Shown: positions 1 through 64,000 of the stretch, piece by piece
How the letters are laid out: each line of letters opens with the position of its first letter
How positions within the stretch are numbered: the stretch's first letter is position 1
Source of the DNA: a virus
Direction: 5' to 3' (one strand)
Virus record (IMG/VR): IMGVR_UViG_3300042691_044733
Coordinates: 32,001 to 96,000 of that record
Length of the DNA: 64,000 bases
Position numbers and translations under genes: made by a program
The notes under the pieces: generated by a model
Database searches by the model: none
What the model was told of the DNA's origin: nothing
Seen by the model: the letters and a program-made list of their open reading frames with translations, nothing else

Positions 1-31
1 CTAGAAGAGCATATAATAAATATCTGAAAGC

Positions 32-427
32 ATGATTAATTTTTTATACTTTCAAATATTTGTAGTGATTTCAGCAATGGTGGAGGCATCTTTATTTCAA
101 CAAATAAAGACTTACACTAAGATGAAAATAGATGAACATGTATATCTAACAGCTTTGAGAATATATGTTTATTGTATCTGTTTTCAACCACATTTTAAAC
201 TAGCAATAGTTTATCTAATTCCTTCATTATTAATGTTTTCCTTTGTTCATAATAGTATTTATTATGAAACAAGAAAGTACTTAAGCAATGGAAAAGTGTA
301 TCCCGAAGGATACAAAAGTACAAGTACTACCACAGATGCAAAAATCAGTTTTAATTTTAAAACCAGATCTTTGTTATTTATTGGAGGACTTATTTTAATC
401 ACATTAATCAATTATTTTTACCAATAA
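32..427 (+). CDS. small membrane protein, hypothetical
   Basis: 131-aa ORF with several hydrophobic stretches (FLYFQIFVVISAMV, LAIVYLIPSLLMFSFV, LLFIGGLILITLI). Confidence 0.6.
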   Translation: MINFLYFQIFVVISAMVEASLFQQIKTYTKMKIDEHVYLTALRIYVYCICFQPHFKLAIVYLIPSLLMFSFVHNSIYYETRKYLSNGKVYPEGYKSTSTTTDAKISFNFKTRSLLFIGGLILITLINYFYQ

Positions 428-711
428 TTTTTCATTTTTATTCAAATGCTACTGAAAGCAACAGAATTTCATTAGCAGCTCAACATCAGGATGGTGTTTT
501 AAAAATTGCGTATGCAAGATGCAGTAAAAAAGATGCTTTTAACCGTAAAAACGGTAGAAAAATTGCAGAAGGAAGACTTTCTAAAGGAAAGTGCTTTAAA
601 ACTATTGCAGTTGATTCTTTTACAGGTTCTGAATTTATTGAAATTGCAGAAAAAACCTGTAGAGAAATTAACCAATCTTACAGAAAAAAAAGTCTTAGTG
701 GTTACAGGTAG
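424..711 (+). CDS. phage hypothetical protein (ARCSxxDxFxRKxGRxIAxxR motif), non-ATG start
   Basis: Hand-translated frame missed by the ORF track: IIFHFYSNATESNRISLAAQHQDGVLKIAYARCSKKDAFNRKNGRKIAEGRL...SGYR*. The ATA at 424 overlaps the upstream TAA (425-427). Confidence 0.6.
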   Translation: MIFHFYSNATESNRISLAAQHQDGVLKIAYARCSKKDAFNRKNGRKIAEGRLSKGKCFKTIAVDSFTGSEFIEIAEKTCREINQSYRKKSLSGYR

Positions 712-751
712 TGTGAAAGTTGTTTAAACGTAAACAAAGTTCACCGTGAAA

Positions 752-786
752 AATAATGGGGTATTGCTACCCCATTATTGTTTTTT
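752..786. terminator. intrinsic terminator, possibly bidirectional
   Basis: Perfect 12-bp stem AATAATGGGGTA/TACCCCATTATT, loop TTGC, T-run after and A-run before. Confidence 0.75.
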
Positions 787-802
787 AAAAAAAATTAAAA
801 CA

Positions 803-1573
803 ATGAAAGAAAATTTTAAAGAAGAAATAATGATAGCATTGACAAACTGCCCTGCTAATGAAGTATCACGTAAAGCATTTTTATGGGCAGCTTCTAATCT
901 TCCTGATGAAGGTGGAGTTGGTTCTTTCTCTACTGGATTTAAAGATATTGATCATGAAAAAGATTCTGTTGAAAAAGCTTTTGGTTTAAATGATAAAGTT
1001 TCAGAAGAATTAAATAATTCTTTCAATAAACTTTGTAAAGAACTTCAAAAAAAGGAAGAAAAATTAAAAACTTCTCAAGTAATTGAGAAATTTCTTAACA
1101 TTCACCCTTTTGCATATAAATTGTTTTTGGTTAGAGGTGCAATGGAAGTTCTTAGTGAACTAAAAGAAGATTCTCATAACAACGAATTAAATGAAATTGA
1201 AGACGGTATCAAAAAAGCTTTAGAACAAGCTGGTATTGATATTAGTAATGTCAAAATTGAAAGAAAAGTTATTGAAACAGATACTCAAGAAGAATATGAA
1301 CTCATAAAACAAATGCTTATTGAGAAAAATGAATTGAGTCAAATGAAGAAAAAAATGGAAGGTCTTCGTGATTCTATCGCAGATGGAAAAATTTCTCAAG
1401 AGAAAAAAGAATTTACAAGAAAAGAAGCAGGTTTAGTTGTAGAAAAGCTTGAAAAAATGCTAAGTATTGCAAAGAAATTAAATGCAAGAAAAACTCCAGG
1501 GTTTTCTGACAACGATATTACTAGAATGGAATCAGATTTAAAAATATTAAAACTTATTTACGAAAATTTATGA
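803..1573 (+). CDS. hypothetical protein, Glu/Lys-rich helical
   Basis: ORF 746..1573. The likely start is the ATG at 803, downstream of the terminator. ATGA overlap with the next gene. Confidence 0.7.
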   Translation: MKENFKEEIMIALTNCPANEVSRKAFLWAASNLPDEGGVGSFSTGFKDIDHEKDSVEKAFGLNDKVSEELNNSFNKLCKELQKKEEKLKTSQVIEKFLNIHPFAYKLFLVRGAMEVLSELKEDSHNNELNEIEDGIKKALEQAGIDISNVKIERKVIETDTQEEYELIKQMLIEKNELSQMKKKMEGLRDSIADGKISQEKKEFTRKEAGLVVEKLEKMLSIAKKLNARKTPGFSDNDITRMESDLKILKLIYENL

Positions 1574-2433
1574 TACTAAGTGATGATAAAAAGATAGATC
1601 TTGAATATATCAAATATCTTTACAATAATCCTGCTAACTGTGTTTCCAGCATGTTAATATTTGGTGAACCTGGAGCGGGTAAGACAAGTTTTGCTAAGTA
1701 CGTTGCTAAAGAATTAAACACTCATTTTATATTTGGTCCATGTTATGATGGTATGGGTGCAGATAAAATGGTTTATGACTGGGATTTGGGTACTTTAGCT
1801 GATGCTATGACAACTGAAGGTGTAAGTGGTAGAGAAGCATTAAAAGATGGTTATTTAATGCAGGCTTTGAAAAAATCAAATGAACAAAAAGTTTTACTTC
1901 TTATTGATGAGATTGATAAAGCAAAACCATCTGTTGATACTTTTTTGTTAAGCTATTTACAAGAATGTATGCTGAATGATCCTATAGCGGGGGTAATTCA
2001 TGGTAAAAAAGAGAATCTTTTTATTATTTTCACAAGTAACAAAAGAAGAGATCTTGAAGATGCTTTGGATAGAAGGTTTACTATGATCAGAGAATTTACT
2101 TTTCCTGAAAAGAATGAACTCATTCAACAAGTTAAAATGATGATTAATATTCCTTATAATGAAACTAAATTTCATTTTCTCATTGACCTCTTTTTGACTT
2201 ATAGAAGTTTAAAAGTAAATAAGAAACCATCTCAAAATCAGATTGCTGACCTTATACATGAATTGTATAATATTGGTAATTTGAGAATTGGAAGAATAAC
2301 TTCAAACAGAGCAAAATTCAGAGCATTACTTTGGAAATTATCCCAAGAAGAATCTGATCACAAAGTGTTTGTAGCTCACTGTAAAAAAATATATAAAGAC
2401 GTTTTTGAAAGCTACATTGGAAGTATGATTTAA
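1570..2433 (+). CDS. MoxR-like AAA+ ATPase (module 1)
   Basis: Walker A GEPGAGKT, Walker B LLLIDEIDK, sensor TSN, Arg finger ALDRR. Confidence 0.85.
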   Translation: MILSDDKKIDLEYIKYLYNNPANCVSSMLIFGEPGAGKTSFAKYVAKELNTHFIFGPCYDGMGADKMVYDWDLGTLADAMTTEGVSGREALKDGYLMQALKKSNEQKVLLLIDEIDKAKPSVDTFLLSYLQECMLNDPIAGVIHGKKENLFIIFTSNKRRDLEDALDRRFTMIREFTFPEKNELIQQVKMMINIPYNETKFHFLIDLFLTYRSLKVNKKPSQNQIADLIHELYNIGNLRIGRITSNRAKFRALLWKLSQEESDHKVFVAHCKKIYKDVFESYIGSMI

Positions 2434-2441
2434 AAAAATTT

Positions 2442-3329
2442 ATGATTCATTTTAGACAAGATAAGCTTTTTGAAGATTACTTCGAGAAAAATAAATTTAT
2501 AGAACATACATACAAAGATAAGAAATTAACAATAAGTAAAGAAAATATAAACTCTATACCAAAAGAGTTTGTACAAAGTTTAGCAACAAGATTGGCAAAA
2601 AGTAATAGTAGCAGTTCTAAAATGGTTCCAGGCAAAGGAAATGGGGATAAAAAACCTGTACAATTTGATATGGCCCCTGATGGAAAAGATAGTGAAATCG
2701 GCAAAAACAAAGGTGGTAAAGTTAAAAGAGCTGAAGATAAAGTTGATAACACAATAGATAAGAAAGAATTTGTTAAAAAACAGGTTTTAAGACTTTCTAC
2801 AACAACTCATCTTTTTGAAGATAAGCTGGATTATCCTAAAGTATTCAAAGCTTTATTAACTGAACCACATAATGCTCTAGACTACAGAAGAAAAACAGAA
2901 GAAGATATTATTCAGTCTATCTTTGTAATTGATCCTGCAATAGGATATAATAATAATGATAAAGGATTTCATAAAACATTAATAACTGTCTGTAAAGAAA
3001 TTAAAGGTGTTGATGTTTTGGAGTTAACTTCTTTAACTGATTATTCTAGCGGAGAGTATTACTTAAACAAATTAGATCAAATAATGAAAAAAAATAAAGG
3101 TAATATTTATGTTTTTTCACAAGGTTGTGGGGGAAGTCCTCCAGATGTGCCATTTGATCTTAAAAAAGTTATTGGGACAAGAAAATTAACATTTTGCACA
3201 TGTTTTAAACATGGTGAAACTTGTGGATGTGATATTATACCTTCCCACGAACGTTTGCAAAAAGTTAATAAAAGCATGAAAATTTATTATAGCATTGATA
3301 GTTATAATAAACTTTCTTTATTAGAGTAG
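2442..3329 (+). CDS. probable degenerate vWA-like partner of the MoxR AAA+, Cys-rich C-terminus
   Basis: Directly follows the AAA+ gene. Low-complexity linker, then LDYPKVFKAL, IFVIDPAIG and IYVFSQG at the expected vWA strand positions, then CTCFKHGETCGC. Confidence 0.45.
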   Translation: MIHFRQDKLFEDYFEKNKFIEHTYKDKKLTISKENINSIPKEFVQSLATRLAKSNSSSSKMVPGKGNGDKKPVQFDMAPDGKDSEIGKNKGGKVKRAEDKVDNTIDKKEFVKKQVLRLSTTTHLFEDKLDYPKVFKALLTEPHNALDYRRKTEEDIIQSIFVIDPAIGYNNNDKGFHKTLITVCKEIKGVDVLELTSLTDYSSGEYYLNKLDQIMKKNKGNIYVFSQGCGGSPPDVPFDLKKVIGTRKLTFCTCFKHGETCGCDIIPSHERLQKVNKSMKIYYSIDSYNKLSLLE

Positions 3330-3338
3330 AAAAAATGG

Positions 3339-3373
3339 TTTGGATCCTTTTTAAATCTAATTATTTAAATTCG
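3339..3373 (+). promoter_or_regulatory. possible Bacteroidota-type promoter upstream of the candidate ncRNA
   Basis: TTTG (3339-3342) and TAAATTCG (3366-3373), one mismatch to TAnnTTTG. The 23-nt spacing is slightly long. Confidence 0.35.
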
Positions 3374-3378
3374 TAAAT

Positions 3379-3897
3379 GCTTACCACGCGAGTTTAAACA
3401 AAACATACACTAAGTTTAAAGATCTGATAAAGTATTCAATGTACGTTTACTTCGGGTAAACCTCTGGCAGTTGATTTATTGGTGAAATAAATTGATTACT
3501 ATCTAAAATAAGTTTTTGATGTTGGAATATACTGATAGAACTTAGAGAGTTATGGAAGCAACAATAAGATTTTGGTTTTTTTAAAGTTATTTGTGAAAAT
3601 ACTTTGGAAGAATATTGAGGAATTGTTGAATAAGTGAATTATTTAGTAAGAGTGTGAAGAAATTCAATTTTGTTTTTACAAGGTGATGAAAAGTCTCTTT
3701 ACGGATATTAAATAAGGATTTAAAAGTGACTAAAAACTATGCTCTGAAATGGGTATAGAAGTGGCAAGATTGCACCACAAATTACCTTTTTCGTATTATA
3801 GAAAGGTAAGATCTTAGTAAAGGTCCAAACTTAAAAGTGATTAAAAAGTATTGTGAGGAGGAAGTTCAGAAATGAATATTTCTCCTCACATATTTTT
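3379..3897 (+). ncRNA. candidate large structured ncRNA (~520 nt, family unassigned)
   Basis: ORF-free gap with more than 10 nested helices found by hand, many G-U pairs, GAAA/GTGA/TTCG loops and a terminal hairpin with T-run. Confidence 0.7.
3852..3897 (+). terminator. terminal hairpin / intrinsic terminator
   Basis: TGTGAGGAG (3852-3860) pairs with CTCCTCACA (3882-3890), inner GTTCA-GAAA-TGAAT, followed by TATTTTT. Confidence 0.65.
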
Positions 3898-3913
3898 ATT
3901 TAAAAAATCAATT

Positions 3914-4060
3914 ATGTACCAAATTTGCGCATTAAAGGATGAAAAAATTTTATATGAGGGGGATGTTGATCAATGCTGGAAATTTGTACAAAGCAATAAA
4001 GATTTAAAATATTTTATTGTTAGAGAAGCTGCAATAAAAGAATCTAGAATTACAAGATGA
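3914..4060 (+). CDS. small hypothetical protein (48 aa)
   Basis: MYQICALKDEK... from the ATG at 3914 after an A-rich leader. The annotated 3872 start lies inside the hairpin. Confidence 0.45.
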   Translation: MYQICALKDEKILYEGDVDQCWKFVQSNKDLKYFIVREAAIKESRITR

Positions 4061-4964
4061 TATTGTCAACTTTAGTTTTATTTTTTTCTGTAGTTACAAT
4101 GGCAAATCCATTAACCCAATTGTTAAACGGTAGATAGTTTGGTGACAAATCACATAAACAACCTACACTATAACAGTTTATACTTTTACCTGTAATATCT
4201 TTGAGTTTGTAAGAAGACTCTCTATGAAAATGTCCACATAAAACACTATGTTTTGTTTTATTGTAAATATTTTTTGCGGGGTTATCTCCACCAGACCCAG
4301 GATATTCATGTCCATGTAAGATAATTAAATCTTCAATTTTTACAGGAGTATATTTATTAATCTTAATAATATTGAATTTTTCAAAATCTAAAAGATTTTC
4401 AATCTTTAGTACATCCAAATCTTCAAGTTCTTTAGCTTTAGATTGAATGTATTTTTCTAATCTTATTTCATGATTTCCAAGTTTGAAATAGATAGGAATA
4501 TTTGGAAATAACTTTCTAAGATCTTTGAAAAACTTCTTTGTAATCTGTACTTCAGTATTCAAAGAAGGTTTATTTTTTTCTTTTACATGTACACTTAACT
4601 GATAAAAATCAAGTACATCACCATTTAGTAGTATTGCTGTTACTTTCTCATCTATACACTTTTGTATTGCTTTAGATAAAGCTTTTTTATTGTGATATGG
4701 AAAATGAATATCATTTAATATTGCTAATTTTGCTGTTTTGATTTCATAAATGCTGTTATCTTCTTTTTTACCATCTGGGATTGATAAGATTTTCTTTTCC
4801 TTACCTGGTAAATTTAAAAAAGATCTCAAATAAGATCTTGCGTGTTCAGTTCCTGTAAAGGTTTTAGGATTTTCTAAAAATAGTTTTCTTGATAAAGAAG
4901 CTAAAGATTCATTTGGATCTGCTGTTTTTAGAAATTTTTCAACTACATTGTAATTTTTATTCAT
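4050..4964 (-). CDS. calcineurin-like metallophosphoesterase
   Basis: Motifs DIH, NGD, GNHE, HGH, GHFH. Confidence 0.85.
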   Translation of the reverse strand: MNKNYNVVEKFLKTADPNESLASLSRKLFLENPKTFTGTEHARSYLRSFLNLPGKEKKILSIPDGKKEDNSIYEIKTAKLAILNDIHFPYHNKKALSKAIQKCIDEKVTAILLNGDVLDFYQLSVHVKEKNKPSLNTEVQITKKFFKDLRKLFPNIPIYFKLGNHEIRLEKYIQSKAKELEDLDVLKIENLLDFEKFNIIKINKYTPVKIEDLIILHGHEYPGSGGDNPAKNIYNKTKHSVLCGHFHRESSYKLKDITGKSINCYSVGCLCDLSPNYLPFNNWVNGFAIVTTEKNKTKVDNIIL

Positions 4965-4981
4965 TTTTTAAAAAATGTTTC

Positions 4982-4999
4982 TATATTTGTACAAATATA
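4982..4999. promoter_or_regulatory. palindromic pair of TAnnTTTG promoter elements between divergent genes
   Basis: Perfect 18-bp palindrome TATATTTGTACAAATATA, which gives TATATTTG on each strand. Confidence 0.55.
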
Positions 5000-5009
5000 C
5001 AAAATTTTT

Positions 5010-5249
5010 ATGTTATACCAATTACCTACAGGAAAAGTTATAAATATTTCAATTGATGACTATTTAAAGCTTACTGAATTAGACATTCAACATCTTATTA
5101 GCATTGATGCAGGATTTTATTCAAATTCTCCTTTTTTAGGTTCATCACTTGATAATGATTTTGATGAAATTATTGAAGAAGACCCTGATTCAAATGAAGA
5201 CCTTGACTTAGACATTGATTACGAATTATTTAATCCTTATGACCCATGA
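5010..5249 (+). CDS. small protein with acidic C-terminus
   Basis: 79-aa ORF with Asp/Glu-rich tail. ATGA overlap with the next gene. Confidence 0.7.
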   Translation: MLYQLPTGKVINISIDDYLKLTELDIQHLISIDAGFYSNSPFLGSSLDNDFDEIIEEDPDSNEDLDLDIDYELFNPYDP

Positions 5250-5701
5250 AAACAGAACAAATCATTTATCAAGGAAATTTAAAAAACTATCAAATTTTTA
5301 AGAACACCAATCCAATAAGTTATGAAAAAGACATTTTCAACGAAAAACAAAATTTCTTTTATAAAAGAGCCTTGTATGGTTTAAAATCATATGCGCCTGA
5401 AGAATGGGAAAAGATTCCTGGTGTAAAGAAAAAAAGAATTATCAAAGTAAACAAACGTGCACAAGAGATTCTTAATATCTGGAAACAGGAATTAGTGAAT
5501 GAAAAATACAATTCTTTATTGAAATCTGTATTTTTCCATAGTAAATTAATTAATGATTTTATTTCAGAATTTGGAAAAGAAACAGATCCAGAGTATATTT
5601 GTACTGTAAGTTTCAAAGAACTTAATTTGACTAAAAAAGATATAGCTCAAAAATTAGTATCTGAGAAAGTATTACCAGTAAATTTTTTTGAATTAAAGTA
5701 G
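5246..5701 (+). CDS. hypothetical protein
   Basis: 151-aa ORF in a tightly packed operon. Confidence 0.7.
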   Translation: MKTEQIIYQGNLKNYQIFKNTNPISYEKDIFNEKQNFFYKRALYGLKSYAPEEWEKIPGVKKKRIIKVNKRAQEILNIWKQELVNEKYNSLLKSVFFHSKLINDFISEFGKETDPEYICTVSFKELNLTKKDIAQKLVSEKVLPVNFFELK

Positions 5702-5704
5702 AAT

Positions 5705-6028
5705 ATGGGACAGTTCCACAATCTTGATAATGAAGATGTTATCTTTGTTTATTTATCAAACGAAAGATTTCTTGAAGAGTATGAATTACTTTTTGAAGCA
5801 AAATCAGTTGATAAAATCTCTTCTGTGAATAATGATACAGTAATGTTTTCATCAATTACATTTTCAGATGAAGAGATAGAAGAAATAAAAAATAGAGATC
5901 ATTACAAGTATTGTATGTCTGTCAGAAATAAACTTGGTCCCATTGTTGAAATAATTAAAGAAACTCTTCCAGATATTTATGATAAAGTCTATAAAACAAT
6001 GACACAATCTAATGAAGACGTACTGTAA
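5705..6028 (+). CDS. hypothetical protein (acidic)
   Basis: 107-aa ORF in the operon. Confidence 0.65.
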   Translation: MGQFHNLDNEDVIFVYLSNERFLEEYELLFEAKSVDKISSVNNDTVMFSSITFSDEEIEEIKNRDHYKYCMSVRNKLGPIVEIIKETLPDIYDKVYKTMTQSNEDVL

Positions 6029-6368
6029 TTGCGGTTCTTCTAAAATTTGGAAAAATGTTGAAGGAAAAAAATACTGTAAAGTTTGTTGTTCTAAACTTGG
6101 ATTTTTCAAAAAGTTGAAAAAAGTTTCAAGTAAACAAAAAGAAATCAATAAAGAATACAGTGTTAATAGAAGGAACTTCTTAGAAGAGAATCCTTATTGT
6201 CAAGCTAAATTACCTGGTTGCACAATCTATGCAACAGATATTCATCACAAAGAAGGTAGGGGAAATAACACAAATGAAGTAAATACTTTTATGGGTTTAT
6301 GCAGAGCATGCCATGAGTATATTCATTCTAATCCTATTCAAGCAAGAGAATTAGGTTATTTAAAATAA
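6012..6368 (+). CDS. HNH endonuclease with N-terminal Cys cluster
   Basis: CQAKLPGC...DIHHKEGRG...LCRACHEYIH. N-terminal CNC...CKVCC. Confidence 0.8.
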   Translation: MKTYCNCGSSKIWKNVEGKKYCKVCCSKLGFFKKLKKVSSKQKEINKEYSVNRRNFLEENPYCQAKLPGCTIYATDIHHKEGRGNNTNEVNTFMGLCRACHEYIHSNPIQARELGYLK

Positions 6369-6369
6369 T

Positions 6370-7449
6370 ATGACAAAAGATGAAATACAGGATGAATGTT
6401 TAAAAACTCTTATTCCTCTAAAAAATGGTACTTCTGTATTAAGTGTTGGTGTTGGTAAAACTAGAATTGCTTTAAGGCACATTGATTATCTTTTTCAAAA
6501 AGGCTTGATAAAAACAGTTTTAGTTGTTATTCCAAAAATATCTACGATTAAAACCTGGAAAGATGAAATTGCTTTAACAAGTTTAAATCATTTAAATGAT
6601 ATTATTACTTACACTACATACAGAAGTTTAAACAAACAAAGTAAAGATTACTCTATTGTATATTTTGATGAAATTCATAATATTTTAAAAACTCACAATG
6701 TTTATCTAAAGGATTATCAAGGTTATGTATTTGGTTTAACTGGTACTTTACCAATTTACAAATCAAATATTAAACGAAAAATGATTGATTATTATGCTCC
6801 TGTTGTGTTTAAATGTACAATAAAAGAAGCTGTTGATAATAAAATCATTAATGATGTAGATATCATTATTCACTACATACCATTATCTGATAAAAAAGAT
6901 GTCAAAATAACTACTGCTAAATCAGAGTTTTTTGTTAGTGAATTGGATAATTACAATTATATCTGCAAACAGATAGAAAATAATCCAGAAAAAGAGTTCT
7001 TGAAAATTATGAGAACTAAAATTTTACAAGAGTATAAATCTAAAGTTGATTTTATCAAAAAATTAAAAACTGAGATAACTGAAAAGTGTTTAATTTTTGT
7101 TAATTCAAAAATTCAAGCACAAGAAGTTTGTTCTCATTCTTATTTTTCTGGAAATGAACTTAGTGATGAAAATTTACTTAAGTTTAAAAAAGGTATAATC
7201 AAACAAATGAGTTGTATTTTGCAACTCAGTGAAGGAATTAACATTCCTGATTTAAGATGTGGAATTATTTCACATTCTTTTGGAAATGAGTTCAAATTAA
7301 ACCAACGTATCGGTAGGTTGTGTAGACTTAATCCAGACCAACTCTCTACAGTTCATATATTATGCTATAAAGGCACTATTGATGAAACATGGGTTGAAGA
7401 ATCTTTAAAAGATTTAAATCACAAAAAAATTAAAAAATTTTATTACTAA
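6370..7449 (+). CDS. superfamily 2 (DExH) helicase
   Basis: GVGKT, DEIH, TGT, EGINIP, QRIGRLCR. Confidence 0.85.
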   Translation: MTKDEIQDECLKTLIPLKNGTSVLSVGVGKTRIALRHIDYLFQKGLIKTVLVVIPKISTIKTWKDEIALTSLNHLNDIITYTTYRSLNKQSKDYSIVYFDEIHNILKTHNVYLKDYQGYVFGLTGTLPIYKSNIKRKMIDYYAPVVFKCTIKEAVDNKIINDVDIIIHYIPLSDKKDVKITTAKSEFFVSELDNYNYICKQIENNPEKEFLKIMRTKILQEYKSKVDFIKKLKTEITEKCLIFVNSKIQAQEVCSHSYFSGNELSDENLLKFKKGIIKQMSCILQLSEGINIPDLRCGIISHSFGNEFKLNQRIGRLCRLNPDQLSTVHILCYKGTIDETWVEESLKDLNHKKIKKFYY

Positions 7450-7456
7450 GAAAATT

Positions 7457-8533
7457 ATGAAAAGTTCATTTGAAAAAGCTACGGAAAGTGAAATGGCAGC
7501 TAAAATGGCAGATACATCACCTGTAATTACTGAGCATGAAATCTCTGTGAGTAATATTGAAGATCTTACGACATACGGAAAAGAATCAATTATCTCTAAA
7601 CTTATCGGAGATGTTGCTGCAAAAGCTGCAAAAGAAGTTGCTTCAAAGGTTGTTGTAAAAACACCATTGGAAACACTTATAGATGATACAAAAGAGGATT
7701 ACATTACTCTAAAAGACAAATTTTTTGTCCAAAAAGCAGATTTTAAATTTCTGTGTGATGCAATTTCTGAAAAAATCAATGTTTTGATTTTTGGTGATAC
7801 TGGTGCTGGTAAAACTGAAATGATCAAATATGTTGGAGATTTTTTAAGTCTTCCTGTTTCTTTCTTTGATATGGGTGCTATGACAGACCCAATTTTGGGT
7901 TTGATTGGAACTCACGTTATCAAAACTGAAGATGGAAAAGCTATAAGTAAATTCTTTCCTTCAAGATTCAGTGAAGTTATTCAACGTCCTGGTATTGTTG
8001 TATTGGATGAGATCAACAGAAATACCCCTATGAGTAATAACCTGTTGTTTCCTTGTTTAGATTTCAGAAGAACTCTGTCAATGGAATATTCTTTTGATAG
8101 CATGGAACCTATTAATATACATCCTGATTGTATATTTGTTGCTACAGCAAATGTAGGTAATTCTTATTCTGGTACTAGCAAAATTGACAGAGCATTGCTT
8201 GACAGGTTTATGTGTATGACTATTGAAAATCTTGATCAGGAAAGAATTACTAAAATTGTCAAAGTAAACTATCCTGACTTGGGTGAAACTACTAGATCTA
8301 TTATTGTAGATGTTTACACTAAAATCAATAAAGCAAATGATGAATTTACAATTGATTTCAGATTGTCACCAAGACATATTCACAACATCTGTAAATTGGT
8401 TTCTAAAGGGAACACAATCTTTGATGCTTACTACATTATAACTAATGGTTTAGGCTCTAAAGCAGGTACAGAATTTATAAAAACAATTACAGGTTTGACA
8501 AAATCAAAATCATTGATTTCAAAAGAAGCTTAA
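7457..8533 (+). CDS. MoxR/CobS-like AAA+ ATPase (module 2)
   Basis: GDTGAGKT, VVLDEINR, ATAN, DRALLDRF. Confidence 0.85.
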   Translation: MKSSFEKATESEMAAKMADTSPVITEHEISVSNIEDLTTYGKESIISKLIGDVAAKAAKEVASKVVVKTPLETLIDDTKEDYITLKDKFFVQKADFKFLCDAISEKINVLIFGDTGAGKTEMIKYVGDFLSLPVSFFDMGAMTDPILGLIGTHVIKTEDGKAISKFFPSRFSEVIQRPGIVVLDEINRNTPMSNNLLFPCLDFRRTLSMEYSFDSMEPINIHPDCIFVATANVGNSYSGTSKIDRALLDRFMCMTIENLDQERITKIVKVNYPDLGETTRSIIVDVYTKINKANDEFTIDFRLSPRHIHNICKLVSKGNTIFDAYYIITNGLGSKAGTEFIKTITGLTKSKSLISKEA

Positions 8534-8544
8534 AAAATTAAATA

Positions 8545-9843
8545 ATGAAAGTATTAAAAAGATTTAGCTCAACAGATTGGGAAAATTCTTTTTACGGCGG
8601 ATATCACAGGATGGTGAATAACTATCCTGTGATAAAAGGCTGTGATGAATTTCGTGGTCAGTTTTCTACTGATTATGGTACAAAAGTACTTTATGATCTG
8701 ACTTATTATGAAAGAGAGAAGCTTATTAAAATATTCTTAAATGAAATTAAAAAACATAATCTTTTAAATTCTTTAGTTTTTGGTTTAGATTTTAAAGATT
8801 TAGGTGTTGATAAAAGAGAATATATTTTTTCCAAAGGTTCGATCAAAAATTGCTTGTCTACTTTGATAAGTAAATCAGGAGAATTAAAAAGTTTATTTGT
8901 CTATTTTGCAGAAAGTTTATCTAATATGAGACTTTCTATAATTTTAAACAAAGATCAAAGTATATATGAAGCTTTGATTGGTATAGAAGAAGTAAAACCA
9001 TTTTGGCAAAACATAAGTATTACAAGTTTTAATAAAGATGGTAAAAGAAGTCTTATAACAAAAGTTATTGAAAAAAGTACTAACAAAGCAATATTTACAA
9101 AAAAAGAAATTGAATATGCTAACACATTCAAAAAACTTTTAGATGTAAATTTTGATAAAGGAATAATAAAAAATACTAATCTCTTGACTGGTAAATTGGA
9201 TGTAAGAAAACTTGCAGAATCTCAGTCAGGTTACATGCCAATTTATTATTCTTTAGAAGAATTTGAAAGAATGAAACCTTTTAGAGTAGCTCTTCTTATT
9301 GATGAAAGTGGTTCAATGGATTACACTTACAAAGCTCCAACTGCACAAACTCTTGCCAATGTTTTGTATTTAACTTTTAAAGATCTTTTACCTGCTCAGA
9401 ATTTATCAATTTTTGGACATAGTGGTGAAAATGATCCAGAGTTAAGAATTTATAAAGGATTTGAAGAAGATTTTGAATGTTATGAAGAAAGATCTGCTAG
9501 AATGTTTGTTAATAGATGTCAGAACTATGATGGTCCAATCGTAGAAAGAATTTATGAAAAATATTTAAAAGGATCTGATACAAACAATCTTTTCATAGTT
9601 ATTTCAGATGGTCAACCTGCTGGTTATCTTTATGGAAGTCAAAGTGATTATGTAGATTTGAAAAAGATTATTGAAAAGATTAGAAGAGAAAATATTGTTA
9701 CATTGGGAATCGGAATCAATTATTATAATATGGATTTTTATAAGTATTCTACAACAATGAGGGTTCCTCAGCAAACTATTGAATCTTGTATTGAAAAATT
9801 TGCAAAAACTATAAATAATGTTGTGAAACAGGAATTTTCTTAG
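8545..9843 (+). CDS. CobT-like vWA-domain protein (module 2)
   Basis: TGKLDVRKL linker, MIDAS LIDESGSM, NYDG, ISDGQP. Confidence 0.85.
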   Translation: MKVLKRFSSTDWENSFYGGYHRMVNNYPVIKGCDEFRGQFSTDYGTKVLYDLTYYEREKLIKIFLNEIKKHNLLNSLVFGLDFKDLGVDKREYIFSKGSIKNCLSTLISKSGELKSLFVYFAESLSNMRLSIILNKDQSIYEALIGIEEVKPFWQNISITSFNKDGKRSLITKVIEKSTNKAIFTKKEIEYANTFKKLLDVNFDKGIIKNTNLLTGKLDVRKLAESQSGYMPIYYSLEEFERMKPFRVALLIDESGSMDYTYKAPTAQTLANVLYLTFKDLLPAQNLSIFGHSGENDPELRIYKGFEEDFECYEERSARMFVNRCQNYDGPIVERIYEKYLKGSDTNNLFIVISDGQPAGYLYGSQSDYVDLKKIIEKIRRENIVTLGIGINYYNMDFYKYSTTMRVPQQTIESCIEKFAKTINNVVKQEFS

Positions 9844-9851
9844 TACATTTG
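9821..9851 (+). promoter_or_regulatory. Bacteroidota housekeeping-sigma-type promoter
   Basis: TTG (9821-9823), 20-nt spacer, TACATTTG (9844-9851), ~20 nt before the ATG at 9873. Confidence 0.5.
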
Positions 9852-9872
9852 CTTAAACAAAATAAATAAAAT

Positions 9873-10295
9873 ATGAACATTACATTTATTACAATGGGTG
9901 CTCTAGCAATTGTTTCTCTTATGCTAGCAGTTTCCCGTAGAAAAGCAATTAAGAAACTTGAGATTGCTGAAAGAGAATATCAAAATGCTGTAAGAGAAAA
10001 GAACACTTTTATGTCAGAGTCTTCAAAAAGACTTAAGGAAATTGAAATTCTAAAAGCTTCTAATATTAAACTTTCCACAGATTTGGAAACAACTGCAAAA
10101 GTTAGTATTGAAAGAGCTAATGAAATTGACAAATTTAAAAAAAGTGTAAATGATTTTGAAAATCGTTTGAAAACTTCTGAAGGTAAACTGCATGAGTGCA
10201 GAAAAACTTTGGAAGGATTTAAAAGTTTTAAATCTTCTCCTTCTCCAAAGAAAAAAGCTGCTGGTAAAGCAGAAAATAAAAATGAAAAAAAATAA
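9873..10295 (+). CDS. N-terminally membrane-anchored coiled-coil protein
   Basis: Hydrophobic N-terminus ITMGALAIVSLMLAV followed by a long charged helical region. Confidence 0.65.
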   Translation: MNITFITMGALAIVSLMLAVSRRKAIKKLEIAEREYQNAVREKNTFMSESSKRLKEIEILKASNIKLSTDLETTAKVSIERANEIDKFKKSVNDFENRLKTSEGKLHECRKTLEGFKSFKSSPSPKKKAAGKAENKNEKK

Positions 10296-10670
10296 ATGAA
10301 TCTCATTCCTGTAACAGTCAATTTCATCAAAAGTGGAAAAAAACTGTCTTTTAAAACAGATGATGATAAACTCATTTATGATACATTTGTGCAAAAGCTA
10401 CCTGAAAATGAAAATGTTTCTATGACTTTAGAAACACAATCAGATTCAGGTAGTTATGCACAATTATCTAAGATTCACAAATGCATAAGGGAATTAGCAG
10501 TTTTTACAGGATCTACATTTGAAGAAATGAAAGATATTGTAAAAATGCATTCTGGTCTTGTATTTTCAGATACAGTTATTTCTTTTTCTTCTTGCTCTAA
10601 AGAAGAGCTGGATTTAGTTATTAAATCAATATATGAAATTGGAGAAAAAGTTAGTTTTCCTCTTCCTTAA
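10296..10670 (+). CDS. NinB-like recombination-associated protein (tentative)
   Basis: SYAQLSKIHKCIRELAVFTGSTFEEMK...SFSSCSKEEL resembles the NinB/Orf pattern. Confidence 0.45.
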   Translation: MNLIPVTVNFIKSGKKLSFKTDDDKLIYDTFVQKLPENENVSMTLETQSDSGSYAQLSKIHKCIRELAVFTGSTFEEMKDIVKMHSGLVFSDTVISFSSCSKEELDLVIKSIYEIGEKVSFPLP

Positions 10671-10953
10671 AAGAGATTTCAATTTCTTCAATTTTAATTA
10701 ATTTTTGCTCTCTTGCGCATTCTTCAATATGTTGATGAAGTGCTAAAAGAGTTTCAAGATGATAAGCTTTTATATTTTCATTAGTTCTACCTGATTTGAA
10801 TAACTCAATCATATTTTTGAGTTCTTCTTCATTTTCAAATAGAAAATTACTGAATATAAGCTGTGTTAATCTTGCATAGATATTTCCTGTAACGGAAATG
10901 TTTATAGTAGCATCAAAGGGAACTACTTCAATTGTTTCTTTTTTTGGTGTCAT
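10651..10953 (-). CDS. hypothetical protein, inverted relative to the operon
   Basis: 100-aa ORF that fills an otherwise empty gap. TACTTTTG element on the - strand at 10975-10968. Confidence 0.65.
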   Translation of the reverse strand: MTPKKETIEVVPFDATINISVTGNIYARLTQLIFSNFLFENEEELKNMIELFKSGRTNENIKAYHLETLLALHQHIEECAREQKLIKIEEIEISFKEEEN

Positions 10954-10974
10954 AAAATTATTTTTTACAAAAGT

Positions 10975-11679
10975 ATGATAAAAGAAATAAATTTACAAGA
11001 AATAAGAAATAAAATAGTTGAAAAGATTAAACTCACTGATTGGTACCCCGCTATAGGAATGTATTTACATAGTGAGGAATTTTTAAAATTATTGAATTTT
11101 TTATTAATTGAATCACAAGAAGGTCGTAGATTTGTACCTGAATTAAAGTATGTATTTAATGCATTTGAACAATGTAGTTTGAAAGATTTATCTGTAGTTT
11201 TTGTAGGGTATGATCCTTATCCTCAAATATTAGTTCCAGATGGTTTATGTTTTTCATGCAGTAGGCAGCCAAGAGTTGAAAAGTCTTTAGATTTTATGTT
11301 TAAAGAACTTATTCTTCAGTACCCAAATGCTTCCTTAAACCCAGATTTAAAACATTGGGCAAATCAAGGAATATTGTTGTTCAACAGTTCATTAACAACA
11401 AGACCTGGAAAACCAGGTGCACATTCTCTTATATGGAAAGAATTTACAATATTGATTTTGGATTACCTTGCTTGGAATAAACCAGATTTATTATATGTAT
11501 TTTTTGGTAAAAATGCTCAGGAATTTGCAAAACTTGTTCCTGACAGTAATTACAAAAAATTATTAATACATCCAGCTGCTGCTGCACACAATCATTCTGA
11601 AAGATGGGATTCTCAAAACTTATTTGTTGAAATAAATGAAATGCTTTTAAGATTAAATAAAAAACCTATTAATTGGTAA
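10975..11679 (+). CDS. ung: uracil-DNA glycosylase (family 1, divergent motifs)
   Basis: VFNAF, VGYDPYP, DGLCFS, WANQGILLFN, HPAAAA. Confidence 0.85.
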   Translation: MIKEINLQEIRNKIVEKIKLTDWYPAIGMYLHSEEFLKLLNFLLIESQEGRRFVPELKYVFNAFEQCSLKDLSVVFVGYDPYPQILVPDGLCFSCSRQPRVEKSLDFMFKELILQYPNASLNPDLKHWANQGILLFNSSLTTRPGKPGAHSLIWKEFTILILDYLAWNKPDLLYVFFGKNAQEFAKLVPDSNYKKLLIHPAAAAHNHSERWDSQNLFVEINEMLLRLNKKPINW

Positions 11680-12245
11680 TGAACATTCATGAAACAGTTA
11701 AGAAATACAAGCTAACACCTAACCAATTATATTTGTTATGGTGCATAGGTACTAAGAAACAACCCAGTACTATTGATACAAATACAGAGTTTAGAAAATT
11801 AAAAGCTCTGGGCATTGTTGACGATAAACTAACTATATCAGATCAAGGTTTGATTATTTTAGATTCTTTGTCTGAAAAGACAGATAAATCTGAAAATGTT
11901 ACAATATTCTCAGATAATGTCAAACAATACATAAAATTGTTCCCTCCTGGAAAATTACCAAGTGGAAAACCATCAAGAATAAATGAAAAAACAATTACAA
12001 CATGTTTTAAATGGTTTTTTGCAAATTATAATTATTCATGGGATACAATTTTTAAAGCAACAAAACATTATGTTTCAACATTTGAAGATACAGATTACAA
12101 ATACATGCGTAATAGTCAATACTTCATTGTAAAAAGCATAAATAATTCAATGAAAGATTCTGAGTTAGCAGATTATTGTGATATGATTTTATCAAAATCA
12201 TTACAAGAAAATGATAATCAAGGATTTAAAGACAATGTTGTATGA
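11673..12245 (+). CDS. putative replication initiator/helicase-loader-like protein
   Basis: HTH-like N-terminus and position directly upstream of DnaB with ATGA overlap. Function inferred from context. Confidence 0.45.
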   Translation: MVMNIHETVKKYKLTPNQLYLLWCIGTKKQPSTIDTNTEFRKLKALGIVDDKLTISDQGLIILDSLSEKTDKSENVTIFSDNVKQYIKLFPPGKLPSGKPSRINEKTITTCFKWFFANYNYSWDTIFKATKHYVSTFEDTDYKYMRNSQYFIVKSINNSMKDSELADYCDMILSKSLQENDNQGFKDNVV

Positions 12246-13216
12246 AAAAATGGAAATCTAAAGAAGAGGGTTTTAAAGAATCAATTCTTTATATGAGGGG
12301 TAGAAAATCTGGAGAAATTAAAAGCTTCAGAACTCCTTGGCATAAAGTAAATGATGCTGGTACAGATGGATTTGAATTTCATACTATTGTTGTTGTTGGA
12401 GGTAGACCAGGTAGTGGCAAAACACTAATGATTGATCAAATAATTAGAGAAGGAATAGAAATCAATAAAGATGTTCCTTTTAGAGCATTACAATTTCAGT
12501 TTGAGATGACTAATAGAGCAAGTGCTTTACGTGAGTATAGTAGTGCTATTGGAAGATCTTACAAGTATTTATGTAGTGCAGATGGAGTTTTAAGTGAAGA
12601 GGATTTAAACAGATGTATAGCTTATGCGGAAAAAGCAAAAGATTACCCAATTGATGTGATAGATGAACCTTATACAGTTTTAGAAATAGAAAACATTATA
12701 AAGGATTACATGAAAGCACATGCTATAATGCAAGATGGTAAATTTGTTAGATATACAAATACAGTTATCACTTTAGATCACTCTGTACTTGTGAAAAAAG
12801 CACCTTATGAAAAAGATGACACGGAAATGTTATATAATTTAGGTGCCGCGTTGACAAGACTTAAGAAAAAATATCCTATTTGTTTTATTATTCTTACTCA
12901 ATTAAACAGATCAATAGAAAACCCAGAAAGATGTGAAAATGGCAAATACAGTAATCATGTTACCACTGCGGATGTGTTTGGGGCCGACAGTTTATTAATG
13001 CATTGTGATATGTTAATTGCTTTGGATAGACCTGCATTAAGAAAAATAAAATTCTATGGTCCAGATAAATACATTATTGATGATGAAGGTATAATTGTCT
13101 TTCATTTTCTTAAATGTAGAAATGGTGATCCAAGAATGAGCTTCTTTAAAGCAAATTTTAAAGCGATGAGGATTGAAGATGCAAGAACACCAGATAAAAA
13201 ACCAGCATCTTTTTAA
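12242..13216 (+). CDS. dnaB: DnaB-like replicative helicase (ATPase domain only)
   Basis: GGRPGSGKT, FQFEM, ITLDH, LTQLNR, KCRNG. Confidence 0.85.
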   Translation: MKKWKSKEEGFKESILYMRGRKSGEIKSFRTPWHKVNDAGTDGFEFHTIVVVGGRPGSGKTLMIDQIIREGIEINKDVPFRALQFQFEMTNRASALREYSSAIGRSYKYLCSADGVLSEEDLNRCIAYAEKAKDYPIDVIDEPYTVLEIENIIKDYMKAHAIMQDGKFVRYTNTVITLDHSVLVKKAPYEKDDTEMLYNLGAALTRLKKKYPICFIILTQLNRSIENPERCENGKYSNHVTTADVFGADSLLMHCDMLIALDRPALRKIKFYGPDKYIIDDEGIIVFHFLKCRNGDPRMSFFKANFKAMRIEDARTPDKKPASF

Positions 13217-13228
13217 AAAAATACTAAA

Positions 13229-13750
13229 ATGGTAAAAGTAGAAATAAGTACTTCGTCAAAAATAGCTAAGTTAAGGGAGTACCATGAAAAAACATTAGAA
13301 TCTGTTGGTGCTAAAGATGCATATTTTTATCCAAAAATGGCATACAAACCAAGAGGTAAAGAAGATTTAGTCATAGGTATGTTTCCCAGTGAATTAAAAA
13401 AAGAAACAGATATTTACACTGAATTTGTCAGTAAAGAATATGAACCTGAAGATCCAGATAGAAGTTTATACAAATGGAGCTATAACCCATATTGGGAATC
13501 GGAATATGAAAAAACTGAAATAAATACTAGTGGTCAATTCAGGTATTTAATTCCTATCGCAGAATTAGAAAAAATAGAAAGACCAGTTTCTGAATTAGAA
13601 ATTGACAAAAAGTCAGGTAAAATTGTCATTAAAAAAAGTTTGGAAAAACTTTTGATTAAAGACTTAAATGTATTAGATTTACTTACCATTCTTTACAAGA
13701 AACCACTGAGTTCTAATTCTGATTTAAATGATCTTATAACAAAAATATGA
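13229..13750 (+). CDS. hypothetical protein
   Basis: 173-aa ORF in the replication operon. Confidence 0.7.
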   Translation: MVKVEISTSSKIAKLREYHEKTLESVGAKDAYFYPKMAYKPRGKEDLVIGMFPSELKKETDIYTEFVSKEYEPEDPDRSLYKWSYNPYWESEYEKTEINTSGQFRYLIPIAELEKIERPVSELEIDKKSGKIVIKKSLEKLLIKDLNVLDLLTILYKKPLSSNSDLNDLITKI

Positions 13751-14502
13751 TAATTGACGATTTTGTATTACCTACAACGAAAGTTAAACCTTTAACAAGT
13801 AGTCCTGAAAATTTAATTCTTTTTTCTAAACCTAAGTGTGGAAAAACAAGTCTGATTTCAAAATTAGATGATTGTTTAATTCTTGACACTGAGAAAGGTT
13901 CAAGATATTTAGAAGCTTTAAAAGTAGAGATTGACAGTGTTGAAGATTTAATGAAAGTTGGAAAAGCAATTAAAAGTGCGGGTTTTCCGTACAAATATGT
14001 TGCTGTAGATACAGTTACTGCATTAGAAGATATTTTAATTCCTTATGCAGAAAGATTGTATTCAAATAAACCACAAGGTGCAAAATGGTTTGAACCTGGT
14101 GGAGGAAAAGAAAAATATGGTAGTATTTTACATCTACCAAATGGAGCAGGATATATGTTCATAAGAGAAGCTTATGACAAGATTATTGAGTATATCAAAA
14201 AACTTGCTCCAAGAACAATACTTATAGGTCACGTTAAAGATACTATTCTAGAAAAGAATGGTGCTGAATTTAACAGTTTAGACCTGGATCTTACAGGTAA
14301 AATCAAACGTATAGCATGTTCAAGAGCAGATGCTATTGGATATATTTACCGTAAAGGAGATAAAAATTATATTAGTTTTAAAACTAGTGATGAAGTTTCA
14401 TGCGGAGCACGTAATGAACACTTAAAAAACCAAGAATTCGTAATTTCTGAGTATGTTGATGGAGTTTACACAACATACTGGGATAAAATATATATTGATT
14501 AA
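13747..14502 (+). CDS. Sak4/AAA_24-like P-loop recombination ATPase
   Basis: SKPKCGKT, LDTEKG, VAVDTVT, LIGH, ADAIGY. Adjacent to an SSB-like gene. Confidence 0.75.
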   Translation: MIIDDFVLPTTKVKPLTSSPENLILFSKPKCGKTSLISKLDDCLILDTEKGSRYLEALKVEIDSVEDLMKVGKAIKSAGFPYKYVAVDTVTALEDILIPYAERLYSNKPQGAKWFEPGGGKEKYGSILHLPNGAGYMFIREAYDKIIEYIKKLAPRTILIGHVKDTILEKNGAEFNSLDLDLTGKIKRIACSRADAIGYIYRKGDKNYISFKTSDEVSCGARNEHLKNQEFVISEYVDGVYTTYWDKIYID

Positions 14503-14513
14503 AAAATAAAAAG

Positions 14514-15188
14514 ATGATAAGTACAACATCAATTCCTACTTCAGGTAGTAGCATTTCAAAAGTAATTGAACCAGGAAATGTTACATGTAAAATCACAAAA
14601 GTGACTTTGGATCCAGTTCCTTATAAAGCAGGAGCCTTAAATATTAATCTTCATGTTGAAACTGAACCTATTGGTGGAGATTTTGAAGGTTTTTTGATTG
14701 ATAAAGATACTCCTGATTTAGGAAGATATCAAGGTCAAATTGGTAGAATTAGAATGGCAGAGTATCCTTTTGCTGATGGTTTAACAAAAACCAACATTGA
14801 AATTAAAAGAGATACTGAAATGCTCAAACGTTTAGATCTTCTTTGCAAAGAGTTGAATTGTTCAGACTGGTTGCAAGCACAGGATAACAAACATGAAACC
14901 ATTGAATCATTGTTTGAACAATTTAATATTGATAAACCATATGCAGATAAATATCTGTACATGTGTGTAGGTGGTAAAGAATATTTAAACAAAGAAGGTT
15001 ATGTTAACTACGATTTGTTTTTACCTAAAGCTGTAAAAGGCAAGTATGCTTTCAAAAATGTTGATGATAAAACTCATGTAATGGAATTTGAAAAAGTAGA
15101 ACATATTAAAAGAATTCCTTCAAAAGTAACTGTTGCGGAGTTTGGTACTCCTGTAACAAAAGCAACACATGATGACTTAGATATCTAA
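14514..15188 (+). CDS. putative single-stranded DNA-binding protein
   Basis: IEPGNVTCKITKV beta-rich start, acidic tail DDLDI, follows the Sak4-like gene. Confidence 0.55.
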   Translation: MISTTSIPTSGSSISKVIEPGNVTCKITKVTLDPVPYKAGALNINLHVETEPIGGDFEGFLIDKDTPDLGRYQGQIGRIRMAEYPFADGLTKTNIEIKRDTEMLKRLDLLCKELNCSDWLQAQDNKHETIESLFEQFNIDKPYADKYLYMCVGGKEYLNKEGYVNYDLFLPKAVKGKYAFKNVDDKTHVMEFEKVEHIKRIPSKVTVAEFGTPVTKATHDDLDI

Positions 15189-15206
15189 GTCACTAATAAA
15201 TAAATT

Positions 15207-15240
15207 ATAATAAGGGGAGTAAAATCCCCTTATTATTTTT
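15207..15240 (+). terminator. intrinsic terminator
   Basis: 12-bp stem ATAATAAGGGGA/TCCCCTTATTAT, loop GTAAAA, then T-run. Confidence 0.75.
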
Positions 15241-15253
15241 ATATAACTTCAAT

Positions 15254-16213
15254 ATGTTAAGCACAAAGAATATTATACATTCAATAATTGATGTTCCTAC
15301 ATCATGGGTTTTTGAAAAATATTGTAGTTTAAACGAAAAATTAACAGGTCAAACTTGTAAAATTAAATCTATTTTTAATCCTAAAGATAGAACTCCTTCT
15401 ATGTATATATTTCCTAGTGGAAATTTATATGTATTTAAAGATTTTTCAACTGGTTTAGGTGGGGATTGTATAGATCTTGTAGCTAATGTATTAGCTGTTC
15501 CAAGAGCAAAAGCAATATCAGTAATTATTGAAGAATATAATAATTATTGTAAACTTAATGAAGTAGAACCAAGAAAATTTACAATACAAAGTAATTTAAG
15601 ATACAATTTTGAAGATTGTAAAACTAGAGAATGGAATTCTTTAGATGCTAAGTATTGGAATCAGTATAATATTTCTTCAGAATTATTAGGAGAATATGGT
15701 ATTAAACCATTAGAATCTTTTACTTTTTCATATTACAGTGAAAAAGGTGTAGAATTTTTAACAAGTTCTAAAAATTATACATATGGTTTTTTTGATATTG
15801 ACAATAGAATATATAAAATATATCAACCATATGGATCAAAGAAATATTTAAAACTAAAAGATTATTTACAAGGTTCTGATCAGTTACCAGTAAATGGAAA
15901 AAATCTTTTTATTTGTTCAGGTATGAAGGATGGATTAGCTTTAAAAACATTGTTTAGTAAAGTTAATTTCATAGCACCTGATTCAGAACAAACAATAATA
16001 AACGAAAAAATAATAACAGATTTAAAACTAAGGTTTTCTAACATATTTGTATTGTTTGATACAGATGAAGCAGGTGTTTCAGGTATGAAAAAATATAATG
16101 AAAAGTATGGATTAAAAACTATACTTTTACCGAAACACAAAGATCTTGCGGATTTTGTAAAATACGAAGGTATTAAGGAATCCAAAAAGGTTATAAATCA
16201 GTTAATTAAATGA
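15254..16213 (+). CDS. DNA primase (TOPRIM, crAss-like type)
   Basis: DRTPSM...FKDFSTGLGGD N-domain. TOPRIM-like ICSGMKD and LFDTDEAG, then KDLAD. Confidence 0.8.
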   Translation: MLSTKNIIHSIIDVPTSWVFEKYCSLNEKLTGQTCKIKSIFNPKDRTPSMYIFPSGNLYVFKDFSTGLGGDCIDLVANVLAVPRAKAISVIIEEYNNYCKLNEVEPRKFTIQSNLRYNFEDCKTREWNSLDAKYWNQYNISSELLGEYGIKPLESFTFSYYSEKGVEFLTSSKNYTYGFFDIDNRIYKIYQPYGSKKYLKLKDYLQGSDQLPVNGKNLFICSGMKDGLALKTLFSKVNFIAPDSEQTIINEKIITDLKLRFSNIFVLFDTDEAGVSGMKKYNEKYGLKTILLPKHKDLADFVKYEGIKESKKVINQLIK

Positions 16214-16779
16214 TAGATTTAAATGTACCACTTAAAAAAAGTTTTACAACTTATATTGGAGTGGATATTGGTAAAAAAGGTGGTATATGTGTAATGAATT
16301 CAGATAATGAAACTTACAAATTACACAAAATACCAATAAAATTAAATGACATAGATATTCCATTCATTAAAGATATACTAGAAAATATAGTTACTTCTCA
16401 TTTTAACAAAGAAGGTTCTAAAGTAGTATTGATTTTTGAAAAGTTAGGATTGATCTATGGCAGTTCAAAAGCAACTGCATTTTCAATGGGATATCAATCT
16501 GGAATATTTGAAGGTATTGGAATTTCTCTTGGATGCGAAGTAATAAAAATTCCTGCTGTTAAATGGCAAAAGGAAATGTTTAAAGAAATACCAGAACAAA
16601 AGAAACCTTTTGGGAAAAGAGATACAAAAAAAATGGCATTAGAGGCTGCAAAAAAAATTATCAAGAGTAAAAAAGTTACAGAAAATTTTATAATTGGTGG
16701 TAAAAGAATTAAAATTCCACATGACGGATTAGTTGATGCTTTTTTAATTGCACAATATGCTAAAAATTTAAATTTATGA
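16210..16779 (+). CDS. RuvC-like Holliday junction resolvase
   Basis: IGVDIGKKGG, IFEK, PAVKWQK, DGLVDAFLIA. Confidence 0.75.
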   Translation: MIDLNVPLKKSFTTYIGVDIGKKGGICVMNSDNETYKLHKIPIKLNDIDIPFIKDILENIVTSHFNKEGSKVVLIFEKLGLIYGSSKATAFSMGYQSGIFEGIGISLGCEVIKIPAVKWQKEMFKEIPEQKKPFGKRDTKKMALEAAKKIIKSKKVTENFIIGGKRIKIPHDGLVDAFLIAQYAKNLNL

Positions 16780-17897
16780 ATGGAGAAAGATTAGCAAAAA
16801 TAATTAAAACAATGATGCTTAAATATCCATTTTATGGTTTATATGCATCAACATTAAATAAAAAATTTACAAAGGATATTAAAACTTTAGCAGTTGCAAA
16901 AAACGGAATATTTTGTGAATTACTTATTAATCCAGATTACTTAGAATCTTTACCAGAAGATTTGCAAGAAAATGCTTTAATTCATGAACTTCTTCATATT
17001 TGTTTTGAGCACCCTTATATAGCAAAAGAATATCCTAATAAAAAAGCATTTAATTATGCTGTAGATCTTGAGGTTAATTCTTATTTAGATAAGATTAAAG
17101 ATGATTGGGTTAGTGTAAACTCTCCAGAATTCAAGCATCTGAATTTAAGTCCTAAAATGGGTACTAAGTATTACTATCCTATTATGGTTCAAGAATTAAA
17201 AAATAACCCTTCATTAGGAGATAAATACCGAGATAATGATTGGAATGGTTTTGATGATTTGGATGAAGCAACAGAAAAGTTAGAAAGAGAACAATTAAGG
17301 TTTACATTAGAAAATGTTGCTGAAGAAATAAAAAAAAGCTGTGGTTCTGTTCCTGGATTTGTAGAAGAATTGCTTAAAAGTTTTCAACTTAAAAAACCAA
17401 AATTTGATTGGAAATCATATGTTAGAAAATTTGTGGGGTTTACAATTAATTATAATATAAAACGATCTAGATCTAAGGTGAATAAAAGATTTGAAGAAAA
17501 CCCAGGATTAAAACTACAAAGAAAAAAACATATAATGGTTGCAATTGATACATCTGGATCTGTTAGTTTAGAAGAGTTAAAAGAGTTTATGAATGAGATT
17601 AATCATATTCATAAAACAGGATCTGATGTTACAGTTGTTCAAGCGGATACAAGGATTAATTCAATTAAGAAATTTAATCCTAAAGAAGAAATAAAGATTG
17701 CAGGTAGAGGAGGAACTAGTTTTGAAGAAGTTTTAGAGCATTTTAATGAAAGTAAAGATTATACTGTAGGTATATACTTCACTGATGGAGAATGTAATAC
17801 AAATCAAAAAATTAAAAAACCTTTTCTGTGGGTTTTATCTTCAAAATCTCAAGATAATTCAACTTTACCAGGTAAAAGAATAATATTACCAAAATGA
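16776..17897 (+). CDS. metallopeptidase-like + vWA protein (DUF2201-type, module 3)
   Basis: HELLH, NYAVDLEVN, MIDAS IDTSGSV, GRGGT, FTDG. Confidence 0.85.
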   Translation: MNGERLAKIIKTMMLKYPFYGLYASTLNKKFTKDIKTLAVAKNGIFCELLINPDYLESLPEDLQENALIHELLHICFEHPYIAKEYPNKKAFNYAVDLEVNSYLDKIKDDWVSVNSPEFKHLNLSPKMGTKYYYPIMVQELKNNPSLGDKYRDNDWNGFDDLDEATEKLEREQLRFTLENVAEEIKKSCGSVPGFVEELLKSFQLKKPKFDWKSYVRKFVGFTINYNIKRSRSKVNKRFEENPGLKLQRKKHIMVAIDTSGSVSLEELKEFMNEINHIHKTGSDVTVVQADTRINSIKKFNPKEEIKIAGRGGTSFEEVLEHFNESKDYTVGIYFTDGECNTNQKIKKPFLWVLSSKSQDNSTLPGKRIILPK

Positions 17898-18415
17898 AAT
17901 ACGTAGTAGTAGATGTAGAAGCAGACGGAGAAATTCCAGGAACAAATTGTTATTCAATGGTTTGTTTTGGTGCTGTAGTAGTAGATAAAGAAGGAAAATT
18001 TGATAAAACTTTCTATGGTAAAACCAAACCAATTAGTTCTAAATGGAAACCAGAAGCATTAAAAATCAGTGGTTTTTCTAGAGCAGAGCATTTGAAATTT
18101 GATGATCCTTATGAGGTGATGATGAATTTTAAAAATTGGTTGAAAGAACAAGATAAGTGTATTTTTATTAGTGATAATTTAGCTTTTGATTGGCAATTTA
18201 TAAATTGGTATTTTCATTATTTTACTGGAGGAAATCCATTTGGATTTTCAGGTCAAAGAATTGGAGATAAATTTCAAGGATTTTTAAATGATCCTTTTTA
18301 TAAATGGAAAAAACACAGAGAAACTTATCACGATCATAATCCTGTTAATGATGCTAAAGGAAATGCAGAAGCATTATTGTATTTATACAAACAAGGTTAT
18401 AAACTTTTTAAATAA
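17894..18415 (+). CDS. DEDDh 3'-5' exonuclease (Rv2179c/RNase AS-like)
   Basis: VDVEADG, NLAFDW, HNPVNDA. Confidence 0.8.
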   Translation: MKYVVVDVEADGEIPGTNCYSMVCFGAVVVDKEGKFDKTFYGKTKPISSKWKPEALKISGFSRAEHLKFDDPYEVMMNFKNWLKEQDKCIFISDNLAFDWQFINWYFHYFTGGNPFGFSGQRIGDKFQGFLNDPFYKWKKHRETYHDHNPVNDAKGNAEALLYLYKQGYKLFK

Positions 18416-19587
18416 TGAAAGCAATAGAATTAAATACAAATGAATTGAAACAACTTATTCGTTTTACAATATCAAACAATAAGTTTTTACAAGACAATAA
18501 TAAAAAATCAATTTCTCTTAATGTAGTAGGAGAAGCGGGAATTGGTAAGACTGCAAGTGTAATGCAAGTTGCAGAAGAACTAAAATTAGATTGTGTAAAG
18601 TTATCTCTTTCACAATATGATGAGTTAGGAGAACTTGTTGGGTATCCTGTAAAGGAATTTGAGATACAGAAAGATGGTGAAATCAAATGGATACCAGAAT
18701 CATTATTTGACATGTATCTCAAAGACGGATATAAACCAACAGGTGAAAAAAGAATGGATCATGCATTACCAGATTGGATCCAAGGTAAAAAAGAGAATGG
18801 TATATTGTTTTTGGATGATTTTAGTAGATGTAATCCTTTGTTTATGCAAGCAATTATGGAATTGATTCATGAACAAACTTATGCATCTTGGAAATTACCT
18901 AAAGGATGGACTATTATACTTAGTTCAAATCCTGAAGGAGGTGACTATTTTGTAAGTTCAATGGATGATGCTATGAAAACAAGATTCATTAATGTCAATT
19001 TAAAATTTGATGTTAAGAATTGGGCAGAGTGGGCAGAACATGACATGATTGATACAAGATGTATTAATTTTGCATTGTTACATCCTGAAATATTTACAAC
19101 TAAAACAAATGCACGTTCTCTAACTAATTTCTATAATGCAATTAGTTCAGTTAATAATTTTGAGGATTCTTTACCGCTTATTAAAATTATTGGAGAAGGT
19201 AGTATTGGACCAGAAGCAACAACTTTGTTTACAATATTTATCTCACAAAAATTAGATAAATTAATTTCTCCAGACCAGATCATTTATGAAGATAACTGGG
19301 AATCTGTTAGAAGATCTTTAATTTCCTGTGTTGGAAAAGGAGATTCAAAACGAATGGATATTTCAAGTTTATTAGCTACAAGAATTGAAAATTATTTAAT
19401 TCATGTAGTTTCTAAAAAAGCTGTTTCTGAAGATATTATCAAAAGAGTTAAAGAAATTCTTAAAGATGAAGAGATTTTCACTAATGATTTAAAGTACAAA
19501 ATGACTAAGAATATTATAAATGGTGATCGAATTAAATTTCAAAAATTATTAATGGATAGTGAAATAATGAAAATAACTGTAAAATAA
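18415..19587 (+). CDS. MoxR-like AAA+ ATPase (module 3)
   Basis: GEAGIGKT, LFLDDFSR, SSNP, DAMKTRF. Confidence 0.85.
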   Translation: MKAIELNTNELKQLIRFTISNNKFLQDNNKKSISLNVVGEAGIGKTASVMQVAEELKLDCVKLSLSQYDELGELVGYPVKEFEIQKDGEIKWIPESLFDMYLKDGYKPTGEKRMDHALPDWIQGKKENGILFLDDFSRCNPLFMQAIMELIHEQTYASWKLPKGWTIILSSNPEGGDYFVSSMDDAMKTRFINVNLKFDVKNWAEWAEHDMIDTRCINFALLHPEIFTTKTNARSLTNFYNAISSVNNFEDSLPLIKIIGEGSIGPEATTLFTIFISQKLDKLISPDQIIYEDNWESVRRSLISCVGKGDSKRMDISSLLATRIENYLIHVVSKKAVSEDIIKRVKEILKDEEIFTNDLKYKMTKNIINGDRIKFQKLLMDSEIMKITVK

Positions 19588-20783
19588 TGAAAAGAGAAAT
19601 TTCCGCAATAACTAATTTAAATGATTTGACTAGTTTAGATACAGTAAATGTTTTTGAAACTTTGCAAATAAATAAAATTACAGGTGCTATACATAAAGAT
19701 ATTAAACAAATTTATAGGTTTGAAACAGGCACTTTATTAAGAAACTGTAATAGTTTAATTTCTGATAGGTCAAATTTATTATCTGATACTGAAATTGTTA
19801 GAGATAAAAAAGTATGTTTTTTAAAAGGTTGTGTTTTTCCAAGGTATAAGCTAGCTGATTTAAAACTCTCTCACAATCTTTCTGTTGTGAGAGATTCTGA
19901 TAAGGCAGATTTCTTATGTATTGATAATAAGTTTTTACTGGAAGATCATTTGTATGAATATATATCTTTAAAAGATTTTATTGATAATTTAAGACCTTAT
20001 AGTGTTACTTCATTTTCTAAAAAAGCAATAACTTGGAGAGACAATATTTCATCAGAATTGAATTTTTTAAAAACAGCAATTTATAATTTTTTAGAAAACA
20101 AAATTGATGTTAATATTTTTATAAAAGTTAATGAAGCAAGTAAATTCATTGATGATCTTTATCATGTATTATATATTACACACATTTTAGATAATAAAGT
20201 TTATCATTTAAATGCTGGTTTTAATAGACATTTTTATAGCTCTCAGTATATAAAAGGATTTGATAAAATAACATTTGACCAAATTAAAGATAAGTTTGAT
20301 AATAATAAATTGATTAATACAAATCTTTTTAATAGATTGACTTCTTCATCCTATATAACAGATGATGTTTACAAACAACTTGATCAAATGTTAAATAGTA
20401 GTGATAAAGATAATCATGAATTAGCAATTGTTTTGATTTCTAATTGTGATTATCAAAAAAGTGCTTTTTATTATGTACTTTTATGGAGAAAACACTATAA
20501 CAAAATGGCTAGAACAAAAGCTTTTAAATCTGTAGGAATGAAAACATTTTTACAGAATTTTCCAGAATCAATGAATAGGTTTATTTATGGTAATTTAACA
20601 TCTCATATAAAAGATATAATAAGTTATAAAACTCCAATTATTTTTAAAGAACACTTACCACTTTTAAAAAGCATACTTACTGATGAAATATTAGATTCTT
20701 TACGTCTTGATAAAAGTATAGTTTCTTTTGAAGGTTTGAAGTTTACAATAGATGTGCCATCTGAAACAGACATAATATCATAA
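19587..20783 (+). CDS. hypothetical protein, possible BRCT-like segment
   Basis: 398 aa, coupled to the AAA+ gene. KVCFLKGCVFPRYKL...VVRDSDKADFLCI. Confidence 0.55.
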   Translation: MKREISAITNLNDLTSLDTVNVFETLQINKITGAIHKDIKQIYRFETGTLLRNCNSLISDRSNLLSDTEIVRDKKVCFLKGCVFPRYKLADLKLSHNLSVVRDSDKADFLCIDNKFLLEDHLYEYISLKDFIDNLRPYSVTSFSKKAITWRDNISSELNFLKTAIYNFLENKIDVNIFIKVNEASKFIDDLYHVLYITHILDNKVYHLNAGFNRHFYSSQYIKGFDKITFDQIKDKFDNNKLINTNLFNRLTSSSYITDDVYKQLDQMLNSSDKDNHELAIVLISNCDYQKSAFYYVLLWRKHYNKMARTKAFKSVGMKTFLQNFPESMNRFIYGNLTSHIKDIISYKTPIIFKEHLPLLKSILTDEILDSLRLDKSIVSFEGLKFTIDVPSETDIIS

Positions 20784-20785
20784 AT

Positions 20786-21769
20786 ATGAATACTAAATTT
20801 TATTTTAGTTATTCTTCAATATCTAAACTTCTTTACAATCCGTGGGTATTTTATAACTATTACATTCTTAATAATAGGGATGATAAAGTTTCAAATGCCA
20901 CCACGGATGGTAAGTTGATTCACTGTTTATTACTTTCTGAAGAAGACTTTCATAATCAATTTGTAGTATCGCCAGATAAGATACCCTCTGGGCCTACAGC
21001 AGATTTGATTAAAACAATTTTTAAAGAAGTATCTTCTCAAGAAGATTATGATGATAGAAAAAAATTAGAAGATTACAAAGATTTGATACTAAGAGAATTA
21101 GTTACAATTAATTTACATCAAAAATTATTGACAGATGAACAAAGAGTTGATAAAATAATAACTGAAGACAACCAAAAATACTTTGAATTTTTAAAAGAAC
21201 AAAGCAAAAAAATACTGGTCCCTGTAGAAGTTTATAATAAGTGCTTTTATATCAAGAATTTACTAAGCAAACACGAAAAAGTTAAAAAATTATTAAATCT
21301 AGATAATAATCCTGATTTAATTACTTACAATGAGTTATCTTTGCGTGCTGATGACTCAGTAAATTTTGATAAGTCATATGGTATTCAAGGTATATTGGAT
21401 AATCTTACTATAGATAGAATTAATAAAGTAATAACTATTAATGATATAAAAACCACTAGTAAAACATTACAAGAGTTTCAAAGTTCAATTGATTACTATA
21501 AATATTGGTTACAAGCAAGTATTTATATAATGCTTGTTTCTTATAATAAAAAATTTTTTGGACTTGATGAACAAGATATATATAATTTAAAATTTAATTT
21601 TATCACTATTGATAAATATAATCAAATTTATTGTTTTCCTGTTTCAAATGAAACTTTAACTAGTTGGTTTTCAAATACTCAAAAAGTATTTGAAATTGTA
21701 GATTTTCATTATAATTTTAATAGATATGATTTACCTTATGAGTACGCTTTAGAAAAGGTAATATTATAA
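20786..21769 (+). CDS. PD-(D/E)xK exonuclease (RecE/Cas4-like superfamily)
   Basis: SYSSISKL, GKLIHCLL, NEL, QGILDNL, DIKTT, QASIY. Confidence 0.8.
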   Translation: MNTKFYFSYSSISKLLYNPWVFYNYYILNNRDDKVSNATTDGKLIHCLLLSEEDFHNQFVVSPDKIPSGPTADLIKTIFKEVSSQEDYDDRKKLEDYKDLILRELVTINLHQKLLTDEQRVDKIITEDNQKYFEFLKEQSKKILVPVEVYNKCFYIKNLLSKHEKVKKLLNLDNNPDLITYNELSLRADDSVNFDKSYGIQGILDNLTIDRINKVITINDIKTTSKTLQEFQSSIDYYKYWLQASIYIMLVSYNKKFFGLDEQDIYNLKFNFITIDKYNQIYCFPVSNETLTSWFSNTQKVFEIVDFHYNFNRYDLPYEYALEKVIL

Positions 21770-21779
21770 ATAAAACTAT

Positions 21780-22337
21780 ATGAAAGATGTGTATAAAGAC
21801 TATTTCCAGAAATCTAAAATATTTTTATTTCCTCAACTGGATTTAGGTAAAGGTTCTATAAAACCATTGAGTACTTATACAAGTATTCCTGAAGTTATTG
21901 CACCTGAAGATTATAAATTGTTATGTCTTTATCAACTAAGAACTGATAAAGAATTCTTAAAATTTGAAAAAACTAAATTGTTTAAACATCATAGATTTGA
22001 AAGTTTTAGAGAACTAGTATCTGGCGAAGGTTTATATATTTTTGATTTTCAGGATCAAAAGAAGAATTTTGATTACTTCTACGAAGGAAAATATTCTAAA
22101 CTTGATGATAATTTCAAACAAAATATCATAAACTATTATGTTAATAAATCTTCATTTAATCTAGTTGATAGTTACATTAATCCACATAACTATTATGAGA
22201 TTTACTCAAAATTATTATTGTGCCCAGTTAGTGTATTAAAAGAGACTGTAGAGCTATGTGATAAACCAGATTTAAAGAGAGAAGCTTTACAAACTGTTTT
22301 TAAAAAATTTGACTTAAAAAACAAAATAAATATATGA
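21780..22337 (+). CDS. hypothetical protein
   Basis: 185-aa ORF in the operon. Confidence 0.7.
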   Translation: MKDVYKDYFQKSKIFLFPQLDLGKGSIKPLSTYTSIPEVIAPEDYKLLCLYQLRTDKEFLKFEKTKLFKHHRFESFRELVSGEGLYIFDFQDQKKNFDYFYEGKYSKLDDNFKQNIINYYVNKSSFNLVDSYINPHNYYEIYSKLLLCPVSVLKETVELCDKPDLKREALQTVFKKFDLKNKINI

Positions 22338-22738
22338 CAAATTCAATGATGTATGTAACTACAACTTGGAATAAAAAACCAAGTTTTAGATTAATACCAA
22401 TTACAGATACTTGTCCTTACATTGAATGTATTTTTGATGCTGAGGCAAAAGTTTTGGTTGTAGTATCAAAACTAAAAAAAGACCAATTTCACATGATCCC
22501 AAAATTGGACGATAATGGAGATATTGTTCAGAGAAGAATAAAAACTTCTCCTGAAGATAATCCTTTCAAACAAGAAAGGAAGCTAATTGAAACTTATCAA
22601 GAATATTATATTATTGATAAAAGAGAAATTCTTGATTTCTTGGACATGGCTGTAGAGAATAAAAACAATGCTGGTTACAAACAAGTTGCCTCAATGTTTG
22701 AAGAACCTACTGCAAAACTGGAAATTGTAACTCCATAA
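22334..22738 (+). CDS. hypothetical protein
   Basis: 134-aa ORF directly upstream of the polymerase. Confidence 0.7.
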   Translation: MTNSMMYVTTTWNKKPSFRLIPITDTCPYIECIFDAEAKVLVVVSKLKKDQFHMIPKLDDNGDIVQRRIKTSPEDNPFKQERKLIETYQEYYIIDKREILDFLDMAVENKNNAGYKQVASMFEEPTAKLEIVTP

Positions 22739-22749
22739 TATTAACAAAA

Positions 22750-24750
22750 ATGAAAACTATTTATGTAATGGACTATGAAACAATGATTAATTTCTTTTGT
22801 GGGGTATTTGTAAATATCAAAACAAAAGAAAAAAAAGTATTTGTTGTTCATAGATCTAGAAATGATATTATTGAACTTTTAAAGTTTTTAAAAGAAAATA
22901 AAAAAAATAATGATTATCATGTTAGCATAAATGGTATGGCATTTGATGCTCAAATTACTGAGTTTTTGTTAAAGTTTGATGAAACAGCTTTTGAATCTGG
23001 TGATCCTGAAATGATTGCTAATGAATTATATGATTTTGCACAAAGTGTAATATCAGCAAAGAATAATGATGAATATTTACCATTTAAAACTTGGGAGTAC
23101 TCAATTAATCAAATAGACTTATTTCTTATGAGGCACTGGAACAACCCTGCTAAATCTTGCTCATTAAAATGGGCACAGTATAGTATGGATTGGTATAATA
23201 TTCAGGAAATGCCTTATAAGCATTATGAGTTTATTGTTGATGATTATAAAGTAAAAGAAATCGTTGATTACTGTATAAATGACTGTTTATCTACGTTAGA
23301 GGTATATAACTCTTCAAGAAAAGAATTAATACTTAGAAGAGATTTAAGTAATGAATACGGTAAAGATTTGTTAAGTGCTTCTGAACCTGGTATTAGTAAA
23401 GAAATATTCTTGTATTTCCTTAGTAAGAAAACAGGATTACCAGAAAAGCTGTTAAAAAAGTTAAGAACTTATAGAGATGAAATAGTTGTTAATGATATAT
23501 TACTTGATTTTATAGAATTTCAAACTCCAGAATTTAAAAAAATTCATGAGAAATTCAAAAAACTAGTAATAGATCCTTCAAAAACAAAAGGCAATTTTAA
23601 AGAAAGTCTAACTTTTAAGAACTGCGATATTGAATTTGCACAAGGTGGAATTCATGGAGCAAGAGCTGAAGGTGTTTATTCATCTACAGATGACATGGTT
23701 ATAGTTTCAAGTGACTTTGTTAGTTATTATCCGAGGTTAGTAATAACAAATAACTGGAGTCCAAAACACTTAGATCAAAGTATATTTTGTGAACAATACG
23801 AATGGTTCTTTAATGAAAGAATAAAAATTCCCAAATCAGATCCGCGTAATTATGTTTATAAAATTATTCTTAATAGTACGTTTGGTTTAAGTATGGATGA
23901 AAATAGTTTTTTGTATGATCCTTTATTAGGAATGAGAATAACTTTAAATGGTCAACTAGTTTTGGCAATGTTTTTTGAAAAAGTACTACTTGCTATAGAA
24001 GGATCTAAACCATTGATGATTAATACTGATGGTCTTGAAATATTAATTCCAAGAAATAAAGTAGATGAGTATTACAAAATGGCAAAAGAGTTTGAAGAAT
24101 TAACAAAAATGACTTTTGAACACGAGTTTTATGATAAACTTATACTTAGAGATGTAAATAATTACATAGGTATTTATAAAAAGAAAGAAGTAAATTCAGA
24201 AACTTATGCAAATAGTCTAACTGAAACTCCAGAGTTTGTTCATACACAAGAAGGTAATAAGTTTTTTATACAAAAAACAAAGTGTAAAGGGGCATTTGAA
24301 TTTAAAAACTTACCATTGCATAAAAATAAAAGCTTCTTAATTATAAGAAAAGCTATATATGATTACTTTGTAAAAGGTATTTCAGTAGAAACTACTATAA
24401 AATCAAGTAAAAACTTATTTGATTTTTGTGGAGGTGTTAAATCTAAAGGTGAATGGGAAGTTTATTCTAGGTGTATAAAAGGAATAAATGTAACAGAAAG
24501 ACCTTTGCAAAAAGTAACAAGATATTTTGTTACAAATAAATATGAAGCTAAATGTCATATTTATAGAAAAAATAGGATAGATGGTAGAGAAATCTACGTA
24601 ATATCAGATCCTTCAGTATCATTGAAAGAATTAAATGTTTATGATGAAACAGAAATAAACAATGTTAATTATCAATGGTATATTTCAAAATCAAAAGATG
24701 AGATAGAAAACATCTTAAAAATTAATATAAACCAATATAAATTATTTTAA
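22750..24750 (+). CDS. polB: family B DNA polymerase with 3'-5' exonuclease
   Basis: ExoI DYET, ExoII NGMAFD, ExoIII YCIND. Polymerase motifs DFVSYYP, KIILNSTFG, NTDG. Uninterrupted. Confidence 0.9.
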   Translation: MKTIYVMDYETMINFFCGVFVNIKTKEKKVFVVHRSRNDIIELLKFLKENKKNNDYHVSINGMAFDAQITEFLLKFDETAFESGDPEMIANELYDFAQSVISAKNNDEYLPFKTWEYSINQIDLFLMRHWNNPAKSCSLKWAQYSMDWYNIQEMPYKHYEFIVDDYKVKEIVDYCINDCLSTLEVYNSSRKELILRRDLSNEYGKDLLSASEPGISKEIFLYFLSKKTGLPEKLLKKLRTYRDEIVVNDILLDFIEFQTPEFKKIHEKFKKLVIDPSKTKGNFKESLTFKNCDIEFAQGGIHGARAEGVYSSTDDMVIVSSDFVSYYPRLVITNNWSPKHLDQSIFCEQYEWFFNERIKIPKSDPRNYVYKIILNSTFGLSMDENSFLYDPLLGMRITLNGQLVLAMFFEKVLLAIEGSKPLMINTDGLEILIPRNKVDEYYKMAKEFEELTKMTFEHEFYDKLILRDVNNYIGIYKKKEVNSETYANSLTETPEFVHTQEGNKFFIQKTKCKGAFEFKNLPLHKNKSFLIIRKAIYDYFVKGISVETTIKSSKNLFDFCGGVKSKGEWEVYSRCIKGINVTERPLQKVTRYFVTNKYEAKCHIYRKNRIDGREIYVISDPSVSLKELNVYDETEINNVNYQWYISKSKDEIENILKININQYKLF

Positions 24751-24751
24751 T

Positions 24752-25036
24752 ATGAAAATTACAAAAGGGATTCGTTTTGAAGAATCCACCCTTAATATTA
24801 TTAATGCAATTGCAGAGATTAAAAAAACAACTCCAAATAAATTTATTGAAGAGATTGTTGATGCTGTAGCAAACGGTTTTGCTAAAACTCAAGAGTATAA
24901 AACATATACTGAAACAAAAGAAAAACTTCAGGAAATGTTGAGTTCTAAAACAGAAACAGAACAATCTGAATCTACAAATGTATCAGTAGATACGGAAATG
25001 GTACATGATGCAATAGTAGGTGAAAAATCGTTTTAA
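24752..25036 (+). CDS. ribbon-helix-helix-like small DNA-binding protein
   Basis: ITKGIRFEESTLNIINAIAEIKKTTPNKFIEEIV beta-alpha-alpha pattern. Confidence 0.55.
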   Translation: MKITKGIRFEESTLNIINAIAEIKKTTPNKFIEEIVDAVANGFAKTQEYKTYTETKEKLQEMLSSKTETEQSESTNVSVDTEMVHDAIVGEKSF

Positions 25037-25038
25037 TC

Positions 25039-25419
25039 ATGACTAAACATCAGTTTGATTCGCTAATTGTAGACAGAAGATTAGAATTAATAAAAAAAAT
25101 TCTTAAGAGCAAAAATGCAGAGTATTCTTACTCTGCATCTGCTTTTGAAAATTTTGAAAAAGGAGTTGAATTAAGCATGCATGACAAAAAAGAAAAGTAT
25201 GCATGGGAACTTCTTGTTAAACATTTACAGTCTATAAAATCAATACTTGAAAATTTAAATGACAGAAAAAATCCTTCAAATGAACTTATTGAAGAAAAAT
25301 TTGGGGATGCCATCAATTATTTGATTTTATTAGAAGGAATGTTAAAAGAAAGAAACGGTTTTGAAAGTGCAATGCGCTTTGATTTAGTAAAAGAAATAAA
25401 AAATGAAAAAGCAGATTGA
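25039..25419 (+). CDS. all-alpha nucleotide-modification-associated (Nmad1/DUF1599-like) protein
   Basis: KNAEYS...FENFE...KHLQSI...EEKFGDAINYLILL. Confidence 0.55.
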   Translation: MTKHQFDSLIVDRRLELIKKILKSKNAEYSYSASAFENFEKGVELSMHDKKEKYAWELLVKHLQSIKSILENLNDRKNPSNELIEEKFGDAINYLILLEGMLKERNGFESAMRFDLVKEIKNEKAD

Positions 25420-25810
25420 TAAAGTAAAAGAATTTCATGAAGCATTTAATGTGGATAATTCAAAAACCATGACATTATTGCCTGTAGAGGACTATACACT
25501 AAGGTATAATCTTTTAAAAGAAGAGCTTGATGAGTATATGACAGCATGTCAAAACAATAATATTGTTGAAGTTGCTGATGCACTAGGAGATCAATTATAT
25601 ATCATAATAGGTACAATGCTCAGACATGGGCTTCAAGATAAAATGGAGGAAGTATTTGATGAAATTCACTCAAGTAACATGAGTAAATTAGATGCTTCTG
25701 GAAAACCTATTTTTAGAGAAGATGGTAAAATAATGAAAAGTTCGTTGTATTTTAGACCTCAAATATCTAAAATACTAGAAAATGGAAATAATATTGCTAA
25801 TTCTAATTAG
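25403..25810 (+). CDS. MazG-like NTP pyrophosphohydrolase
   Basis: VKEFHEAF, EELDEY, EVADALGDQLY, IHSSNMSK, REDGKIMK. Confidence 0.85.
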   Translation: MKKQIDKVKEFHEAFNVDNSKTMTLLPVEDYTLRYNLLKEELDEYMTACQNNNIVEVADALGDQLYIIIGTMLRHGLQDKMEEVFDEIHSSNMSKLDASGKPIFREDGKIMKSSLYFRPQISKILENGNNIANSN

Positions 25811-25876
25811 CTTTGAATTATCAAAACAGCTTGTTAGGTCTTTTAAAAAGAAGACTTAATGTGTTTATATGTGTAG

Positions 25877-25910
25877 TAAAAAGGGAGGTTAATTCCTCCC
25901 TTTTTATTTT
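25877..25910. terminator. bidirectional terminator at the convergence of the two arms
   Basis: TAAAAAGGGAGG/CCTCCCTTTTTA stem with loop TTAATT. T-runs on both strands. Confidence 0.8.
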
Positions 25911-26034
25911 ATCTACCTTGACCTTTGTATTTCTTAGTATAATATTTACTTTTTTTACTATTACTAGATTTCTTTTTAGTGTGAACTCCTGTTTTTCTTT
26001 TTGAAGGTTTTGGTGAAAAGTTGTTAGTTTTCAT
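25909..26034 (-). CDS. small highly basic protein (41 aa)
   Basis: Hand-translated MKTNNFSPKPSKRKTGVHTKKKSSNSKKSKYYTKKYKGQGR*. ATGA overlap with the upstream stop, ends at the terminator. Confidence 0.7.
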   Translation of the reverse strand: MKTNNFSPKPSKRKTGVHTKKKSSNSKKSKYYTKKYKGQGR

Positions 26035-29000
26035 CGTTTGGTTAATATTGATTGTTGTTTAGTAATACCAGTTACTGGATCTATAGTAGTACCAGACATG
26101 GTAAATAAGTTTTTCATCAAATAATTTAAGAATTTAGATCCTCCTTCTTGTTGAAAATCATAAGGACCAACTTCTCTTTTATAATAAGCAGCTGGATCAT
26201 CTGACATTGAATCAAGTGCATAACCAATTGCTTTACTCCAATCAATCAATGTTGCTTTTAAAGGAATTGATTGTATTGAAAGTATATTAGCATAATCATC
26301 TAATCCATAACCTGGACTTGGAATCCATGCTTCATTTTCAGATCTTACAAGCATTGCTAAGTATAGAGCATGATTTTCTAACCAACCACCAACTTTAAAT
26401 GGATGTTCTACATCTTCTGAAACAAATGGACCTGGTAATGCACCACTCTTACGTCTAAGTTTTTCATATTTATCATCATCATCTGGATTAAATCCAAATA
26501 TAATTTCAACAAGTATAGATTTTAACAGATAAAGCAATGCAACTTCAGATATAACTTTCTTCCATGCAACTTTTTGTTCAGTTGTGAGACTCTGTAAGTT
26601 TTTACCTTTTGTTAAAACTGCCATTCTCATTGAGTTGTATGCTTCTGTATAGTAGCCTAATGATAATCCGTCTGTATAAGCATTGTATCTTGGACTAAAT
26701 GCTGCATTTGTGATATGTGAATATGCAAAACGGTTCATAAACATTCTCATGAAATATGTTTTCATTGACATAATCATTCTGTAAAGCAGATATCTGTTTG
26801 CTTCTGGACTATCAAAACTACTGTAAGCACCTGCTAATGAGTTAACTGTGTTGTGTACTTTTCTTACAAAAGCTTTATATTTTTTACCATTTATATTATA
26901 TTCTGGATCAATCCCTGATTTTAATCTAATTACTCCATCTACAACTTCCCAAGCTTCATCATAAGTTATAAGTTCTGTTTTACCATTACCTATATCTCTT
27001 TTAATTTTTTCTTTGTTAAGTAAAGCTCCAAAGACACTTAATGTACTGTTTAACTCTGTCCATTTTCTAACATTAGTTAAAAACTTAAAATCAGCAACAT
27101 CTGAAAACAATGATCTAGCTGATCCAGTTGATTCACTTATTTTTGTAAATAATCTTCCTTGAAGAGGATCCATTAATTCAACTAACTGAACTTTCAAAGA
27201 TTTAGATCCTAGTTTATAAATCTGATGACTGATCTCCATTGTTGCAGATTGTGCCCATGCAGATCCTTTTGTGTAATCTATAAAGTTAAAATTATTACCA
27301 CCAGCTGATTCAATTAAACTTTGGAACCTTAAACCTAAACTGTTTTTAAGTGCACTAGGAATATTGAAAGAAAAGAATGCGTGACCAGCAGCTTTTTGTA
27401 ACTGACCAGTTAACTTAGGAAAAAATCCATTCTGAATAAGTCCTGTAAGTTGTTTACCTTCAAATTCTCTTTCTATAAAATTGTTTACTGCTTTAGCTCT
27501 TATACTTAAACCTTTTTGTTTAACAGGTGAAATTAAATCACTAGCAACCATTTTAGCTTTTCTAAAAAGTTTCATTCCTTTTACATACTTATCTGGATTG
27601 TTATCTGGATTATTAACTACACTTTGTAATGCTTTAGCAGTGGGTAACATTTCTAATAATTTAGATTGTTTTACTCCTGACTGCATGTAACGCATCATAC
27701 CACCCATAACATCATAAGAAGTTTGATCTATTTCTAAATCAAACATGCCTGTTATAGGGATCTTGATATAATCCTCATCAAACAAATCTGCATTAACAAC
27801 CATCATTTTTTCATTTGGATTTAAATCTCTATCCAAATCATCTGGTTGTCTTGTGAAAGCTGCTCTAAGTTGTTTTGCCCATCTACTTAAAGGATTTTCT
27901 TTTTTCAAAGCTGAAAGTCCAATCTCATAATTACCCATTCTGTATCTTGGAATTTCTAAGTCCAATCTACTGGAATAAGGTAGATCTTTTTGGTAACTTA
28001 AATGACTTTCTATTAAACTTAAAAGCAGTTTATACTTATCTGGTTCTGTTGTTTTTAAAGTGAAATATTTATCATTTTTATATGGACCATTGCCAGGTTT
28101 AGGTAACCATTTACCATGCATGTCAATTGTTGCCATTTCAATAGGAATACCCTGTTGAATACAATCAAGAATTGTTATTCTTTCTGTTTTAAGTTTTACG
28201 GTTTCACCATTATCATTAACATAAGAATCTTTCACTTCTCTATAGAAGTATGATCTGTCAGGTTTACCTACAATTTCATCAATGAGATTTCCTTCTGAAT
28301 CACGTATTTCAGTTTTTTCATAATAATCTTCATTAAGTGAAACTATGTATGACCATGCTCTAGAAGGTCTGTATTTTCTAATTAACTTTTTCTTTTTCTT
28401 ATATTCACTATAAATATGATTTGCATTGTACCATTTTTCAAATAATGGATTCATTGAGATCAAATTTTCAGCAAAGTCTGCATCTTGAAGTACATCCACA
28501 TTACTTGCAGTAAAGTATTTAAAACCATAATTTGTTTCCAAATACTCAATCATTTCAGGAGTTAGAAAATCATTAATAGTATCTACATAATCTGTAGTTG
28601 GCATTCTTGATTGTAAGTCAAATAACTCTTCAATTAATTCTCCAATACGTTCATTATTTTCACCTGATTTAGCACTTTCTTTAATCTTGCTAAACATATC
28701 AAATAATGTATCTAGTTCATCTTCAGTAAGTTTAGCACCTGCTTTATACAGAGTGTTTAATTCATGATAAATCTCTTGCTCTGATTCAGTCAGTGCATTT
28801 GTGATACGTAGTTTCTTTCTAATATTTATAATTTCTTCTTCTGCTTTTTTGATTTCTTTTCTGAGATCTTCATTCATTTGGGAACCTATGGGTTGACCAT
28901 TTTCATCTTTATAAGCAGAAATAAGGTTTGTAATTTTTTTATACAGTTCAATGATTTCTTCGTTTTTATTATCTTTAGATAATTCACTGATCTCATTGAG

Positions 29001-31823
29001 AATTCTAGCTTTTTCTTTATAGAATTCATCATTCAATACCATTACAGTATTGTTTTTTAACCATTCTCTTTTCTTAAGATCATACTCTTCAGAATCTTTT
29101 TCAATCTTTTGATCTTCAAGACTTTGTAAAAATCTTAGATAAGCGGCATCAAATGCTCCAGGTTTTTGTTTGTAAGTATAAAACTTTCTGGATTGCTTTC
29201 TATATTCCTGAATCTTTCTTGCTATAGACAAGGCATAATTATTAGTTTCAGGGTTGTCTTGTTTTAATGAGCCATCTGTATTATAGTCTGAACCTAAAAG
29301 TTTGTATTCTCTCCAATAAGCTTTTTCTAATTCTCTGTTTTCAAGAATATCATCAATAGAATTAGAAGTAGTATGTAAACCTTGAATTTTAGAAAGTATT
29401 TCTTGTTGTGCTAAATATGCAAGCTTACCTACTGTATCTTCAAAAATTTCATACATCTTATAATAATCATCATGATAATCCTGATGCATGTGTGCTCTAT
29501 TATGATTATTTAATTTTTTTAAAGCATTTGAATAAGCATTTTTTGCATCTTCTGTTCTTGTTTTATAATATTCATCACGTGCTTTTTCAACATCGTCTTC
29601 AAGTTTTTTTACTGATCCTTTATAATCTTTCCAAGGATTTAGGAATGTTATTAATTCTTTAAATGTATTTGTATTCTTATTATAAAATCTTTTATCAATA
29701 GATGTAAGATCTCTACCCATGCTCAATCTTGAGGTAGCACTTCCATATCCTGCTTTTTTAACAAGAGGTTCTATTTTATTGAAAAATTCAGACATTTTAT
29801 TCTGTACTGTAGCAATCATTTCAGAATAGTTGTCTTTAACATACTGAGCAAATCCAAATATAACTGGATCCTGATTGTACATATAACCTTCTATAAATGA
29901 AGATATTCCAGCAGCATCTTCTAAGTTTCCTTCTAATAAATTTTTAATTTTTTCAGGTGAAAGTCTAAGTTCTTTATATTCTGCTTCTAAAGATTCTATT
30001 TCTTTTTGAGGGGCACCTCTTTTTCTTTTGAAAGCAAGAAGATCCATGTAGTACTTATCAATATTCTCAGTCATCTGAGAAAGTTGTTCAGTTAACATTT
30101 GTTCACTTGCTTCTTTATAAACGGCATCTCTATATTTCTCAGTTTTCTTAAGTTTTTTAGAAATACTGTTTATTAATGCATAAAGAGGGTTATCACTTTT
30201 GAAACTATCTGAATATCTTTCTTCATCAATAACAGATTCAACTTCTTGGATGAATTTTTCCCATTGCGATAGTACTTGATTATAATAATAAATCTTTGAC
30301 AGTTTTTCTTTATCATTCATATCTCTACTTAGAATTTTGAAATGATCAATTAATCTGTCAACTGTTACTTCTAATCTTAATAAACTGTTTAATAGTGCTT
30401 CTGCTTGACGTTTGTAATATTCAATCTCTTCAGACTCAGATTTAAACTCTGGTGTATTAACAGTACTAAAAAATCTTAAGTTTGATAAAATCTCGGTTAA
30501 GTCAGATCTATCAAGTTTATCACGCAATGCCATTCTCAAATCTTTATATTTAGATTTTGAGATTGTTTTTTGTTGTCTGTTAATTACATCAAAAAAGTTA
30601 TTACTGATTTTAATGAGATCACTACTTTCAATCTTATTGAGTTCTTTGAGAATTTCTTCACGACTTTCTCTTATGAAACCTGCAACATCTTCTGTATTAA
30701 GAAGATCTTTATCTATTGTAAAATCTGAGTTTTGAATTAACTGAAATAGTTCTGAAATCGTTGTATTAACATTTAATTTTTCAATACTGATTCTTTCCGT
30801 AAAGAGTCTTCTGAATAATTGTCTTATAGCATAAAGAAGGTTATCAATAAAAGATTTATATTTTGGTGTGAATTTTTCAGGATCAAACTTAGCCTGAAGT
30901 GCTCTAACAATTACTTCTTCTTTAAAGATTGCATCTTCTTCAGAATATTCTGGATATAAACTTTTAACAGCTTCTATAAGTTGCTTACCTTCAGCAGTTT
31001 GACTTAATTCAAAGAAAAGATTTTCAAATAATACAGAATTTTGTAATTTAATACTTCTTACTAATGGATGTGCAAATTCATGGAATGCAATATCTTGTGT
31101 GATATTACTACCAACAAAATAAACTTTATCACCCACAAAAAATGCTTTTTCATTATTGTAGGTTTGTTTTCTTAATGATAAAACTTCTTTAGCTTGCTCT
31201 GGAGTTATAAATTCATACTCCACTCCAAATTTATTAGATAAAATACTTAAAAGGTTCTTTAAAAGACCATTTATTCCAGCTGTATTATCTGCAAGTTCAG
31301 ATGCTACATTAGAAGAATCTTCTATAAAAGAATATTGTTGATCATAATCTTCAAAGTCTCTGTAAAACAATACATCGTTTGACATAATTTCAAATGGAGT
31401 ATCTGTTGGTGTAGGCATAACTTCACCATCTACAATGTACTCATTTGCTTGTTTTTGTCTTAAAATATAATCTCTTTCAGCTTGTTCTTTTAATACTTCT
31501 GATTCATGTTGCTTTATTAAATCCTCATCAAGTTCATTTAAGAGTTTGATCTGATTTGCAGAAGGTGCTATTTTAACAACTGTGTTTATACCTTCTATAG
31601 CAGTATAAGCAACATTACCAATTTTTTTAGGTCCATTGTTTATCTGTTTATTTATTTCTTGTGCTAATCTATACCCGTATCCTTTTGTTTGTTCACTTGT
31701 AAAGTTTCTATAAGGATTTTTTATAAATCTAATAACACTATCACTTCCATACTCAAACCAGGGTTTGTTGTTTAGAATTTTTTCTATAGTGTTGTTTAAT
31801 GTTCTATTGCAAAGTTGTCCCAT
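26031..31823 (-). CDS. giant virion cargo/ejection protein with zincin-like domain
   Basis: ~1930 aa, likely start MGQLC at 31823. FHEFAH...EEVIVRAL. Lies in the vRNAP cluster. Confidence 0.75.
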   Translation of the reverse strand: MGQLCNRTLNNTIEKILNNKPWFEYGSDSVIRFIKNPYRNFTSEQTKGYGYRLAQEINKQINNGPKKIGNVAYTAIEGINTVVKIAPSANQIKLLNELDEDLIKQHESEVLKEQAERDYILRQKQANEYIVDGEVMPTPTDTPFEIMSNDVLFYRDFEDYDQQYSFIEDSSNVASELADNTAGINGLLKNLLSILSNKFGVEYEFITPEQAKEVLSLRKQTYNNEKAFFVGDKVYFVGSNITQDIAFHEFAHPLVRSIKLQNSVLFENLFFELSQTAEGKQLIEAVKSLYPEYSEEDAIFKEEVIVRALQAKFDPEKFTPKYKSFIDNLLYAIRQLFRRLFTERISIEKLNVNTTISELFQLIQNSDFTIDKDLLNTEDVAGFIRESREEILKELNKIESSDLIKISNNFFDVINRQQKTISKSKYKDLRMALRDKLDRSDLTEILSNLRFFSTVNTPEFKSESEEIEYYKRQAEALLNSLLRLEVTVDRLIDHFKILSRDMNDKEKLSKIYYYNQVLSQWEKFIQEVESVIDEERYSDSFKSDNPLYALINSISKKLKKTEKYRDAVYKEASEQMLTEQLSQMTENIDKYYMDLLAFKRKRGAPQKEIESLEAEYKELRLSPEKIKNLLEGNLEDAAGISSFIEGYMYNQDPVIFGFAQYVKDNYSEMIATVQNKMSEFFNKIEPLVKKAGYGSATSRLSMGRDLTSIDKRFYNKNTNTFKELITFLNPWKDYKGSVKKLEDDVEKARDEYYKTRTEDAKNAYSNALKKLNNHNRAHMHQDYHDDYYKMYEIFEDTVGKLAYLAQQEILSKIQGLHTTSNSIDDILENRELEKAYWREYKLLGSDYNTDGSLKQDNPETNNYALSIARKIQEYRKQSRKFYTYKQKPGAFDAAYLRFLQSLEDQKIEKDSEEYDLKKREWLKNNTVMVLNDEFYKEKARILNEISELSKDNKNEEIIELYKKITNLISAYKDENGQPIGSQMNEDLRKEIKKAEEEIINIRKKLRITNALTESEQEIYHELNTLYKAGAKLTEDELDTLFDMFSKIKESAKSGENNERIGELIEELFDLQSRMPTTDYVDTINDFLTPEMIEYLETNYGFKYFTASNVDVLQDADFAENLISMNPLFEKWYNANHIYSEYKKKKKLIRKYRPSRAWSYIVSLNEDYYEKTEIRDSEGNLIDEIVGKPDRSYFYREVKDSYVNDNGETVKLKTERITILDCIQQGIPIEMATIDMHGKWLPKPGNGPYKNDKYFTLKTTEPDKYKLLLSLIESHLSYQKDLPYSSRLDLEIPRYRMGNYEIGLSALKKENPLSRWAKQLRAAFTRQPDDLDRDLNPNEKMMVVNADLFDEDYIKIPITGMFDLEIDQTSYDVMGGMMRYMQSGVKQSKLLEMLPTAKALQSVVNNPDNNPDKYVKGMKLFRKAKMVASDLISPVKQKGLSIRAKAVNNFIEREFEGKQLTGLIQNGFFPKLTGQLQKAAGHAFFSFNIPSALKNSLGLRFQSLIESAGGNNFNFIDYTKGSAWAQSATMEISHQIYKLGSKSLKVQLVELMDPLQGRLFTKISESTGSARSLFSDVADFKFLTNVRKWTELNSTLSVFGALLNKEKIKRDIGNGKTELITYDEAWEVVDGVIRLKSGIDPEYNINGKKYKAFVRKVHNTVNSLAGAYSSFDSPEANRYLLYRMIMSMKTYFMRMFMNRFAYSHITNAAFSPRYNAYTDGLSLGYYTEAYNSMRMAVLTKGKNLQSLTTEQKVAWKKVISEVALLYLLKSILVEIIFGFNPDDDDKYEKLRRKSGALPGPFVSEDVEHPFKVGGWLENHALYLAMLVRSENEAWIPSPGYGLDDYANILSIQSIPLKATLIDWSKAIGYALDSMSDDPAAYYKREVGPYDFQQEGGSKFLNYLMKNLFTMSGTTIDPVTGITKQQSILTKR

Positions 31824-31825
31824 AA

Positions 31826-34090
31826 TTATAATATACAACTAAAATCTTTTTGTTCTAAATCAGTTCTTATTCCTAAATCATCAGTATCTTCTTTCTGTTC
31901 TCCAAACTCATAAAGAGTTTTCATTTTAAAATCTCCAAATTTACTTTCATCATTTAAAATGGCTTGAAAAAAATCTTGAAATAATTCAATTCCAGTTCTA
32001 AGATCTTCAAAATTTTTACTATTTAAATTCTCTAAAACAGGAGTTCCAAAAAATTTCTCCATTATAGCATTAAAGAATTCTATAAGTTGTTCAATAATTG
32101 AAGAATGTTTTTTCTTTATACCTAATGTCTTTTCATATTTTTCTAAATGTTTTTGATATGCTTCTTTAAGTGCTGGTTCATTTGCTACTAAAAAATCATA
32201 CATTGGACGTAAGTAATCATGTTTTTCATCAACAATGAATATTTTATCTGGATCAAAATTAGGAGTTAATGTTAACATTATTGTACCTACAAGATCAGGA
32301 AATATTTCAATTGTATCGTCTTGATTATAACCTCTAGAACCAACACCTTTAATTTGATAATTTTTAAAAGCATCAGTAGGATTAACAGCTAAATCTTTAA
32401 TAAAATTATGAATATCAGCTCTTAATTTTGGATCATTTATATTTAAAGCATAATCAATACTATGACCTAATTCATGAGCAAACACATAATGAAAGTGATT
32501 TTTTCTCCCTCTCATTGTACTTTTAAAAGCTATCTCAAAAGGAGATTGCATTTCTTCATATGAAGCTAAATCTAAAGATTCTAAAAAAGTGCTTGTAAGA
32601 TATCTATGCAAACTATAAAGATTTGGATAGGTATCAAGAATATAATCTTCAATTTTAGAATGTGTTTCAACTAACAGTCTATTGAAATTTTCCATGTATT
32701 CTTTTGTAGGAAGTCCTTTTTTTTCTGTAGCATTATATATAAGAATTTCAATTAAATGACGTTTAACCATCATGAATGAATCATCTTTTCTATAAACTTT
32801 ATCAGTATTTTTATAGTAATGTTCTGCCATGTCAACTACAGAACTATTTAACTTTTTAATATCTTCTTTTGTTATTTCTAATTCTGGGTATGCTTTCATA
32901 AAATCATAAATAGCAACATTTAAAGACATGAATGAATTAGTTTGCTGAAGAAGTGAACCTTTTATTAATGATTTTATAGGATTTATTTTTTGAGCTGTTT
33001 TTCCGTCTCTAGAATTAATTTTATTACCATCTACTCTAAAAAATCCAGTAGCATCTTCAAGAATAATTAATCTTGCTAAGTGAGCATTTGGTAATTGTCT
33101 TAAAAGATTTAAAATAGCATCAAATTCTAAATCAGAATAATCTTTATGACTAAGTAAATTTTCTAAAAATGTTTTGATTAAATTATCCTTATCTTTTGGT
33201 TTATTCAATTTTTGAGCATCTTCTTTTAATTTATCAGCATAAGAATTAAAAAGATCTATTAAGTCTTGGTACTCATCATCCGAAATATTTAAATTATCCT
33301 TTTTAAAAGTTTCGTTTTGAATTGTTGCATATAGAGATTTAATAGTATCAAGAGCACTTTTCATAAAAAAGCTGCTAACTAATTTTTCAGAAACTATTCT
33401 TTCAGCAATCAGTATTCGTTGTTGTTTAAGTTTTTGGCGAACTAATTCTTTTTTTGATTTTTTATATTGTTCTTGTTTAATTTTATTTTTTTCATCTCTT
33501 AATTCATGATAAGAAAGGATATCAATTTTAATTTTGAATATCATTTCTCCAGTGTCAATCCACATATATGTATTACCATCTGATTCTTTTCTGATGATAG
33601 CCAGATTGGGTTTATCATTCAACAAAAATCCTTTTTCAGTTTCAGAAGGTAAACGTTTTCCTTGAGAAGATGTTACATAAGTTTCCCATTTTGTTTTTTC
33701 AGAATTAGTTAATACATAGGCATACCTGTCATTTATAAACTCTATCCCGAAATTAACTTTTAAAAAGTTTCTATATTTTTTAGACCTTGAGTTTGTTATA
33801 GTAGGATATGGATCTTTTTCGGCACCATATTCAAATAATTCTTCTACTCCTGGTTTTATTTGTGGTTGTGATTTTAATTCCTCCAAAGAGATATTAGTTT
33901 TGGAGAGCAAAGTGATATAAGTACTAGTTTCTAAATCTAATTTAGAAGGATAGTTATTCAACCCATTTCTAGATTGCCACATTGCTATATCAGCAGCAAG
34001 AGATGAAATGTATGGTTCAGTAAAATTAGATCCATATAATTGTTTATATAGACTCTTGAAGTCTTTACTTGTTTTTAATACACAGTGCAT
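31826..34090 (-). CDS. polyvalent-type cargo protein with zincin-like domain
   Basis: Likely start MHC at 34090. IKPGVEELFE motif, AHELGH with a downstream E (EIFPD). Confidence 0.7.
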   Translation of the reverse strand: MHCVLKTSKDFKSLYKQLYGSNFTEPYISSLAADIAMWQSRNGLNNYPSKLDLETSTYITLLSKTNISLEELKSQPQIKPGVEELFEYGAEKDPYPTITNSRSKKYRNFLKVNFGIEFINDRYAYVLTNSEKTKWETYVTSSQGKRLPSETEKGFLLNDKPNLAIIRKESDGNTYMWIDTGEMIFKIKIDILSYHELRDEKNKIKQEQYKKSKKELVRQKLKQQRILIAERIVSEKLVSSFFMKSALDTIKSLYATIQNETFKKDNLNISDDEYQDLIDLFNSYADKLKEDAQKLNKPKDKDNLIKTFLENLLSHKDYSDLEFDAILNLLRQLPNAHLARLIILEDATGFFRVDGNKINSRDGKTAQKINPIKSLIKGSLLQQTNSFMSLNVAIYDFMKAYPELEITKEDIKKLNSSVVDMAEHYYKNTDKVYRKDDSFMMVKRHLIEILIYNATEKKGLPTKEYMENFNRLLVETHSKIEDYILDTYPNLYSLHRYLTSTFLESLDLASYEEMQSPFEIAFKSTMRGRKNHFHYVFAHELGHSIDYALNINDPKLRADIHNFIKDLAVNPTDAFKNYQIKGVGSRGYNQDDTIEIFPDLVGTIMLTLTPNFDPDKIFIVDEKHDYLRPMYDFLVANEPALKEAYQKHLEKYEKTLGIKKKHSSIIEQLIEFFNAIMEKFFGTPVLENLNSKNFEDLRTGIELFQDFFQAILNDESKFGDFKMKTLYEFGEQKEDTDDLGIRTDLEQKDFSCIL

Positions 34091-34092
34091 AG

Positions 34093-37000
34093 TTAGCAAT
34101 TTAAAATATTATCTTTTTTCTCCTGTGGAAAGCTATCCCAGATTTCTTGAGTGTACCCAATTTCTTTTAAGGTTTTACCTGAACGTACTTTTAGGTTATT
34201 TACATCATCAAAGATAGTGTTATTTACCTCACGATTTGTAGGAGTATCTTCTTTTTTTACAAGTTTTCCAAATTCACCTGAATTATAAAAATATGGATTA
34301 ATAAACTGGAATTCTTCATACAGTCTTTTTGATAAGTACATGTAAGTTTTATACCCTGGGGCATCTGGAATTTTTGGTTGATTTAATAAACTCTCTGATC
34401 CAGTATAGCCAAGTAATGAGTTACCAACACCACGTTCATCAAATACTATGATTTTACCAACAGATTGTTCTTTTAATTTCATTATAGCATCCTCAATAAG
34501 TTTGATATTATCAGAGTAAGTTTCATCCGTCATTATATCTTCTATAGAGGAAACCAAAGCTCCTTTTTTAGTAGGTATCCCAAAAATATTTTCTGGGTTA
34601 ATCATAGGCTTCTTAACCTCTTTATCCTTATTATTAATCTTTACAACTGTAACATCTATTGTTTCAGCTGCATTTCTTAAAACAGTGTTAGAGTAATTAG
34701 CACCCATGTAAGCAAGTTTATTTTTAGAACCTGGAATAAAATCATCATAAATGAACAATGCATTAGGTTGAGAAGCAAGAGTTATATTTACGTTGTCAAT
34801 TAATGTTTTAATTGCAGGTGCAAATCTCTGTTTTGGTTGTGCTTTAACATTATCTGTTTTTGGAGTATAGAAGAATACTTTAGGTGAATAAACAGATCCA
34901 TAAAAGAAACCTTTTGTTTTATCTTCTGCAAAATATTTTTTAATTCTTTTTCTTGCTTTGTTTACAATAGGTTGATCTGCATCTACATTCTCATTATTAG
35001 AAGCAACGGGTTCTTTATAAAGTTTAACAAAGAATGCTTTGTATTGATCTAAATATTTTTTAGATTCATTAGAACTGAGAATTCTTTCTGCTCTTCTTTT
35101 TATAGGTTCCATTAACATGTTCATTAAATCAGTATTAACAATTCTGTTAATTGCAAATGCCCCCATTCTATCTTGACCAGATTGATAAAATGCAAACATT
35201 GGAAACATATTAAATAACATACTTATTTTATCATTATCTATTTCATTCTCAACTTTCTTAACATTTGGATCTGCAAGTTTTATTAACTGTTCATGATAAA
35301 TATTTGCTTTATCTGGAGTTAATTTATTTTCTGTAAATTTCAAATTTGTTATTGCTCCTGATCTAGAAGGTAATAATGTTTTAAGCAAGCTATATTCATC
35401 TGTTAATTCAGGATAATGAGAAATTACATCTACAACCTGATTTGCAAATCCTGTAGGACTATACATCATAGCAACAATATTGAATTTACTTAATAATGCA
35501 AAGTCTCTAAGAAAATCTTCATAAAGATATCTTTCGGTACGTTTTTTAAATTCAGAGTCTGTTTCTCCTTTATTTTTTTCATACATTGAATCCAGCATTT
35601 TTACTTTCTTCTGATATTCTCTTGTTTCTTTAAACTTGGTAAAAGATATCTCAGAACGTAAAAATTCTCTTTCATAAATGAATTTTACATACTCATTAAA
35701 GTTTCCTCTGAAAGGATCTAGGTTAATTTCAATAGGTGATAATCCTTTTGCTCTATAAGTTGGTTTACTATAGATCTGATTTTTAAAATCTCTTTCAAGT
35801 CTTATTAAATCCACATATAGATTACCATCTTTTACAAATGCACCATTTTGTAATACAGTTTCGCTGATTACTTCTTTCTCTACAGGAGAATATTCTTTAT
35901 TTGTAATTCTAAGTGACTTGTAAGGTTTTTTAGGATCAAATTCTATGTTATCAATGTATTCTTGGAAAGCATAAGATAAAAAGTCATTTCTTAATGCTTC
36001 TGCAAACTTTTCTTTTGTTTTCTCATCTGTACCAAAGAAAGCTCCAAATGTTTTAAGTGGATCCAATGACTCAACAGTTTCTTCAACAAACTCTACTAGT
36101 CTGGGATGGTTTCTAAGTTTAAAGAAATTACTCAAGAAATTAATTGCAAATCCTTGAACTTCAAAACTACCTATAGGAGAATTCAAATCAATACCTCTAA
36201 CAATTTCATAAGGGAATCTTCTGTTATTAACAAGATCTATTTTCTTATCAAGTTTTTGTTTTGCTTCATACATGTTTGTTGATCTTGAAGTATCAAAGTT
36301 AGTATTCATTTTAATTTGAGTAACTGCTTTTGACATCTCTTCAATTTCAAGAAAATGTAAAAATACTTTTAAATCCTCTTCGGTCAGATTTCCATCAAAC
36401 TCATCTAATCTTTTGTTGAGGTTCTCAAGTGTAAATACTTCTTTATCAAGTTCTTTATTTAAATTATTAGACAACAAGGTATTAAAAATTGTTCTACTTT
36501 GAGTATAGTTACTATCAAGTTTTTCAAGTCCTTTACCAAGTTGTTTTTGTACAATAGGATGAGATTTTAATACCATTGCTCTTGCTCTGGTTCTAAATTC
36601 TGTTCTTGGTATAACTCCAAGTCCAAGTGCTGGTGCAAATGTACTTTTGGTTAATTGCTGTTTTTTGAGATAATCTCTAACCATTGGTTGGGATAATAAA
36701 GCAACTGCATGCTCTATAGGTACACCTGCTTGAAGCATAAACAACATAGAAGAGGTTAATTCTTTATTACCTTGAATATCAAAGATCCACGCATCTTTAG
36801 CAACGTCAACCCAACCATTAATAAGCTGTCCTATTAAAGTTGAGATTTTGTTTTTCTTGTTTGTATCATAAAAATGAGACAATGAAATATTACCATTTAT
36901 TGTATTATGCGGTAGCAACATGGTTTGTTGTAAAGTATAATAACCAGATTTTTCTGTTCCTAGTGTAACTGTAGGTGACATGTAAGCACCAACCCTGTTA

Positions 37001-40000
37001 AATATTACGTTGTAGGTATTATCAACAGCACCTTGACCAAGAGTTGCTTTACCAACGTTATTTGAACTTTGTTTATATCTGTTATATCCTATTTCAAATA
37101 TTCTTGTGCCTGCAATTACTTTTTTACTTCCTTGTTTATAAGCTTCTTTATTTCTAAAATTCTTATGTTGGTTGTATTCTCTATTGTACTTACCATACTT
37201 AGCAACGGAATCTTGTAACAAGAATGTTCCGTTTGGAGTAATTAATTCCAAGAAGTTAGTTGGTAATGATAAGATTTCTACAATAGTATCTAATAAATTA
37301 TTTTCAAGACCAGCTGCTGATCCAGAATCCATTTTAGATTGGATATCATCAATTTCTCTAACAATAGCCATATGTTCTTTTGCATAATCAAGTTTTCTCC
37401 AATTTGTTTCAGATATAACATTTTCAGTTAACTCAAATAATTGATTTTCAAGATGATACAAAGATTCATACAGATCATCAGTAACCTCTACATTAGAATC
37501 ATTAACACTGTCAAGAATTTGATTTTTAAGAATTTTGATTTCTCTCTTCAATTCAGAAGCATCAAGTTTATAAAAATCAAAATCCTCATTGATCATAGTA
37601 CGAATATCATCTTCGTACCTGTTTCTTACATTTTCAAGTTCTTGATATAAATTATTAAGTTGTGATCTTAATTCTTCTTTGTTTAAATTTTCATTCTCTT
37701 TAACATATTTAGTTTTTCTAACTCCTGTAATAGTCTTAGTAAGAGATGGAAAAATAAAATACATTTTATCAATATCAAAGTCAGAACCTGCTTTAGCAAC
37801 AATCTCAGATGGAAGTACAACTATGTTACCTGCATTTTCAGGTAAGAATTCATAGACTTCAGCAAACTCCATAGAGTTTAATCCTTGTACAGGAATACGC
37901 ACGCCACCAATTGTTATTAAATCTCTGTTTTCTTCAACCCATTCTGGATTACGTAATAAACTATTCAATGCCTCTAATCTTGTCATTGATCTGTATTTGC
38001 CATCTTCTGTAAGAGTTTTAATTTTTATCAAATCTTTTACAGCAGGATGATATAATAACTTTTTGAAATTACCTTGCATTGCAATTTTTACTTTCATTGC
38101 TTTTGTTTTACCATCCTTTCCAGGATGATAAAAAGGTAATTCATTAGTACCATTGTAAAGCATTTGTTCTTCTTCAGTAGCTTTACGCATATTACCTTTT
38201 TCAAAACCTGCACCCGAAACCTGAATTAATGCTTCACCCCTTGTTTTTTGCCTAACAAGTCTTTTAAATACCATAGCAGTGAGTAGTCTTTCTATGTTCT
38301 CAGCATTAGGGTGAATACTTAAATCATTCTTTAATCCTCCTGTTACTGGATTGTAATCAATAAAATCAATTTCATGATCTGCAAGTTCTTGACGTGTAAG
38401 TTCTTTCTTAACAAAGTCAATAAAGTCTTTTGTAATTTTTGCATTACCTTCTTTATCATATGTTAAACCAGCTTCTTTCTCTAACTCACGTTTTTTGAAA
38501 TCTGTTAAAATTCTAATCTGATTTTCATACTTAAGTGCTAAATCATAAAATGGAGTTGATTTATTCTCTTCTTTAGACCATTCTGCATATCTCTCATCAT
38601 TATCTGTAATGTGAGGTTTGTAATCAACAGGAACTCCATTCTCCATAAGTCCTTCTTCAATTAACTTTCTTAACTGAGTTGAGAATATAATTTTACCTTT
38701 GTAACTATCATGAGTTTCCAACTGATCTTTAAAGTATCTAAGGAATATTGAATTCTTGATAAAAGGTTCTGATTTTTCAAATGCTATCGATCCATCTGGA
38801 TTATAAAACTTTTCTAATTTACCATTATTAGTGATAGTACTAACTTTACTTCCTGTTTGGAATAATGCATAATCTACTTTATTTTCCACAAGTTTATTAT
38901 GAAGTTTTTCAAGAGTTGTTCCTTTTATTACATTAGGTACCAAAGGAAACAAACTGAACTTATGAAATCCAATTGCAGGTAAACCAACACTTGTTGCAAG
39001 TGGTCCCGCATATTGCATTTTCTTTACTGGAAAAAACTTTTTTATATCAATATGGTCGATATTTTCACCATTAATTATTTTGTGATATAGCTCATCTTGA
39101 TAAGGACTCCATTTACCTAATGAAATTAACAAATCTCTATATGCATCAAAAGTTATCCAACCTTGAGCATCACCTTCTTTCATGTTAGAATATTCACCAA
39201 ATATTGAAGCTGTATCTTTTTTAATTTCTTCTACTTCTTTTGCATTAGGTTCTTTACCAGTTCTTTCTTTAAATAATTTTTTTTGATTTTCAACAAATGC
39301 TTCTTCATAAATAGATCTGTAAATTGAGTTTCTTTTACTATCTGAAAAAACAACACTATCAAAAACATCACTAAAATCTTTTTTACTAGTTGGATTTCCA
39401 GTGTACCATTTACTTTGTGCATAGGTACCTTTAAAACCAGGTGTATTTAAAGCATGAATCATAGCATCATCAGTTCTAGGAATTGTCCCTGTTGCTGCAA
39501 TACTAGAATTTCTTTTGTGGAATTCTTCTTTTAACATATTATATAAAGCAGGATCACCATAAAACATTGCTGTACTTTCATATTTATGAACCCAGTCATT
39601 TACTACATAACCTGAGATTATACTATTGACAATGAATGAGTTAATGTCATCTATCTCACCTGATGCTTTAAGTTCTTCAAGATAAGAATAATTCATTTTC
39701 TTTCTGATTGAATGAACCAAGCTATTCATTAAAGCTTCATTTTGATAGAAACCCATTTTAACAAGATCTTCTTTATACTTATTGATTTGATCATTTAAGT
39801 ACTCTTCAATCTCTTTTTGAATAGTTTCTCTCAAACTTGTATTTTCTTCTTTTTCAATTTCTCTTAAAAAATTTTCAGATATATATTTATCAAGTAATTT
39901 TTGTTTAGTTTCTGGAGTTAGAATATCCTGAAAGATAATAAAATCATTACCTACGTTTTTATAAAGATTATCTCCTACTGTAACATCACCAGTTGGATCC

Positions 40001-43000
40001 CCATTATTGAGTCTATGAATTCTTTCAATCTCTGATGCAAGATACTTAACATATTGATTTACAACTGTATATGATAAGTATGAAGGTTTAACAAATTCCT
40101 CAATTGGAAAATTATGATTTGAACCTTCTGTTACTATTCTATAGAGATACGTAGTTGCTTTATCAGAGTGACGTGTACCTTCAGACACACCATAGATAAC
40201 CATAGTGTATAAATTCTGTAAAGTGTAACTGATCTCATCTGCTTCAGATGATGCAATACCTAAACCTGAGAACTCATCATTTATAGTCAAGGAAATACCA
40301 GATGAATTTTTTAATTCAATTCTACTTTTAGGTACCCTCTTTCCATACCCTTTACCGAATAATCTTTCAACACTTCGAAGATTTTTAATAAAAGGATTTC
40401 TTTCAGGATTAAATAAAACCATAGGATCTAATCCATCAGGTCTTTTTTCTGAGATACTATTAAAATCTTGAGCTTTATTCACAGAATCAATCATTGTAGA
40501 GATTGTACTTCTAAGTGAATATTCATACTGAGGATCTCCTTTAGCATTACTAACCATAGCTCCACCATACTCATCTGAGTATCTATAAACAAGATCTAAC
40601 AATTGTTTAAATGATGTGGCAAGGGTATTTCCTTTATAAGCATCATTAATAAGTTTGGAGATAGAAGTTACCTTAATTCCATTCTTTTCATAATGTTTTA
40701 TTTTCTCCATTAATGCTGAAAGGAATCCTCCAAAGTTATTTCTTAAACCACTATTTATTGTAGGAACAAATGGTATGTCCATTCCTAATGCTCTAAGGAA
40801 ATGTATTGGATCATATAAATAGGTTTCCTCAAAAGACATAATTATCTTATTAAGCATCAAGTAATTAGCATCTGTTCTTTTTGCTTTTTTACCAAGTTCC
40901 TTATGATCATCTTTTGCTTTCCTGATATATGGATTCATATTATCAGGTTGTTGAAAATTAGTTTCCCATATTTTTAAAATACCAGATGATTCAAGTTTTG
41001 CATTACCAGGTTTGATTTCTAAACCTGAATATTTTCCTTTCTCATCCTGAAGTATATTCACTGTCAACTGAACCAGTGGAATTTTTTTGGATGCAATAAC
41101 GTTAGCAAAGTTTGTCCATAAAGATAACTGACCTAGGTTTGTACCTGTAGAAAAATCTAAAAATACGGGACCAAGTTTCGAAAGCAATTGCATTAAAGAA
41201 TTATCTTTAGTCTGTCTTGATAATGCAGTGATTGCTTCAACCTGATCTATAGGATTATAAATACCTTCTAAGTTTCTTTGAAGTTTATTCCACACTGTAT
41301 CAAAGTCTACTAATTCAGGAAATCCTAATTCATTATAAACAAGTGACCCATCAGGTTTGTACTTAAACAATGTGCGTATAGTGTAAAGAACTTCAGCACT
41401 TGCAAGTTCTTTCATTGCAATTTCATTACCTGATTTTTGAGCATATGAATCCTTATTTGTATTTTTCATTTGCTCTTCAGCGTCATCAATAGAGAAATTA
41501 TCATCAAAGTTTACATACTTTGATCTCTGCATATGATATGCAATAGTTCCCTTACCCGATCTTAATGCTTCAAGTATATCTTCTTTAGTTACTGTATTGT
41601 CTTCTCTAGCATGATTACCTGAGAAATTTATAATTGCAGTTTCTAAAATATGTTTTCTTTTTAAAAGTTTGTTCCTGTCAATTCTTTTTGGTGAGTCATC
41701 ATCTAGCGCAGAATAAATATTTGCTAAAGCTTCTGTAAGTTTTAAATAAACAGCATCATATAATTGAGCTTTATATTCTATATCACCAAGCAATAATGTA
41801 GTATATCTTTCAGTACTGTTTTCTAAGTTTTTCTCATCAATAATCTGAGATATAATAGCATCAATACTATCAATAACTAATTTAGCTTCTGCATAATCTA
41901 AGCTTACTTCCTCCTCTTCACTTAATGGACGTATTTTATTAAGAACACCAAAATCTGATTTATTTACATCAAAATTTCTATTTCCTAAATTTCCAATTGA
42001 GAGTTGTTCAAATAAAGTTTTTACTGTAGAGCTAACATAACTATTAGACATAACATCTTCTATAGATGCACTACTAAATAAAATCTGAAGTATCTCAAAT
42101 ATTTTTTGAAATATTGTTTTTCTTTTTGGGGCTTCACCCTTAAACTTCTGACCATTGAGCATAAAAGTTCTAAACTCTTCTGCTAAGAATTCTTCAACTT
42201 CAAGATCAGTAGCATCTTTAAATGTAATAATTTTACCTAAGTGAGTTGTAAATGTTCCTTTAGTGTTACGTACTTCATTGTACAAATCTGCTTTCTCTTT
42301 CTTAGATAAGAAATAACCTGTAAATACGTGCCACGCTTCATGGTATAAATCCGAATAATCAGAACCATTAAATAAAGTAATACCTGCAAAACTTGCAGTT
42401 GCCGCAGCATTAGGGTTCTCACTATTAACAAGATCAAAGAACTCCTCAAATCCAACATATTTACTTAATGGATGATTAAGATACCATGCTTTTGCTTTAG
42501 CAATCTGCTCTTCTGTTGCTTTTACATCAGACTCTTTTTGATACTTGAGTTTGTTTTTAGGTTTACCAATATTCTTAATATCTACTTTTCTACCTACATT
42601 AACATTTACTCTTTTATCTTCAGTAGTTCTTGAACCTGGAGTTTTAGGTTTTGGTACAACAACTGGTTCATTCTCATCAACTTGCTTAAACTTGATAGAC
42701 TGAACATATTGTTTTTGCTCTTCAGGAATTTCTTTAAAAATCAAGTACCCATTAACTTCTTTAAAAGTACCATCCTCTAAAGGAATCATACTGGTCCAAG
42801 TATGATTTTGTAAGAATTTTCTATACTGCTGTGCAGATAGCATTCTAGGTTTTACTATAAGTTTGTCATTAACTCTTTCAAAATAAGGTACACCATTAGC
42901 GTGTTCTGATGCTTTCAGAATATTATAAGCGTGTTTCTTGATAATACCTTTATCAGTATATGTAGTTAATGCTTGTTTTACTATTTGTTTGGCTTGTTCT

Positions 43001-44313
43001 TTTTCCTCATCTGTCATTTTATCATAAGATGAGAACGTATATGAATTTTTTTCAGTAGTAATAATTAAAGTACGTACCCCATTAAGTAATTCATATTCAA
43101 CGAATTTATTATTCCTAAAGAACGTGTCAATAAATTGTTCAATTAAAGAACGGGATTCTGGTGTATCTCTGTCTCCATTTTCTAATTCAAAATTACCCAA
43201 TAAAATATTTACAGCAGCATCTAGGAATTCTTGATCAGATTCTACTGGATTTGCAGCAAAACTTATTGACGCTCTATTAGCACCTCTAATAAAATTATTA
43301 GAAATAGTATTTATTTCTTGACCGCTTGCAGTTACAATTTTAATTCTTTTTACTTCTATGGGCAACTCTGATAAATCCTCAATTTGAGGATCACCAAGAT
43401 TTCTTCTTATTGAGTTATTAGAAGGAATATATCCAGTACTTAAACCAATTATTTCTTGAGTAATTTGATTTTTAGGACTTGATAATATAAATTCTTTTTT
43501 CTTTTCAACTTCTTTTAATTCTTCTGCAAGAACTTCTTCTGCTTCTTCAATAGAGATATTTCTTGTTTTTGCAATTTCAGGAAGTGTTTGAATAGTTGCA
43601 GGATCAGATCTAAAAAAGAAATAAACATATTTACCAGAATCTGATTCTTTATAATCATTATCTAATAATACAGGTTCCCCCAGGTTATTAGTAACAACCT
43701 GAATTAATGCCTTATTATCAACTCCAGAAATTAATCCATTATTTTGACGAAGTGTTACATAAAAACCACTAAGGTCAGAAGTAGTTTTTTCATTATCAGC
43801 AAGATAATTTAAAAAATTATAACTATGTTCTCTACCAGGTTCTTCTGAATTTCCTGTAGTAGAAGCAAGTGTGTTAGGTCTTGCACTGAATACTTCAGGT
43901 AAAATCTTAGTTTTTGGTTCTGGTTTAGGTTCTACTTTAGGGACCTCTTTAATTGCTGATTCTTGTTTCTTGTTTAAATCTAAAATTGTCTCAAGATTCT
44001 TGATATCATCATTAATACTTTTCTTTAACTGATATGCAGCAGGTAATGATTCAATAATCTTACCAGTTATTGTGTCATCTACACCAACAATATATTCTAG
44101 ATATTGAGGGATTAATCCTGCATAAGTTAATGCAAGATCATATGCGTCAGGATTTTTCTTTTTATCAAAGTTATTCTTAACGTCAGAATACATTTTTTTC
44201 ATGTAACCAATCAAATTAAATGGTTGATTAGTATCATGAAGAACTCTTATATCACTTATAATTTTTTTAAGTAATCTATATTTTTGTTGGTCATCTAGTG
44301 CACAAAAAGCCAT
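34093..44313 (-). CDS. virion-associated single-chain RNA polymerase (crAss-like phi14:2 gp66 type) with accessory domains
   Basis: 3406 aa. RIPVQGLNSM followed by catalytic GSDFDIDK (~37765-37790), DAQGW, and N-terminal YHEAWH...EEFLAEEF zincin. Confidence 0.9.
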   Translation of the reverse strand: MAFCALDDQQKYRLLKKIISDIRVLHDTNQPFNLIGYMKKMYSDVKNNFDKKKNPDAYDLALTYAGLIPQYLEYIVGVDDTITGKIIESLPAAYQLKKSINDDIKNLETILDLNKKQESAIKEVPKVEPKPEPKTKILPEVFSARPNTLASTTGNSEEPGREHSYNFLNYLADNEKTTSDLSGFYVTLRQNNGLISGVDNKALIQVVTNNLGEPVLLDNDYKESDSGKYVYFFFRSDPATIQTLPEIAKTRNISIEEAEEVLAEELKEVEKKKEFILSSPKNQITQEIIGLSTGYIPSNNSIRRNLGDPQIEDLSELPIEVKRIKIVTASGQEINTISNNFIRGANRASISFAANPVESDQEFLDAAVNILLGNFELENGDRDTPESRSLIEQFIDTFFRNNKFVEYELLNGVRTLIITTEKNSYTFSSYDKMTDEEKEQAKQIVKQALTTYTDKGIIKKHAYNILKASEHANGVPYFERVNDKLIVKPRMLSAQQYRKFLQNHTWTSMIPLEDGTFKEVNGYLIFKEIPEEQKQYVQSIKFKQVDENEPVVVPKPKTPGSRTTEDKRVNVNVGRKVDIKNIGKPKNKLKYQKESDVKATEEQIAKAKAWYLNHPLSKYVGFEEFFDLVNSENPNAAATASFAGITLFNGSDYSDLYHEAWHVFTGYFLSKKEKADLYNEVRNTKGTFTTHLGKIITFKDATDLEVEEFLAEEFRTFMLNGQKFKGEAPKRKTIFQKIFEILQILFSSASIEDVMSNSYVSSTVKTLFEQLSIGNLGNRNFDVNKSDFGVLNKIRPLSEEEEVSLDYAEAKLVIDSIDAIISQIIDEKNLENSTERYTTLLLGDIEYKAQLYDAVYLKLTEALANIYSALDDDSPKRIDRNKLLKRKHILETAIINFSGNHAREDNTVTKEDILEALRSGKGTIAYHMQRSKYVNFDDNFSIDDAEEQMKNTNKDSYAQKSGNEIAMKELASAEVLYTIRTLFKYKPDGSLVYNELGFPELVDFDTVWNKLQRNLEGIYNPIDQVEAITALSRQTKDNSLMQLLSKLGPVFLDFSTGTNLGQLSLWTNFANVIASKKIPLVQLTVNILQDEKGKYSGLEIKPGNAKLESSGILKIWETNFQQPDNMNPYIRKAKDDHKELGKKAKRTDANYLMLNKIIMSFEETYLYDPIHFLRALGMDIPFVPTINSGLRNNFGGFLSALMEKIKHYEKNGIKVTSISKLINDAYKGNTLATSFKQLLDLVYRYSDEYGGAMVSNAKGDPQYEYSLRSTISTMIDSVNKAQDFNSISEKRPDGLDPMVLFNPERNPFIKNLRSVERLFGKGYGKRVPKSRIELKNSSGISLTINDEFSGLGIASSEADEISYTLQNLYTMVIYGVSEGTRHSDKATTYLYRIVTEGSNHNFPIEEFVKPSYLSYTVVNQYVKYLASEIERIHRLNNGDPTGDVTVGDNLYKNVGNDFIIFQDILTPETKQKLLDKYISENFLREIEKEENTSLRETIQKEIEEYLNDQINKYKEDLVKMGFYQNEALMNSLVHSIRKKMNYSYLEELKASGEIDDINSFIVNSIISGYVVNDWVHKYESTAMFYGDPALYNMLKEEFHKRNSSIAATGTIPRTDDAMIHALNTPGFKGTYAQSKWYTGNPTSKKDFSDVFDSVVFSDSKRNSIYRSIYEEAFVENQKKLFKERTGKEPNAKEVEEIKKDTASIFGEYSNMKEGDAQGWITFDAYRDLLISLGKWSPYQDELYHKIINGENIDHIDIKKFFPVKKMQYAGPLATSVGLPAIGFHKFSLFPLVPNVIKGTTLEKLHNKLVENKVDYALFQTGSKVSTITNNGKLEKFYNPDGSIAFEKSEPFIKNSIFLRYFKDQLETHDSYKGKIIFSTQLRKLIEEGLMENGVPVDYKPHITDNDERYAEWSKEENKSTPFYDLALKYENQIRILTDFKKRELEKEAGLTYDKEGNAKITKDFIDFVKKELTRQELADHEIDFIDYNPVTGGLKNDLSIHPNAENIERLLTAMVFKRLVRQKTRGEALIQVSGAGFEKGNMRKATEEEQMLYNGTNELPFYHPGKDGKTKAMKVKIAMQGNFKKLLYHPAVKDLIKIKTLTEDGKYRSMTRLEALNSLLRNPEWVEENRDLITIGGVRIPVQGLNSMEFAEVYEFLPENAGNIVVLPSEIVAKAGSDFDIDKMYFIFPSLTKTITGVRKTKYVKENENLNKEELRSQLNNLYQELENVRNRYEDDIRTMINEDFDFYKLDASELKREIKILKNQILDSVNDSNVEVTDDLYESLYHLENQLFELTENVISETNWRKLDYAKEHMAIVREIDDIQSKMDSGSAAGLENNLLDTIVEILSLPTNFLELITPNGTFLLQDSVAKYGKYNREYNQHKNFRNKEAYKQGSKKVIAGTRIFEIGYNRYKQSSNNVGKATLGQGAVDNTYNVIFNRVGAYMSPTVTLGTEKSGYYTLQQTMLLPHNTINGNISLSHFYDTNKKNKISTLIGQLINGWVDVAKDAWIFDIQGNKELTSSMLFMLQAGVPIEHAVALLSQPMVRDYLKKQQLTKSTFAPALGLGVIPRTEFRTRARAMVLKSHPIVQKQLGKGLEKLDSNYTQSRTIFNTLLSNNLNKELDKEVFTLENLNKRLDEFDGNLTEEDLKVFLHFLEIEEMSKAVTQIKMNTNFDTSRSTNMYEAKQKLDKKIDLVNNRRFPYEIVRGIDLNSPIGSFEVQGFAINFLSNFFKLRNHPRLVEFVEETVESLDPLKTFGAFFGTDEKTKEKFAEALRNDFLSYAFQEYIDNIEFDPKKPYKSLRITNKEYSPVEKEVISETVLQNGAFVKDGNLYVDLIRLERDFKNQIYSKPTYRAKGLSPIEINLDPFRGNFNEYVKFIYEREFLRSEISFTKFKETREYQKKVKMLDSMYEKNKGETDSEFKKRTERYLYEDFLRDFALLSKFNIVAMMYSPTGFANQVVDVISHYPELTDEYSLLKTLLPSRSGAITNLKFTENKLTPDKANIYHEQLIKLADPNVKKVENEIDNDKISMLFNMFPMFAFYQSGQDRMGAFAINRIVNTDLMNMLMEPIKRRAERILSSNESKKYLDQYKAFFVKLYKEPVASNNENVDADQPIVNKARKRIKKYFAEDKTKGFFYGSVYSPKVFFYTPKTDNVKAQPKQRFAPAIKTLIDNVNITLASQPNALFIYDDFIPGSKNKLAYMGANYSNTVLRNAAETIDVTVVKINNKDKEVKKPMINPENIFGIPTKKGALVSSIEDIMTDETYSDNIKLIEDAIMKLKEQSVGKIIVFDERGVGNSLLGYTGSESLLNQPKIPDAPGYKTYMYLSKRLYEEFQFINPYFYNSGEFGKLVKKEDTPTNREVNNTIFDDVNNLKVRSGKTLKEIGYTQEIWDSFPQEKKDNILNC

Positions 44314-44323
44314 AATATATTTT

Positions 44324-47300
44324 TTAGCAATTAGGGTCTATTCCTTTAAAGAACTCATCATCCACATCGAGAGAGTCTGTACTTGTTACATCTGTAAATG
44401 CTTGCTTAGCAGCATCTTTCATTGCTTGATCAGAACTCATATCAATTACAGTATTAACATTGCCAGTTGGTCCATCTGGAGTTGGTGGTTTTGGATTAAT
44501 CATATCATCTATTAAAGTTTCTAAAGCATTAAACTGAGGATGATTTTTAACATCTTCATTTTGTTTAACTAACTCATCAAGTTTATTTTTTGCAATCTTA
44601 GCAATTTCTGCAATACTCATTGGTACTTTTTTATTTTCTTCTAATGTATAAAAATCAGATACATAAATTGGAGATATACTTATTGGCATTAAAGCAAGCA
44701 TTATCTCCATAATTTTATCTGCATTTTTTAAAGTATCAACTTTAGGAGATACCTTAGAATCTTCCGTTAATATATTATACAAAGGTTCTTGCAAATATAA
44801 TACATTATCTACTTCCTTGTTAGCATTTTTTTCTACTTTATCATAAACGTTTTTAATGTATTTTTTGTTTAATAGGTTTTGAATCTGAGTAGTATTTGAT
44901 TCTTCGTCAGTGTAATCCAATATAATAGTGGATTTATCGGGTGCTACAACCACATCCGCGCTATCATGATAGAACCAGTTTGTTGTGATTATAGTCTGAC
45001 CTATTTCTTTTAAATAGTTAACCTCATCTTTTATTTGCTCAAGTATTTCTTTATATTCTGCATTAGTATCCTGTGATTGAGATAAAGAATAAAAATAAGA
45101 ACCAACTTGACTTGAGTCCATGTCTTCTATAGAAGAATGCCCGTAGGATAAAAGTACATTTCTTAAAATATCATCTACATTTACAACATCGTAATCTTGA
45201 TAAATTAAATCAGGAATTGTTCCAGGTACTACATAAATAAGTTTACCTTTAAGTTTTGCGGGTACTTGTTTTTTAGGTGTCGGTCTTTCTGACTGTTCAC
45301 TCTCATCTTCCTCAGTATCCGATTCAATTGGACTTAATTGACTCATCTCAGTTGCAGTAAGTTTTGCAACAGGTAAGAATTTAAGTGCTCCTTTTTCTGT
45401 TTTTGCAGGTTTAATTGAAAGTAATGATCCTGAAATTATACCTTCTTTCTTATTTTGTTTGTTTACTTTTTCAGTAATCTGAAGAGGGAATATCTTGATT
45501 TCATCAATTTCAAATCCTGTTAAGTCTTTAAACAACTTAGCATAGATATTCAATTGAATAGCATCTTCTTCTTTTAATGAAGAATTGCCAGTCATATACT
45601 CAACCTCTCTATTTTTTACTGAAGTTTTAATATCTATGATTGAGAATTTACCTTCTTTCTCAACCAAGATGTCCATAGTACCAGCAGTATTGAATCCGTT
45701 AATTTCACCCCATAAAGTTGTAATATCACCATACACGTTATAATCTTTCAGTGCAACAGCAAGATCATAGATTATATCTGACAACTGATCAGAGAAACTA
45801 TCTGTAATTTTTTCAAATACATTAACACCATTTATTTTATAAGATGGTGATAATGAGGCATTTGTAATATAAGTTGCTTTTATTATTGGTGCAAGAATAC
45901 TTTGTACAAATGTTCTTTTATCAAATTGATCAAAACTTCCTTGAATTTGTTTTAAAATTGAAACTCCTTCAGCATCTTGATATAATACCTGTCTAAAGAT
46001 TTCATCAATAAAGTTACCTCTAATAGTTTGAAAACTATCTTCCGAAACCTGATTTTTAGAGTTAGGTTTAAATCTTGTTACTCTATGGTATTTAAGACTA
46101 CTTATTTTTGCTTTACCTGAATTTTCAATTTCAACATAATACTTTCCATTTTCAGTTTCTGGAATAGCTGCTGAAGAAGAAAGAAGTTTTTCTCTAAGTT
46201 TTTTTCTAACTTCTTCAATCATTTCTTGTGATTGCTCACTTACAGATTTTACAGGTACCTGATTTAGTTTATCAAGTGGATCTGAAATTTCTGTATCTTG
46301 TGTTGGTTGAGTATTTGCAGTAGCTGGTTTAGGTTCTGGTTTTTCCTGTACAGGATTTTCCATATTATACTTATCAATAATTGATTGTGCAATAGGGTTA
46401 TCCTTCATCCACTCTTCTATAGATGGGTCGCCACCTTGTTCCATAGCTTTTCTATGTTCTTGAATCAGAAGTGTTTGTAAGCCAACAGGATATGTTTTTA
46501 ACAAAGGAGTTGTTTCAGTGCCTTGAGGTTTAACTTCTTGGGTTTCTTCTGTTGTTGTTTCTTGTTTTGCTGTAAAGGTTGGTTTATTTTTTAATTTCTC
46601 TCCAATCAATTCTTCATAAGCATCAAATAACTCAAGTATTTTTTTGAATGTTTCTGAATCTTTTGCTACCTCGTTACCATCTTTATCAATAAACTTATTT
46701 GGGAACATTCTGAAATTTTTTAATCTATAAAGATTAGCATCATCAAAATAAACATCCAACTTAGCAATATCTTGAATTAACTGATTTGTTTTATTGTTTA
46801 CTTTAAATCTTTCTAATGCATTACGGCTAATTTGTACTTTATTTTTTTCATACTTTAAAGTAATGTCACTAATTCTCTTAGCCATTTTTAACAATGAACC
46901 TGGGTCAGCAAGTATATTTATATTTTGAGCCTGAAACTTTGCACCTACATCAAGTTTTAAAAAGTCAATGTAATCATTAATACTTTCATCAACAAGATCT
47001 GTAATAGGAAATACATTTTTTAAATTTGCAATTGATTTTAAGTATTGCATGTAGTTATCACGTACAACTTCATGAAGGTGTGCTTCAACAACTGCATTAA
47101 GATCAACTGAATCATCTACGTCTTCACCCTCTGCATCAAACATTGAGAGTTGACTATTCTCATCCATAATTTGAACATTCATCAAATTATTTTTTCTAGC
47201 ATACTCTTTTACTGCTTGTTTATATTTTGGGTTATTATGTGATCTTGTTAATGCATCCATAACACCAGAAAACTCTAAAGCAGCTTCTTTCAAACCTTCT

Positions 47301-49735
47301 AGTTTATCTAAAAAAGTACTCTTTTTATTAAACTCAGATGTATTACCTTCAGCTTCTAAAATTTCAATTTCTGATTTTGTTGTTTCAATTAAAGATCTTA
47401 ATTGATTAACATCATATAATGCAGTGAACAAAGATGAATCAGCATCTCTTACAGGTACATTAGTTGATGCTTTAGCGGCAAGGTCTTTTGCTCTTTTAAG
47501 CATTCTATCAAAACTGTACTCTCCATAAACTGACATCATTTTAGCATGCTCAAATGCTTTGTAATTATTCAGTTCTTCTATGTAAGCATCTGGGTTCTTT
47601 TTCTTGTCTATATAACCAGGATTAAAAGGATTTGTTATGGCATCTGCTTTTTTCATCCTTGATTTTATATCCTCAGCTTTCTTTATAGCATTATCAATCT
47701 TAGACATAATATCTGGAGAGTTACCAAACATTTCTGATAACTCTTTTGGATCAGTTTGTTTAAGATCTTTTAATTGATCTACAAATAAGTCATATTTACC
47801 ATTTTTAATTAATGTAAAAACATGCATAAAGAGTGAATCATCTTTAGCATTTTTTTCTCCATTAATATCTCCATTTGCAGCATTTTCCTGAACATTTGCA
47901 GAAAAGTCACGTTGTGTTTTAACATTAGTATCCAACCAGTTAACATAATCGTATGGTCTTTCCTCTAAAGAATTCATAGATTTAACTAATTCATCCATTT
48001 GTTCTTTTTGAGATTTTACATAATCATCATAAGTAGTAGTTTTATTCTTGTAGTCATTAAACTTCATTTGAAGAAGACTACCTGTATTAGATATATAATT
48101 ACTTACTGCTTGAATAGGTCCTCCCATTAAAAATCCTGACATAAATACATCAAGACCTTGCATGCTCATTTGTTCACCAAAACCTTTCTTGAGTGCTTCC
48201 ATGTAAGTATTTTTTGCAGCAATATTAGGATCACCATATAATTCTGCATAATACTGATTCAAGTAATAATCAATATTTGTTTTTTGAATACCTTCTTGAT
48301 AAACTTCTTGAAGACCTTCAACTAAATTAGCTTGTAAATATTTTAAACTTTTAAGTGCAGCGGGTAAAGGTTTGTTTTTTAAAGCGTCCCAGGTACCTTT
48401 TCCAAAAGACTTTAAATAATCTTTTGTGAACATTCCTTTCTTAAACATTCCTTTTTCAATTACTGAATAAGGAGTTTTACCAGCGGCTTTCCATCCTGAG
48501 TTTTTAACTATTTTATAGAAAGAATTTTGAGCACCCAACCTCATCAATCTTTTGTCAATTGGTTTAAATAGACCATCAAATACTATTTTATTAGAATAGT
48601 AGATTGCAGGAATATTACCAATTACTGTTGCAGCAGCTGCTTTTTTACCACGTTGATAAATATCATCAAGTTCATTTTGTGAAATTTCTTTACTAGGGTT
48701 TGCTTTTTTCCATTCTTCAACTGCTTGATTTACAAAATCATTTTGAGCAAAACCACCCTCAAGAGTTGACTCTGAAAGAACTGCATTTAACTGACGCATA
48801 TCATAATAGAATGCAGTTCCTGTTTTAAATGTTTTAGCAAAAGTACTCAACCTATTTTCTGCTGTCCCAGCAGTAAGAGCTTTTTTAACAAATGATCCTG
48901 CATTGTCAAAAGGATTAAATAATGCATTTGCCCCTGTTTGAAGTGATTTATAAAACATTTTTGCTTTATTAGGATCCTTAAATGATCTAACTAACTTAGC
49001 TAATGATTTAGATAAACCAGCAACATTTTGTCCAGTTCTTACAGCAGCAAGTTCACTAGTACCACCAAATGTTGCAGCTGTAATTGCACCTAATGCAATT
49101 TCTTCTGCTGCCATTTCAAGTACCATACCTATAGTATATGCACTATTAGCAACAAAGTTAGTTGCCCAAGCACCTGCACCTTTTCTATTACTTGTTGCAA
49201 TAGAAAGTCTTTCTTCCATTAAAGATGCACCTTCAGTATTTGGACTGAAATCTCCAGTAAGTAAATCACCCCAACTCTTAAAGTTATCATACATTGCACC
49301 ACCAGCAAGACCCCAAAATTGAGTTCCCATTCTACGTGCATCATCTAGAAATGTAGATCTAGAAGTATATTCACTTTCATTATCATTATAAATACTGAAT
49401 CCTAAATTTTTAAACTTAGGATGATTATAGTATCTATTAAAATTATAACCAAATCTACTACCATCAAAACTTGTAACTTTTGATCTACGTAATGGATCAC
49501 TATAAGTTGCAACTTTTGCTTGAAGATTTGCAAATAAATCTTTAGTCAATCCTTTTGAATCAACAGGTTGTGTAAATACATTACCAGCACCATCCTGAGC
49601 ATTTTGTACTACAGGACTATGTTGTCTAAATTGTGCATCTAGCTTTGGTAAGTTTTGATCAAAAAATTGGTTTATCTGATCTAGTTTTGCATCAATTATA
49701 TTAGGATCTAAATTATTTGCTTTGGGGTTTTCCAT
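44324..49735 (-). CDS. giant virion cargo/ejection protein with PD-(D/E)xK nuclease domain
   Basis: 1803 aa. Ala/Gly-rich hydrophobic N-region, AGTMDIL...IIDIKTS...QLNIYAKL. Confidence 0.75.
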   Translation of the reverse strand: MENPKANNLDPNIIDAKLDQINQFFDQNLPKLDAQFRQHSPVVQNAQDGAGNVFTQPVDSKGLTKDLFANLQAKVATYSDPLRRSKVTSFDGSRFGYNFNRYYNHPKFKNLGFSIYNDNESEYTSRSTFLDDARRMGTQFWGLAGGAMYDNFKSWGDLLTGDFSPNTEGASLMEERLSIATSNRKGAGAWATNFVANSAYTIGMVLEMAAEEIALGAITAATFGGTSELAAVRTGQNVAGLSKSLAKLVRSFKDPNKAKMFYKSLQTGANALFNPFDNAGSFVKKALTAGTAENRLSTFAKTFKTGTAFYYDMRQLNAVLSESTLEGGFAQNDFVNQAVEEWKKANPSKEISQNELDDIYQRGKKAAAATVIGNIPAIYYSNKIVFDGLFKPIDKRLMRLGAQNSFYKIVKNSGWKAAGKTPYSVIEKGMFKKGMFTKDYLKSFGKGTWDALKNKPLPAALKSLKYLQANLVEGLQEVYQEGIQKTNIDYYLNQYYAELYGDPNIAAKNTYMEALKKGFGEQMSMQGLDVFMSGFLMGGPIQAVSNYISNTGSLLQMKFNDYKNKTTTYDDYVKSQKEQMDELVKSMNSLEERPYDYVNWLDTNVKTQRDFSANVQENAANGDINGEKNAKDDSLFMHVFTLIKNGKYDLFVDQLKDLKQTDPKELSEMFGNSPDIMSKIDNAIKKAEDIKSRMKKADAITNPFNPGYIDKKKNPDAYIEELNNYKAFEHAKMMSVYGEYSFDRMLKRAKDLAAKASTNVPVRDADSSLFTALYDVNQLRSLIETTKSEIEILEAEGNTSEFNKKSTFLDKLEGLKEAALEFSGVMDALTRSHNNPKYKQAVKEYARKNNLMNVQIMDENSQLSMFDAEGEDVDDSVDLNAVVEAHLHEVVRDNYMQYLKSIANLKNVFPITDLVDESINDYIDFLKLDVGAKFQAQNINILADPGSLLKMAKRISDITLKYEKNKVQISRNALERFKVNNKTNQLIQDIAKLDVYFDDANLYRLKNFRMFPNKFIDKDGNEVAKDSETFKKILELFDAYEELIGEKLKNKPTFTAKQETTTEETQEVKPQGTETTPLLKTYPVGLQTLLIQEHRKAMEQGGDPSIEEWMKDNPIAQSIIDKYNMENPVQEKPEPKPATANTQPTQDTEISDPLDKLNQVPVKSVSEQSQEMIEEVRKKLREKLLSSSAAIPETENGKYYVEIENSGKAKISSLKYHRVTRFKPNSKNQVSEDSFQTIRGNFIDEIFRQVLYQDAEGVSILKQIQGSFDQFDKRTFVQSILAPIIKATYITNASLSPSYKINGVNVFEKITDSFSDQLSDIIYDLAVALKDYNVYGDITTLWGEINGFNTAGTMDILVEKEGKFSIIDIKTSVKNREVEYMTGNSSLKEEDAIQLNIYAKLFKDLTGFEIDEIKIFPLQITEKVNKQNKKEGIISGSLLSIKPAKTEKGALKFLPVAKLTATEMSQLSPIESDTEEDESEQSERPTPKKQVPAKLKGKLIYVVPGTIPDLIYQDYDVVNVDDILRNVLLSYGHSSIEDMDSSQVGSYFYSLSQSQDTNAEYKEILEQIKDEVNYLKEIGQTIITTNWFYHDSADVVVAPDKSTIILDYTDEESNTTQIQNLLNKKYIKNVYDKVEKNANKEVDNVLYLQEPLYNILTEDSKVSPKVDTLKNADKIMEIMLALMPISISPIYVSDFYTLEENKKVPMSIAEIAKIAKNKLDELVKQNEDVKNHPQFNALETLIDDMINPKPPTPDGPTGNVNTVIDMSSDQAMKDAAKQAFTDVTSTDSLDVDDEFFKGIDPNC

Positions 49736-52700
49736 CTATAAATTGTATTTGATTCATATATGCATTAAACATATTCATTAATTCATTTGCTGCCATATCA
49801 ACTTCACCTGCTCCAGGATTTGGTTTTACAACTGGAGGAAAATAATTTGGTGTTGGATTTCCTTTTTCATCAAATACGTTAACATAACCTGACATTACCA
49901 TAGATCCATCTGATTGTTTAACTAATGACCCAGCTCCATATTTACCAAAATCAATATTTACACTTCCTCTACTGTTGTATTCTGTAGCAAATGGTCCATT
50001 TTTAGTTGATGAAAATGCTGAGTTGTTATCTGATATAACATCATTATCCATGAATATTGTAATGCTATTTTCACCACCAGGCATAACACCAGGACTTTTT
50101 GAAGTTCCGTCTAGTTTATCTTTTATTCCTGAACCTAATGTAATTGTAATTGCTTTCTTATTAATGTCATTAACTGCAATAGGATATGCTTTTATATCCC
50201 ACATTGCAGCATTTTCTTTAGTACCACGTTGCTCAAGTAATCCTCTAACTGCAAGTAATGCATTTTGGTTGTGCTCTAATTCTTCATATGTTCCACCTTT
50301 ACCAGCCATACCACCAGCATCACCAAATACAACTTTAACCTTATCTGATTTGGTATTATCATTTAAAGCTTTGAATACATCATTATATGTATCTACAGTT
50401 GCTTTGTAACCCCAAGAGTTTGGTGATGCTGAATTAACTCCCATCCATGCAATTGGATTAGCTTCATAAAAATTACCAGAAGCATTATATCCCATAACAG
50501 GAGCAATGTAATTATCAAATTTAACACCTGCTGATGGATCTCTGTTATATACTTTAGAAAACATTAAACTATAATCTTCATATAATTCTTCTCCCCTTGC
50601 AAGTGCATCATCTACATCTAATCTTACATTAGCCATCCCAAAAGTACCAGGTATTGGTTGTGATTTACCTATACCAGGATGTTTTGCATACATGTTTAAA
50701 AACTCTTGTTTTGACATCATTCCTTTATCTGAAACATACTGAGAAAGAACTTGTTTATCAAAAGCAGTTAACTCTTTTTCATTTTTAAACTTAGCATATG
50801 CTAATTTTTGAGCAGCTTGAATATTGTGTTGGTTTTTTATTTCATTATCTTGTAACATCTTAACAACTCCAGTAGCATTATTTTTTGCAATTTGTAAGGC
50901 TGCACTTCCAGAAAATAATGTTTTCATAGTTGGGTCTTCATTTAAAACATGATTGACCTTATCGTAAAGTACTCTATAATTTCTTTGATTGTTAGGATCC
51001 GTGTAACTCGTCTCATTTTTTAAATCAATTAAAGAATAATCATCATTCAAATATCCATTTTGTTTAGTTACTGTTCTTTTAGTTTTTTTATAATCGGGTT
51101 CATTATTTAATAACTCATCCCCCCATCCAGTTATAGTTTTAAATAATGATGATAAACCCATACTAGCAGCATTATAAACATCTTCATCACTTAGCCCAAA
51201 GAGTCCTTCTCCTTCTTGTTTAAATACAGCAGGATATTTTATTGGTTCGGGTTTTTCATAACTATCTTCTTCTTCAGCAACAAAATCACCAGAACTACCA
51301 TAAATATCTTTAAGTTGAGTTCTTAGTGCAGTTTTTACATCTTCAGTTACTTTAACACCATTGTAATAAGTATCTGTTGGCAGATTTAAAATTGTTCTTG
51401 CTTCAGTTACAAATTGTTTATGTAATGCATCTGTTTGCATTACAGCACCATCTGAAAGTTTTACCTGTTCTTTGAAGTCAGTATTGAATGCATCAGGTTG
51501 AACGGCAGCACCACCTTGACTAGCACCTAACTGCATAGGTGTATCACCACTACCATCTCCAAAACCATATCCTTTGAATGATTCAGATAGCAATTCCATT
51601 TTGGTTTTATACTCAATGGTTCTTCTATCTTCATCACCTCTTGCGGATATCTCTTTAAGTCTTAAACCATGTTCAAATCCAGCAAGGGCATATTCATCTG
51701 CTTTAATATCAATTTTTTGAGTTAACTGAGCATAGTTCTGTGCAGATTTAACAAGATCTGTAGAGAGCAACATATTCCCAACACTAGAATCAATTCTCAT
51801 TCTTAATGATTTAGGATCCATTGATGAGATTAATTCCTGGTTTACTAAACCTTTTGTTTTATCATAAAAGTTTACATTACTTTCCAGTACTTTTTTATCC
51901 TGAGTAAGTTGACTTAATGCTTCAGCTAATTCTTTTGCAGTTCTTGTTTCTGGATCCATTGTCTTTAATAATGATCCAACTGCTTTCTCACTTGTATCTG
52001 CTTGATTTAATTTAATACTTTGTTCTTGGATTAATTGATCCGCTATAGCAGGAATGCTCTTTAATACTGAATCAAAGTACATCTCTTCTGCTTTTTGTTC
52101 ACCCACCATAGATGCATTAGCAGCAATATAATCTTTTCTATTTAAATAAGCTTGTGTTTTATAATATTCTATGGCTCCCTGGTCATTTCCAAATGTTGAC
52201 AAGAATACATCACTCAACGCAGGAATAGCAGCAACACCATTTGTTGTTTTAATCCTATATCTACCTGAAGGATCAAAAGTTAAGTTTTCCATTTGGAAAC
52301 CCATATCTTTTGCAAACTTCAAAGCTTCTTTACTAATGTTTCTACCCTTTACATATGTTGGATTTTGGAATCCTAGAATATCAGAATAACGGGATTTAGA
52401 AAAGTCATCAAGTTGATAATGAATAGCTCTAACACCACCTTCCCAATACTTATCTCCACACTTTGCTGAATCCATACAGTTTTTATAATAATCTGCTTCT
52501 TCCATTGCTTTTTGTGCAGATTTTACAAACGCCATGTCTTTAATGATATACTTATCATTAATAATAGGATCAAAAACCTTTCCTGCAAGTTCTACATTTT
52601 CTCTCTTTGAAAAATCAAGTGCAGATACTTTTTTAATATCATCATCAATTTTCTTAAAAAAGTCATCTCTACGTCTAATACTCTCATCATGTGCTAAAGG

Positions 52701-52859
52701 AGAATAGAGTAATGACCCATACATTTTACTAAGTTGGTCATAACCAGAATCATATCTTGCCTGCTTGGTAGACAAAGCTTGATTTAAAAAATCCATGTCT
52801 GGTTGAAATACTGCAATTTCTGGGATAAAATCTCCAGATTGATCTAAATAATTTGCCAT
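49713..52859 (-). CDS. virion cargo/structural protein
   Basis: 1048 aa. KQARYDSG-type N-terminus, directly upstream of the giant cargo genes. Confidence 0.65.
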   Translation of the reverse strand: MANYLDQSGDFIPEIAVFQPDMDFLNQALSTKQARYDSGYDQLSKMYGSLLYSPLAHDESIRRRDDFFKKIDDDIKKVSALDFSKRENVELAGKVFDPIINDKYIIKDMAFVKSAQKAMEEADYYKNCMDSAKCGDKYWEGGVRAIHYQLDDFSKSRYSDILGFQNPTYVKGRNISKEALKFAKDMGFQMENLTFDPSGRYRIKTTNGVAAIPALSDVFLSTFGNDQGAIEYYKTQAYLNRKDYIAANASMVGEQKAEEMYFDSVLKSIPAIADQLIQEQSIKLNQADTSEKAVGSLLKTMDPETRTAKELAEALSQLTQDKKVLESNVNFYDKTKGLVNQELISSMDPKSLRMRIDSSVGNMLLSTDLVKSAQNYAQLTQKIDIKADEYALAGFEHGLRLKEISARGDEDRRTIEYKTKMELLSESFKGYGFGDGSGDTPMQLGASQGGAAVQPDAFNTDFKEQVKLSDGAVMQTDALHKQFVTEARTILNLPTDTYYNGVKVTEDVKTALRTQLKDIYGSSGDFVAEEEDSYEKPEPIKYPAVFKQEGEGLFGLSDEDVYNAASMGLSSLFKTITGWGDELLNNEPDYKKTKRTVTKQNGYLNDDYSLIDLKNETSYTDPNNQRNYRVLYDKVNHVLNEDPTMKTLFSGSAALQIAKNNATGVVKMLQDNEIKNQHNIQAAQKLAYAKFKNEKELTAFDKQVLSQYVSDKGMMSKQEFLNMYAKHPGIGKSQPIPGTFGMANVRLDVDDALARGEELYEDYSLMFSKVYNRDPSAGVKFDNYIAPVMGYNASGNFYEANPIAWMGVNSASPNSWGYKATVDTYNDVFKALNDNTKSDKVKVVFGDAGGMAGKGGTYEELEHNQNALLAVRGLLEQRGTKENAAMWDIKAYPIAVNDINKKAITITLGSGIKDKLDGTSKSPGVMPGGENSITIFMDNDVISDNNSAFSSTKNGPFATEYNSRGSVNIDFGKYGAGSLVKQSDGSMVMSGYVNVFDEKGNPTPNYFPPVVKPNPGAGEVDMAANELMNMFNAYMNQIQFIDGKPQSK

Positions 52860-52928
52860 TTAAACTTATTTATATTATAAATATAAGCAAAAAACATTAA
52901 AAGTTTATTAAACTTTTTAAGTTTAAAC

Positions 52929-54872
52929 TTATAAAAGTCCTGATGCTTTAAGTGCATCAAAGTAATCTTGACTAGGTGCTTGACGTTTATTATTACTCTG
53001 TAAAGCAACTAGAGCATCTAAAAGTTTTTCAGGACTAATTGATCCACTAGCTGGTATAGATTTTCTAATCTGATCAATTAAATTAGAATACTGAGTAGCC
53101 TCATAGTTCTTATCCGCAATAAGCTGTCTTTCTTTATCAAAACTTAAATAGCCACCCATCTCAGGATGAATTTGAAAGTTATCATATAATTCATTAAGTA
53201 CTTGAGCACGTGCTCTATTAGTAAATGAATTAGTAACTTGTTTCAAGATTTCATTATCTGCTTTACGTTTAGAATTATCAAATTGTTGATTTGTTAAAAC
53301 TCCTTTATCATAAAGATCCTGTGCAATTTTAGCATTGTACATGAGAGTAGAGTTATTAATCTCAGTATTGATTCTCTCACTGTCATTTGCTGTAGATACA
53401 TTCTGATTGCTATATCTTGCTAAAACATCAGCAGCATTTTTGGCACCTGTACCTGCAAGTGAAGATAATCTTGATGAACTTGCTTGAGGTCCAGCAAATG
53501 CACTCATTGCTTCTGTAGAAGTATTTAACTGTTCTGATATTGAAGCAAGTTCTCTTGTAGGATCATAAAATGTTGGTTCTACAAAATCAGGAGAAACCTT
53601 AGCTGCCCAAGGCATATATTTCTTCAAGGATGCTCTGTTATATAATGCTCCATAAGTGTTTAATTCATCTTGTAGCCAGAATGGGGTATAACCAGCACCT
53701 GTTCTAGCAGCACCAGATATATCAAGATCTGCATCTGGAATATCTCCAACTTTTTTTTCTGCTTCTTGAACAAATGGTTTTAAATCTGCTTTTGGTTTTA
53801 AACTATTAATTGCCCACAACATTGCTTCATGGAATGGACCAACCTCACCATCAGTTGCTTCTGCAAGAAGAACTTCTCTAATTTTATTTGGATCATTACC
53901 TGCTTTTGCCAATCTTGCGTTAATCCTTGGAGTATAATCAGTACCTTTAAATGTACCAAATTTTAAAACTTGTTTTGTAATTGCAGGAATATTTTCAGGA
54001 GTTAATGCGTCCTCAACCATTTTTTTCCAAGCAGGATAATCTTCATCCCAAATTGTATATCCTGTATCACCTTTTGGTTTATAAGGTAACTTATCTTGTC
54101 CCATAGGTTCATACATATCTAATCCACCAGTAGTAGTACCAGTAGATCTGCCCATAGGTCTATTAATAGTATTTTTAGGAGCTTCTCCTGTTTTTTGTTT
54201 TGGTACTACAGGAGTTGGTTTTTTCGTAAATGATGGAACTTCTTCCCCACCCTCTTGAAATATCATAGGTATATTAATTGATCCACCTTTTTTAAGTGTT
54301 GGCAATTGTTCTCCAGCTACTCCAGAAAGATAATCTTCAGCGATTTTAGGAATACCATTTTCAAACCCTTTCATAGATTCTTGAACCAATGCCAGTTTTG
54401 CAAGTTTGTTTTTATAGTTATCAATCATCATTGTAGCAGTTTGTTTTTGTATATCATCTGATTTTGGATCATCTAATATATCTCTATACTTATTTATATC
54501 ATATTTCTTTGCTATTTGAGCAGGTGGTTTTGCTTTTGTTTCACCGAACTCTTTTGTCATTTCTTTTGGAATAGACATTGATTTAGTTTTTGAAAATATG
54601 AAAGAATTTTCTGGGGCATCAATTGGAGTACCTCCTTTGTGATGGGGATCTCCAGATATATCAAAATGGGCTGGATAACCAAACATATCAGGTACGTATA
54701 TAGTTTCCCCATTTTCTGCTTCAATATTGGCATTTTCTCTTGGAGATTCTTTAAAAGTTTTTCTTGTGTTTTCTTCAATAGAAGATGATCTCTTAGGACT
54801 TGACACAAGTTTTCCTTGATTAGTAGCTTCACTAAAACTAGGAGATTTTGTTATTTTTATTTTTCGTTTCAT
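52929..54872 (-). CDS. virion internal/cargo protein
   Basis: 647 aa. ANIEAENGE...GDPHHKGG...FIFS N-domain, N/Q/A-rich helical C-half. Confidence 0.65.
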   Translation of the reverse strand: MKRKIKITKSPSFSEATNQGKLVSSPKRSSSIEENTRKTFKESPRENANIEAENGETIYVPDMFGYPAHFDISGDPHHKGGTPIDAPENSFIFSKTKSMSIPKEMTKEFGETKAKPPAQIAKKYDINKYRDILDDPKSDDIQKQTATMMIDNYKNKLAKLALVQESMKGFENGIPKIAEDYLSGVAGEQLPTLKKGGSINIPMIFQEGGEEVPSFTKKPTPVVPKQKTGEAPKNTINRPMGRSTGTTTGGLDMYEPMGQDKLPYKPKGDTGYTIWDEDYPAWKKMVEDALTPENIPAITKQVLKFGTFKGTDYTPRINARLAKAGNDPNKIREVLLAEATDGEVGPFHEAMLWAINSLKPKADLKPFVQEAEKKVGDIPDADLDISGAARTGAGYTPFWLQDELNTYGALYNRASLKKYMPWAAKVSPDFVEPTFYDPTRELASISEQLNTSTEAMSAFAGPQASSSRLSSLAGTGAKNAADVLARYSNQNVSTANDSERINTEINNSTLMYNAKIAQDLYDKGVLTNQQFDNSKRKADNEILKQVTNSFTNRARAQVLNELYDNFQIHPEMGGYLSFDKERQLIADKNYEATQYSNLIDQIRKSIPASGSISPEKLLDALVALQSNNKRQAPSQDYFDALKASGLL

Positions 54873-54873
54873 T

Positions 54874-56586
54874 TTAATCTAGATATTCAATTGAACCACC
54901 GTTTTTAATAATATACTGAATTTCTTCATCACTTAGTTCATATTCACCACCTTCTTTGAACTTAGACAACTCGTTTAAACCTTTTCCAGTAAACTGCACA
55001 GGTACCATTTGGTCTTGTCTAAAGGCACCTGTATTAATTTCATAATCACCACGCAGGGATTGTTCTTTACCAAAAATATTATCAGCAGCAGTTCTAAGAC
55101 CATACTTTTTAGCATTTCTTTTATCTGTTCCTGAATTTAACATATTAGTAAATAGTTTAGCTGCAAGTATATTTCTACTTGCTGGTATTAAACCACCATA
55201 AGGGTCGCTATATGTTTTTTTTACCATACCCATACTTTCTTCTGGATTTGGATCACCTGTCATTTCACTATTACCAATTAATTTTCTTGCTTGTTGATAG
55301 TCAAGTAAACCGTTATCTGGTGTATATCCTATAGGATTTTCTGGGTAATCTCCAGGTAAAGTATCTCCAGGCAACATACCTTGAATACCCATATATCTCA
55401 ATAAATCATCTCTTCCAGAAGTTACCTGCTTTTTATCAACATTCATTGGATTACCATATGAATCATAAGGATTAATAACATTTGGTCCTTTGCTAGTTTT
55501 AATGTTTAATTGATTATTTAATTCTTCATTAACACTTAAACCCATCTGAGCTTTTTTAAGTTTCTTACTTCTTGCTTCATTAGCAATTTTAGAAATACTT
55601 TTCATAAACTCATTAGATGATTCACCACCATTTTCAAATATTAAAGGTAAAAATATATCACCACCTTTTTTCATTTCTTTCATAATATATAAATCATCAG
55701 GAGTACCCTTGATGGGATGCCATTGACCTTTTATATAATCATCCTCTTTTGCGTAGTGTGAAAATTTACCTTGAGGTCCGAAATTTGCTATATTATAAGG
55801 ATCTTTGTTGTAAACTTTTCTATAAAGTGGATTTAGTACAAGTTTTTTTGGAGTTGCAAGTGTTTTGAGTGGTGGTTGTGCAACGGTATTTGGAGAAACT
55901 TGAAGATTACCAGTTTTAGAAGTTATTTTTTTATAATCTTCCCCTATAGGAACTTCCCTTGTATCGGCAATATTCCAATTAAATTTTTTAGAAGCTTCAT
56001 CATCATAATTATTATTATCATCATCAAACCACGATACAGGAATTTTATGATTTCCTATATTAGTATAACGTTTATTATGATCACATTCCTTACAATATTC
56101 CTCATAGACATCAAAATTATTATTTTTTTTTCTTTCAATAATTTCTAATATTTCAGACTCGGAAAATTTATCAAAAAATAAATCAGCTGCATTAGGATTT
56201 GACATAGCATATTCATAATCATTAGCTAAGGCTTCTTTATTAAATAATCCTGACTCACCTAATAAACGCATTTTATTTTCATAATTGCGAGTATTAATTC
56301 TATGAGATCTCATGTATTTAGCGTCTTCAGCATCCTGTAACATTTTATGATTTAACTCCTCACTTGGTTTTTGACCACCTTTTTGTAAAACAGGAGTTTC
56401 TACAACATAATCACCTGGAAATAAATAATCCTGATCTGGTATCATAAGTTTCATGTTTCCATGATTATCAATACCAAAAACAGGAAAGTCAACTCCTTTC
56501 ATAGTAATATTATTACTAGGAATTTTAAGAGCTGGTTGTTTCTTATCCTTTGAGTTACGTTTGTATCCTTCTGTGGATGTTTTCAT
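54874..56586 (-). CDS. virion protein with repeated xxGG motifs
   Basis: 570 aa. NITMKGVDFPV...YLFPGDYVVETP N-domain, several KGG/EGG/NGG motifs. Confidence 0.65.
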   Translation of the reverse strand: MKTSTEGYKRNSKDKKQPALKIPSNNITMKGVDFPVFGIDNHGNMKLMIPDQDYLFPGDYVVETPVLQKGGQKPSEELNHKMLQDAEDAKYMRSHRINTRNYENKMRLLGESGLFNKEALANDYEYAMSNPNAADLFFDKFSESEILEIIERKKNNNFDVYEEYCKECDHNKRYTNIGNHKIPVSWFDDDNNNYDDEASKKFNWNIADTREVPIGEDYKKITSKTGNLQVSPNTVAQPPLKTLATPKKLVLNPLYRKVYNKDPYNIANFGPQGKFSHYAKEDDYIKGQWHPIKGTPDDLYIMKEMKKGGDIFLPLIFENGGESSNEFMKSISKIANEARSKKLKKAQMGLSVNEELNNQLNIKTSKGPNVINPYDSYGNPMNVDKKQVTSGRDDLLRYMGIQGMLPGDTLPGDYPENPIGYTPDNGLLDYQQARKLIGNSEMTGDPNPEESMGMVKKTYSDPYGGLIPASRNILAAKLFTNMLNSGTDKRNAKKYGLRTAADNIFGKEQSLRGDYEINTGAFRQDQMVPVQFTGKGLNELSKFKEGGEYELSDEEIQYIIKNGGSIEYLD

Positions 56587-59500
56587 CGTGGTGAATTTAA
56601 TAATTTAGTATTTGTTAACTTCAGCATCATTTTAGTACTTCCAGAAACTGATTTAATAAACATTACATAGTTAAGATAATGTCTAAACTTCTTTCTTTCA
56701 AGTGCAAACTTACTGTAATTCAGGTTGTTGATATTTAATGTTTTAATGTAACCATTCAATTCTGTAGACCAAATAGGTTGTGCAGATGCTGTATATTCAC
56801 CTCTATCATTAGTAATATCCCAAAACTGATTTATTCTGTATTTTTGTTCTACCTTCTCACATAATACTGCAATGTTAGTAGCATTTATTATAGGATAAGA
56901 TACTCTTGCAAGAGGATTGTTCTTTGGCATTTGTACAATATTTAACAAACCAGATACCTGTTCTGTATTTGATACAATCATTCTATCAAAATTTTCATCT
57001 AATATATGAAATTTATCGACACCGTCTGCATCATACCTATAACATTCTAAGATATACTCTAAACTTCTAACAGTATTAACTGCTTGACCAGTTGTTGTTG
57101 GTTGTTCAACTTCAAATGGATAATCAGTTCCATAGAAATTACAGAATAAATCTGTTCTATAGTTATGTCTCCATAATGACTCATCTTTAGTAGTAACAAA
57201 ATCTTTTTTCATTGACAGTGTTAAATCAGGGTGCCAGTCATGAAATGATACCCAGAATTTATTCTTAGGATCATAACTTATTGTAAATGAGGTATTTGAA
57301 AAATATCTAGGATCTCCAAGTTTAATTTTAGTGGATCCATTTACTAAGAATATATTATCTTTCAAATAAGTAATATTTACTCCTGGTATTTTCTTTACTT
57401 TATAATCTTTCTTACAGATATATAGCATTTGATCATCTGCATCATATGCTGCTTGACAACCTATTCCAATAACTGGATTATCTGTTACTTCAAAATTTGG
57501 AAAATCCTGCAATAGGGTGTATGGGAGGAATTTAGAAAACCACCATCTCATACCATTACCTGATATTTCCTGTAATCCTTCTCCAACTTGAAATACTTTA
57601 CCCTGATTTTGAGATACGTAAAACAATCCAGCAGGTGTGTTAATAGCAGATCTTAAATTCTGACATGATCCATACTCATATGGCAGATCACTATTAGTTA
57701 AACTTTGCATTGGTTGTGAAAACAATCCTCCATCACCAATAGTTATTTTAGTGTTTAAATCTGTTTGAAGTGTATCAACACCCATAAATTGTACTGGACT
57801 ATCATCATGGAATAAAATAATAGCACCATTCTTACCAATTGTTTTAACTGTTGTTATATCAGATCTAAAATCTTTGTAATTGTTTGCTAAGAAATACTTC
57901 CAGTAATCTTTTTTATTTTCAAGATTTGTAGGTAATGAGTAAATAACTCTATTTCTACGTTTTGTGTAGCATAATAAAGAGTCATTTGGTGTATAATCTC
58001 TAGACTGCATATTACCCCAAGTTATAAAACTTGAGTATAATTTACTGATGCTGAATGAATAATCATATTTATAATAGTTGCCAGTAGTAATTATTGAAGT
58101 GTCAAACAATCTTTGGATATCAGTATATCTATAAGGATCAAAGAATCTCTTGTCATCTTGGTCTTCCCAATCTCTTAAATCAACATTGATCTCGCTTTCA
58201 ACAAAGAAATCTCTAACTCCTGATTGGAATAAATAGAAATATGCCTGCTTTTTAGCAAATTTAAAATTCAATGCCTGTCCAAAATCACTTAACCCAAACC
58301 CAGGATTACTCAATGCAGCATCATCTAAGTTATTTAAATTAGCTGGGGTATTCCAGTTTGCAGGATTTGTTAAGTTACCAACAACAGATCCTATTAATCC
58401 ATTAACATCATACTTAGTTGTATCTGCCCAATACCTTGGATAGATTATAGCATAGTATTTAGAATAATCTAATTCTGCACCATTTGGTTGGTTATATAAC
58501 CAGTTATAGAAATAAAAGAATGTATTCTTTTCTGTGTATCTACCAATGAATGTATCACCACCAAATATAATTGGTGATGTATATATTTGATTAAATAGTG
58601 TATATTGGTTTGTAGATGTTATTACTTCACTAGGAATTTCATTATTATCATTTACAATTACAGTACAACCAGTTGGTATTTGTCTAATATTGTACAACTG
58701 ACCATACTGATTTCTGTTTCTGGTTTTTAATCCACCATAATAAGATACGGTAGAAGTAGAAAATCTATCAGTTGGAGTAGCACGACCAGGTGTTAACCCA
58801 ATTGTGGTGATTGTATTATCTGTAAGAGTAGCACAATCACTAATGTTTTGGTTTACATTAATTGCTACTGCTCTAGATCTATTAAGGTTATTAATAGTTT
58901 TATCGGTAAAAGTTTGAAACTGATTATCCAAATAAGCAGCATCAACTATTGCTCTTCTTTTATTTGAAGAGGTATTAGAGTTTCCAACATTATCTTTATG
59001 TGAGGTTGATGTTGAAACATATCTATAAGCATACTGTCTATATGGGATTGTTGCTCTAATTAACTCAAGTGCTGTTTCTGTACTTTGTGATAAGTAAGAT
59101 AAGAATATCATTATACCACTGCTTGCTTTAATTAAACCAGGTAATTGATCAAATTCACTGTATTCATGTGTGAATATCTTACCTTTACCTATACCTCCAA
59201 ATAATAAAGCATTTGTACCATAAGTTGTATATACAGCATTTGTAGGATTAAAGTTTCCAGTAACTGCTGTTGCAAGATCTAATCCAAAAAGTTCTACTAA
59301 AAAAGAACCAACGTTTAAAGCAGTATTACTTGCTCCAATTGTTGCTGCTGATGGGTTTCCACCAGTTGCTGCATTTAACGACGCAGATCCACTTCCAGCA
59401 GGAATAAGTCCTAAATTCAATACTTTAGGTGCTTCAACAGTCTGTACTTGTTTACCCTTCATTGCTCTTGCAGCATTCGCCATACCCATTAAACCAGAAA

Positions 59501-61592
59501 CTATCAATGATAAATCAGTTAATAATTTATGTTTTGGATGTCCAGGAACAGGCTCAAAAAATCCAGATACGTTACCAGAAGATCCAATTTCACTATAAAG
59601 TCTTAATTCTTTAGCAGCAAGAAATGGATTATTAAACTGTGTATCAGGAGAATGGAAAGTAAAGTAATTACGTTTAGTTAAAAATGGTTGATATGGTTGA
59701 TATCCTTCAACTTGAGTATCCGTTAATGATAATGTAGGATCATTACCAAGTGGATTGTAAGGATAATTCTGGAATAGACCATTATAGTTACCACCCGTAT
59801 CAGTAGGTAATTTATATGATCTCATGTTATTAAACATTCCTTTGGCAACAATGCTTTTGTTACCTTCACGAGTTCCTCTTAGTATTTCATATCCAACAAT
59901 ACCTTTAATAACTTTAATAGAACCGTCGGTATCAATAAATACTGGGGGTTTAATATTTTCAAATTGTACACCTATAACGTTTATAAACTCTCCAAAGTTA
60001 GATGCATTTGTTGAGCATCTTGAAAATTGAGCAGAGTCATTAATGATATCTTCAGGCATTTTATGATGTCTGATAGGTTTACCACACAAATCATACTTAG
60101 TATCTGTGGTACCACTAAATAATGGGTCGAACGTAGAGTTCCATACTTCAGGATTATCTGCTGGATAAACCTCTGTAGATTCCCAATATGCAGGAGTTCC
60201 TTTGTAAAAAGCAATACCTCCATCCTCAACTATTTCATTAATGGGTAAATCTGCTGTTGCAGTGTTTGTTGTTTCAAATCTTTTAGCAATATCATCCCCA
60301 AAGTAGTTTTCTACATAAGAACTACCAACTGGATCAAAACCTGTTGGATCTGGAGAGTAATTAGATTTGTGAGTTCCTGGAATATGAAAACTATTTGACT
60401 TTTCTCCTGTGTCATATACCCATCTGATAAAGAATGAATATACCTCATCTCTCATGTATCCAACTACATTACCACCTTTTCTATAATAATCAACTGGATA
60501 TTTTACAATAACCCAGTTAGTTTTGATTTGGTTAGCTAGTGGTTGGTAATTAAAATCAAATTTAGAAGTAGGTGAAATCCTTAAGAGGTAATTATTTACT
60601 GTTGAAATAGACTCAGACTTCTCAAATATAGTAGTTCTAACAGATAAAAATTCTAATGACACTACAGGTAATGTAGGATCTATAGCATCAATTGTTATTT
60701 TGTTAGAGTTGGTGGAATAATAACCTAATTTTTTAGCAACTGTTTGTTGGTTTACAACAGATACTAATACTAATTCAAACTCATCATATATGTCAGTATC
60801 CAGATTGGATATGTTTATTTCTAATGATCCACCAAAATTAGTGTGTGTAAATAAAGCTTGAGGATTAGATTTAGCAATATAATCTGTTGTTCTAACACCA
60901 CCCACACTATATGCAATAAAAGCAATGTAAGAACCATTTGGCAACGTTCCACCAGTTCCAGGATCAAGTGTGATACATGGAGTTTTAATCTTTTCTGCAA
61001 ATAGTAATTTATTACAATCTAAAGAATTAGTTTGTGTACAGATATTACAACTGTTTATAATATTGCAATCCTCTTTCCATTGGGTTCCAGGCCATAATTT
61101 ATTACCCTGGTAGTAGTTATTACCAATGTAATTCTCATCAAGCAACCATTCTTTTGGGTTTCCTATGTTAAGTATTCTATCAGGATTACTATTGTCAGCA
61201 AAATACACATTCCACGAACAGTCAAATACTTCTCTAGATACACCAGTTACTAAGTTAAGTCTGTTGAAATTTAAACAGGAATCATTAACAATAGTTCTGT
61301 AAATACATTGATCTTCAATAAACAACCCAACCTCTGAATTAGTATCATCAGTTGAAAACAATACCCAGTTTGAAGCAAATAAATGAACTGCACCAATAAT
61401 TGTATATGGTGCATTTGCGCATGATAAATTGGCAGGTTCATTACCAATCATCCCAAGATCACCCTCAATAGAATTATTTACTGCATTACGAGCATGTGTC
61501 CATGATCCTTCAGGATGATATGTTTCATCAAAATCTTTTACTAATCCTTTAGTAAAGTTTGTTGTTTTAATATTTTCTTCTTGTTTTGCCAT
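56583..61592 (-). CDS. large tail stabilization/hub protein (P22 gp10-like position)
   Basis: 1669 aa. FTKGLVKD...WTHARNA...GNEPAN start, beta-rich, SFTISY...WVSFHDWHPD near the C-terminus. Follows the ring proteins. Confidence 0.7.
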   Translation of the reverse strand: MAKQEENIKTTNFTKGLVKDFDETYHPEGSWTHARNAVNNSIEGDLGMIGNEPANLSCANAPYTIIGAVHLFASNWVLFSTDDTNSEVGLFIEDQCIYRTIVNDSCLNFNRLNLVTGVSREVFDCSWNVYFADNSNPDRILNIGNPKEWLLDENYIGNNYYQGNKLWPGTQWKEDCNIINSCNICTQTNSLDCNKLLFAEKIKTPCITLDPGTGGTLPNGSYIAFIAYSVGGVRTTDYIAKSNPQALFTHTNFGGSLEINISNLDTDIYDEFELVLVSVVNQQTVAKKLGYYSTNSNKITIDAIDPTLPVVSLEFLSVRTTIFEKSESISTVNNYLLRISPTSKFDFNYQPLANQIKTNWVIVKYPVDYYRKGGNVVGYMRDEVYSFFIRWVYDTGEKSNSFHIPGTHKSNYSPDPTGFDPVGSSYVENYFGDDIAKRFETTNTATADLPINEIVEDGGIAFYKGTPAYWESTEVYPADNPEVWNSTFDPLFSGTTDTKYDLCGKPIRHHKMPEDIINDSAQFSRCSTNASNFGEFINVIGVQFENIKPPVFIDTDGSIKVIKGIVGYEILRGTREGNKSIVAKGMFNNMRSYKLPTDTGGNYNGLFQNYPYNPLGNDPTLSLTDTQVEGYQPYQPFLTKRNYFTFHSPDTQFNNPFLAAKELRLYSEIGSSGNVSGFFEPVPGHPKHKLLTDLSLIVSGLMGMANAARAMKGKQVQTVEAPKVLNLGLIPAGSGSASLNAATGGNPSAATIGASNTALNVGSFLVELFGLDLATAVTGNFNPTNAVYTTYGTNALLFGGIGKGKIFTHEYSEFDQLPGLIKASSGIMIFLSYLSQSTETALELIRATIPYRQYAYRYVSTSTSHKDNVGNSNTSSNKRRAIVDAAYLDNQFQTFTDKTINNLNRSRAVAINVNQNISDCATLTDNTITTIGLTPGRATPTDRFSTSTVSYYGGLKTRNRNQYGQLYNIRQIPTGCTVIVNDNNEIPSEVITSTNQYTLFNQIYTSPIIFGGDTFIGRYTEKNTFFYFYNWLYNQPNGAELDYSKYYAIIYPRYWADTTKYDVNGLIGSVVGNLTNPANWNTPANLNNLDDAALSNPGFGLSDFGQALNFKFAKKQAYFYLFQSGVRDFFVESEINVDLRDWEDQDDKRFFDPYRYTDIQRLFDTSIITTGNYYKYDYSFSISKLYSSFITWGNMQSRDYTPNDSLLCYTKRRNRVIYSLPTNLENKKDYWKYFLANNYKDFRSDITTVKTIGKNGAIILFHDDSPVQFMGVDTLQTDLNTKITIGDGGLFSQPMQSLTNSDLPYEYGSCQNLRSAINTPAGLFYVSQNQGKVFQVGEGLQEISGNGMRWWFSKFLPYTLLQDFPNFEVTDNPVIGIGCQAAYDADDQMLYICKKDYKVKKIPGVNITYLKDNIFLVNGSTKIKLGDPRYFSNTSFTISYDPKNKFWVSFHDWHPDLTLSMKKDFVTTKDESLWRHNYRTDLFCNFYGTDYPFEVEQPTTTGQAVNTVRSLEYILECYRYDADGVDKFHILDENFDRMIVSNTEQVSGLLNIVQMPKNNPLARVSYPIINATNIAVLCEKVEQKYRINQFWDITNDRGEYTASAQPIWSTELNGYIKTLNINNLNYSKFALERKKFRHYLNYVMFIKSVSGSTKMMLKLTNTKLLNSPR

Positions 61593-62500
61593 TAGTATTT
61601 GTAAGATAATCCACCAAAACTACTAAACATATCATAGTATTTTCCGTACATCATTTTTCTATTTTTTCTCCAAACTTTTGCCATTTCTGAAAAATCTGGT
61701 GTATTCACAATAGTTAATGCATTGTTTCTTGCAGCTCTATACTCTGCCGTAACAAGTTGATACTGTGTGGTAACATTTATATTATCCATTATTAAGTTTT
61801 CAAGAACTCGTTTTTTTAAAGCATATTCATAATATTCATTTATCATTGGATGATCTAAAACAAGTAAATCACCATCATCAGATATTAAATCACCTTCATA
61901 ATTTATATAAAGATTACCACAATCAAGATTTGTATATACCCAACCATCTTTGATATATGCACTGTCTACAGTTTTCATTTGAATGTTTGGACAATTATCA
62001 CAATCTATAAAGTCAGATTTCCTGAAATGTATAGGTGCAAACATTGTATATTCTCTAACTGTTTGATTATAAGTCTGTAACAATCTATATTCATTATCAC
62101 ATTTATCTAAACAAGTTGGTACTTCTTTAATCAAACATGGTGGTTGTTGAGGATTACTTTCATCTGAACAATATAAAGGATCCACCCAAGGAGTATATTC
62201 AGGTGATACATCTTCAATATGAGTTCCTTGAGGAGCAGCTGTAATTATTCTATAACTACCGCACAATAGAGCAAAATTCATTAGATAGAAATCATCAGGT
62301 AACTTTGCTCTTCCTTTTTCAATCTCAAGAACAACCTCTTTAGTTTTGTGAATTTTTAATCCCAGATCATAGTTAACCCTGCGAGCTACTTTAATAAGTA
62401 CCCCAGGATCAATGACAGAATCAGAACTTATGTTTTTAAGATCTAATTTAATATCCTCAACTAAAGAATCAAATGTTCTATATTTTATTAAATAGTTCAT
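61592..62500 (-). CDS. tail ring/tubular (adaptor) protein
   Basis: 302 aa. GRAKLPDDF...YIKDGWVYTNLDCGNLYINYEG...DDGDLLV pattern and synteny. Confidence 0.6.
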   Translation of the reverse strand: MNYLIKYRTFDSLVEDIKLDLKNISSDSVIDPGVLIKVARRVNYDLGLKIHKTKEVVLEIEKGRAKLPDDFYLMNFALLCGSYRIITAAPQGTHIEDVSPEYTPWVDPLYCSDESNPQQPPCLIKEVPTCLDKCDNEYRLLQTYNQTVREYTMFAPIHFRKSDFIDCDNCPNIQMKTVDSAYIKDGWVYTNLDCGNLYINYEGDLISDDGDLLVLDHPMINEYYEYALKKRVLENLIMDNINVTTQYQLVTAEYRAARNNALTIVNTPDFSEMAKVWRKNRKMMYGKYYDMFSSFGGLSYKY

Positions 62501-63168
62501 CGTGTTATATTTTGTTTATCTGAAACAATTTGATCAGAAGGAACCTGCATTAAAAATCCAAGATCTTGATAAACTTGCTTTTCAATTTCAGCAAATAAAT
62601 CATCGGGTATTAAGAAATCTCTTTCTCTAGGATTCGAACATATTTCATTTTCCTCACATGCAAATACAGACATATTTTTTTCAAATATCCCTTCAATTTT
62701 TATTTGCTCCCAATCAATGTTAGGAAAATACAAATAACCATTTTGGTACCAGTAGTACAATGTCTTATTATATTTGAAATTACTAGTTTTACTCAAAGAA
62801 CTATAAGCGGCTGGTGTTGTTCTATATACCTCATTATAACCATCTATGGAAGAAACTGTTCTGATAAATTGACCATATTTACCTTCAAATACTTGAGGTA
62901 TTTTATCTTCAGTTCTCATTATTTTAATCTTAGTTGTAATACTTGAGCAGCAGCTATCAGTTTTATCAACTTCAACTAAATCCATAGTGATAGGTTTAAA
63001 CAAACTAGAGAACTTTAAACGCATGTTTAACAATTCTTCTTTCTTAATAAACAACTTAGCATACTTAATAATTATGCTATAGATAAGTCTATCAGTGATA
63101 AATGCATCCTGAGATATTGTTTTTGTTGTATTTCTAATACGTGATATACTTTCACCAATAGTTGTCAT
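62497..63168 (-). CDS. tail ring protein
   Basis: 223 aa. YYWYQNGYLYFPN...IKIEGIFE...DFLIP pattern and synteny. Confidence 0.6.
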   Translation of the reverse strand: MTTIGESISRIRNTTKTISQDAFITDRLIYSIIIKYAKLFIKKEELLNMRLKFSSLFKPITMDLVEVDKTDSCCSSITTKIKIMRTEDKIPQVFEGKYGQFIRTVSSIDGYNEVYRTTPAAYSSLSKTSNFKYNKTLYYWYQNGYLYFPNIDWEQIKIEGIFEKNMSVFACEENEICSNPRERDFLIPDDLFAEIEKQVYQDLGFLMQVPSDQIVSDKQNITR

Positions 63169-63764
63169 AGGTCAAATTCATTATAGTTTTCAATGTTTTC
63201 CTCAAAAAATTCTTTTGAACGCTTAACAGCAAAATCTTTAATTCTACGTTTTTTCAAAAGATCAGATGGTTTAAATGACATAGGTATTACCTGATATCTA
63301 TGCCAATCTTCTTTAAATTTTTTTGAAGCTGCTCTTGAAAAATTTCTGCATGCTTCAAATTCCCAGATATCACTATCAATTAAAGTAGATTTATTAGTAT
63401 GATTTGTAAATATAATTTTACCCAAATGACCATCTGTTCCTAAATTTCTTGCATATACTTCTGTATTAGACTTGATTGATGTACCATAATCTTTTATTTT
63501 ACAACGATCTATCTTAATCATACCTAAAAATATAGCACCTAATCTTTGAGGTAATTCAATTCCATCCTTTGTATTACATGCTGTTTCCCATAATAATTGA
63601 TTAGATGCTTTAATTATAGAACTTAATTGAGGATCTGTATATGCTTTATATTGTGGAAAGTGTCTTCTAAATTTTGCAAAGAATGCTTGTGTTGCAATTG
63701 CATATCTTTTTCTTTTCCTTCTAGGAGCGTTTAAATCTGGTTTTCGGAAGGTATTATTCATCAT
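63165..63764 (-). CDS. basic IHF/HU-like protein of the crAss-like tail module
   Basis: 199 aa, basic. GIELPQRLGAIFL...WEFEACRNFSR. Position before the ring genes. Confidence 0.5.
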   Translation of the reverse strand: MMNNTFRKPDLNAPRRKRKRYAIATQAFFAKFRRHFPQYKAYTDPQLSSIIKASNQLLWETACNTKDGIELPQRLGAIFLGMIKIDRCKIKDYGTSIKSNTEVYARNLGTDGHLGKIIFTNHTNKSTLIDSDIWEFEACRNFSRAASKKFKEDWHRYQVIPMSFKPSDLLKKRRIKDFAVKRSKEFFEENIENYNEFDL

Positions 63765-63809
63765 ATCTAAATTTACAAAATTTATTTAAATAATAAAAGT
63801 TTATTTTAC

Positions 63810-63833
63810 AAAAAATCCCTGGTAAACAGGGAT
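63810..63833 (-). terminator. intrinsic terminator
   Basis: On the - strand ATCCCTG-TTTAC-CAGGGAT followed by a T-run. Confidence 0.6.
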
Positions 63834-63872
63834 CCTTGCTCTGAAGGGAGAAACCAATAAAACCCTAAAGAA

Positions 63873-63998
63873 TTATTCTGTACTTGTCTGTAATATAATG
63901 GAATAACATATTTCATCTAGATCACATAAAGATCCTACCCTAATTATGTAACTTGTACCAGGTGTAAGTCCTGTTATGGTTGTAGAATTGGTTTCAAC
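63873..63998 (-). CDS. 3' end of a fibronectin type III-like protein (truncated by the window edge)
   Basis: Hand-translated VETNSTTITGLTPGTSYIIRVGSLCDLDEICYSIILQTSTE*. ITGLxPGTxYxxxV is the FN3 signature. Confidence 0.65.
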   Translation of the reverse strand, partial: VETNSTTITGLTPGTSYIIRVGSLCDLDEICYSIILQTSTE

Positions 63999-64000
63999 TA

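Follow-up and report, generated by a model that had tools for sequence, protein, structure and literature searches.

A probable new family of large structured non-coding RNA encoded behind a MoxR AAA+/vWA-like gene pair in phage contigs

The locus analysed here lies in a 64,000-nt stretch of viral DNA (positions 32,001 to 96,000 of IMG/VR record IMGVR_UViG_3300042691_044733; hereafter the window), within a region of replication and early genes (helicase, primase, polymerase). It raises the question of whether a long gap between open reading frames (ORFs) holds a structured RNA and, if so, of what kind. Large structured RNAs of no known function are, to our knowledge, rare, and each new class of large RNA has brought unexpected biology: ROOL and GOLLD proved to form RNA cages, OLE a membrane ribonucleoprotein (RNP). 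We conclude, with a probability of about 0.8, that the + strand of the window at about 3350-3900 encodes a real, expressed and structured non-coding RNA of a new family, roughly 490-550 nt in length.

Coding potential, homologous copies and gene neighbourhood

A preliminary description of the window had singled out this gap as the largest free of ORFs and as richer in G than in C on the + strand. Both observations were borne out. At 542 nt, positions 3330-3871 are the longest stretch without ORFs of at least 50 aa (the second-longest internal gap measures 71 nt), and the gap contains 104 G and 57 C, compared with 9234 G and 9408 C in the window as a whole. All six frames of 3330-3913 are interrupted, each by at least two kinds of stop codon (TAA/TAG/TGA counts per frame: + strand, 6/2/6, 9/1/8 and 10/3/4; - strand, 8/3/2, 9/2/3 and 9/1/0), and reassignment of any one stop codon opens none of the six. 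Six-frame comparison of the window with its homologs found no peptide kept across lineages; such similarities as exist extend over just 12-33 aa, are scattered over both strands and several frames, and never include the window. A protein-coding gene was rejected on these two grounds, the alternative stop readings and the peptide comparison.

Five homologous copies are present in other phage contigs. L003 and L004 were recovered first, then L078 and L008, then L241, with nhmmer used to confirm candidates; the L008 contig stops 178 nt beyond the 3' core of the RNA. The six sequences amount to about four or five lineages, L003 and L004 being mutually close and likewise L078 and L241, and the covariation counts given below are therefore not independent events. 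Gene order is the same in all six loci: an AAA+ gene (a 287-aa ORF at the same position in each of the five homologs), a vWA-like protein of 266-295 aa, and then the RNA, which follows the last stop codon of the gene pair by about 40 nt. A UAAAUGC anchor lies 41-46 nt past that stop codon in 6/6 loci, and the genes downstream of the RNA vary from locus to locus. The RNA blocks are still alike at the blastn level, the neighbouring proteins being 29-42% identical; the RNA blocks have thus been conserved better than the coding DNA beside them. Among the best named relatives of the DNA polymerase is that of the crAss-like Cellulophaga phage phi14:2 (33.5% identity); the polymerase relatives suggest that the hosts may be Bacteroidota.

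The 3' strand of the best-conserved helix, written as a 20-nt degenerate pattern, matched four true copies and one chance sequence among the viral_contigs; its matches in the 37 genome_contigs stretches were chance matches alone. L005 was discarded as a chance pattern match in GC-rich coding sequence, L244 and L247 as coding (the L247 match is a helicase P-loop), and the remaining viral pattern loci for want of nhmmer confirmation. Searches of 50,697 phage records returned no homolog, either by blastn with the window and L003 RNAs or by tblastn with the vWA-like protein. The vWA-like protein alone or alignment A1 recovered no related locus from viral_contigs, and the phosphoesterase as query yielded a single unrelated relative there (L001, 30%).

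Table 1. Features of the RNA and its upstream genes, in window coordinates
Feature	Position	Strand	Remarks
MoxR-type AAA+ ATPase, 287 aa	1570-2433	+	Pfam AAA_5 E 3.3e-14, AAA E 3.4e-13
Cys-rich vWA-like protein, 295 aa	2442-3329	+	Structural match; stop codon ~40 nt before first helix of RNA
Spacer, vWA-like stop codon to rod	3330-3368	+	Length kept; two RNA-library contigs start at 3350
RNA-library contigs, by run	3350-3836; 3350-3823; 3255-3624 + 3607-3822; 3301-3858		0 differences each
Rod 5' strand (H1, H2, H2b, H2c, H3/4)	3369-3404	+	Best-conserved block, GUAAAUGCYUACYACGCRAG
First arm, 5' domain	3404-3554	+	Two outer stems, conserved junction, hairpin Hb, window-only hairpin
Conserved junction UAUUC..UGUACGUU	3433-3447	+	First arm
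Hairpin Hb	3445-3461	+	29/29 cells paired in 5 sequences; 3/6 columns changed on both sides
Conserved CCUCUGGC	3461-3468	+	First arm, directly after Hb
Second arm (domain 2 of preliminary description)	3559-3628	+	Stem 3559-65/3622-28 (H10), variable hairpin inside
(G)GUAAGA motif and hairpin PE (3650-3665)	3645-3665	+	Stacked against rod
Rod 3' strand	3667-3706	+	Conserved block AGGURWUGRAMRGUCUCUUUAC
3' domain	3716-3826	+	H7, H5, H6, conserved AUUGCAC, H8
Outer stem H7	3716-21/3821-26	+	3' domain
Inner stem H5	3729-33/3814-18	+	3' domain
Hairpin H6, loop UGAAAU	3737-58	+	3' domain
Conserved AUUGCAC	3769-3775	+	3' domain
Hairpin H8	3782-3809	+	3' domain
Intrinsic-terminator-like hairpin (3853-3889) and U-run	3853-3901	+	-25.1 kcal/mol

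Secondary structure and strand

The minimum free energy (MFE) of 3379-3897 on the + strand is -120.5 kcal/mol, compared with -97.5 +/- 5.5 in 100 dinucleotide shuffles (z -4.15; 0/100 as good); for the - strand, z is -1.53 and 8/100 shuffles are as good. For the homologs the z-scores are weak, and the + strand is not favoured in all of them (+/-, 40 shuffles each: L003, -1.5/-3.6; L004, -1.3/-2.9; L241, -2.4/-2.9; L078, -2.5/-0.5; L008, -1.8/-1.1). Since they separate no strand, they were left out of the argument on strand and structure.

The RNA folds into two domains, a 5' domain of about 340 nt closed by a long rod and a multi-branch 3' domain of about 110 nt. The rod is the best-conserved element and is absent from the helices first proposed. 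In an alignment anchored on invariant motifs, its two strands pair gap-free in all six sequences (153/174 cells canonical); sliding the partner by 1-3 positions lowers the canonical share to 39.7-44.8%. Double changes occur in 12 of its 29 columns; 0/1000 shuffles reached the observed percentage paired and 1/1000 the number of compensatory columns. Four of the six sequences form the same rod in their separate MFE folds. The rod takes up 3390-95, which had been assigned with 3827-32 to a helix closing the entire RNA. In the homologs the partners for that helix are weak and lie at non-equivalent places, and it was discarded; the single closing helix is replaced by the rod-closed 5' domain followed by the 3' domain. 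The RNA also begins earlier than the 3379 first given, with the rod from 3369 and two RNA contigs from 3350.

The 29-position rod that closes the 5' domain has conserved internal loops, and the multi-branch junction of the domain bears invariant single-stranded motifs. A GUAC palindrome in the junction is conserved and apparently unpaired, and invariant nucleotides as a whole concentrate in junctions and internal loops. In the first arm, hairpin Hb had been predicted from the window and is supported by the homologs. The stems 3404-07/3551-54 and 3410-17/3538-45 form in the constrained fold of the window and may correspond to a long arm that the homologs bear at this place. A further helix proposed there, 3433-40/3521-29, found no support: its UAUUC motif is conserved and its partner is not. 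UAUUC may make a contact with GAAUA. Three of the hairpins occur in the window alone: one of 12 bp at 3469-97, a long one at 3577-3611 and one at 3761-78. The previously described stem H10 is kept, pairing in the window, L003, L004, L078 and L241 with a change from A-U to U-A when aligned by hand. Hairpin PE is paired in 6/6 sequences, with exchanges among G-C, A-U and U-A.

Unguided alignment with MAFFT, followed by RNAalifold on five sequences, recovered H7, H5, H6 and H8. Across the 3' domain 84.9% of cells are paired, against 34.8-48.5% with slid partners (0/500 shuffles as high), and 13 of 34 pairs have changed on both sides. These four helices had been recognised in the window; H7, H5 and H8 stand as described, and H6 stands with a conserved UGAAAU loop in place of the GAAA tetraloop assigned to it. 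The terminator hairpin proposed downstream was likewise found, although a simple terminator scan missed it. All five complete copies end in such a hairpin and U-run on the + strand, and the hairpin sequences differ.

Covariation was assessed by counting canonical cells and double changes against slid partners and shuffles, in a structural alignment made by anchors and by hand. For nine helices taken together, two of which (PE and H5) were hand-aligned after inspection of the sequences, as were the extra tables for H10, H7 and H8, 270 of 295 cells are canonical, compared with about 40-48% with partners slid. Compensatory double changes are present in 27 of the 52 columns, and 0/1000 shuffles reach the observed values.

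The cells of these helices include 36 G.U and 7 A.C, and pairing therefore points to the + strand, on which 270 cells are canonical compared with 241 on the - strand. In this orientation the RNA reads in the same direction as its upstream genes. The strand bias also bears on whether the conserved element acts as DNA, for instance in packaging, as an origin of replication or as an array of protein-binding sites with conserved inverted repeats. Its position among replication and early genes, its AT-richness and its many inverted repeats might suggest so, as might three homologs in which, measured against shuffles, folding of the - strand is no worse than that of the + strand. We regard this as extremely improbable: tolerance of G.U with rare A.C fits an RNA made from one strand and not DNA cruciforms, pairs about 300 nt apart covary, the terminator lies on the + strand in 5/5 copies, and identical contigs occur in four RNA libraries.

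Transcription and known RNA families

Contigs from 4/4 metatranscriptome runs examined, which come from four studies and do not include the DNA runs or the small-share runs X13 and X14, cover 3255-3858 with 0 differences; they are assembled contigs, which carry no strand, true ends or level, and DNA can sit in RNA libraries. The X10 and X11 contigs begin at 3350 and two contigs end at 3822/3823, which hints weakly at ends in keeping with the structural core (3369-3826). Two others reach back into the upstream ORF, to 3255 and 3301. The four runs contained no contig from 1000-3254, and none from 3859-7000 besides two X9 pieces of 21 and 33 nt (4917-4937 and 6373-6405), each flanked by sequence not matching the window; such gaps in cover say nothing about expression of the neighbouring genes.

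The preliminary description had placed a promoter-like element in front of the RNA. No consensus promoter was located by scanning for sigma-70 sites (10, with 7.4 expected, none convincing) or for the Bacteroidota-type promoter pattern TTTG..TAnnTTTG (6, with 7.4 expected, none at the RNA), and the 10-mer at 3336-3345 is no repeated motif of clear meaning. Because contigs enter the ORF and no promoter was found, the RNA may be cut from an operon transcript. We infer that the + strand is transcribed and that the stable product runs from about 3350 to 3836.

Processing from an operon transcript brings in a reading of the element as a cis-acting 3' UTR of the AAA+/vWA operon, serving as a stabiliser, a barrier to processing or decay, or a regulator, with the stable fragment as a by-product. 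Such a UTR would account for an interval, from the stop codon at 3329 to the RNA, that shows neither a terminator nor a promoter that could be recognised, for the spacing of ~40 nt to that stop codon fixed in six loci, and for the two contigs that cross from the ORF into the RNA (3255-3624 and 3301-3858). It is nevertheless unlikely, as ~500 nt with at least 12 helices and invariant junction motifs far exceed the needs of known 3' stabilisers, the RNA blocks outlast the neighbouring coding DNA in conservation, and two contigs start at 3350, past the ORF.

Comparison with Rfam 15 at gathering score found no family in the 64-kb window and, in the five homolog loci, nothing besides tRNAs elsewhere in those loci. 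Permissive scans (E up to 10) of window positions 3250-4000 and L241:150-800 returned unrelated chance-level matches alone, and these differ between the two sequences. The ROOL and GOLLD models gave no match at gathering in the window or the five homolog loci and were unlisted even in the permissive scans. For the RNA, Rfam and ARAGORN gave no match to OLE, RNase P, group I/II introns, tmRNA, tRNA, 6S or Y RNA, in agreement with the earlier failure to recognise a tRNA, tmRNA, RNase P or intron core in the window. The sole intron-type match, to a fragment of a plastid group II D1 model, lies at 3307-3350, upstream of the structured core, and reaches 19.6 bits (E 8) where gathering requires 52.5. 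The RNA had been taken for either a divergent ROOL/GOLLD member or a new class; the evidence supports the second alternative.

A catalytic RNA, such as a processing ribozyme for the unusual tRNA genes of the phage, might be expected to gather its invariant nucleotides in junctions and internal loops as seen here, and the short motifs CGGUAAGAG and GGAAAGUC resemble conserved stretches of RNase P. Those motifs occur in the order opposite to RNase P and in another pairing context, no flanking split gene suggests an intron, and even with E values up to 10 admitted no RNase P, intron or ribozyme model scored above chance in either the window or L241. Membership in RNase P was rejected on motif order and on the model searches, and a catalytic role in general is very doubtful.

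The literature searched contains no description of the RNA. One survey of IMG/VR lists candidate structured RNAs of phages that are 29-151 nt long (PMC10690425), and a sub-motif of the present RNA could be among them. Taken together, the RNA has the features by which large structured ('ornate') non-coding RNAs are described, namely non-coding character, compensatory helices and conserved unpaired nucleotides. Putative freshwater relatives of crAss-type phages carry a non-coding RNA that current annotation and Rfam have missed, and its size puts it within reach of in vitro transcription and cryo-EM.

Candidate protein partners and comparison with known systems

The first upstream gene encodes an AAA+ ATPase of MoxR/dynein-related type (Pfam AAA_5, 53.5 bits vs a cut-off of 22). 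Its neighbour belongs to no Pfam or PHROG family. In an AF2 model of that protein (pLDDT 73), residues 155-295 best match vWA domains (Z 8.5, rmsd 3.3, 129 aligned), and vWA chains lead the structural matches, with Z from 8.5 to 7.0 over some 130 residues at rmsd 3.0-3.6, all in the common Z range. The matches include Ro60/Rsr (2nvo_A, Z 7.8; phage phiLo Ro60 9l5y_B, Z 7.6) and the NorD vWA of NorQ-NorD (Z 7.6, residues 103-295). A Foldseek search of the PDB with the model gave weak hits and no clear match, and the ESM Atlas offered no usable match. The N-terminal 159 residues modelled alone reach pLDDT 59 and pTM 0.28, too low for a structural search. A disordered basic Lys/Gly-rich linker is conserved, with pLDDT <50 at residues 57-98, as are QGCGG and CGC motifs. 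The MIDAS signature DxSxS is absent after strand 159-163 from the eight aligned proteins (A4), which have D-x-x-x-G/S-Y-N/H, with no serine at either of the two positions. A collection of 5.8 billion proteins contains four clusters of this protein in all, its own included.

We tentatively propose, at odds short of even, that the RNA and the AAA+/vWA pair encoded next to it assemble into an RNP. The RNA would be a stable trans-acting scaffold; the MIDAS-less vWA-like protein, with its Lys/Gly-rich linker, might bind the conserved loops of the rod, and the AAA+ ATPase might load or remodel the particle, in parallel with OLE RNA or Y RNA and the proteins encoded beside them. The proposal is based on the constant position and distance of the RNA relative to the gene pair across six loci, on the match of the neighbour's predicted vWA fold to RNA-binding Ro60/Rsr and on its conserved disordered basic linker. 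Against it, the adjacency may be gene order inherited among related phages, and the vWA match is a moderate one (Z 8.5, in the common range).

Alternatively, the RNA could be an RNA-only ornate assembly like ROOL and GOLLD, perhaps oligomeric, that acts on macromolecules of the host or phage independently of the AAA+/vWA genes. Its length, its numerous helices and the invariant nucleotides of its junctions would suit this, as would its being phage-encoded and present in RNA libraries. ROOL and GOLLD are likewise described as phage or prophage RNAs, abundant, often near tRNA islands and without known protein partners (PMC12286853). The nearest ARAGORN tRNA lies ~4.6 kb upstream of the RNA in the window (G000) and ~2.8 kb upstream in L003 and L004, with none called in the L078, L241 or L008 loci, and the conserved unpaired GUAC palindrome could mediate RNA-RNA contacts. 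An RNA-only assembly of this kind seems rather unlikely: the ROOL and GOLLD models show no similarity, and the fixed neighbour is a gene pair, not a tRNA island. More broadly, the RNA may perhaps be the nucleic-acid subunit of an unseen phage RNP machine, in which a MoxR-type AAA+ and a MIDAS-less Cys-rich vWA protein would assemble on or remodel a ~500-nt two-domain RNA, or else a third self-assembling phage RNA class unrelated to ROOL and GOLLD; we would sooner bet against this pair of possibilities than on it.

The upstream genes resemble RavA-ViaA, NorQ-NorD and the jumbo-phage MoxR/vWA pairs in joining an AAA_5 gene to a vWA-like fold, and differ in that the vWA of the window lacks the DxSxS metal site and has QGCGG and CGC motifs. 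Phage MoxR-vWA pairs have been proposed as virion-assembly chaperones with no RNA involved (PMC7824862), which counts against the RNP, and the literature searched describes no RNA partner for such pairs. In the present loci the RNA is accompanied by two proteins of this family as candidate partners, and the RNP, if real, would be the first link of MoxR/vWA chaperones to RNA.

Like ROOL and GOLLD, the RNA of the window is phage-encoded, several hundred nt long and built of many covarying helices, with tRNA genes within a few kb in G000, L003 and L004. GOLLD has two separable domains (PMC12286853), and the window RNA is two-domain too. It differs from ROOL and GOLLD in secondary structure and in having the MoxR AAA+/vWA pair, not a tRNA island, as its constant neighbour, and it is so far known from six metagenomic contigs.

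OLE is another large RNA with highly conserved nucleotides. The genes of its partners OapA/B/C, which are unrelated to AAA+/vWA, adjoin the OLE RNA gene. OLE is described as ornate, about 600 nt long and working as an RNP (PMC9723947); unlike the window RNA it is bacterial (extremophilic Gram-positives), and the two share no sequence or model similarity.

In the Ro60/Y RNA system a vWA-domain protein is paired with a structured non-coding RNA, as the vWA-like protein is by adjacency here. The Y RNA gene lies beside the Ro60/Rsr protein gene. Y RNAs are much shorter than the window RNA and have a tRNA-like part, of which ARAGORN and Rfam find none here. Ro60 is also encoded by phages (PMC12135203); the vWA-like protein of the window is half its size and has no sign of the TROVE ring, and, unlike in Ro60/Y RNA, an AAA+ ATPase belongs to the unit.

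An ORF-free gap and its homologs

The window covers bases 32001-96000 of a virus record of 126,979 bp. At a 50-aa ORF threshold its longest stretch without an ORF is 542 nt, the largest gap as the preliminary description had it; the next internal gap measures 71 nt. Flanking the gap are a 295-aa ORF (2442-3329, +), whose stop codon marks one side, and the next plausible gene, beginning at ATG 3914 (+). No frame is opened between 3330 and 3913 by reassignment of a single stop codon, because stops of at least two kinds occur in each of the six frames. The region is single-copy in the genome, and the excess of G over C remarked on earlier for its + strand holds (G 104, C 57; G and C are about equal over the whole window). 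Folding of 3379-3897, the interval initially proposed, gave a + strand energy of -120.5 kcal/mol, where shuffled controls averaged -97.5 ± 5.5 (z -4.15), bearing out the folding described for it; on the - strand z was -1.53. A 62-aa ORF at 3872-4060, whose start falls inside a terminator loop, is a candidate only; its in-frame ATG at 3914 yields a 48-aa candidate ORF with no family match.

DNA and protein searches across 50,697 GenBank phage records returned no homolog, and the 295-aa upstream protein had just three other 90% clusters among 5.8 billion proteins. Aligning the four proteins led to two metagenome contigs, L003 and L004; in both, ~600 nt directly 3' of the homologous gene are free of ORFs, and this gap aligns with that of the window. 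Three further contigs were recovered with degenerate patterns from conserved blocks and screened by nhmmer profiles: L078 (E 4e-27, then 2e-123 with a rebuilt profile), L241 (E 5e-76) and L008 (E 3e-68; copy truncated by the contig end). The remaining pattern matches, in coding DNA, were rejected as chance, and screening one genome of every prokaryotic species yielded chance matches only. Named phages are only distant kin of the window phage, whose DNA polymerase shares 31-34% identity with its counterparts in Nitrincola phage 1M3-16 and Cellulophaga phage phi14:2.

All six loci share one order, a 287-aa AAA+ gene, a gene for a 266-295-aa protein and then the candidate RNA, with 41-46 nt from stop codon to first conserved RNA block. 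Genes 3' of the RNA vary (in the window, the 48-aa ORF and a phosphoesterase encoded on the opposite strand; in L003, a weak ParB-like ORF). In L004, ARAGORN called a tRNA with anticodon TTA, which would pair with UAA stop codons, ~2.8 kb before the RNA (2676-2749), and an irregular tRNA in the matching place of L003 (2938-3010); both are also tRNAs by Rfam, and a stop codon may be reassigned in these relatives. A 113-nt Rfam tRNA match (36.7 bits) at L004:7392-7504, 1.2 kb downstream of the RNA and with no ARAGORN call, may mark a tRNA gene that is interrupted or unusual in some other way. Upstream of the window, positions 20000-33000 of the virus record carry three ARAGORN tRNA genes (Arg-CCT, Gln-TTG and Arg-TCT), the nearest ~4.6 kb before the RNA.

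Architecture and covariation

Conservation is highest in a 5' block, GUAAAUGCYUACYACGCRAG, and in AGGURWUGRAMRGUCUCUUUAC ~300 nt downstream. Their pairing was first suggested by RNAalifold on three sequences, and the resulting long-range rod was recovered when the window, L078, L241 and L008 were each folded on their own (MFE). In a gap-free alignment of all six sequences anchored at two invariant motifs, 29 rod positions were paired in every sequence and 153 of 174 cells were canonical; sliding the 3' partner by 1-3 positions left 39.7-44.8% paired. Both sides had changed in 12 of the 29 columns (at the third pair of rod helix H2, U-A in the window and L078, C-G in the other four), and among 1000 column shuffles none reached the observed percent paired and one the compensatory-column count. 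Counted over nine helices (the rod and four others), 270 of 295 cells were canonical and 27 of 52 columns compensatory, matched by 0 of 1000 shuffles, the six sequences representing about four or five lineages in a partly hand-made alignment.

For the 3' domain, unguided MAFFT and RNAalifold on five sequences recovered the outer stem, inner stem, UGAAAU hairpin and last hairpin, with 84.9% of cells paired vs 34.8-48.5% when slid, and with both sides changed in 13 of 34 pairs (0/500 shuffles as high). Three more stems keep their pairing in hand-aligned tables.

Coordinates of RNA features and RNA-library contigs in the window
Feature	Position	Strand	Remark
5' domain	3369-3706	+	closed by rod
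Hairpin	3445-61	+	helix beyond rod
Hairpin	3650-65	+	helix beyond rod; 3' of conserved GGUAAGA
3' domain	3716-3826	+	
3' domain stem	3729-33/3814-18	+	helix beyond rod
UGAAAU-loop hairpin	3737-58	+	helix beyond rod
Terminator-like hairpin (U-run follows)	3853-3889	+	separated from 3' domain by linker
Contig, one run	3350-3836		
Contig, one run	3350-3823		
Contigs, one run	3255-3624 and 3607-3822		
Contig, one run	3301-3858		

Most local elements drawn by hand in the preliminary description hold up, three of its hairpins being specific to the window. Its whole-RNA closing helix (3390-95/3827-32) is not supported because bases 3390-95 belong to the rod, and 3433-40/3521-29 lacks a conserved counterpart in the homologs. 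The terminator it proposed stood: all five complete homologs end in a hairpin and U-run, with unrelated stem sequences.

The multi-branch junction of the 5' domain carries the invariant unpaired motifs UAUUC..UGUACGUU, CCUCUGGC and GGUAAGA, and the rod internal loops are conserved, including a purine-purine step next to an invariant C-G; a ribozyme is nevertheless a very improbable reading of this architecture. The junction UAUUC (window 3433-3437) is complementary to a 3'-domain GAAUA in L003, L004 and L078 and to GGAUA in L241, both placed 5' of a conserved UUGCAC; L008 has neither UAUUC nor the 3'-domain motif, and the window is missing the 3'-domain copy, with a local GGAAUA at 3524-3529 instead. 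An inter-domain tertiary pairing may be read from these sequences; five bases in an AU-rich RNA could also be complementary by chance. Both rod strands of L078, L241 and L008 carry GAGGUAU (window blocks 3385-3395 and 3679-3690), and this heptamer is therefore a direct repeat, not a complement; its copies flank the purine-purine loop beside the invariant C-G pair, an arrangement that does not match a simple kink-turn.

Strand and transcript

G.U accounts for 36 of the 295 cells and A.C for only 7, and canonical cells fell from 270 on the + strand to 241 when the same pairs were read on the opposite strand. Terminators and upstream genes share the + orientation. Folding z-scores of the homologs were modest and did not separate the strands, the - strand being as good or better in L003, L004 and L241. 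Parts of 2800-4300 were held by 14 public runs, six of them metatranscriptomes; in all four whose contigs were placed on 1000-7000, contigs covered the RNA with 0 differences. Beside these counts and contigs, a DNA-level element is scarcely probable, and we infer a stable + strand RNA of about 490-550 nt.

The left end is at 3350 in two contigs from separate studies, and the right end at 3822/3823 in two, near the boundaries of the structural core (3369-3826). Because the contigs are assembled, these ends are only a weak hint of the RNA ends; the contigs carry neither strand nor level. Since two contigs enter the ORF upstream, the RNA may be processed from an operon transcript; a cis-acting 3' UTR, with which such contigs and the fixed spacing would also sit, is improbable. 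No promoter was identified at the RNA, where a promoter-like element had been described. A near-perfect palindrome, TACAAGGCTTGTA, lies between stop codon and RNA at L078:839-851 (-) and in the matching place of L241 and L008, the window having GGATCC there; the palindrome might serve as a promoter element or as a site for protein binding.

Known families and the neighbouring gene pair

Rfam 15 at gathering thresholds gave 0 matches in the whole window, and at threshold in the homolog loci only tRNAs, located away from the RNA. A permissive scan of 3250-4000 gave twelve matches, all far below thresholds (best E 0.23), with ROOL, GOLLD, OLE, RNase P, tmRNA and 6S absent among them; weak matches in L241 fell in other families. 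No tRNA or tmRNA was called within the window. No description of this RNA was found in the literature searched; the short structured phage RNAs compiled in one catalogue reach only 151 nt (PMC10690425). The element is conserved, non-coding and structured, shows RNA-type covariation, is present in RNA libraries and belongs to no described family, as expected under one of the two readings first proposed, a large structured RNA of a new class.

The first upstream gene encodes an AAA_5 (MoxR/dynein-type) ATPase; the second has no family in Pfam or PHROG. Residues 155-295 of the second protein's AlphaFold model (pLDDT 73, pTM 0.57) match vWA domains (best Z 8.5), other matches being Ro/Rsr (Z 7.8), phage Ro60 (Z 7.6) and NorD vWA (Z 7.6); Foldseek was unclear, and the N-terminal part alone folded too poorly for structural search. 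The protein lacks the DxSxS metal site and has invariant QGCGG, CGC and N-terminal HFRQ motifs, and its residues 57-98 form a disordered linker rich in Lys and Gly. These traits suggest that it is a variant of the vWA proteins that partner MoxR ATPases, one that binds a metal cluster or nucleic acid.

Conserved internal loops of this kind are often protein-bound. The RNA would form an RNP together with the AAA+ and vWA-like proteins encoded next to it (probability roughly 0.35), a reading suggested by the fixed adjacency and spacing, the conserved rod loops, the basic linker and precedents elsewhere. Phage MoxR-vWA pairs have been proposed, with no role for RNA, as assembly chaperones (PMC7824862). 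An RNA-only ornate assembly like ROOL or GOLLD is only slightly less probable than the RNP. The RNA resembles the large ornate phage RNAs in kind, is by model tests a member of none, and has a constant neighbour unlike theirs. For the RNP with the gene pair, the precedents are Ro60, a vWA-containing protein that works with Y RNA, and OLE RNA with its neighbours.

Follow-up and report, generated by a model that had tools for sequence, protein, structure and literature searches.

Cysteines at the facing termini of four consecutive cargo genes

The window, by which we mean the whole 64,000-nucleotide stretch of DNA analysed here, carries four consecutive minus-strand genes encoding proteins of 1803, 3406, 754 and 1930 amino acids, which constitute the RNA-polymerase cargo block in a divergent crAss-like phage (Table 1). 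Judged by their sequences and by analogy with related phages, the four proteins, the RNA polymerase among them, are probably packed in the particle for injection. Together they contain 7 cysteines in 7,893 residues, whereas about 92 would be expected at the frequency found in the other open reading frames (ORFs) of the window (1.17%, 157 of 13,383 residues, a pool that also includes the 754-aa protein). Six of the seven lie at most 5 residues from the three pairs of facing termini; for seven uniformly placed cysteines and six 5-residue terminal zones, the chance of at least six falling in these zones is ~2e-14. The two outer ends of the block (MENPKANN... and ...QQSILTKR) have no cysteine. An earlier note on this DNA had listed the same cysteines and junctions, and its positions agree with cysteine codons at all three junctions; the translations likewise bear out its statement that the series has no cysteine at its outer ends. 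Three further Cys-poor proteins are encoded upstream and none has a terminal cysteine. Their genes occupy the position that Cys-free proteins ahead of the chain have in relatives, which is also that of crAss001 gp45 and gp46; from this position they are probably other cargo.

Table 1. Genes of the cargo block and its upstream neighbours. Negative residue numbers count back from the C terminus.
Gene product	Coordinates	Strand	Features
1803-aa protein, first link	44324-49735	-	Last residue is the only Cys (TGC 44327-44329, followed by TAA)
3406-aa RNA polymerase homolog, second link	34093-44313	-	Virion-type, contains DFDID; Cys4 (TGT 44302-44304) and Cys3406, the last residue (TGC 34096-34098); no other Cys
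754-aa protein, third link	31826-34090	-	Starts MHC, ATG at 34090; Cys3 (TGT 34082-34084) and Cys752 (-3, ...FSCIL*; TGT 31835-31837); no other Cys
1930-aa protein, fourth and last link	26031-31823	-	phi14:2 g065 / crAss001 gp49 type; starts MGQLC; Cys5 (TGC 31809-31811); single internal Cys1221 (28161-28163); no C-terminal Cys
Upstream Cys-poor proteins, outside the chain	49713-56586	-	1048 aa (Cys 128, 134), 647 aa (no Cys), 570 aa (2 Cys)

Identity of the four proteins

The 3406-aa polymerase shares 22-26% identity with the virion RNA polymerase (vRNAP) regions found in crAss-like phages, phi14:2 g066 and crAss001 among them (tblastn), and 23/23 reference B-type proteins match its residues 1416-2676; the DFDIDKMY word was taken from this same protein, the query. 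With a polymerase of locus L001, whose only cysteine is at -5, it shares 36% identity over the full length. At the DNA level, a search of a phage collection with the junction region of the window gave no match. The last protein of the block is matched at E=3.7e-17 by a profile from 23 C-type proteins, carries HEFAH at position 248, of a class with HEIMH at position 245 of the phi14:2 protein in the alignment, and is 34% identical to L001_1917, whose sole cysteine is at position 4. Among its 76 homologs, 70 have a cysteine within the first 8 residues; the other six appear truncated or wrongly started (e.g., P0147), and a C-terminal cysteine is found in P0161 only. The internal Cys1221, which only the 13 closest homologs retain, is left unexplained by the chain model discussed below.

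The 1803-aa protein shows a weak PD-(D/E)XK nuclease-like stretch at residues ~1339-1426 (weak phrog_298 and PF12705 matches). A cysteine lies within the last 8 residues in 72 of its 75 homologs (24-40% identity), in two others it is at -9 or -10, and one, of 1149 aa, has none; in 60/75 this is the only cysteine of the protein, and in 0/75 is there an N-terminal one. A phi14:2 g067-type profile, built from 23 A-type proteins, gave no match to the 1803-aa protein at E<=1. By these comparisons it belongs to a different, Cys-tailed and PF12705-carrying family, not detectably of the g067 type.

The 754-aa protein combines a helical N-terminal head of ~50 residues with a conserved HExxH (HELGH at 539). 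An IMG/VR scan and a word-index protein search returned no relatives of it, although exhaustive HMMER searches found seven homologs; two small ones, of 231 and 453 aa, share the head and carry cysteines at both ends (positions 4 and -2, and 4 and -4, respectively). Its AlphaFold2 model, based on an 8-row alignment, is poor (mean pLDDT 54.9, with 76-85 in the head). Because Foldseek found no match of this model in the PDB at E<=0.001 and Pfam gave nothing significant for the family, the description of the protein as zincin-like derives from the conserved HExxH alone.

Junction cysteines co-occur across crAss-like phages

We collected a main set of 81 crAss-like loci, collapsed at 80% identity to 60 non-redundant ones, in which a junction was defined as two consecutive plus-strand ORFs of at least 1000 aa and cysteines were counted within 8 residues of the facing ends. 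Cysteines were present on both sides at 80 of the 90 junctions, on neither side at 5 and on one side only at 5. At the outer ends they were rare (3/49 N ends, 1/56 C ends), and the interiors contained 110 cysteines in 314,268 residues, 59 of these in two loci. As a control, cysteine made up 0.76% of the residues in 152 other ORFs from these loci, of which 7.9% had one in their first 8 residues and 8.6% in their last 8. Scanning metagenomes with the polymerase turned up no relatives above 25% identity, and the loci obtained were used as a replication set only: in these 44 further metagenome-contig clusters, 34/38 junctions had cysteines on both sides. Thus the terminal cysteines co-occur by junction across Crassvirales, the check that the earlier note had proposed for its idea of linked cargo proteins. 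The discordant junctions (10/90 and 4/38) include near misses, with the cysteine at -9 or -18, cases that are the upstream border of the chain, and others in fragmented or recoded loci (e.g., L051, L059, L071). Depletion of interior cysteines is not obligatory, since L052, L067 and L158 retain the terminal cysteines despite 39, 20 and 19 interior ones.

The junction pattern follows the proteins, not the DNA

Both chance and a nucleic-acid signal at the junctions (translational coupling, a promoter or words of the ribosome-binding site) that incidentally encodes cysteine were considered. Two junctions of the window share AATTGCTAA and its genes are tightly spaced, which would suit such a signal. 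However, the pattern survives at protein identities of 22-36%, the cysteine pairs are kept where 0.5-1.7 kb separate the genes and also in TAG-recoded phages, the positions vary, and both cysteine codons are in use (147 TGT, 22 TGC). In crAss001 the pattern even holds across opposite strands: the gene for gp47, a protein whose sole cysteine is at -3, lies on one strand, and those for gp50 (cysteines at 5 and -9, plus one internal) and gp49 (cysteine at 5) lie on the other. Since pairing there follows the order of the proteins, with one gene on the opposite strand, the phrase of the earlier note that the proteins are joined "in gene order" is too narrow. The co-occurrence of cysteines by junction lends partial support to its interpretation, in which disulfides or metal sites, stoichiometric packaging or ordered ejection, and release by reduction are hypotheses. 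As for chance, the window alone already gives the probability of ~2e-14 calculated above. The terminal cysteines are therefore neither a chance pattern nor a DNA junction motif, and this explanation is in effect already refuted.

The cysteine pair disappears when genes are fused

In some relatives two or three of these proteins are encoded as one. AB-, BC- and ABC-fused proteins, mapped by BLAST, do not have the cysteine pair, and the ABC-fused proteins of ~5,500 aa contain zero cysteines. On the tree of the polymerase core, no fewer than 4 changes between the split and the fused state map to the A-B boundary, and no fewer than 2 to B-C. The same holds in the lineage of the window: in P0087 (2523 aa, sole cysteine at 4) a 754-like stretch is fused ahead of a 1930-like body with no cysteine at the joint, and in L001, where a counterpart of the 754-aa protein is absent, the cysteine at -5 of the polymerase tail faces the cysteine at 4 of the last protein's head directly. 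When split termini were aligned onto fused proteins, the last 20-70 residues on either side did not align and the fused forms showed Cys-free linkers of ~100 residues; for this reason, the comparison cannot tell at the level of residues what replaced a given cysteine.

The fused forms also bear on the idea that the terminal cysteines are processing sites, either recognised or catalytic (e.g., with the HExxH modules), and that the split genes mimic the products of a cleaved polyprotein. In the available part of the phi14:2 preprint, the fused polyproteins are called "likely cleaved" and one protein of the block is given a zincin-like domain, and HExxH motifs are present in both the 754-aa and the 1930-aa proteins of the window. 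However, the corresponding linkers of the fused forms have no cysteine, so cysteine is not needed for any cleavage there, and Pfam scans revealed no intein/Hint domain (none at E<=0.01 in the 1803-aa, the 3406-aa and the 754-aa protein minus Met1; none at E<=1 in the 754-aa and 1930-aa proteins). We regard the processing explanation as very unlikely. A split intein or protein trans-splicing was rejected: these scans list no Hint domains, and cysteines placed 1-5 residues from the ends leave no room for intein domains.

A disulfide at the same signature in cyanopodophage A4

A structural precedent comes from the cryo-EM structure of the pre-ejectosome of cyanopodophage A4, in which, as given in the available text, Cys1715 of gp27 forms a disulfide with Cys5 of gp26 (PNAS 2025, PMC12002296). 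In the record of this phage (Anabaena phage A-4L, Saffermanviridae) these are the sole cysteines of the 1717-aa and 1114-aa proteins. As in the window, the two genes sit side by side in matching order, and the cysteines lie 3 residues from the C end of gp27 and at residue 5 of gp26. The pair is kept in 5/5 related cyanophages examined, and the signature, a lone cysteine near each of the facing C and N ends, is found at the three window junctions and in A4 plus four relatives. The proteins themselves show no detectable kinship: phmmer searches with A4 gp26-gp29 against all the giant ORFs found nothing at E<=0.01, nor did the crAss profiles A and C match the A4 proteins at E<=1. The A4 chain has one link and no RNA polymerase, whereas that of the window has three links and includes the polymerase. 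The A4 disulfide staples a folded pentameric ring around the portal, which speaks for the link itself more than for a thread. In the available text of PMC12002296 no general rule is drawn, and "cysteine" and "crAss" each occur 0 times.

A proposed head-to-tail chain of cargo proteins

Because the sequence rule is conserved and covaries with the splitting and fusion of genes, and because A4 has a disulfide at the same signature, we consider it likely that head-to-tail disulfides join the four proteins of the window into a pseudo-polyprotein. Once the particle is assembled, each protein's C-terminal tail would sit beside the N-terminal head of the next, and the facing single thiols would be oxidised to a disulfide. 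The product would be one linear 1803-3406-754-1930 chain of ~7,900 residues, the counterpart of the single 5,000-residue polyproteins encoded by some relatives. Cys-free interiors would preclude wrong pairings and internal loops, and links 1-7 residues from the chain ends would yield an unbranched thread; a set linked in this way would therefore be packed 1:1:1:1 and could leave together. The reducing cytoplasm would then open the links and free the polymerase and its partners. For the phage of the window, we infer the type of the bond, its timing and the purpose of the chain from sequence and from analogy. Against this model, the net charges of tails and heads showed no significant complementarity (Spearman -0.14, p=0.20). 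A complex prediction that paired the full 754-aa protein with the final 200 polymerase residues, made without control runs, scored 0.00, which counts neither for nor against binding.

The surroundings in which gut crassviruses live and assemble are anoxic and reducing, which counts against a disulfide. The facing termini might instead be joined through a shared metal ion or other thiol chemistry, for example two-thiolate Cu(I) or Zn with other ligands, a link that could form in the absence of oxygen and that would fit the covariation by junction as any pairwise link does. Consistent with it, a thioredoxin gene was searched for and not found in the phage genome. A search for an Erv1-type oxidase gave no match there, but as it gave none in its control genomes either, it carries no weight. 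Set against this are the single cysteine at each terminus, the flanking residues, among which K, N, S, A, P and I predominate and no His, Cys or Asp partner is conserved, and the sole solved case of the signature, A4, which is a disulfide. We consider a metal or other thiol link unlikely.

Alternatively, each terminal cysteine might bond to, or be modified for, something other than the neighbouring cargo protein, be it the portal, the inside of the capsid or a target in the host, or might act as a redox switch of activity, the proteins remaining unchained. Sequence data do not show which thiol meets which, the 1930-aa subfamily has a conserved internal cysteine, and crAss001 virions contain disulfides between other structural proteins, according to the accessible portion of the published data. 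Such partners would nevertheless leave unexplained the scarcity of cysteine at the first N ends and last C ends (3/49 and 1/56), the joint disappearance of both cysteines on fusion and the cysteines at both ends of inserted extra links; we therefore hold this possibility to be rather improbable.

Crassviruses pack and deliver about a megadalton of cargo protein, among it the polymerase with which infection starts. A chain of terminal disulfides would explain the extreme lack of cysteine and the interchangeability of split and fused forms, the fixed ratio of the partners per particle, and how they might exit in order and be released on entry. We see an even chance that a "cysteine-tip code" is a general and convergent route to a reducible pseudo-polyprotein in Crassvirales and Saffermanviridae podophages with giant ejected proteins. 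If so, every end by which a protein joins a chain needs a cysteine, sequence alone suffices to read the order of a chain and to recognise new members (e.g., the 754-aa link), and gene fission and fusion become freely interchangeable, because the disulfide replaces the peptide bond until the reducing cytoplasm is reached. For annotators, the rule offers a means of recognising members of the cargo chain that have no detectable homologs.

Comparison with other cargo systems

The literature that we searched does not describe the cysteine rule of crAss-like phages, the extended tables of the crAss001 atlas (disulfide list, mass spectrometry) lying outside the scope of the search, and the accessible texts on phi14:2 and crAss001 do not mention terminal cysteines. 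According to the available parts of the structural papers, the crassvirus cargo is unresolved (crAss001 atlas; PMC13434306); the atlas lists disulfides for the tail and gp57 only and does not resolve the RNAP-associated cargo. Homologs of the cargo-block proteins are nevertheless located in virions, in phi14:2 by annotation based on MS/MS and in crAss001 by the part of the published account available, which also indicates that disulfides do occur in its virions.

The window shares a homologous polymerase and last protein with the cargo blocks of both phages, and the tips show the same pattern: cysteines at -1, at 3 and -2, and at 3 in phi14:2 g067-g066-g065, and the positions given above in crAss001 gp47-gp50-gp49. 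The window differs in having four links, with the 754-aa protein inserted, instead of three, a polymerase of 3406 aa instead of 2180, and a first protein from another Cys-tailed family. Other crAss-like phages have single giant polyprotein forms of the block, as mentioned in the available part of the phi14:2 preprint. These keep the same A, B, C order and the general lack of cysteine; they are held together by peptide bonds and Cys-free linkers of ~100 residues, whereas the window has separate genes with Cys-tipped ends.

In the Schitoviridae, as in the window, a giant virion RNA polymerase and its partners show strong suppression of cysteine. Their ejection proteins (N4 gp50, DEV gp71-gp73) are Cys-free in the available text of PMC11445570, which explains this by passage through the periplasm and agrees with the earlier note on N4-type vRNAPs. 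Their polymerase belongs to a fold family different from the crAss type, as stated in the accessible part of PMC13434306. It is one protein without terminal cysteines, whereas the polymerase of the window carries Cys4 and Cys3406 at the two ends of a Cys-free interior.

Facing ends of four consecutive proteins carry cysteines

Within the virus record of 126,979 bases, four genes in succession on the minus strand encode products of 1803, 3406, 754 and 1930 residues, which contain seven Cys overall. The other ORFs of the window have a Cys content of 1.17%, a rate at which ∼92 would be expected in these 7,893 residues. The earlier note on this DNA had read from the translations that a Cys stands on each side of every junction between these proteins; the codon coordinates match and confirm this observation. 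The outer ends of the series (N-terminal in the 1803-aa protein, C-terminal in the 1930-aa protein) are Cys-free. For seven randomly placed Cys, the probability that at least six lie inside the six 5-residue end zones is P ∼2e-14. The seventh is Cys1221 of the 1930-aa protein. The 13 homologs closest to this protein share it, at −710 to −726 counted from the C end; the remaining 62 have a gap (47) or a different residue (15) there. Judged from this alignment, Cys1221 is a lineage-specific conserved thiol, unexplained by the model, proposed below, of a chain of these proteins. The genes upstream of the chain are included in the table, together with a Cys-rich 118-aa ORF that probably encodes a small zinc-binding protein with no relation to the chain.

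Proteins of the proposed chain, their cysteines and other features (window coordinates unless a locus is named; negative numbers count from the C end)
Feature	Position	Strand	Length (aa)	Cysteines
First chain protein	44324-49735	minus	1803	last residue
Second chain protein	34093-44313	minus	3406	residue 4 and last residue
Third chain protein	31826-34090	minus	754	residues 3 and 752 (−3)
Fourth chain protein	26031-31823	minus	1930	residues 5 and 1221
Codon of Cys1221, fourth protein	28161-28163	minus		
Three Cys-poor genes upstream of the chain, no terminal Cys	52929-56586 and 49713-52859		647; 570; 1048	none; 2; Cys128 and Cys134
Next gene beyond these three	56583-61592		1669	20
Cys-rich ORF	6012-6368		118	9 (7.6%), one near the N end
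Link between two giants, locus L173	8829-11639 of L173		417	3 and −1

Identity of the four proteins

By sequence the 3406-aa protein is a distant homolog of the virion RNA polymerase found in crAss-like phages (22–26% identity), phi14:2 g066 and the crAss001 enzyme among them, and it contains the DFDID word. The 1930-aa protein is matched at E=3.7e-17 by a profile of 23 phi14:2 g065-type proteins (the downstream partner of the polymerase), whose HExxH motif it also carries. For the 1803-aa protein, the upstream phi14:2 g067 type was not detectable; a weak PD-(D/E)XK-like stretch is present, and the protein belongs to a family of 75 homologs. The 754-aa protein looked like an orphan in the first searches, and an exhaustive HMMER search yielded seven homologs. 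This family has in common an HExxH motif, which reads HELGH at residue 539 of the window protein and is conserved in the homologs P0001, P0002 and P0004, and an N-terminal head of ∼50 residues; structure prediction followed by a fold search gave nothing reliable except a confident helical head. Because HExxH occurs in both the 754-aa and the 1930-aa proteins, the chain may include a pair of metalloprotease-like modules, a reading that no Pfam or fold match backs. Homologous cargo proteins are virion components according to the phi14:2 annotation and the crAss001 structural atlas, and we infer that the window's own phage packages them as well.

Terminal cysteines co-occur across junctions in related phages

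The conservation survey comprised 80 viral loci carrying the polymerase, plus the window, collapsed at 80% identity into 60 clusters. From one representative per cluster we took all plus-strand ORFs of at least 1000 aa, with TAG read as a residue where the locus needs it, and scored as terminal any Cys within 8 residues of the facing end. The test suggested in the earlier note, whether terminal Cys co-occur by junction in relatives, came out positive: among 90 junctions between consecutive giant ORFs, 80 have a Cys on both sides, 5 on neither, 2 on the downstream and 3 on the upstream side only. As the 754-aa protein falls below the 1000-aa threshold, the step from the window polymerase to the 1930-aa protein is counted here as one junction. 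Over the 60 clusters, a Cys is present at 3 of 49 outer N ends and 1 of 56 outer C ends, and 110 interior Cys were found in 314,268 residues, 59 of them in two loci. N-end Cys lie at positions 3 to 7 (position 3 in 47/85) and C-end Cys at −1 to −8 (−1 or −2 in 58/84); they are encoded by 147 TGT and 22 TGC codons. In a control of 152 other ORFs (150–999 aa) from the same loci, with 0.76% Cys, a Cys fell within the first eight residues of 7.9% and the last eight of 8.6%. A replication set of 80 loci from metagenome contigs formed 65 clusters, 44 of which lie outside 80% identity of the first set, 4 of these having no giant ORF; both Cys were present at 34 of its 38 junctions.

Several loci depart from the common arrangement. 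In L051, L059 and L071 the rule is broken at several junctions, and the giant ORFs overlap or are fragmented, which could reflect frameshifts, introns or assembly errors. In L052, L067 and L158 the polymerase-containing protein has 39, 20 and 19 interior Cys and still keeps its terminal Cys, so that Cys depletion and Cys tips are separable traits. The cargo genes of L002, L003, L005-L007, L009, L056 and L059 are open only with TAG read as a residue; the 4,483–4,491-aa protein has 36–42 TAG codons, and the Cys-tip pair (−4 and 3) is retained.

A signal in the nucleic acid at gene junctions that happens to encode Cys is contradicted by crAss001. There the gene for gp47, whose sole Cys is at −3, lies on one strand, and those for gp50 (residues 5 and −9, with a further Cys in the interior) and gp49 (residue 5) lie on the other; the Cys tips thus track protein order, not gene adjacency. 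The pairs are also retained across 0.5–1.7 kb between genes and in the TAG-recoded phages.

Cysteine pairs follow gene fission and fusion

We used as references the upstream partner (A), the polymerase (B) and the downstream partner (C) from 23 canonical three-gene loci, and mapped arrangements by BLAST. A and B form one protein in, for example, L010, L013, L015, L057, L058 and L068, B and C in L072 and L077, and all three in L033, L039 and L044, where the ∼5,500-aa product has zero Cys. On a FastTree phylogeny of the polymerase core (59 rows, without L068, which gave no match to the reference), the A-B boundary changed between split and fused at least four times (12 fused, 31 split and 16 unassigned rows) and the B-C boundary at least twice (5 fused, 46 split rows). 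Boundaries at gene breaks have the Cys pair, and boundaries bridged by a peptide linker lack it; this comparison is one of split and fused states, the linker region of fused forms giving no residue-level alignment with the split ends.

The same holds in the lineage of the window. Its nearest relative, L001 (polymerase 36% identical along its length, last protein 34%), is without the 754-aa protein; the sole polymerase Cys is at −5 and the sole Cys of the next protein at 4. In P0087, 43% identical to the 1930-aa protein, a 754-like stretch is fused ahead of the 1930-like body and the sole Cys is residue 4, so that what is a gene boundary (754/1930) in the window is, in this relative, a fused joint free of Cys. 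Two small proteins with the 754-type head have a Cys tip at each end (231 aa, Cys 4 and −2; 453 aa, Cys 4 and −4), and double-tipped links of 417, 654 and 1096 aa lie between giants in further loci. The 417-aa link of L173 has small Cys-rich ORFs on either side (278 aa and 247 aa), which may be inserted mobile genes.

In both outer families the terminal Cys is kept. In the 75 homologs of the 1803-aa protein, a Cys lies in the last eight residues of 72 and at −9 or −10 in 2, and is absent from 1 short protein; none has an N-terminal Cys. For the 1930-aa protein, a Cys lies among the first eight residues of 70 of 76 homologs; the remaining six appear to be truncated or to have a wrong start, and only one weak match has a C-terminal Cys in addition. 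P0147 starts MPEWKELV, immediately past the CPNxN..EW head motif conserved in its relatives; its annotated start probably lies too far downstream, hiding the terminal Cys in database entries.

Discussion

The best-supported reading of these patterns is that the facing Cys pairs would form disulfides in the particle. Gut phages live without oxygen, and no thioredoxin was detectable in the genome of the window's phage; both points count against disulfides or are left open by them. Such bonds would join the four proteins, head to tail, as a single thread, replacing the polyprotein of the fused relatives. With Cys at the ends only, the product would stay unbranched and could pass a narrow tail channel, that of crAss001 having constrictions of <50 Å. 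Reduction in the cytoplasm would release the parts, and the purpose may be co-packaging or ordered exit. Also counted against the disulfide reading, or left open by it, are the non-concordant junctions (14/128 in both sets together), the lineages that tolerate many interior Cys, the internal Cys kept in the 1930-aa subfamily and the ring geometry of phage A4.

Suppression of Cys in ejected proteins has been published for Schitoviridae (PMC11445570). Our literature search, which covered the phi14:2 paper as a preprint, found no description of the Crassvirales Cys-tip rule or of its covariation with gene splits, and in that preprint, the crAss001 atlas and the 2021 genome survey the word "cysteine" is absent (0 occurrences). 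The window adds a four-link chain, a double-tipped extra link that a relative has fused to its neighbour, and a first link that comes from a different protein family and obeys the same rule.

A terminal disulfide in ejection proteins is in print for one case, gp27-gp26 of the cyanopodophage A4, where cryo-EM places it between Cys1715 and Cys5 (PMC12002296). The A-4L record gives lengths of 1717 residues for gp27 and 1114 for gp26, and the bonded Cys is the sole one of each. The same pair is present in Pf-WMP3, Pf-WMP4, TR020 and CHP58, hence with A4 in five of five examined, at ∼25% identity. Sequence similarity between the A4 proteins and the crAss block was not found, so the two resemble each other in signature and role, with no common descent detectable. 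As described for A4 (PMC12002296), the bond staples a folded ring, unlike the thread proposed here for the crAss-like proteins.
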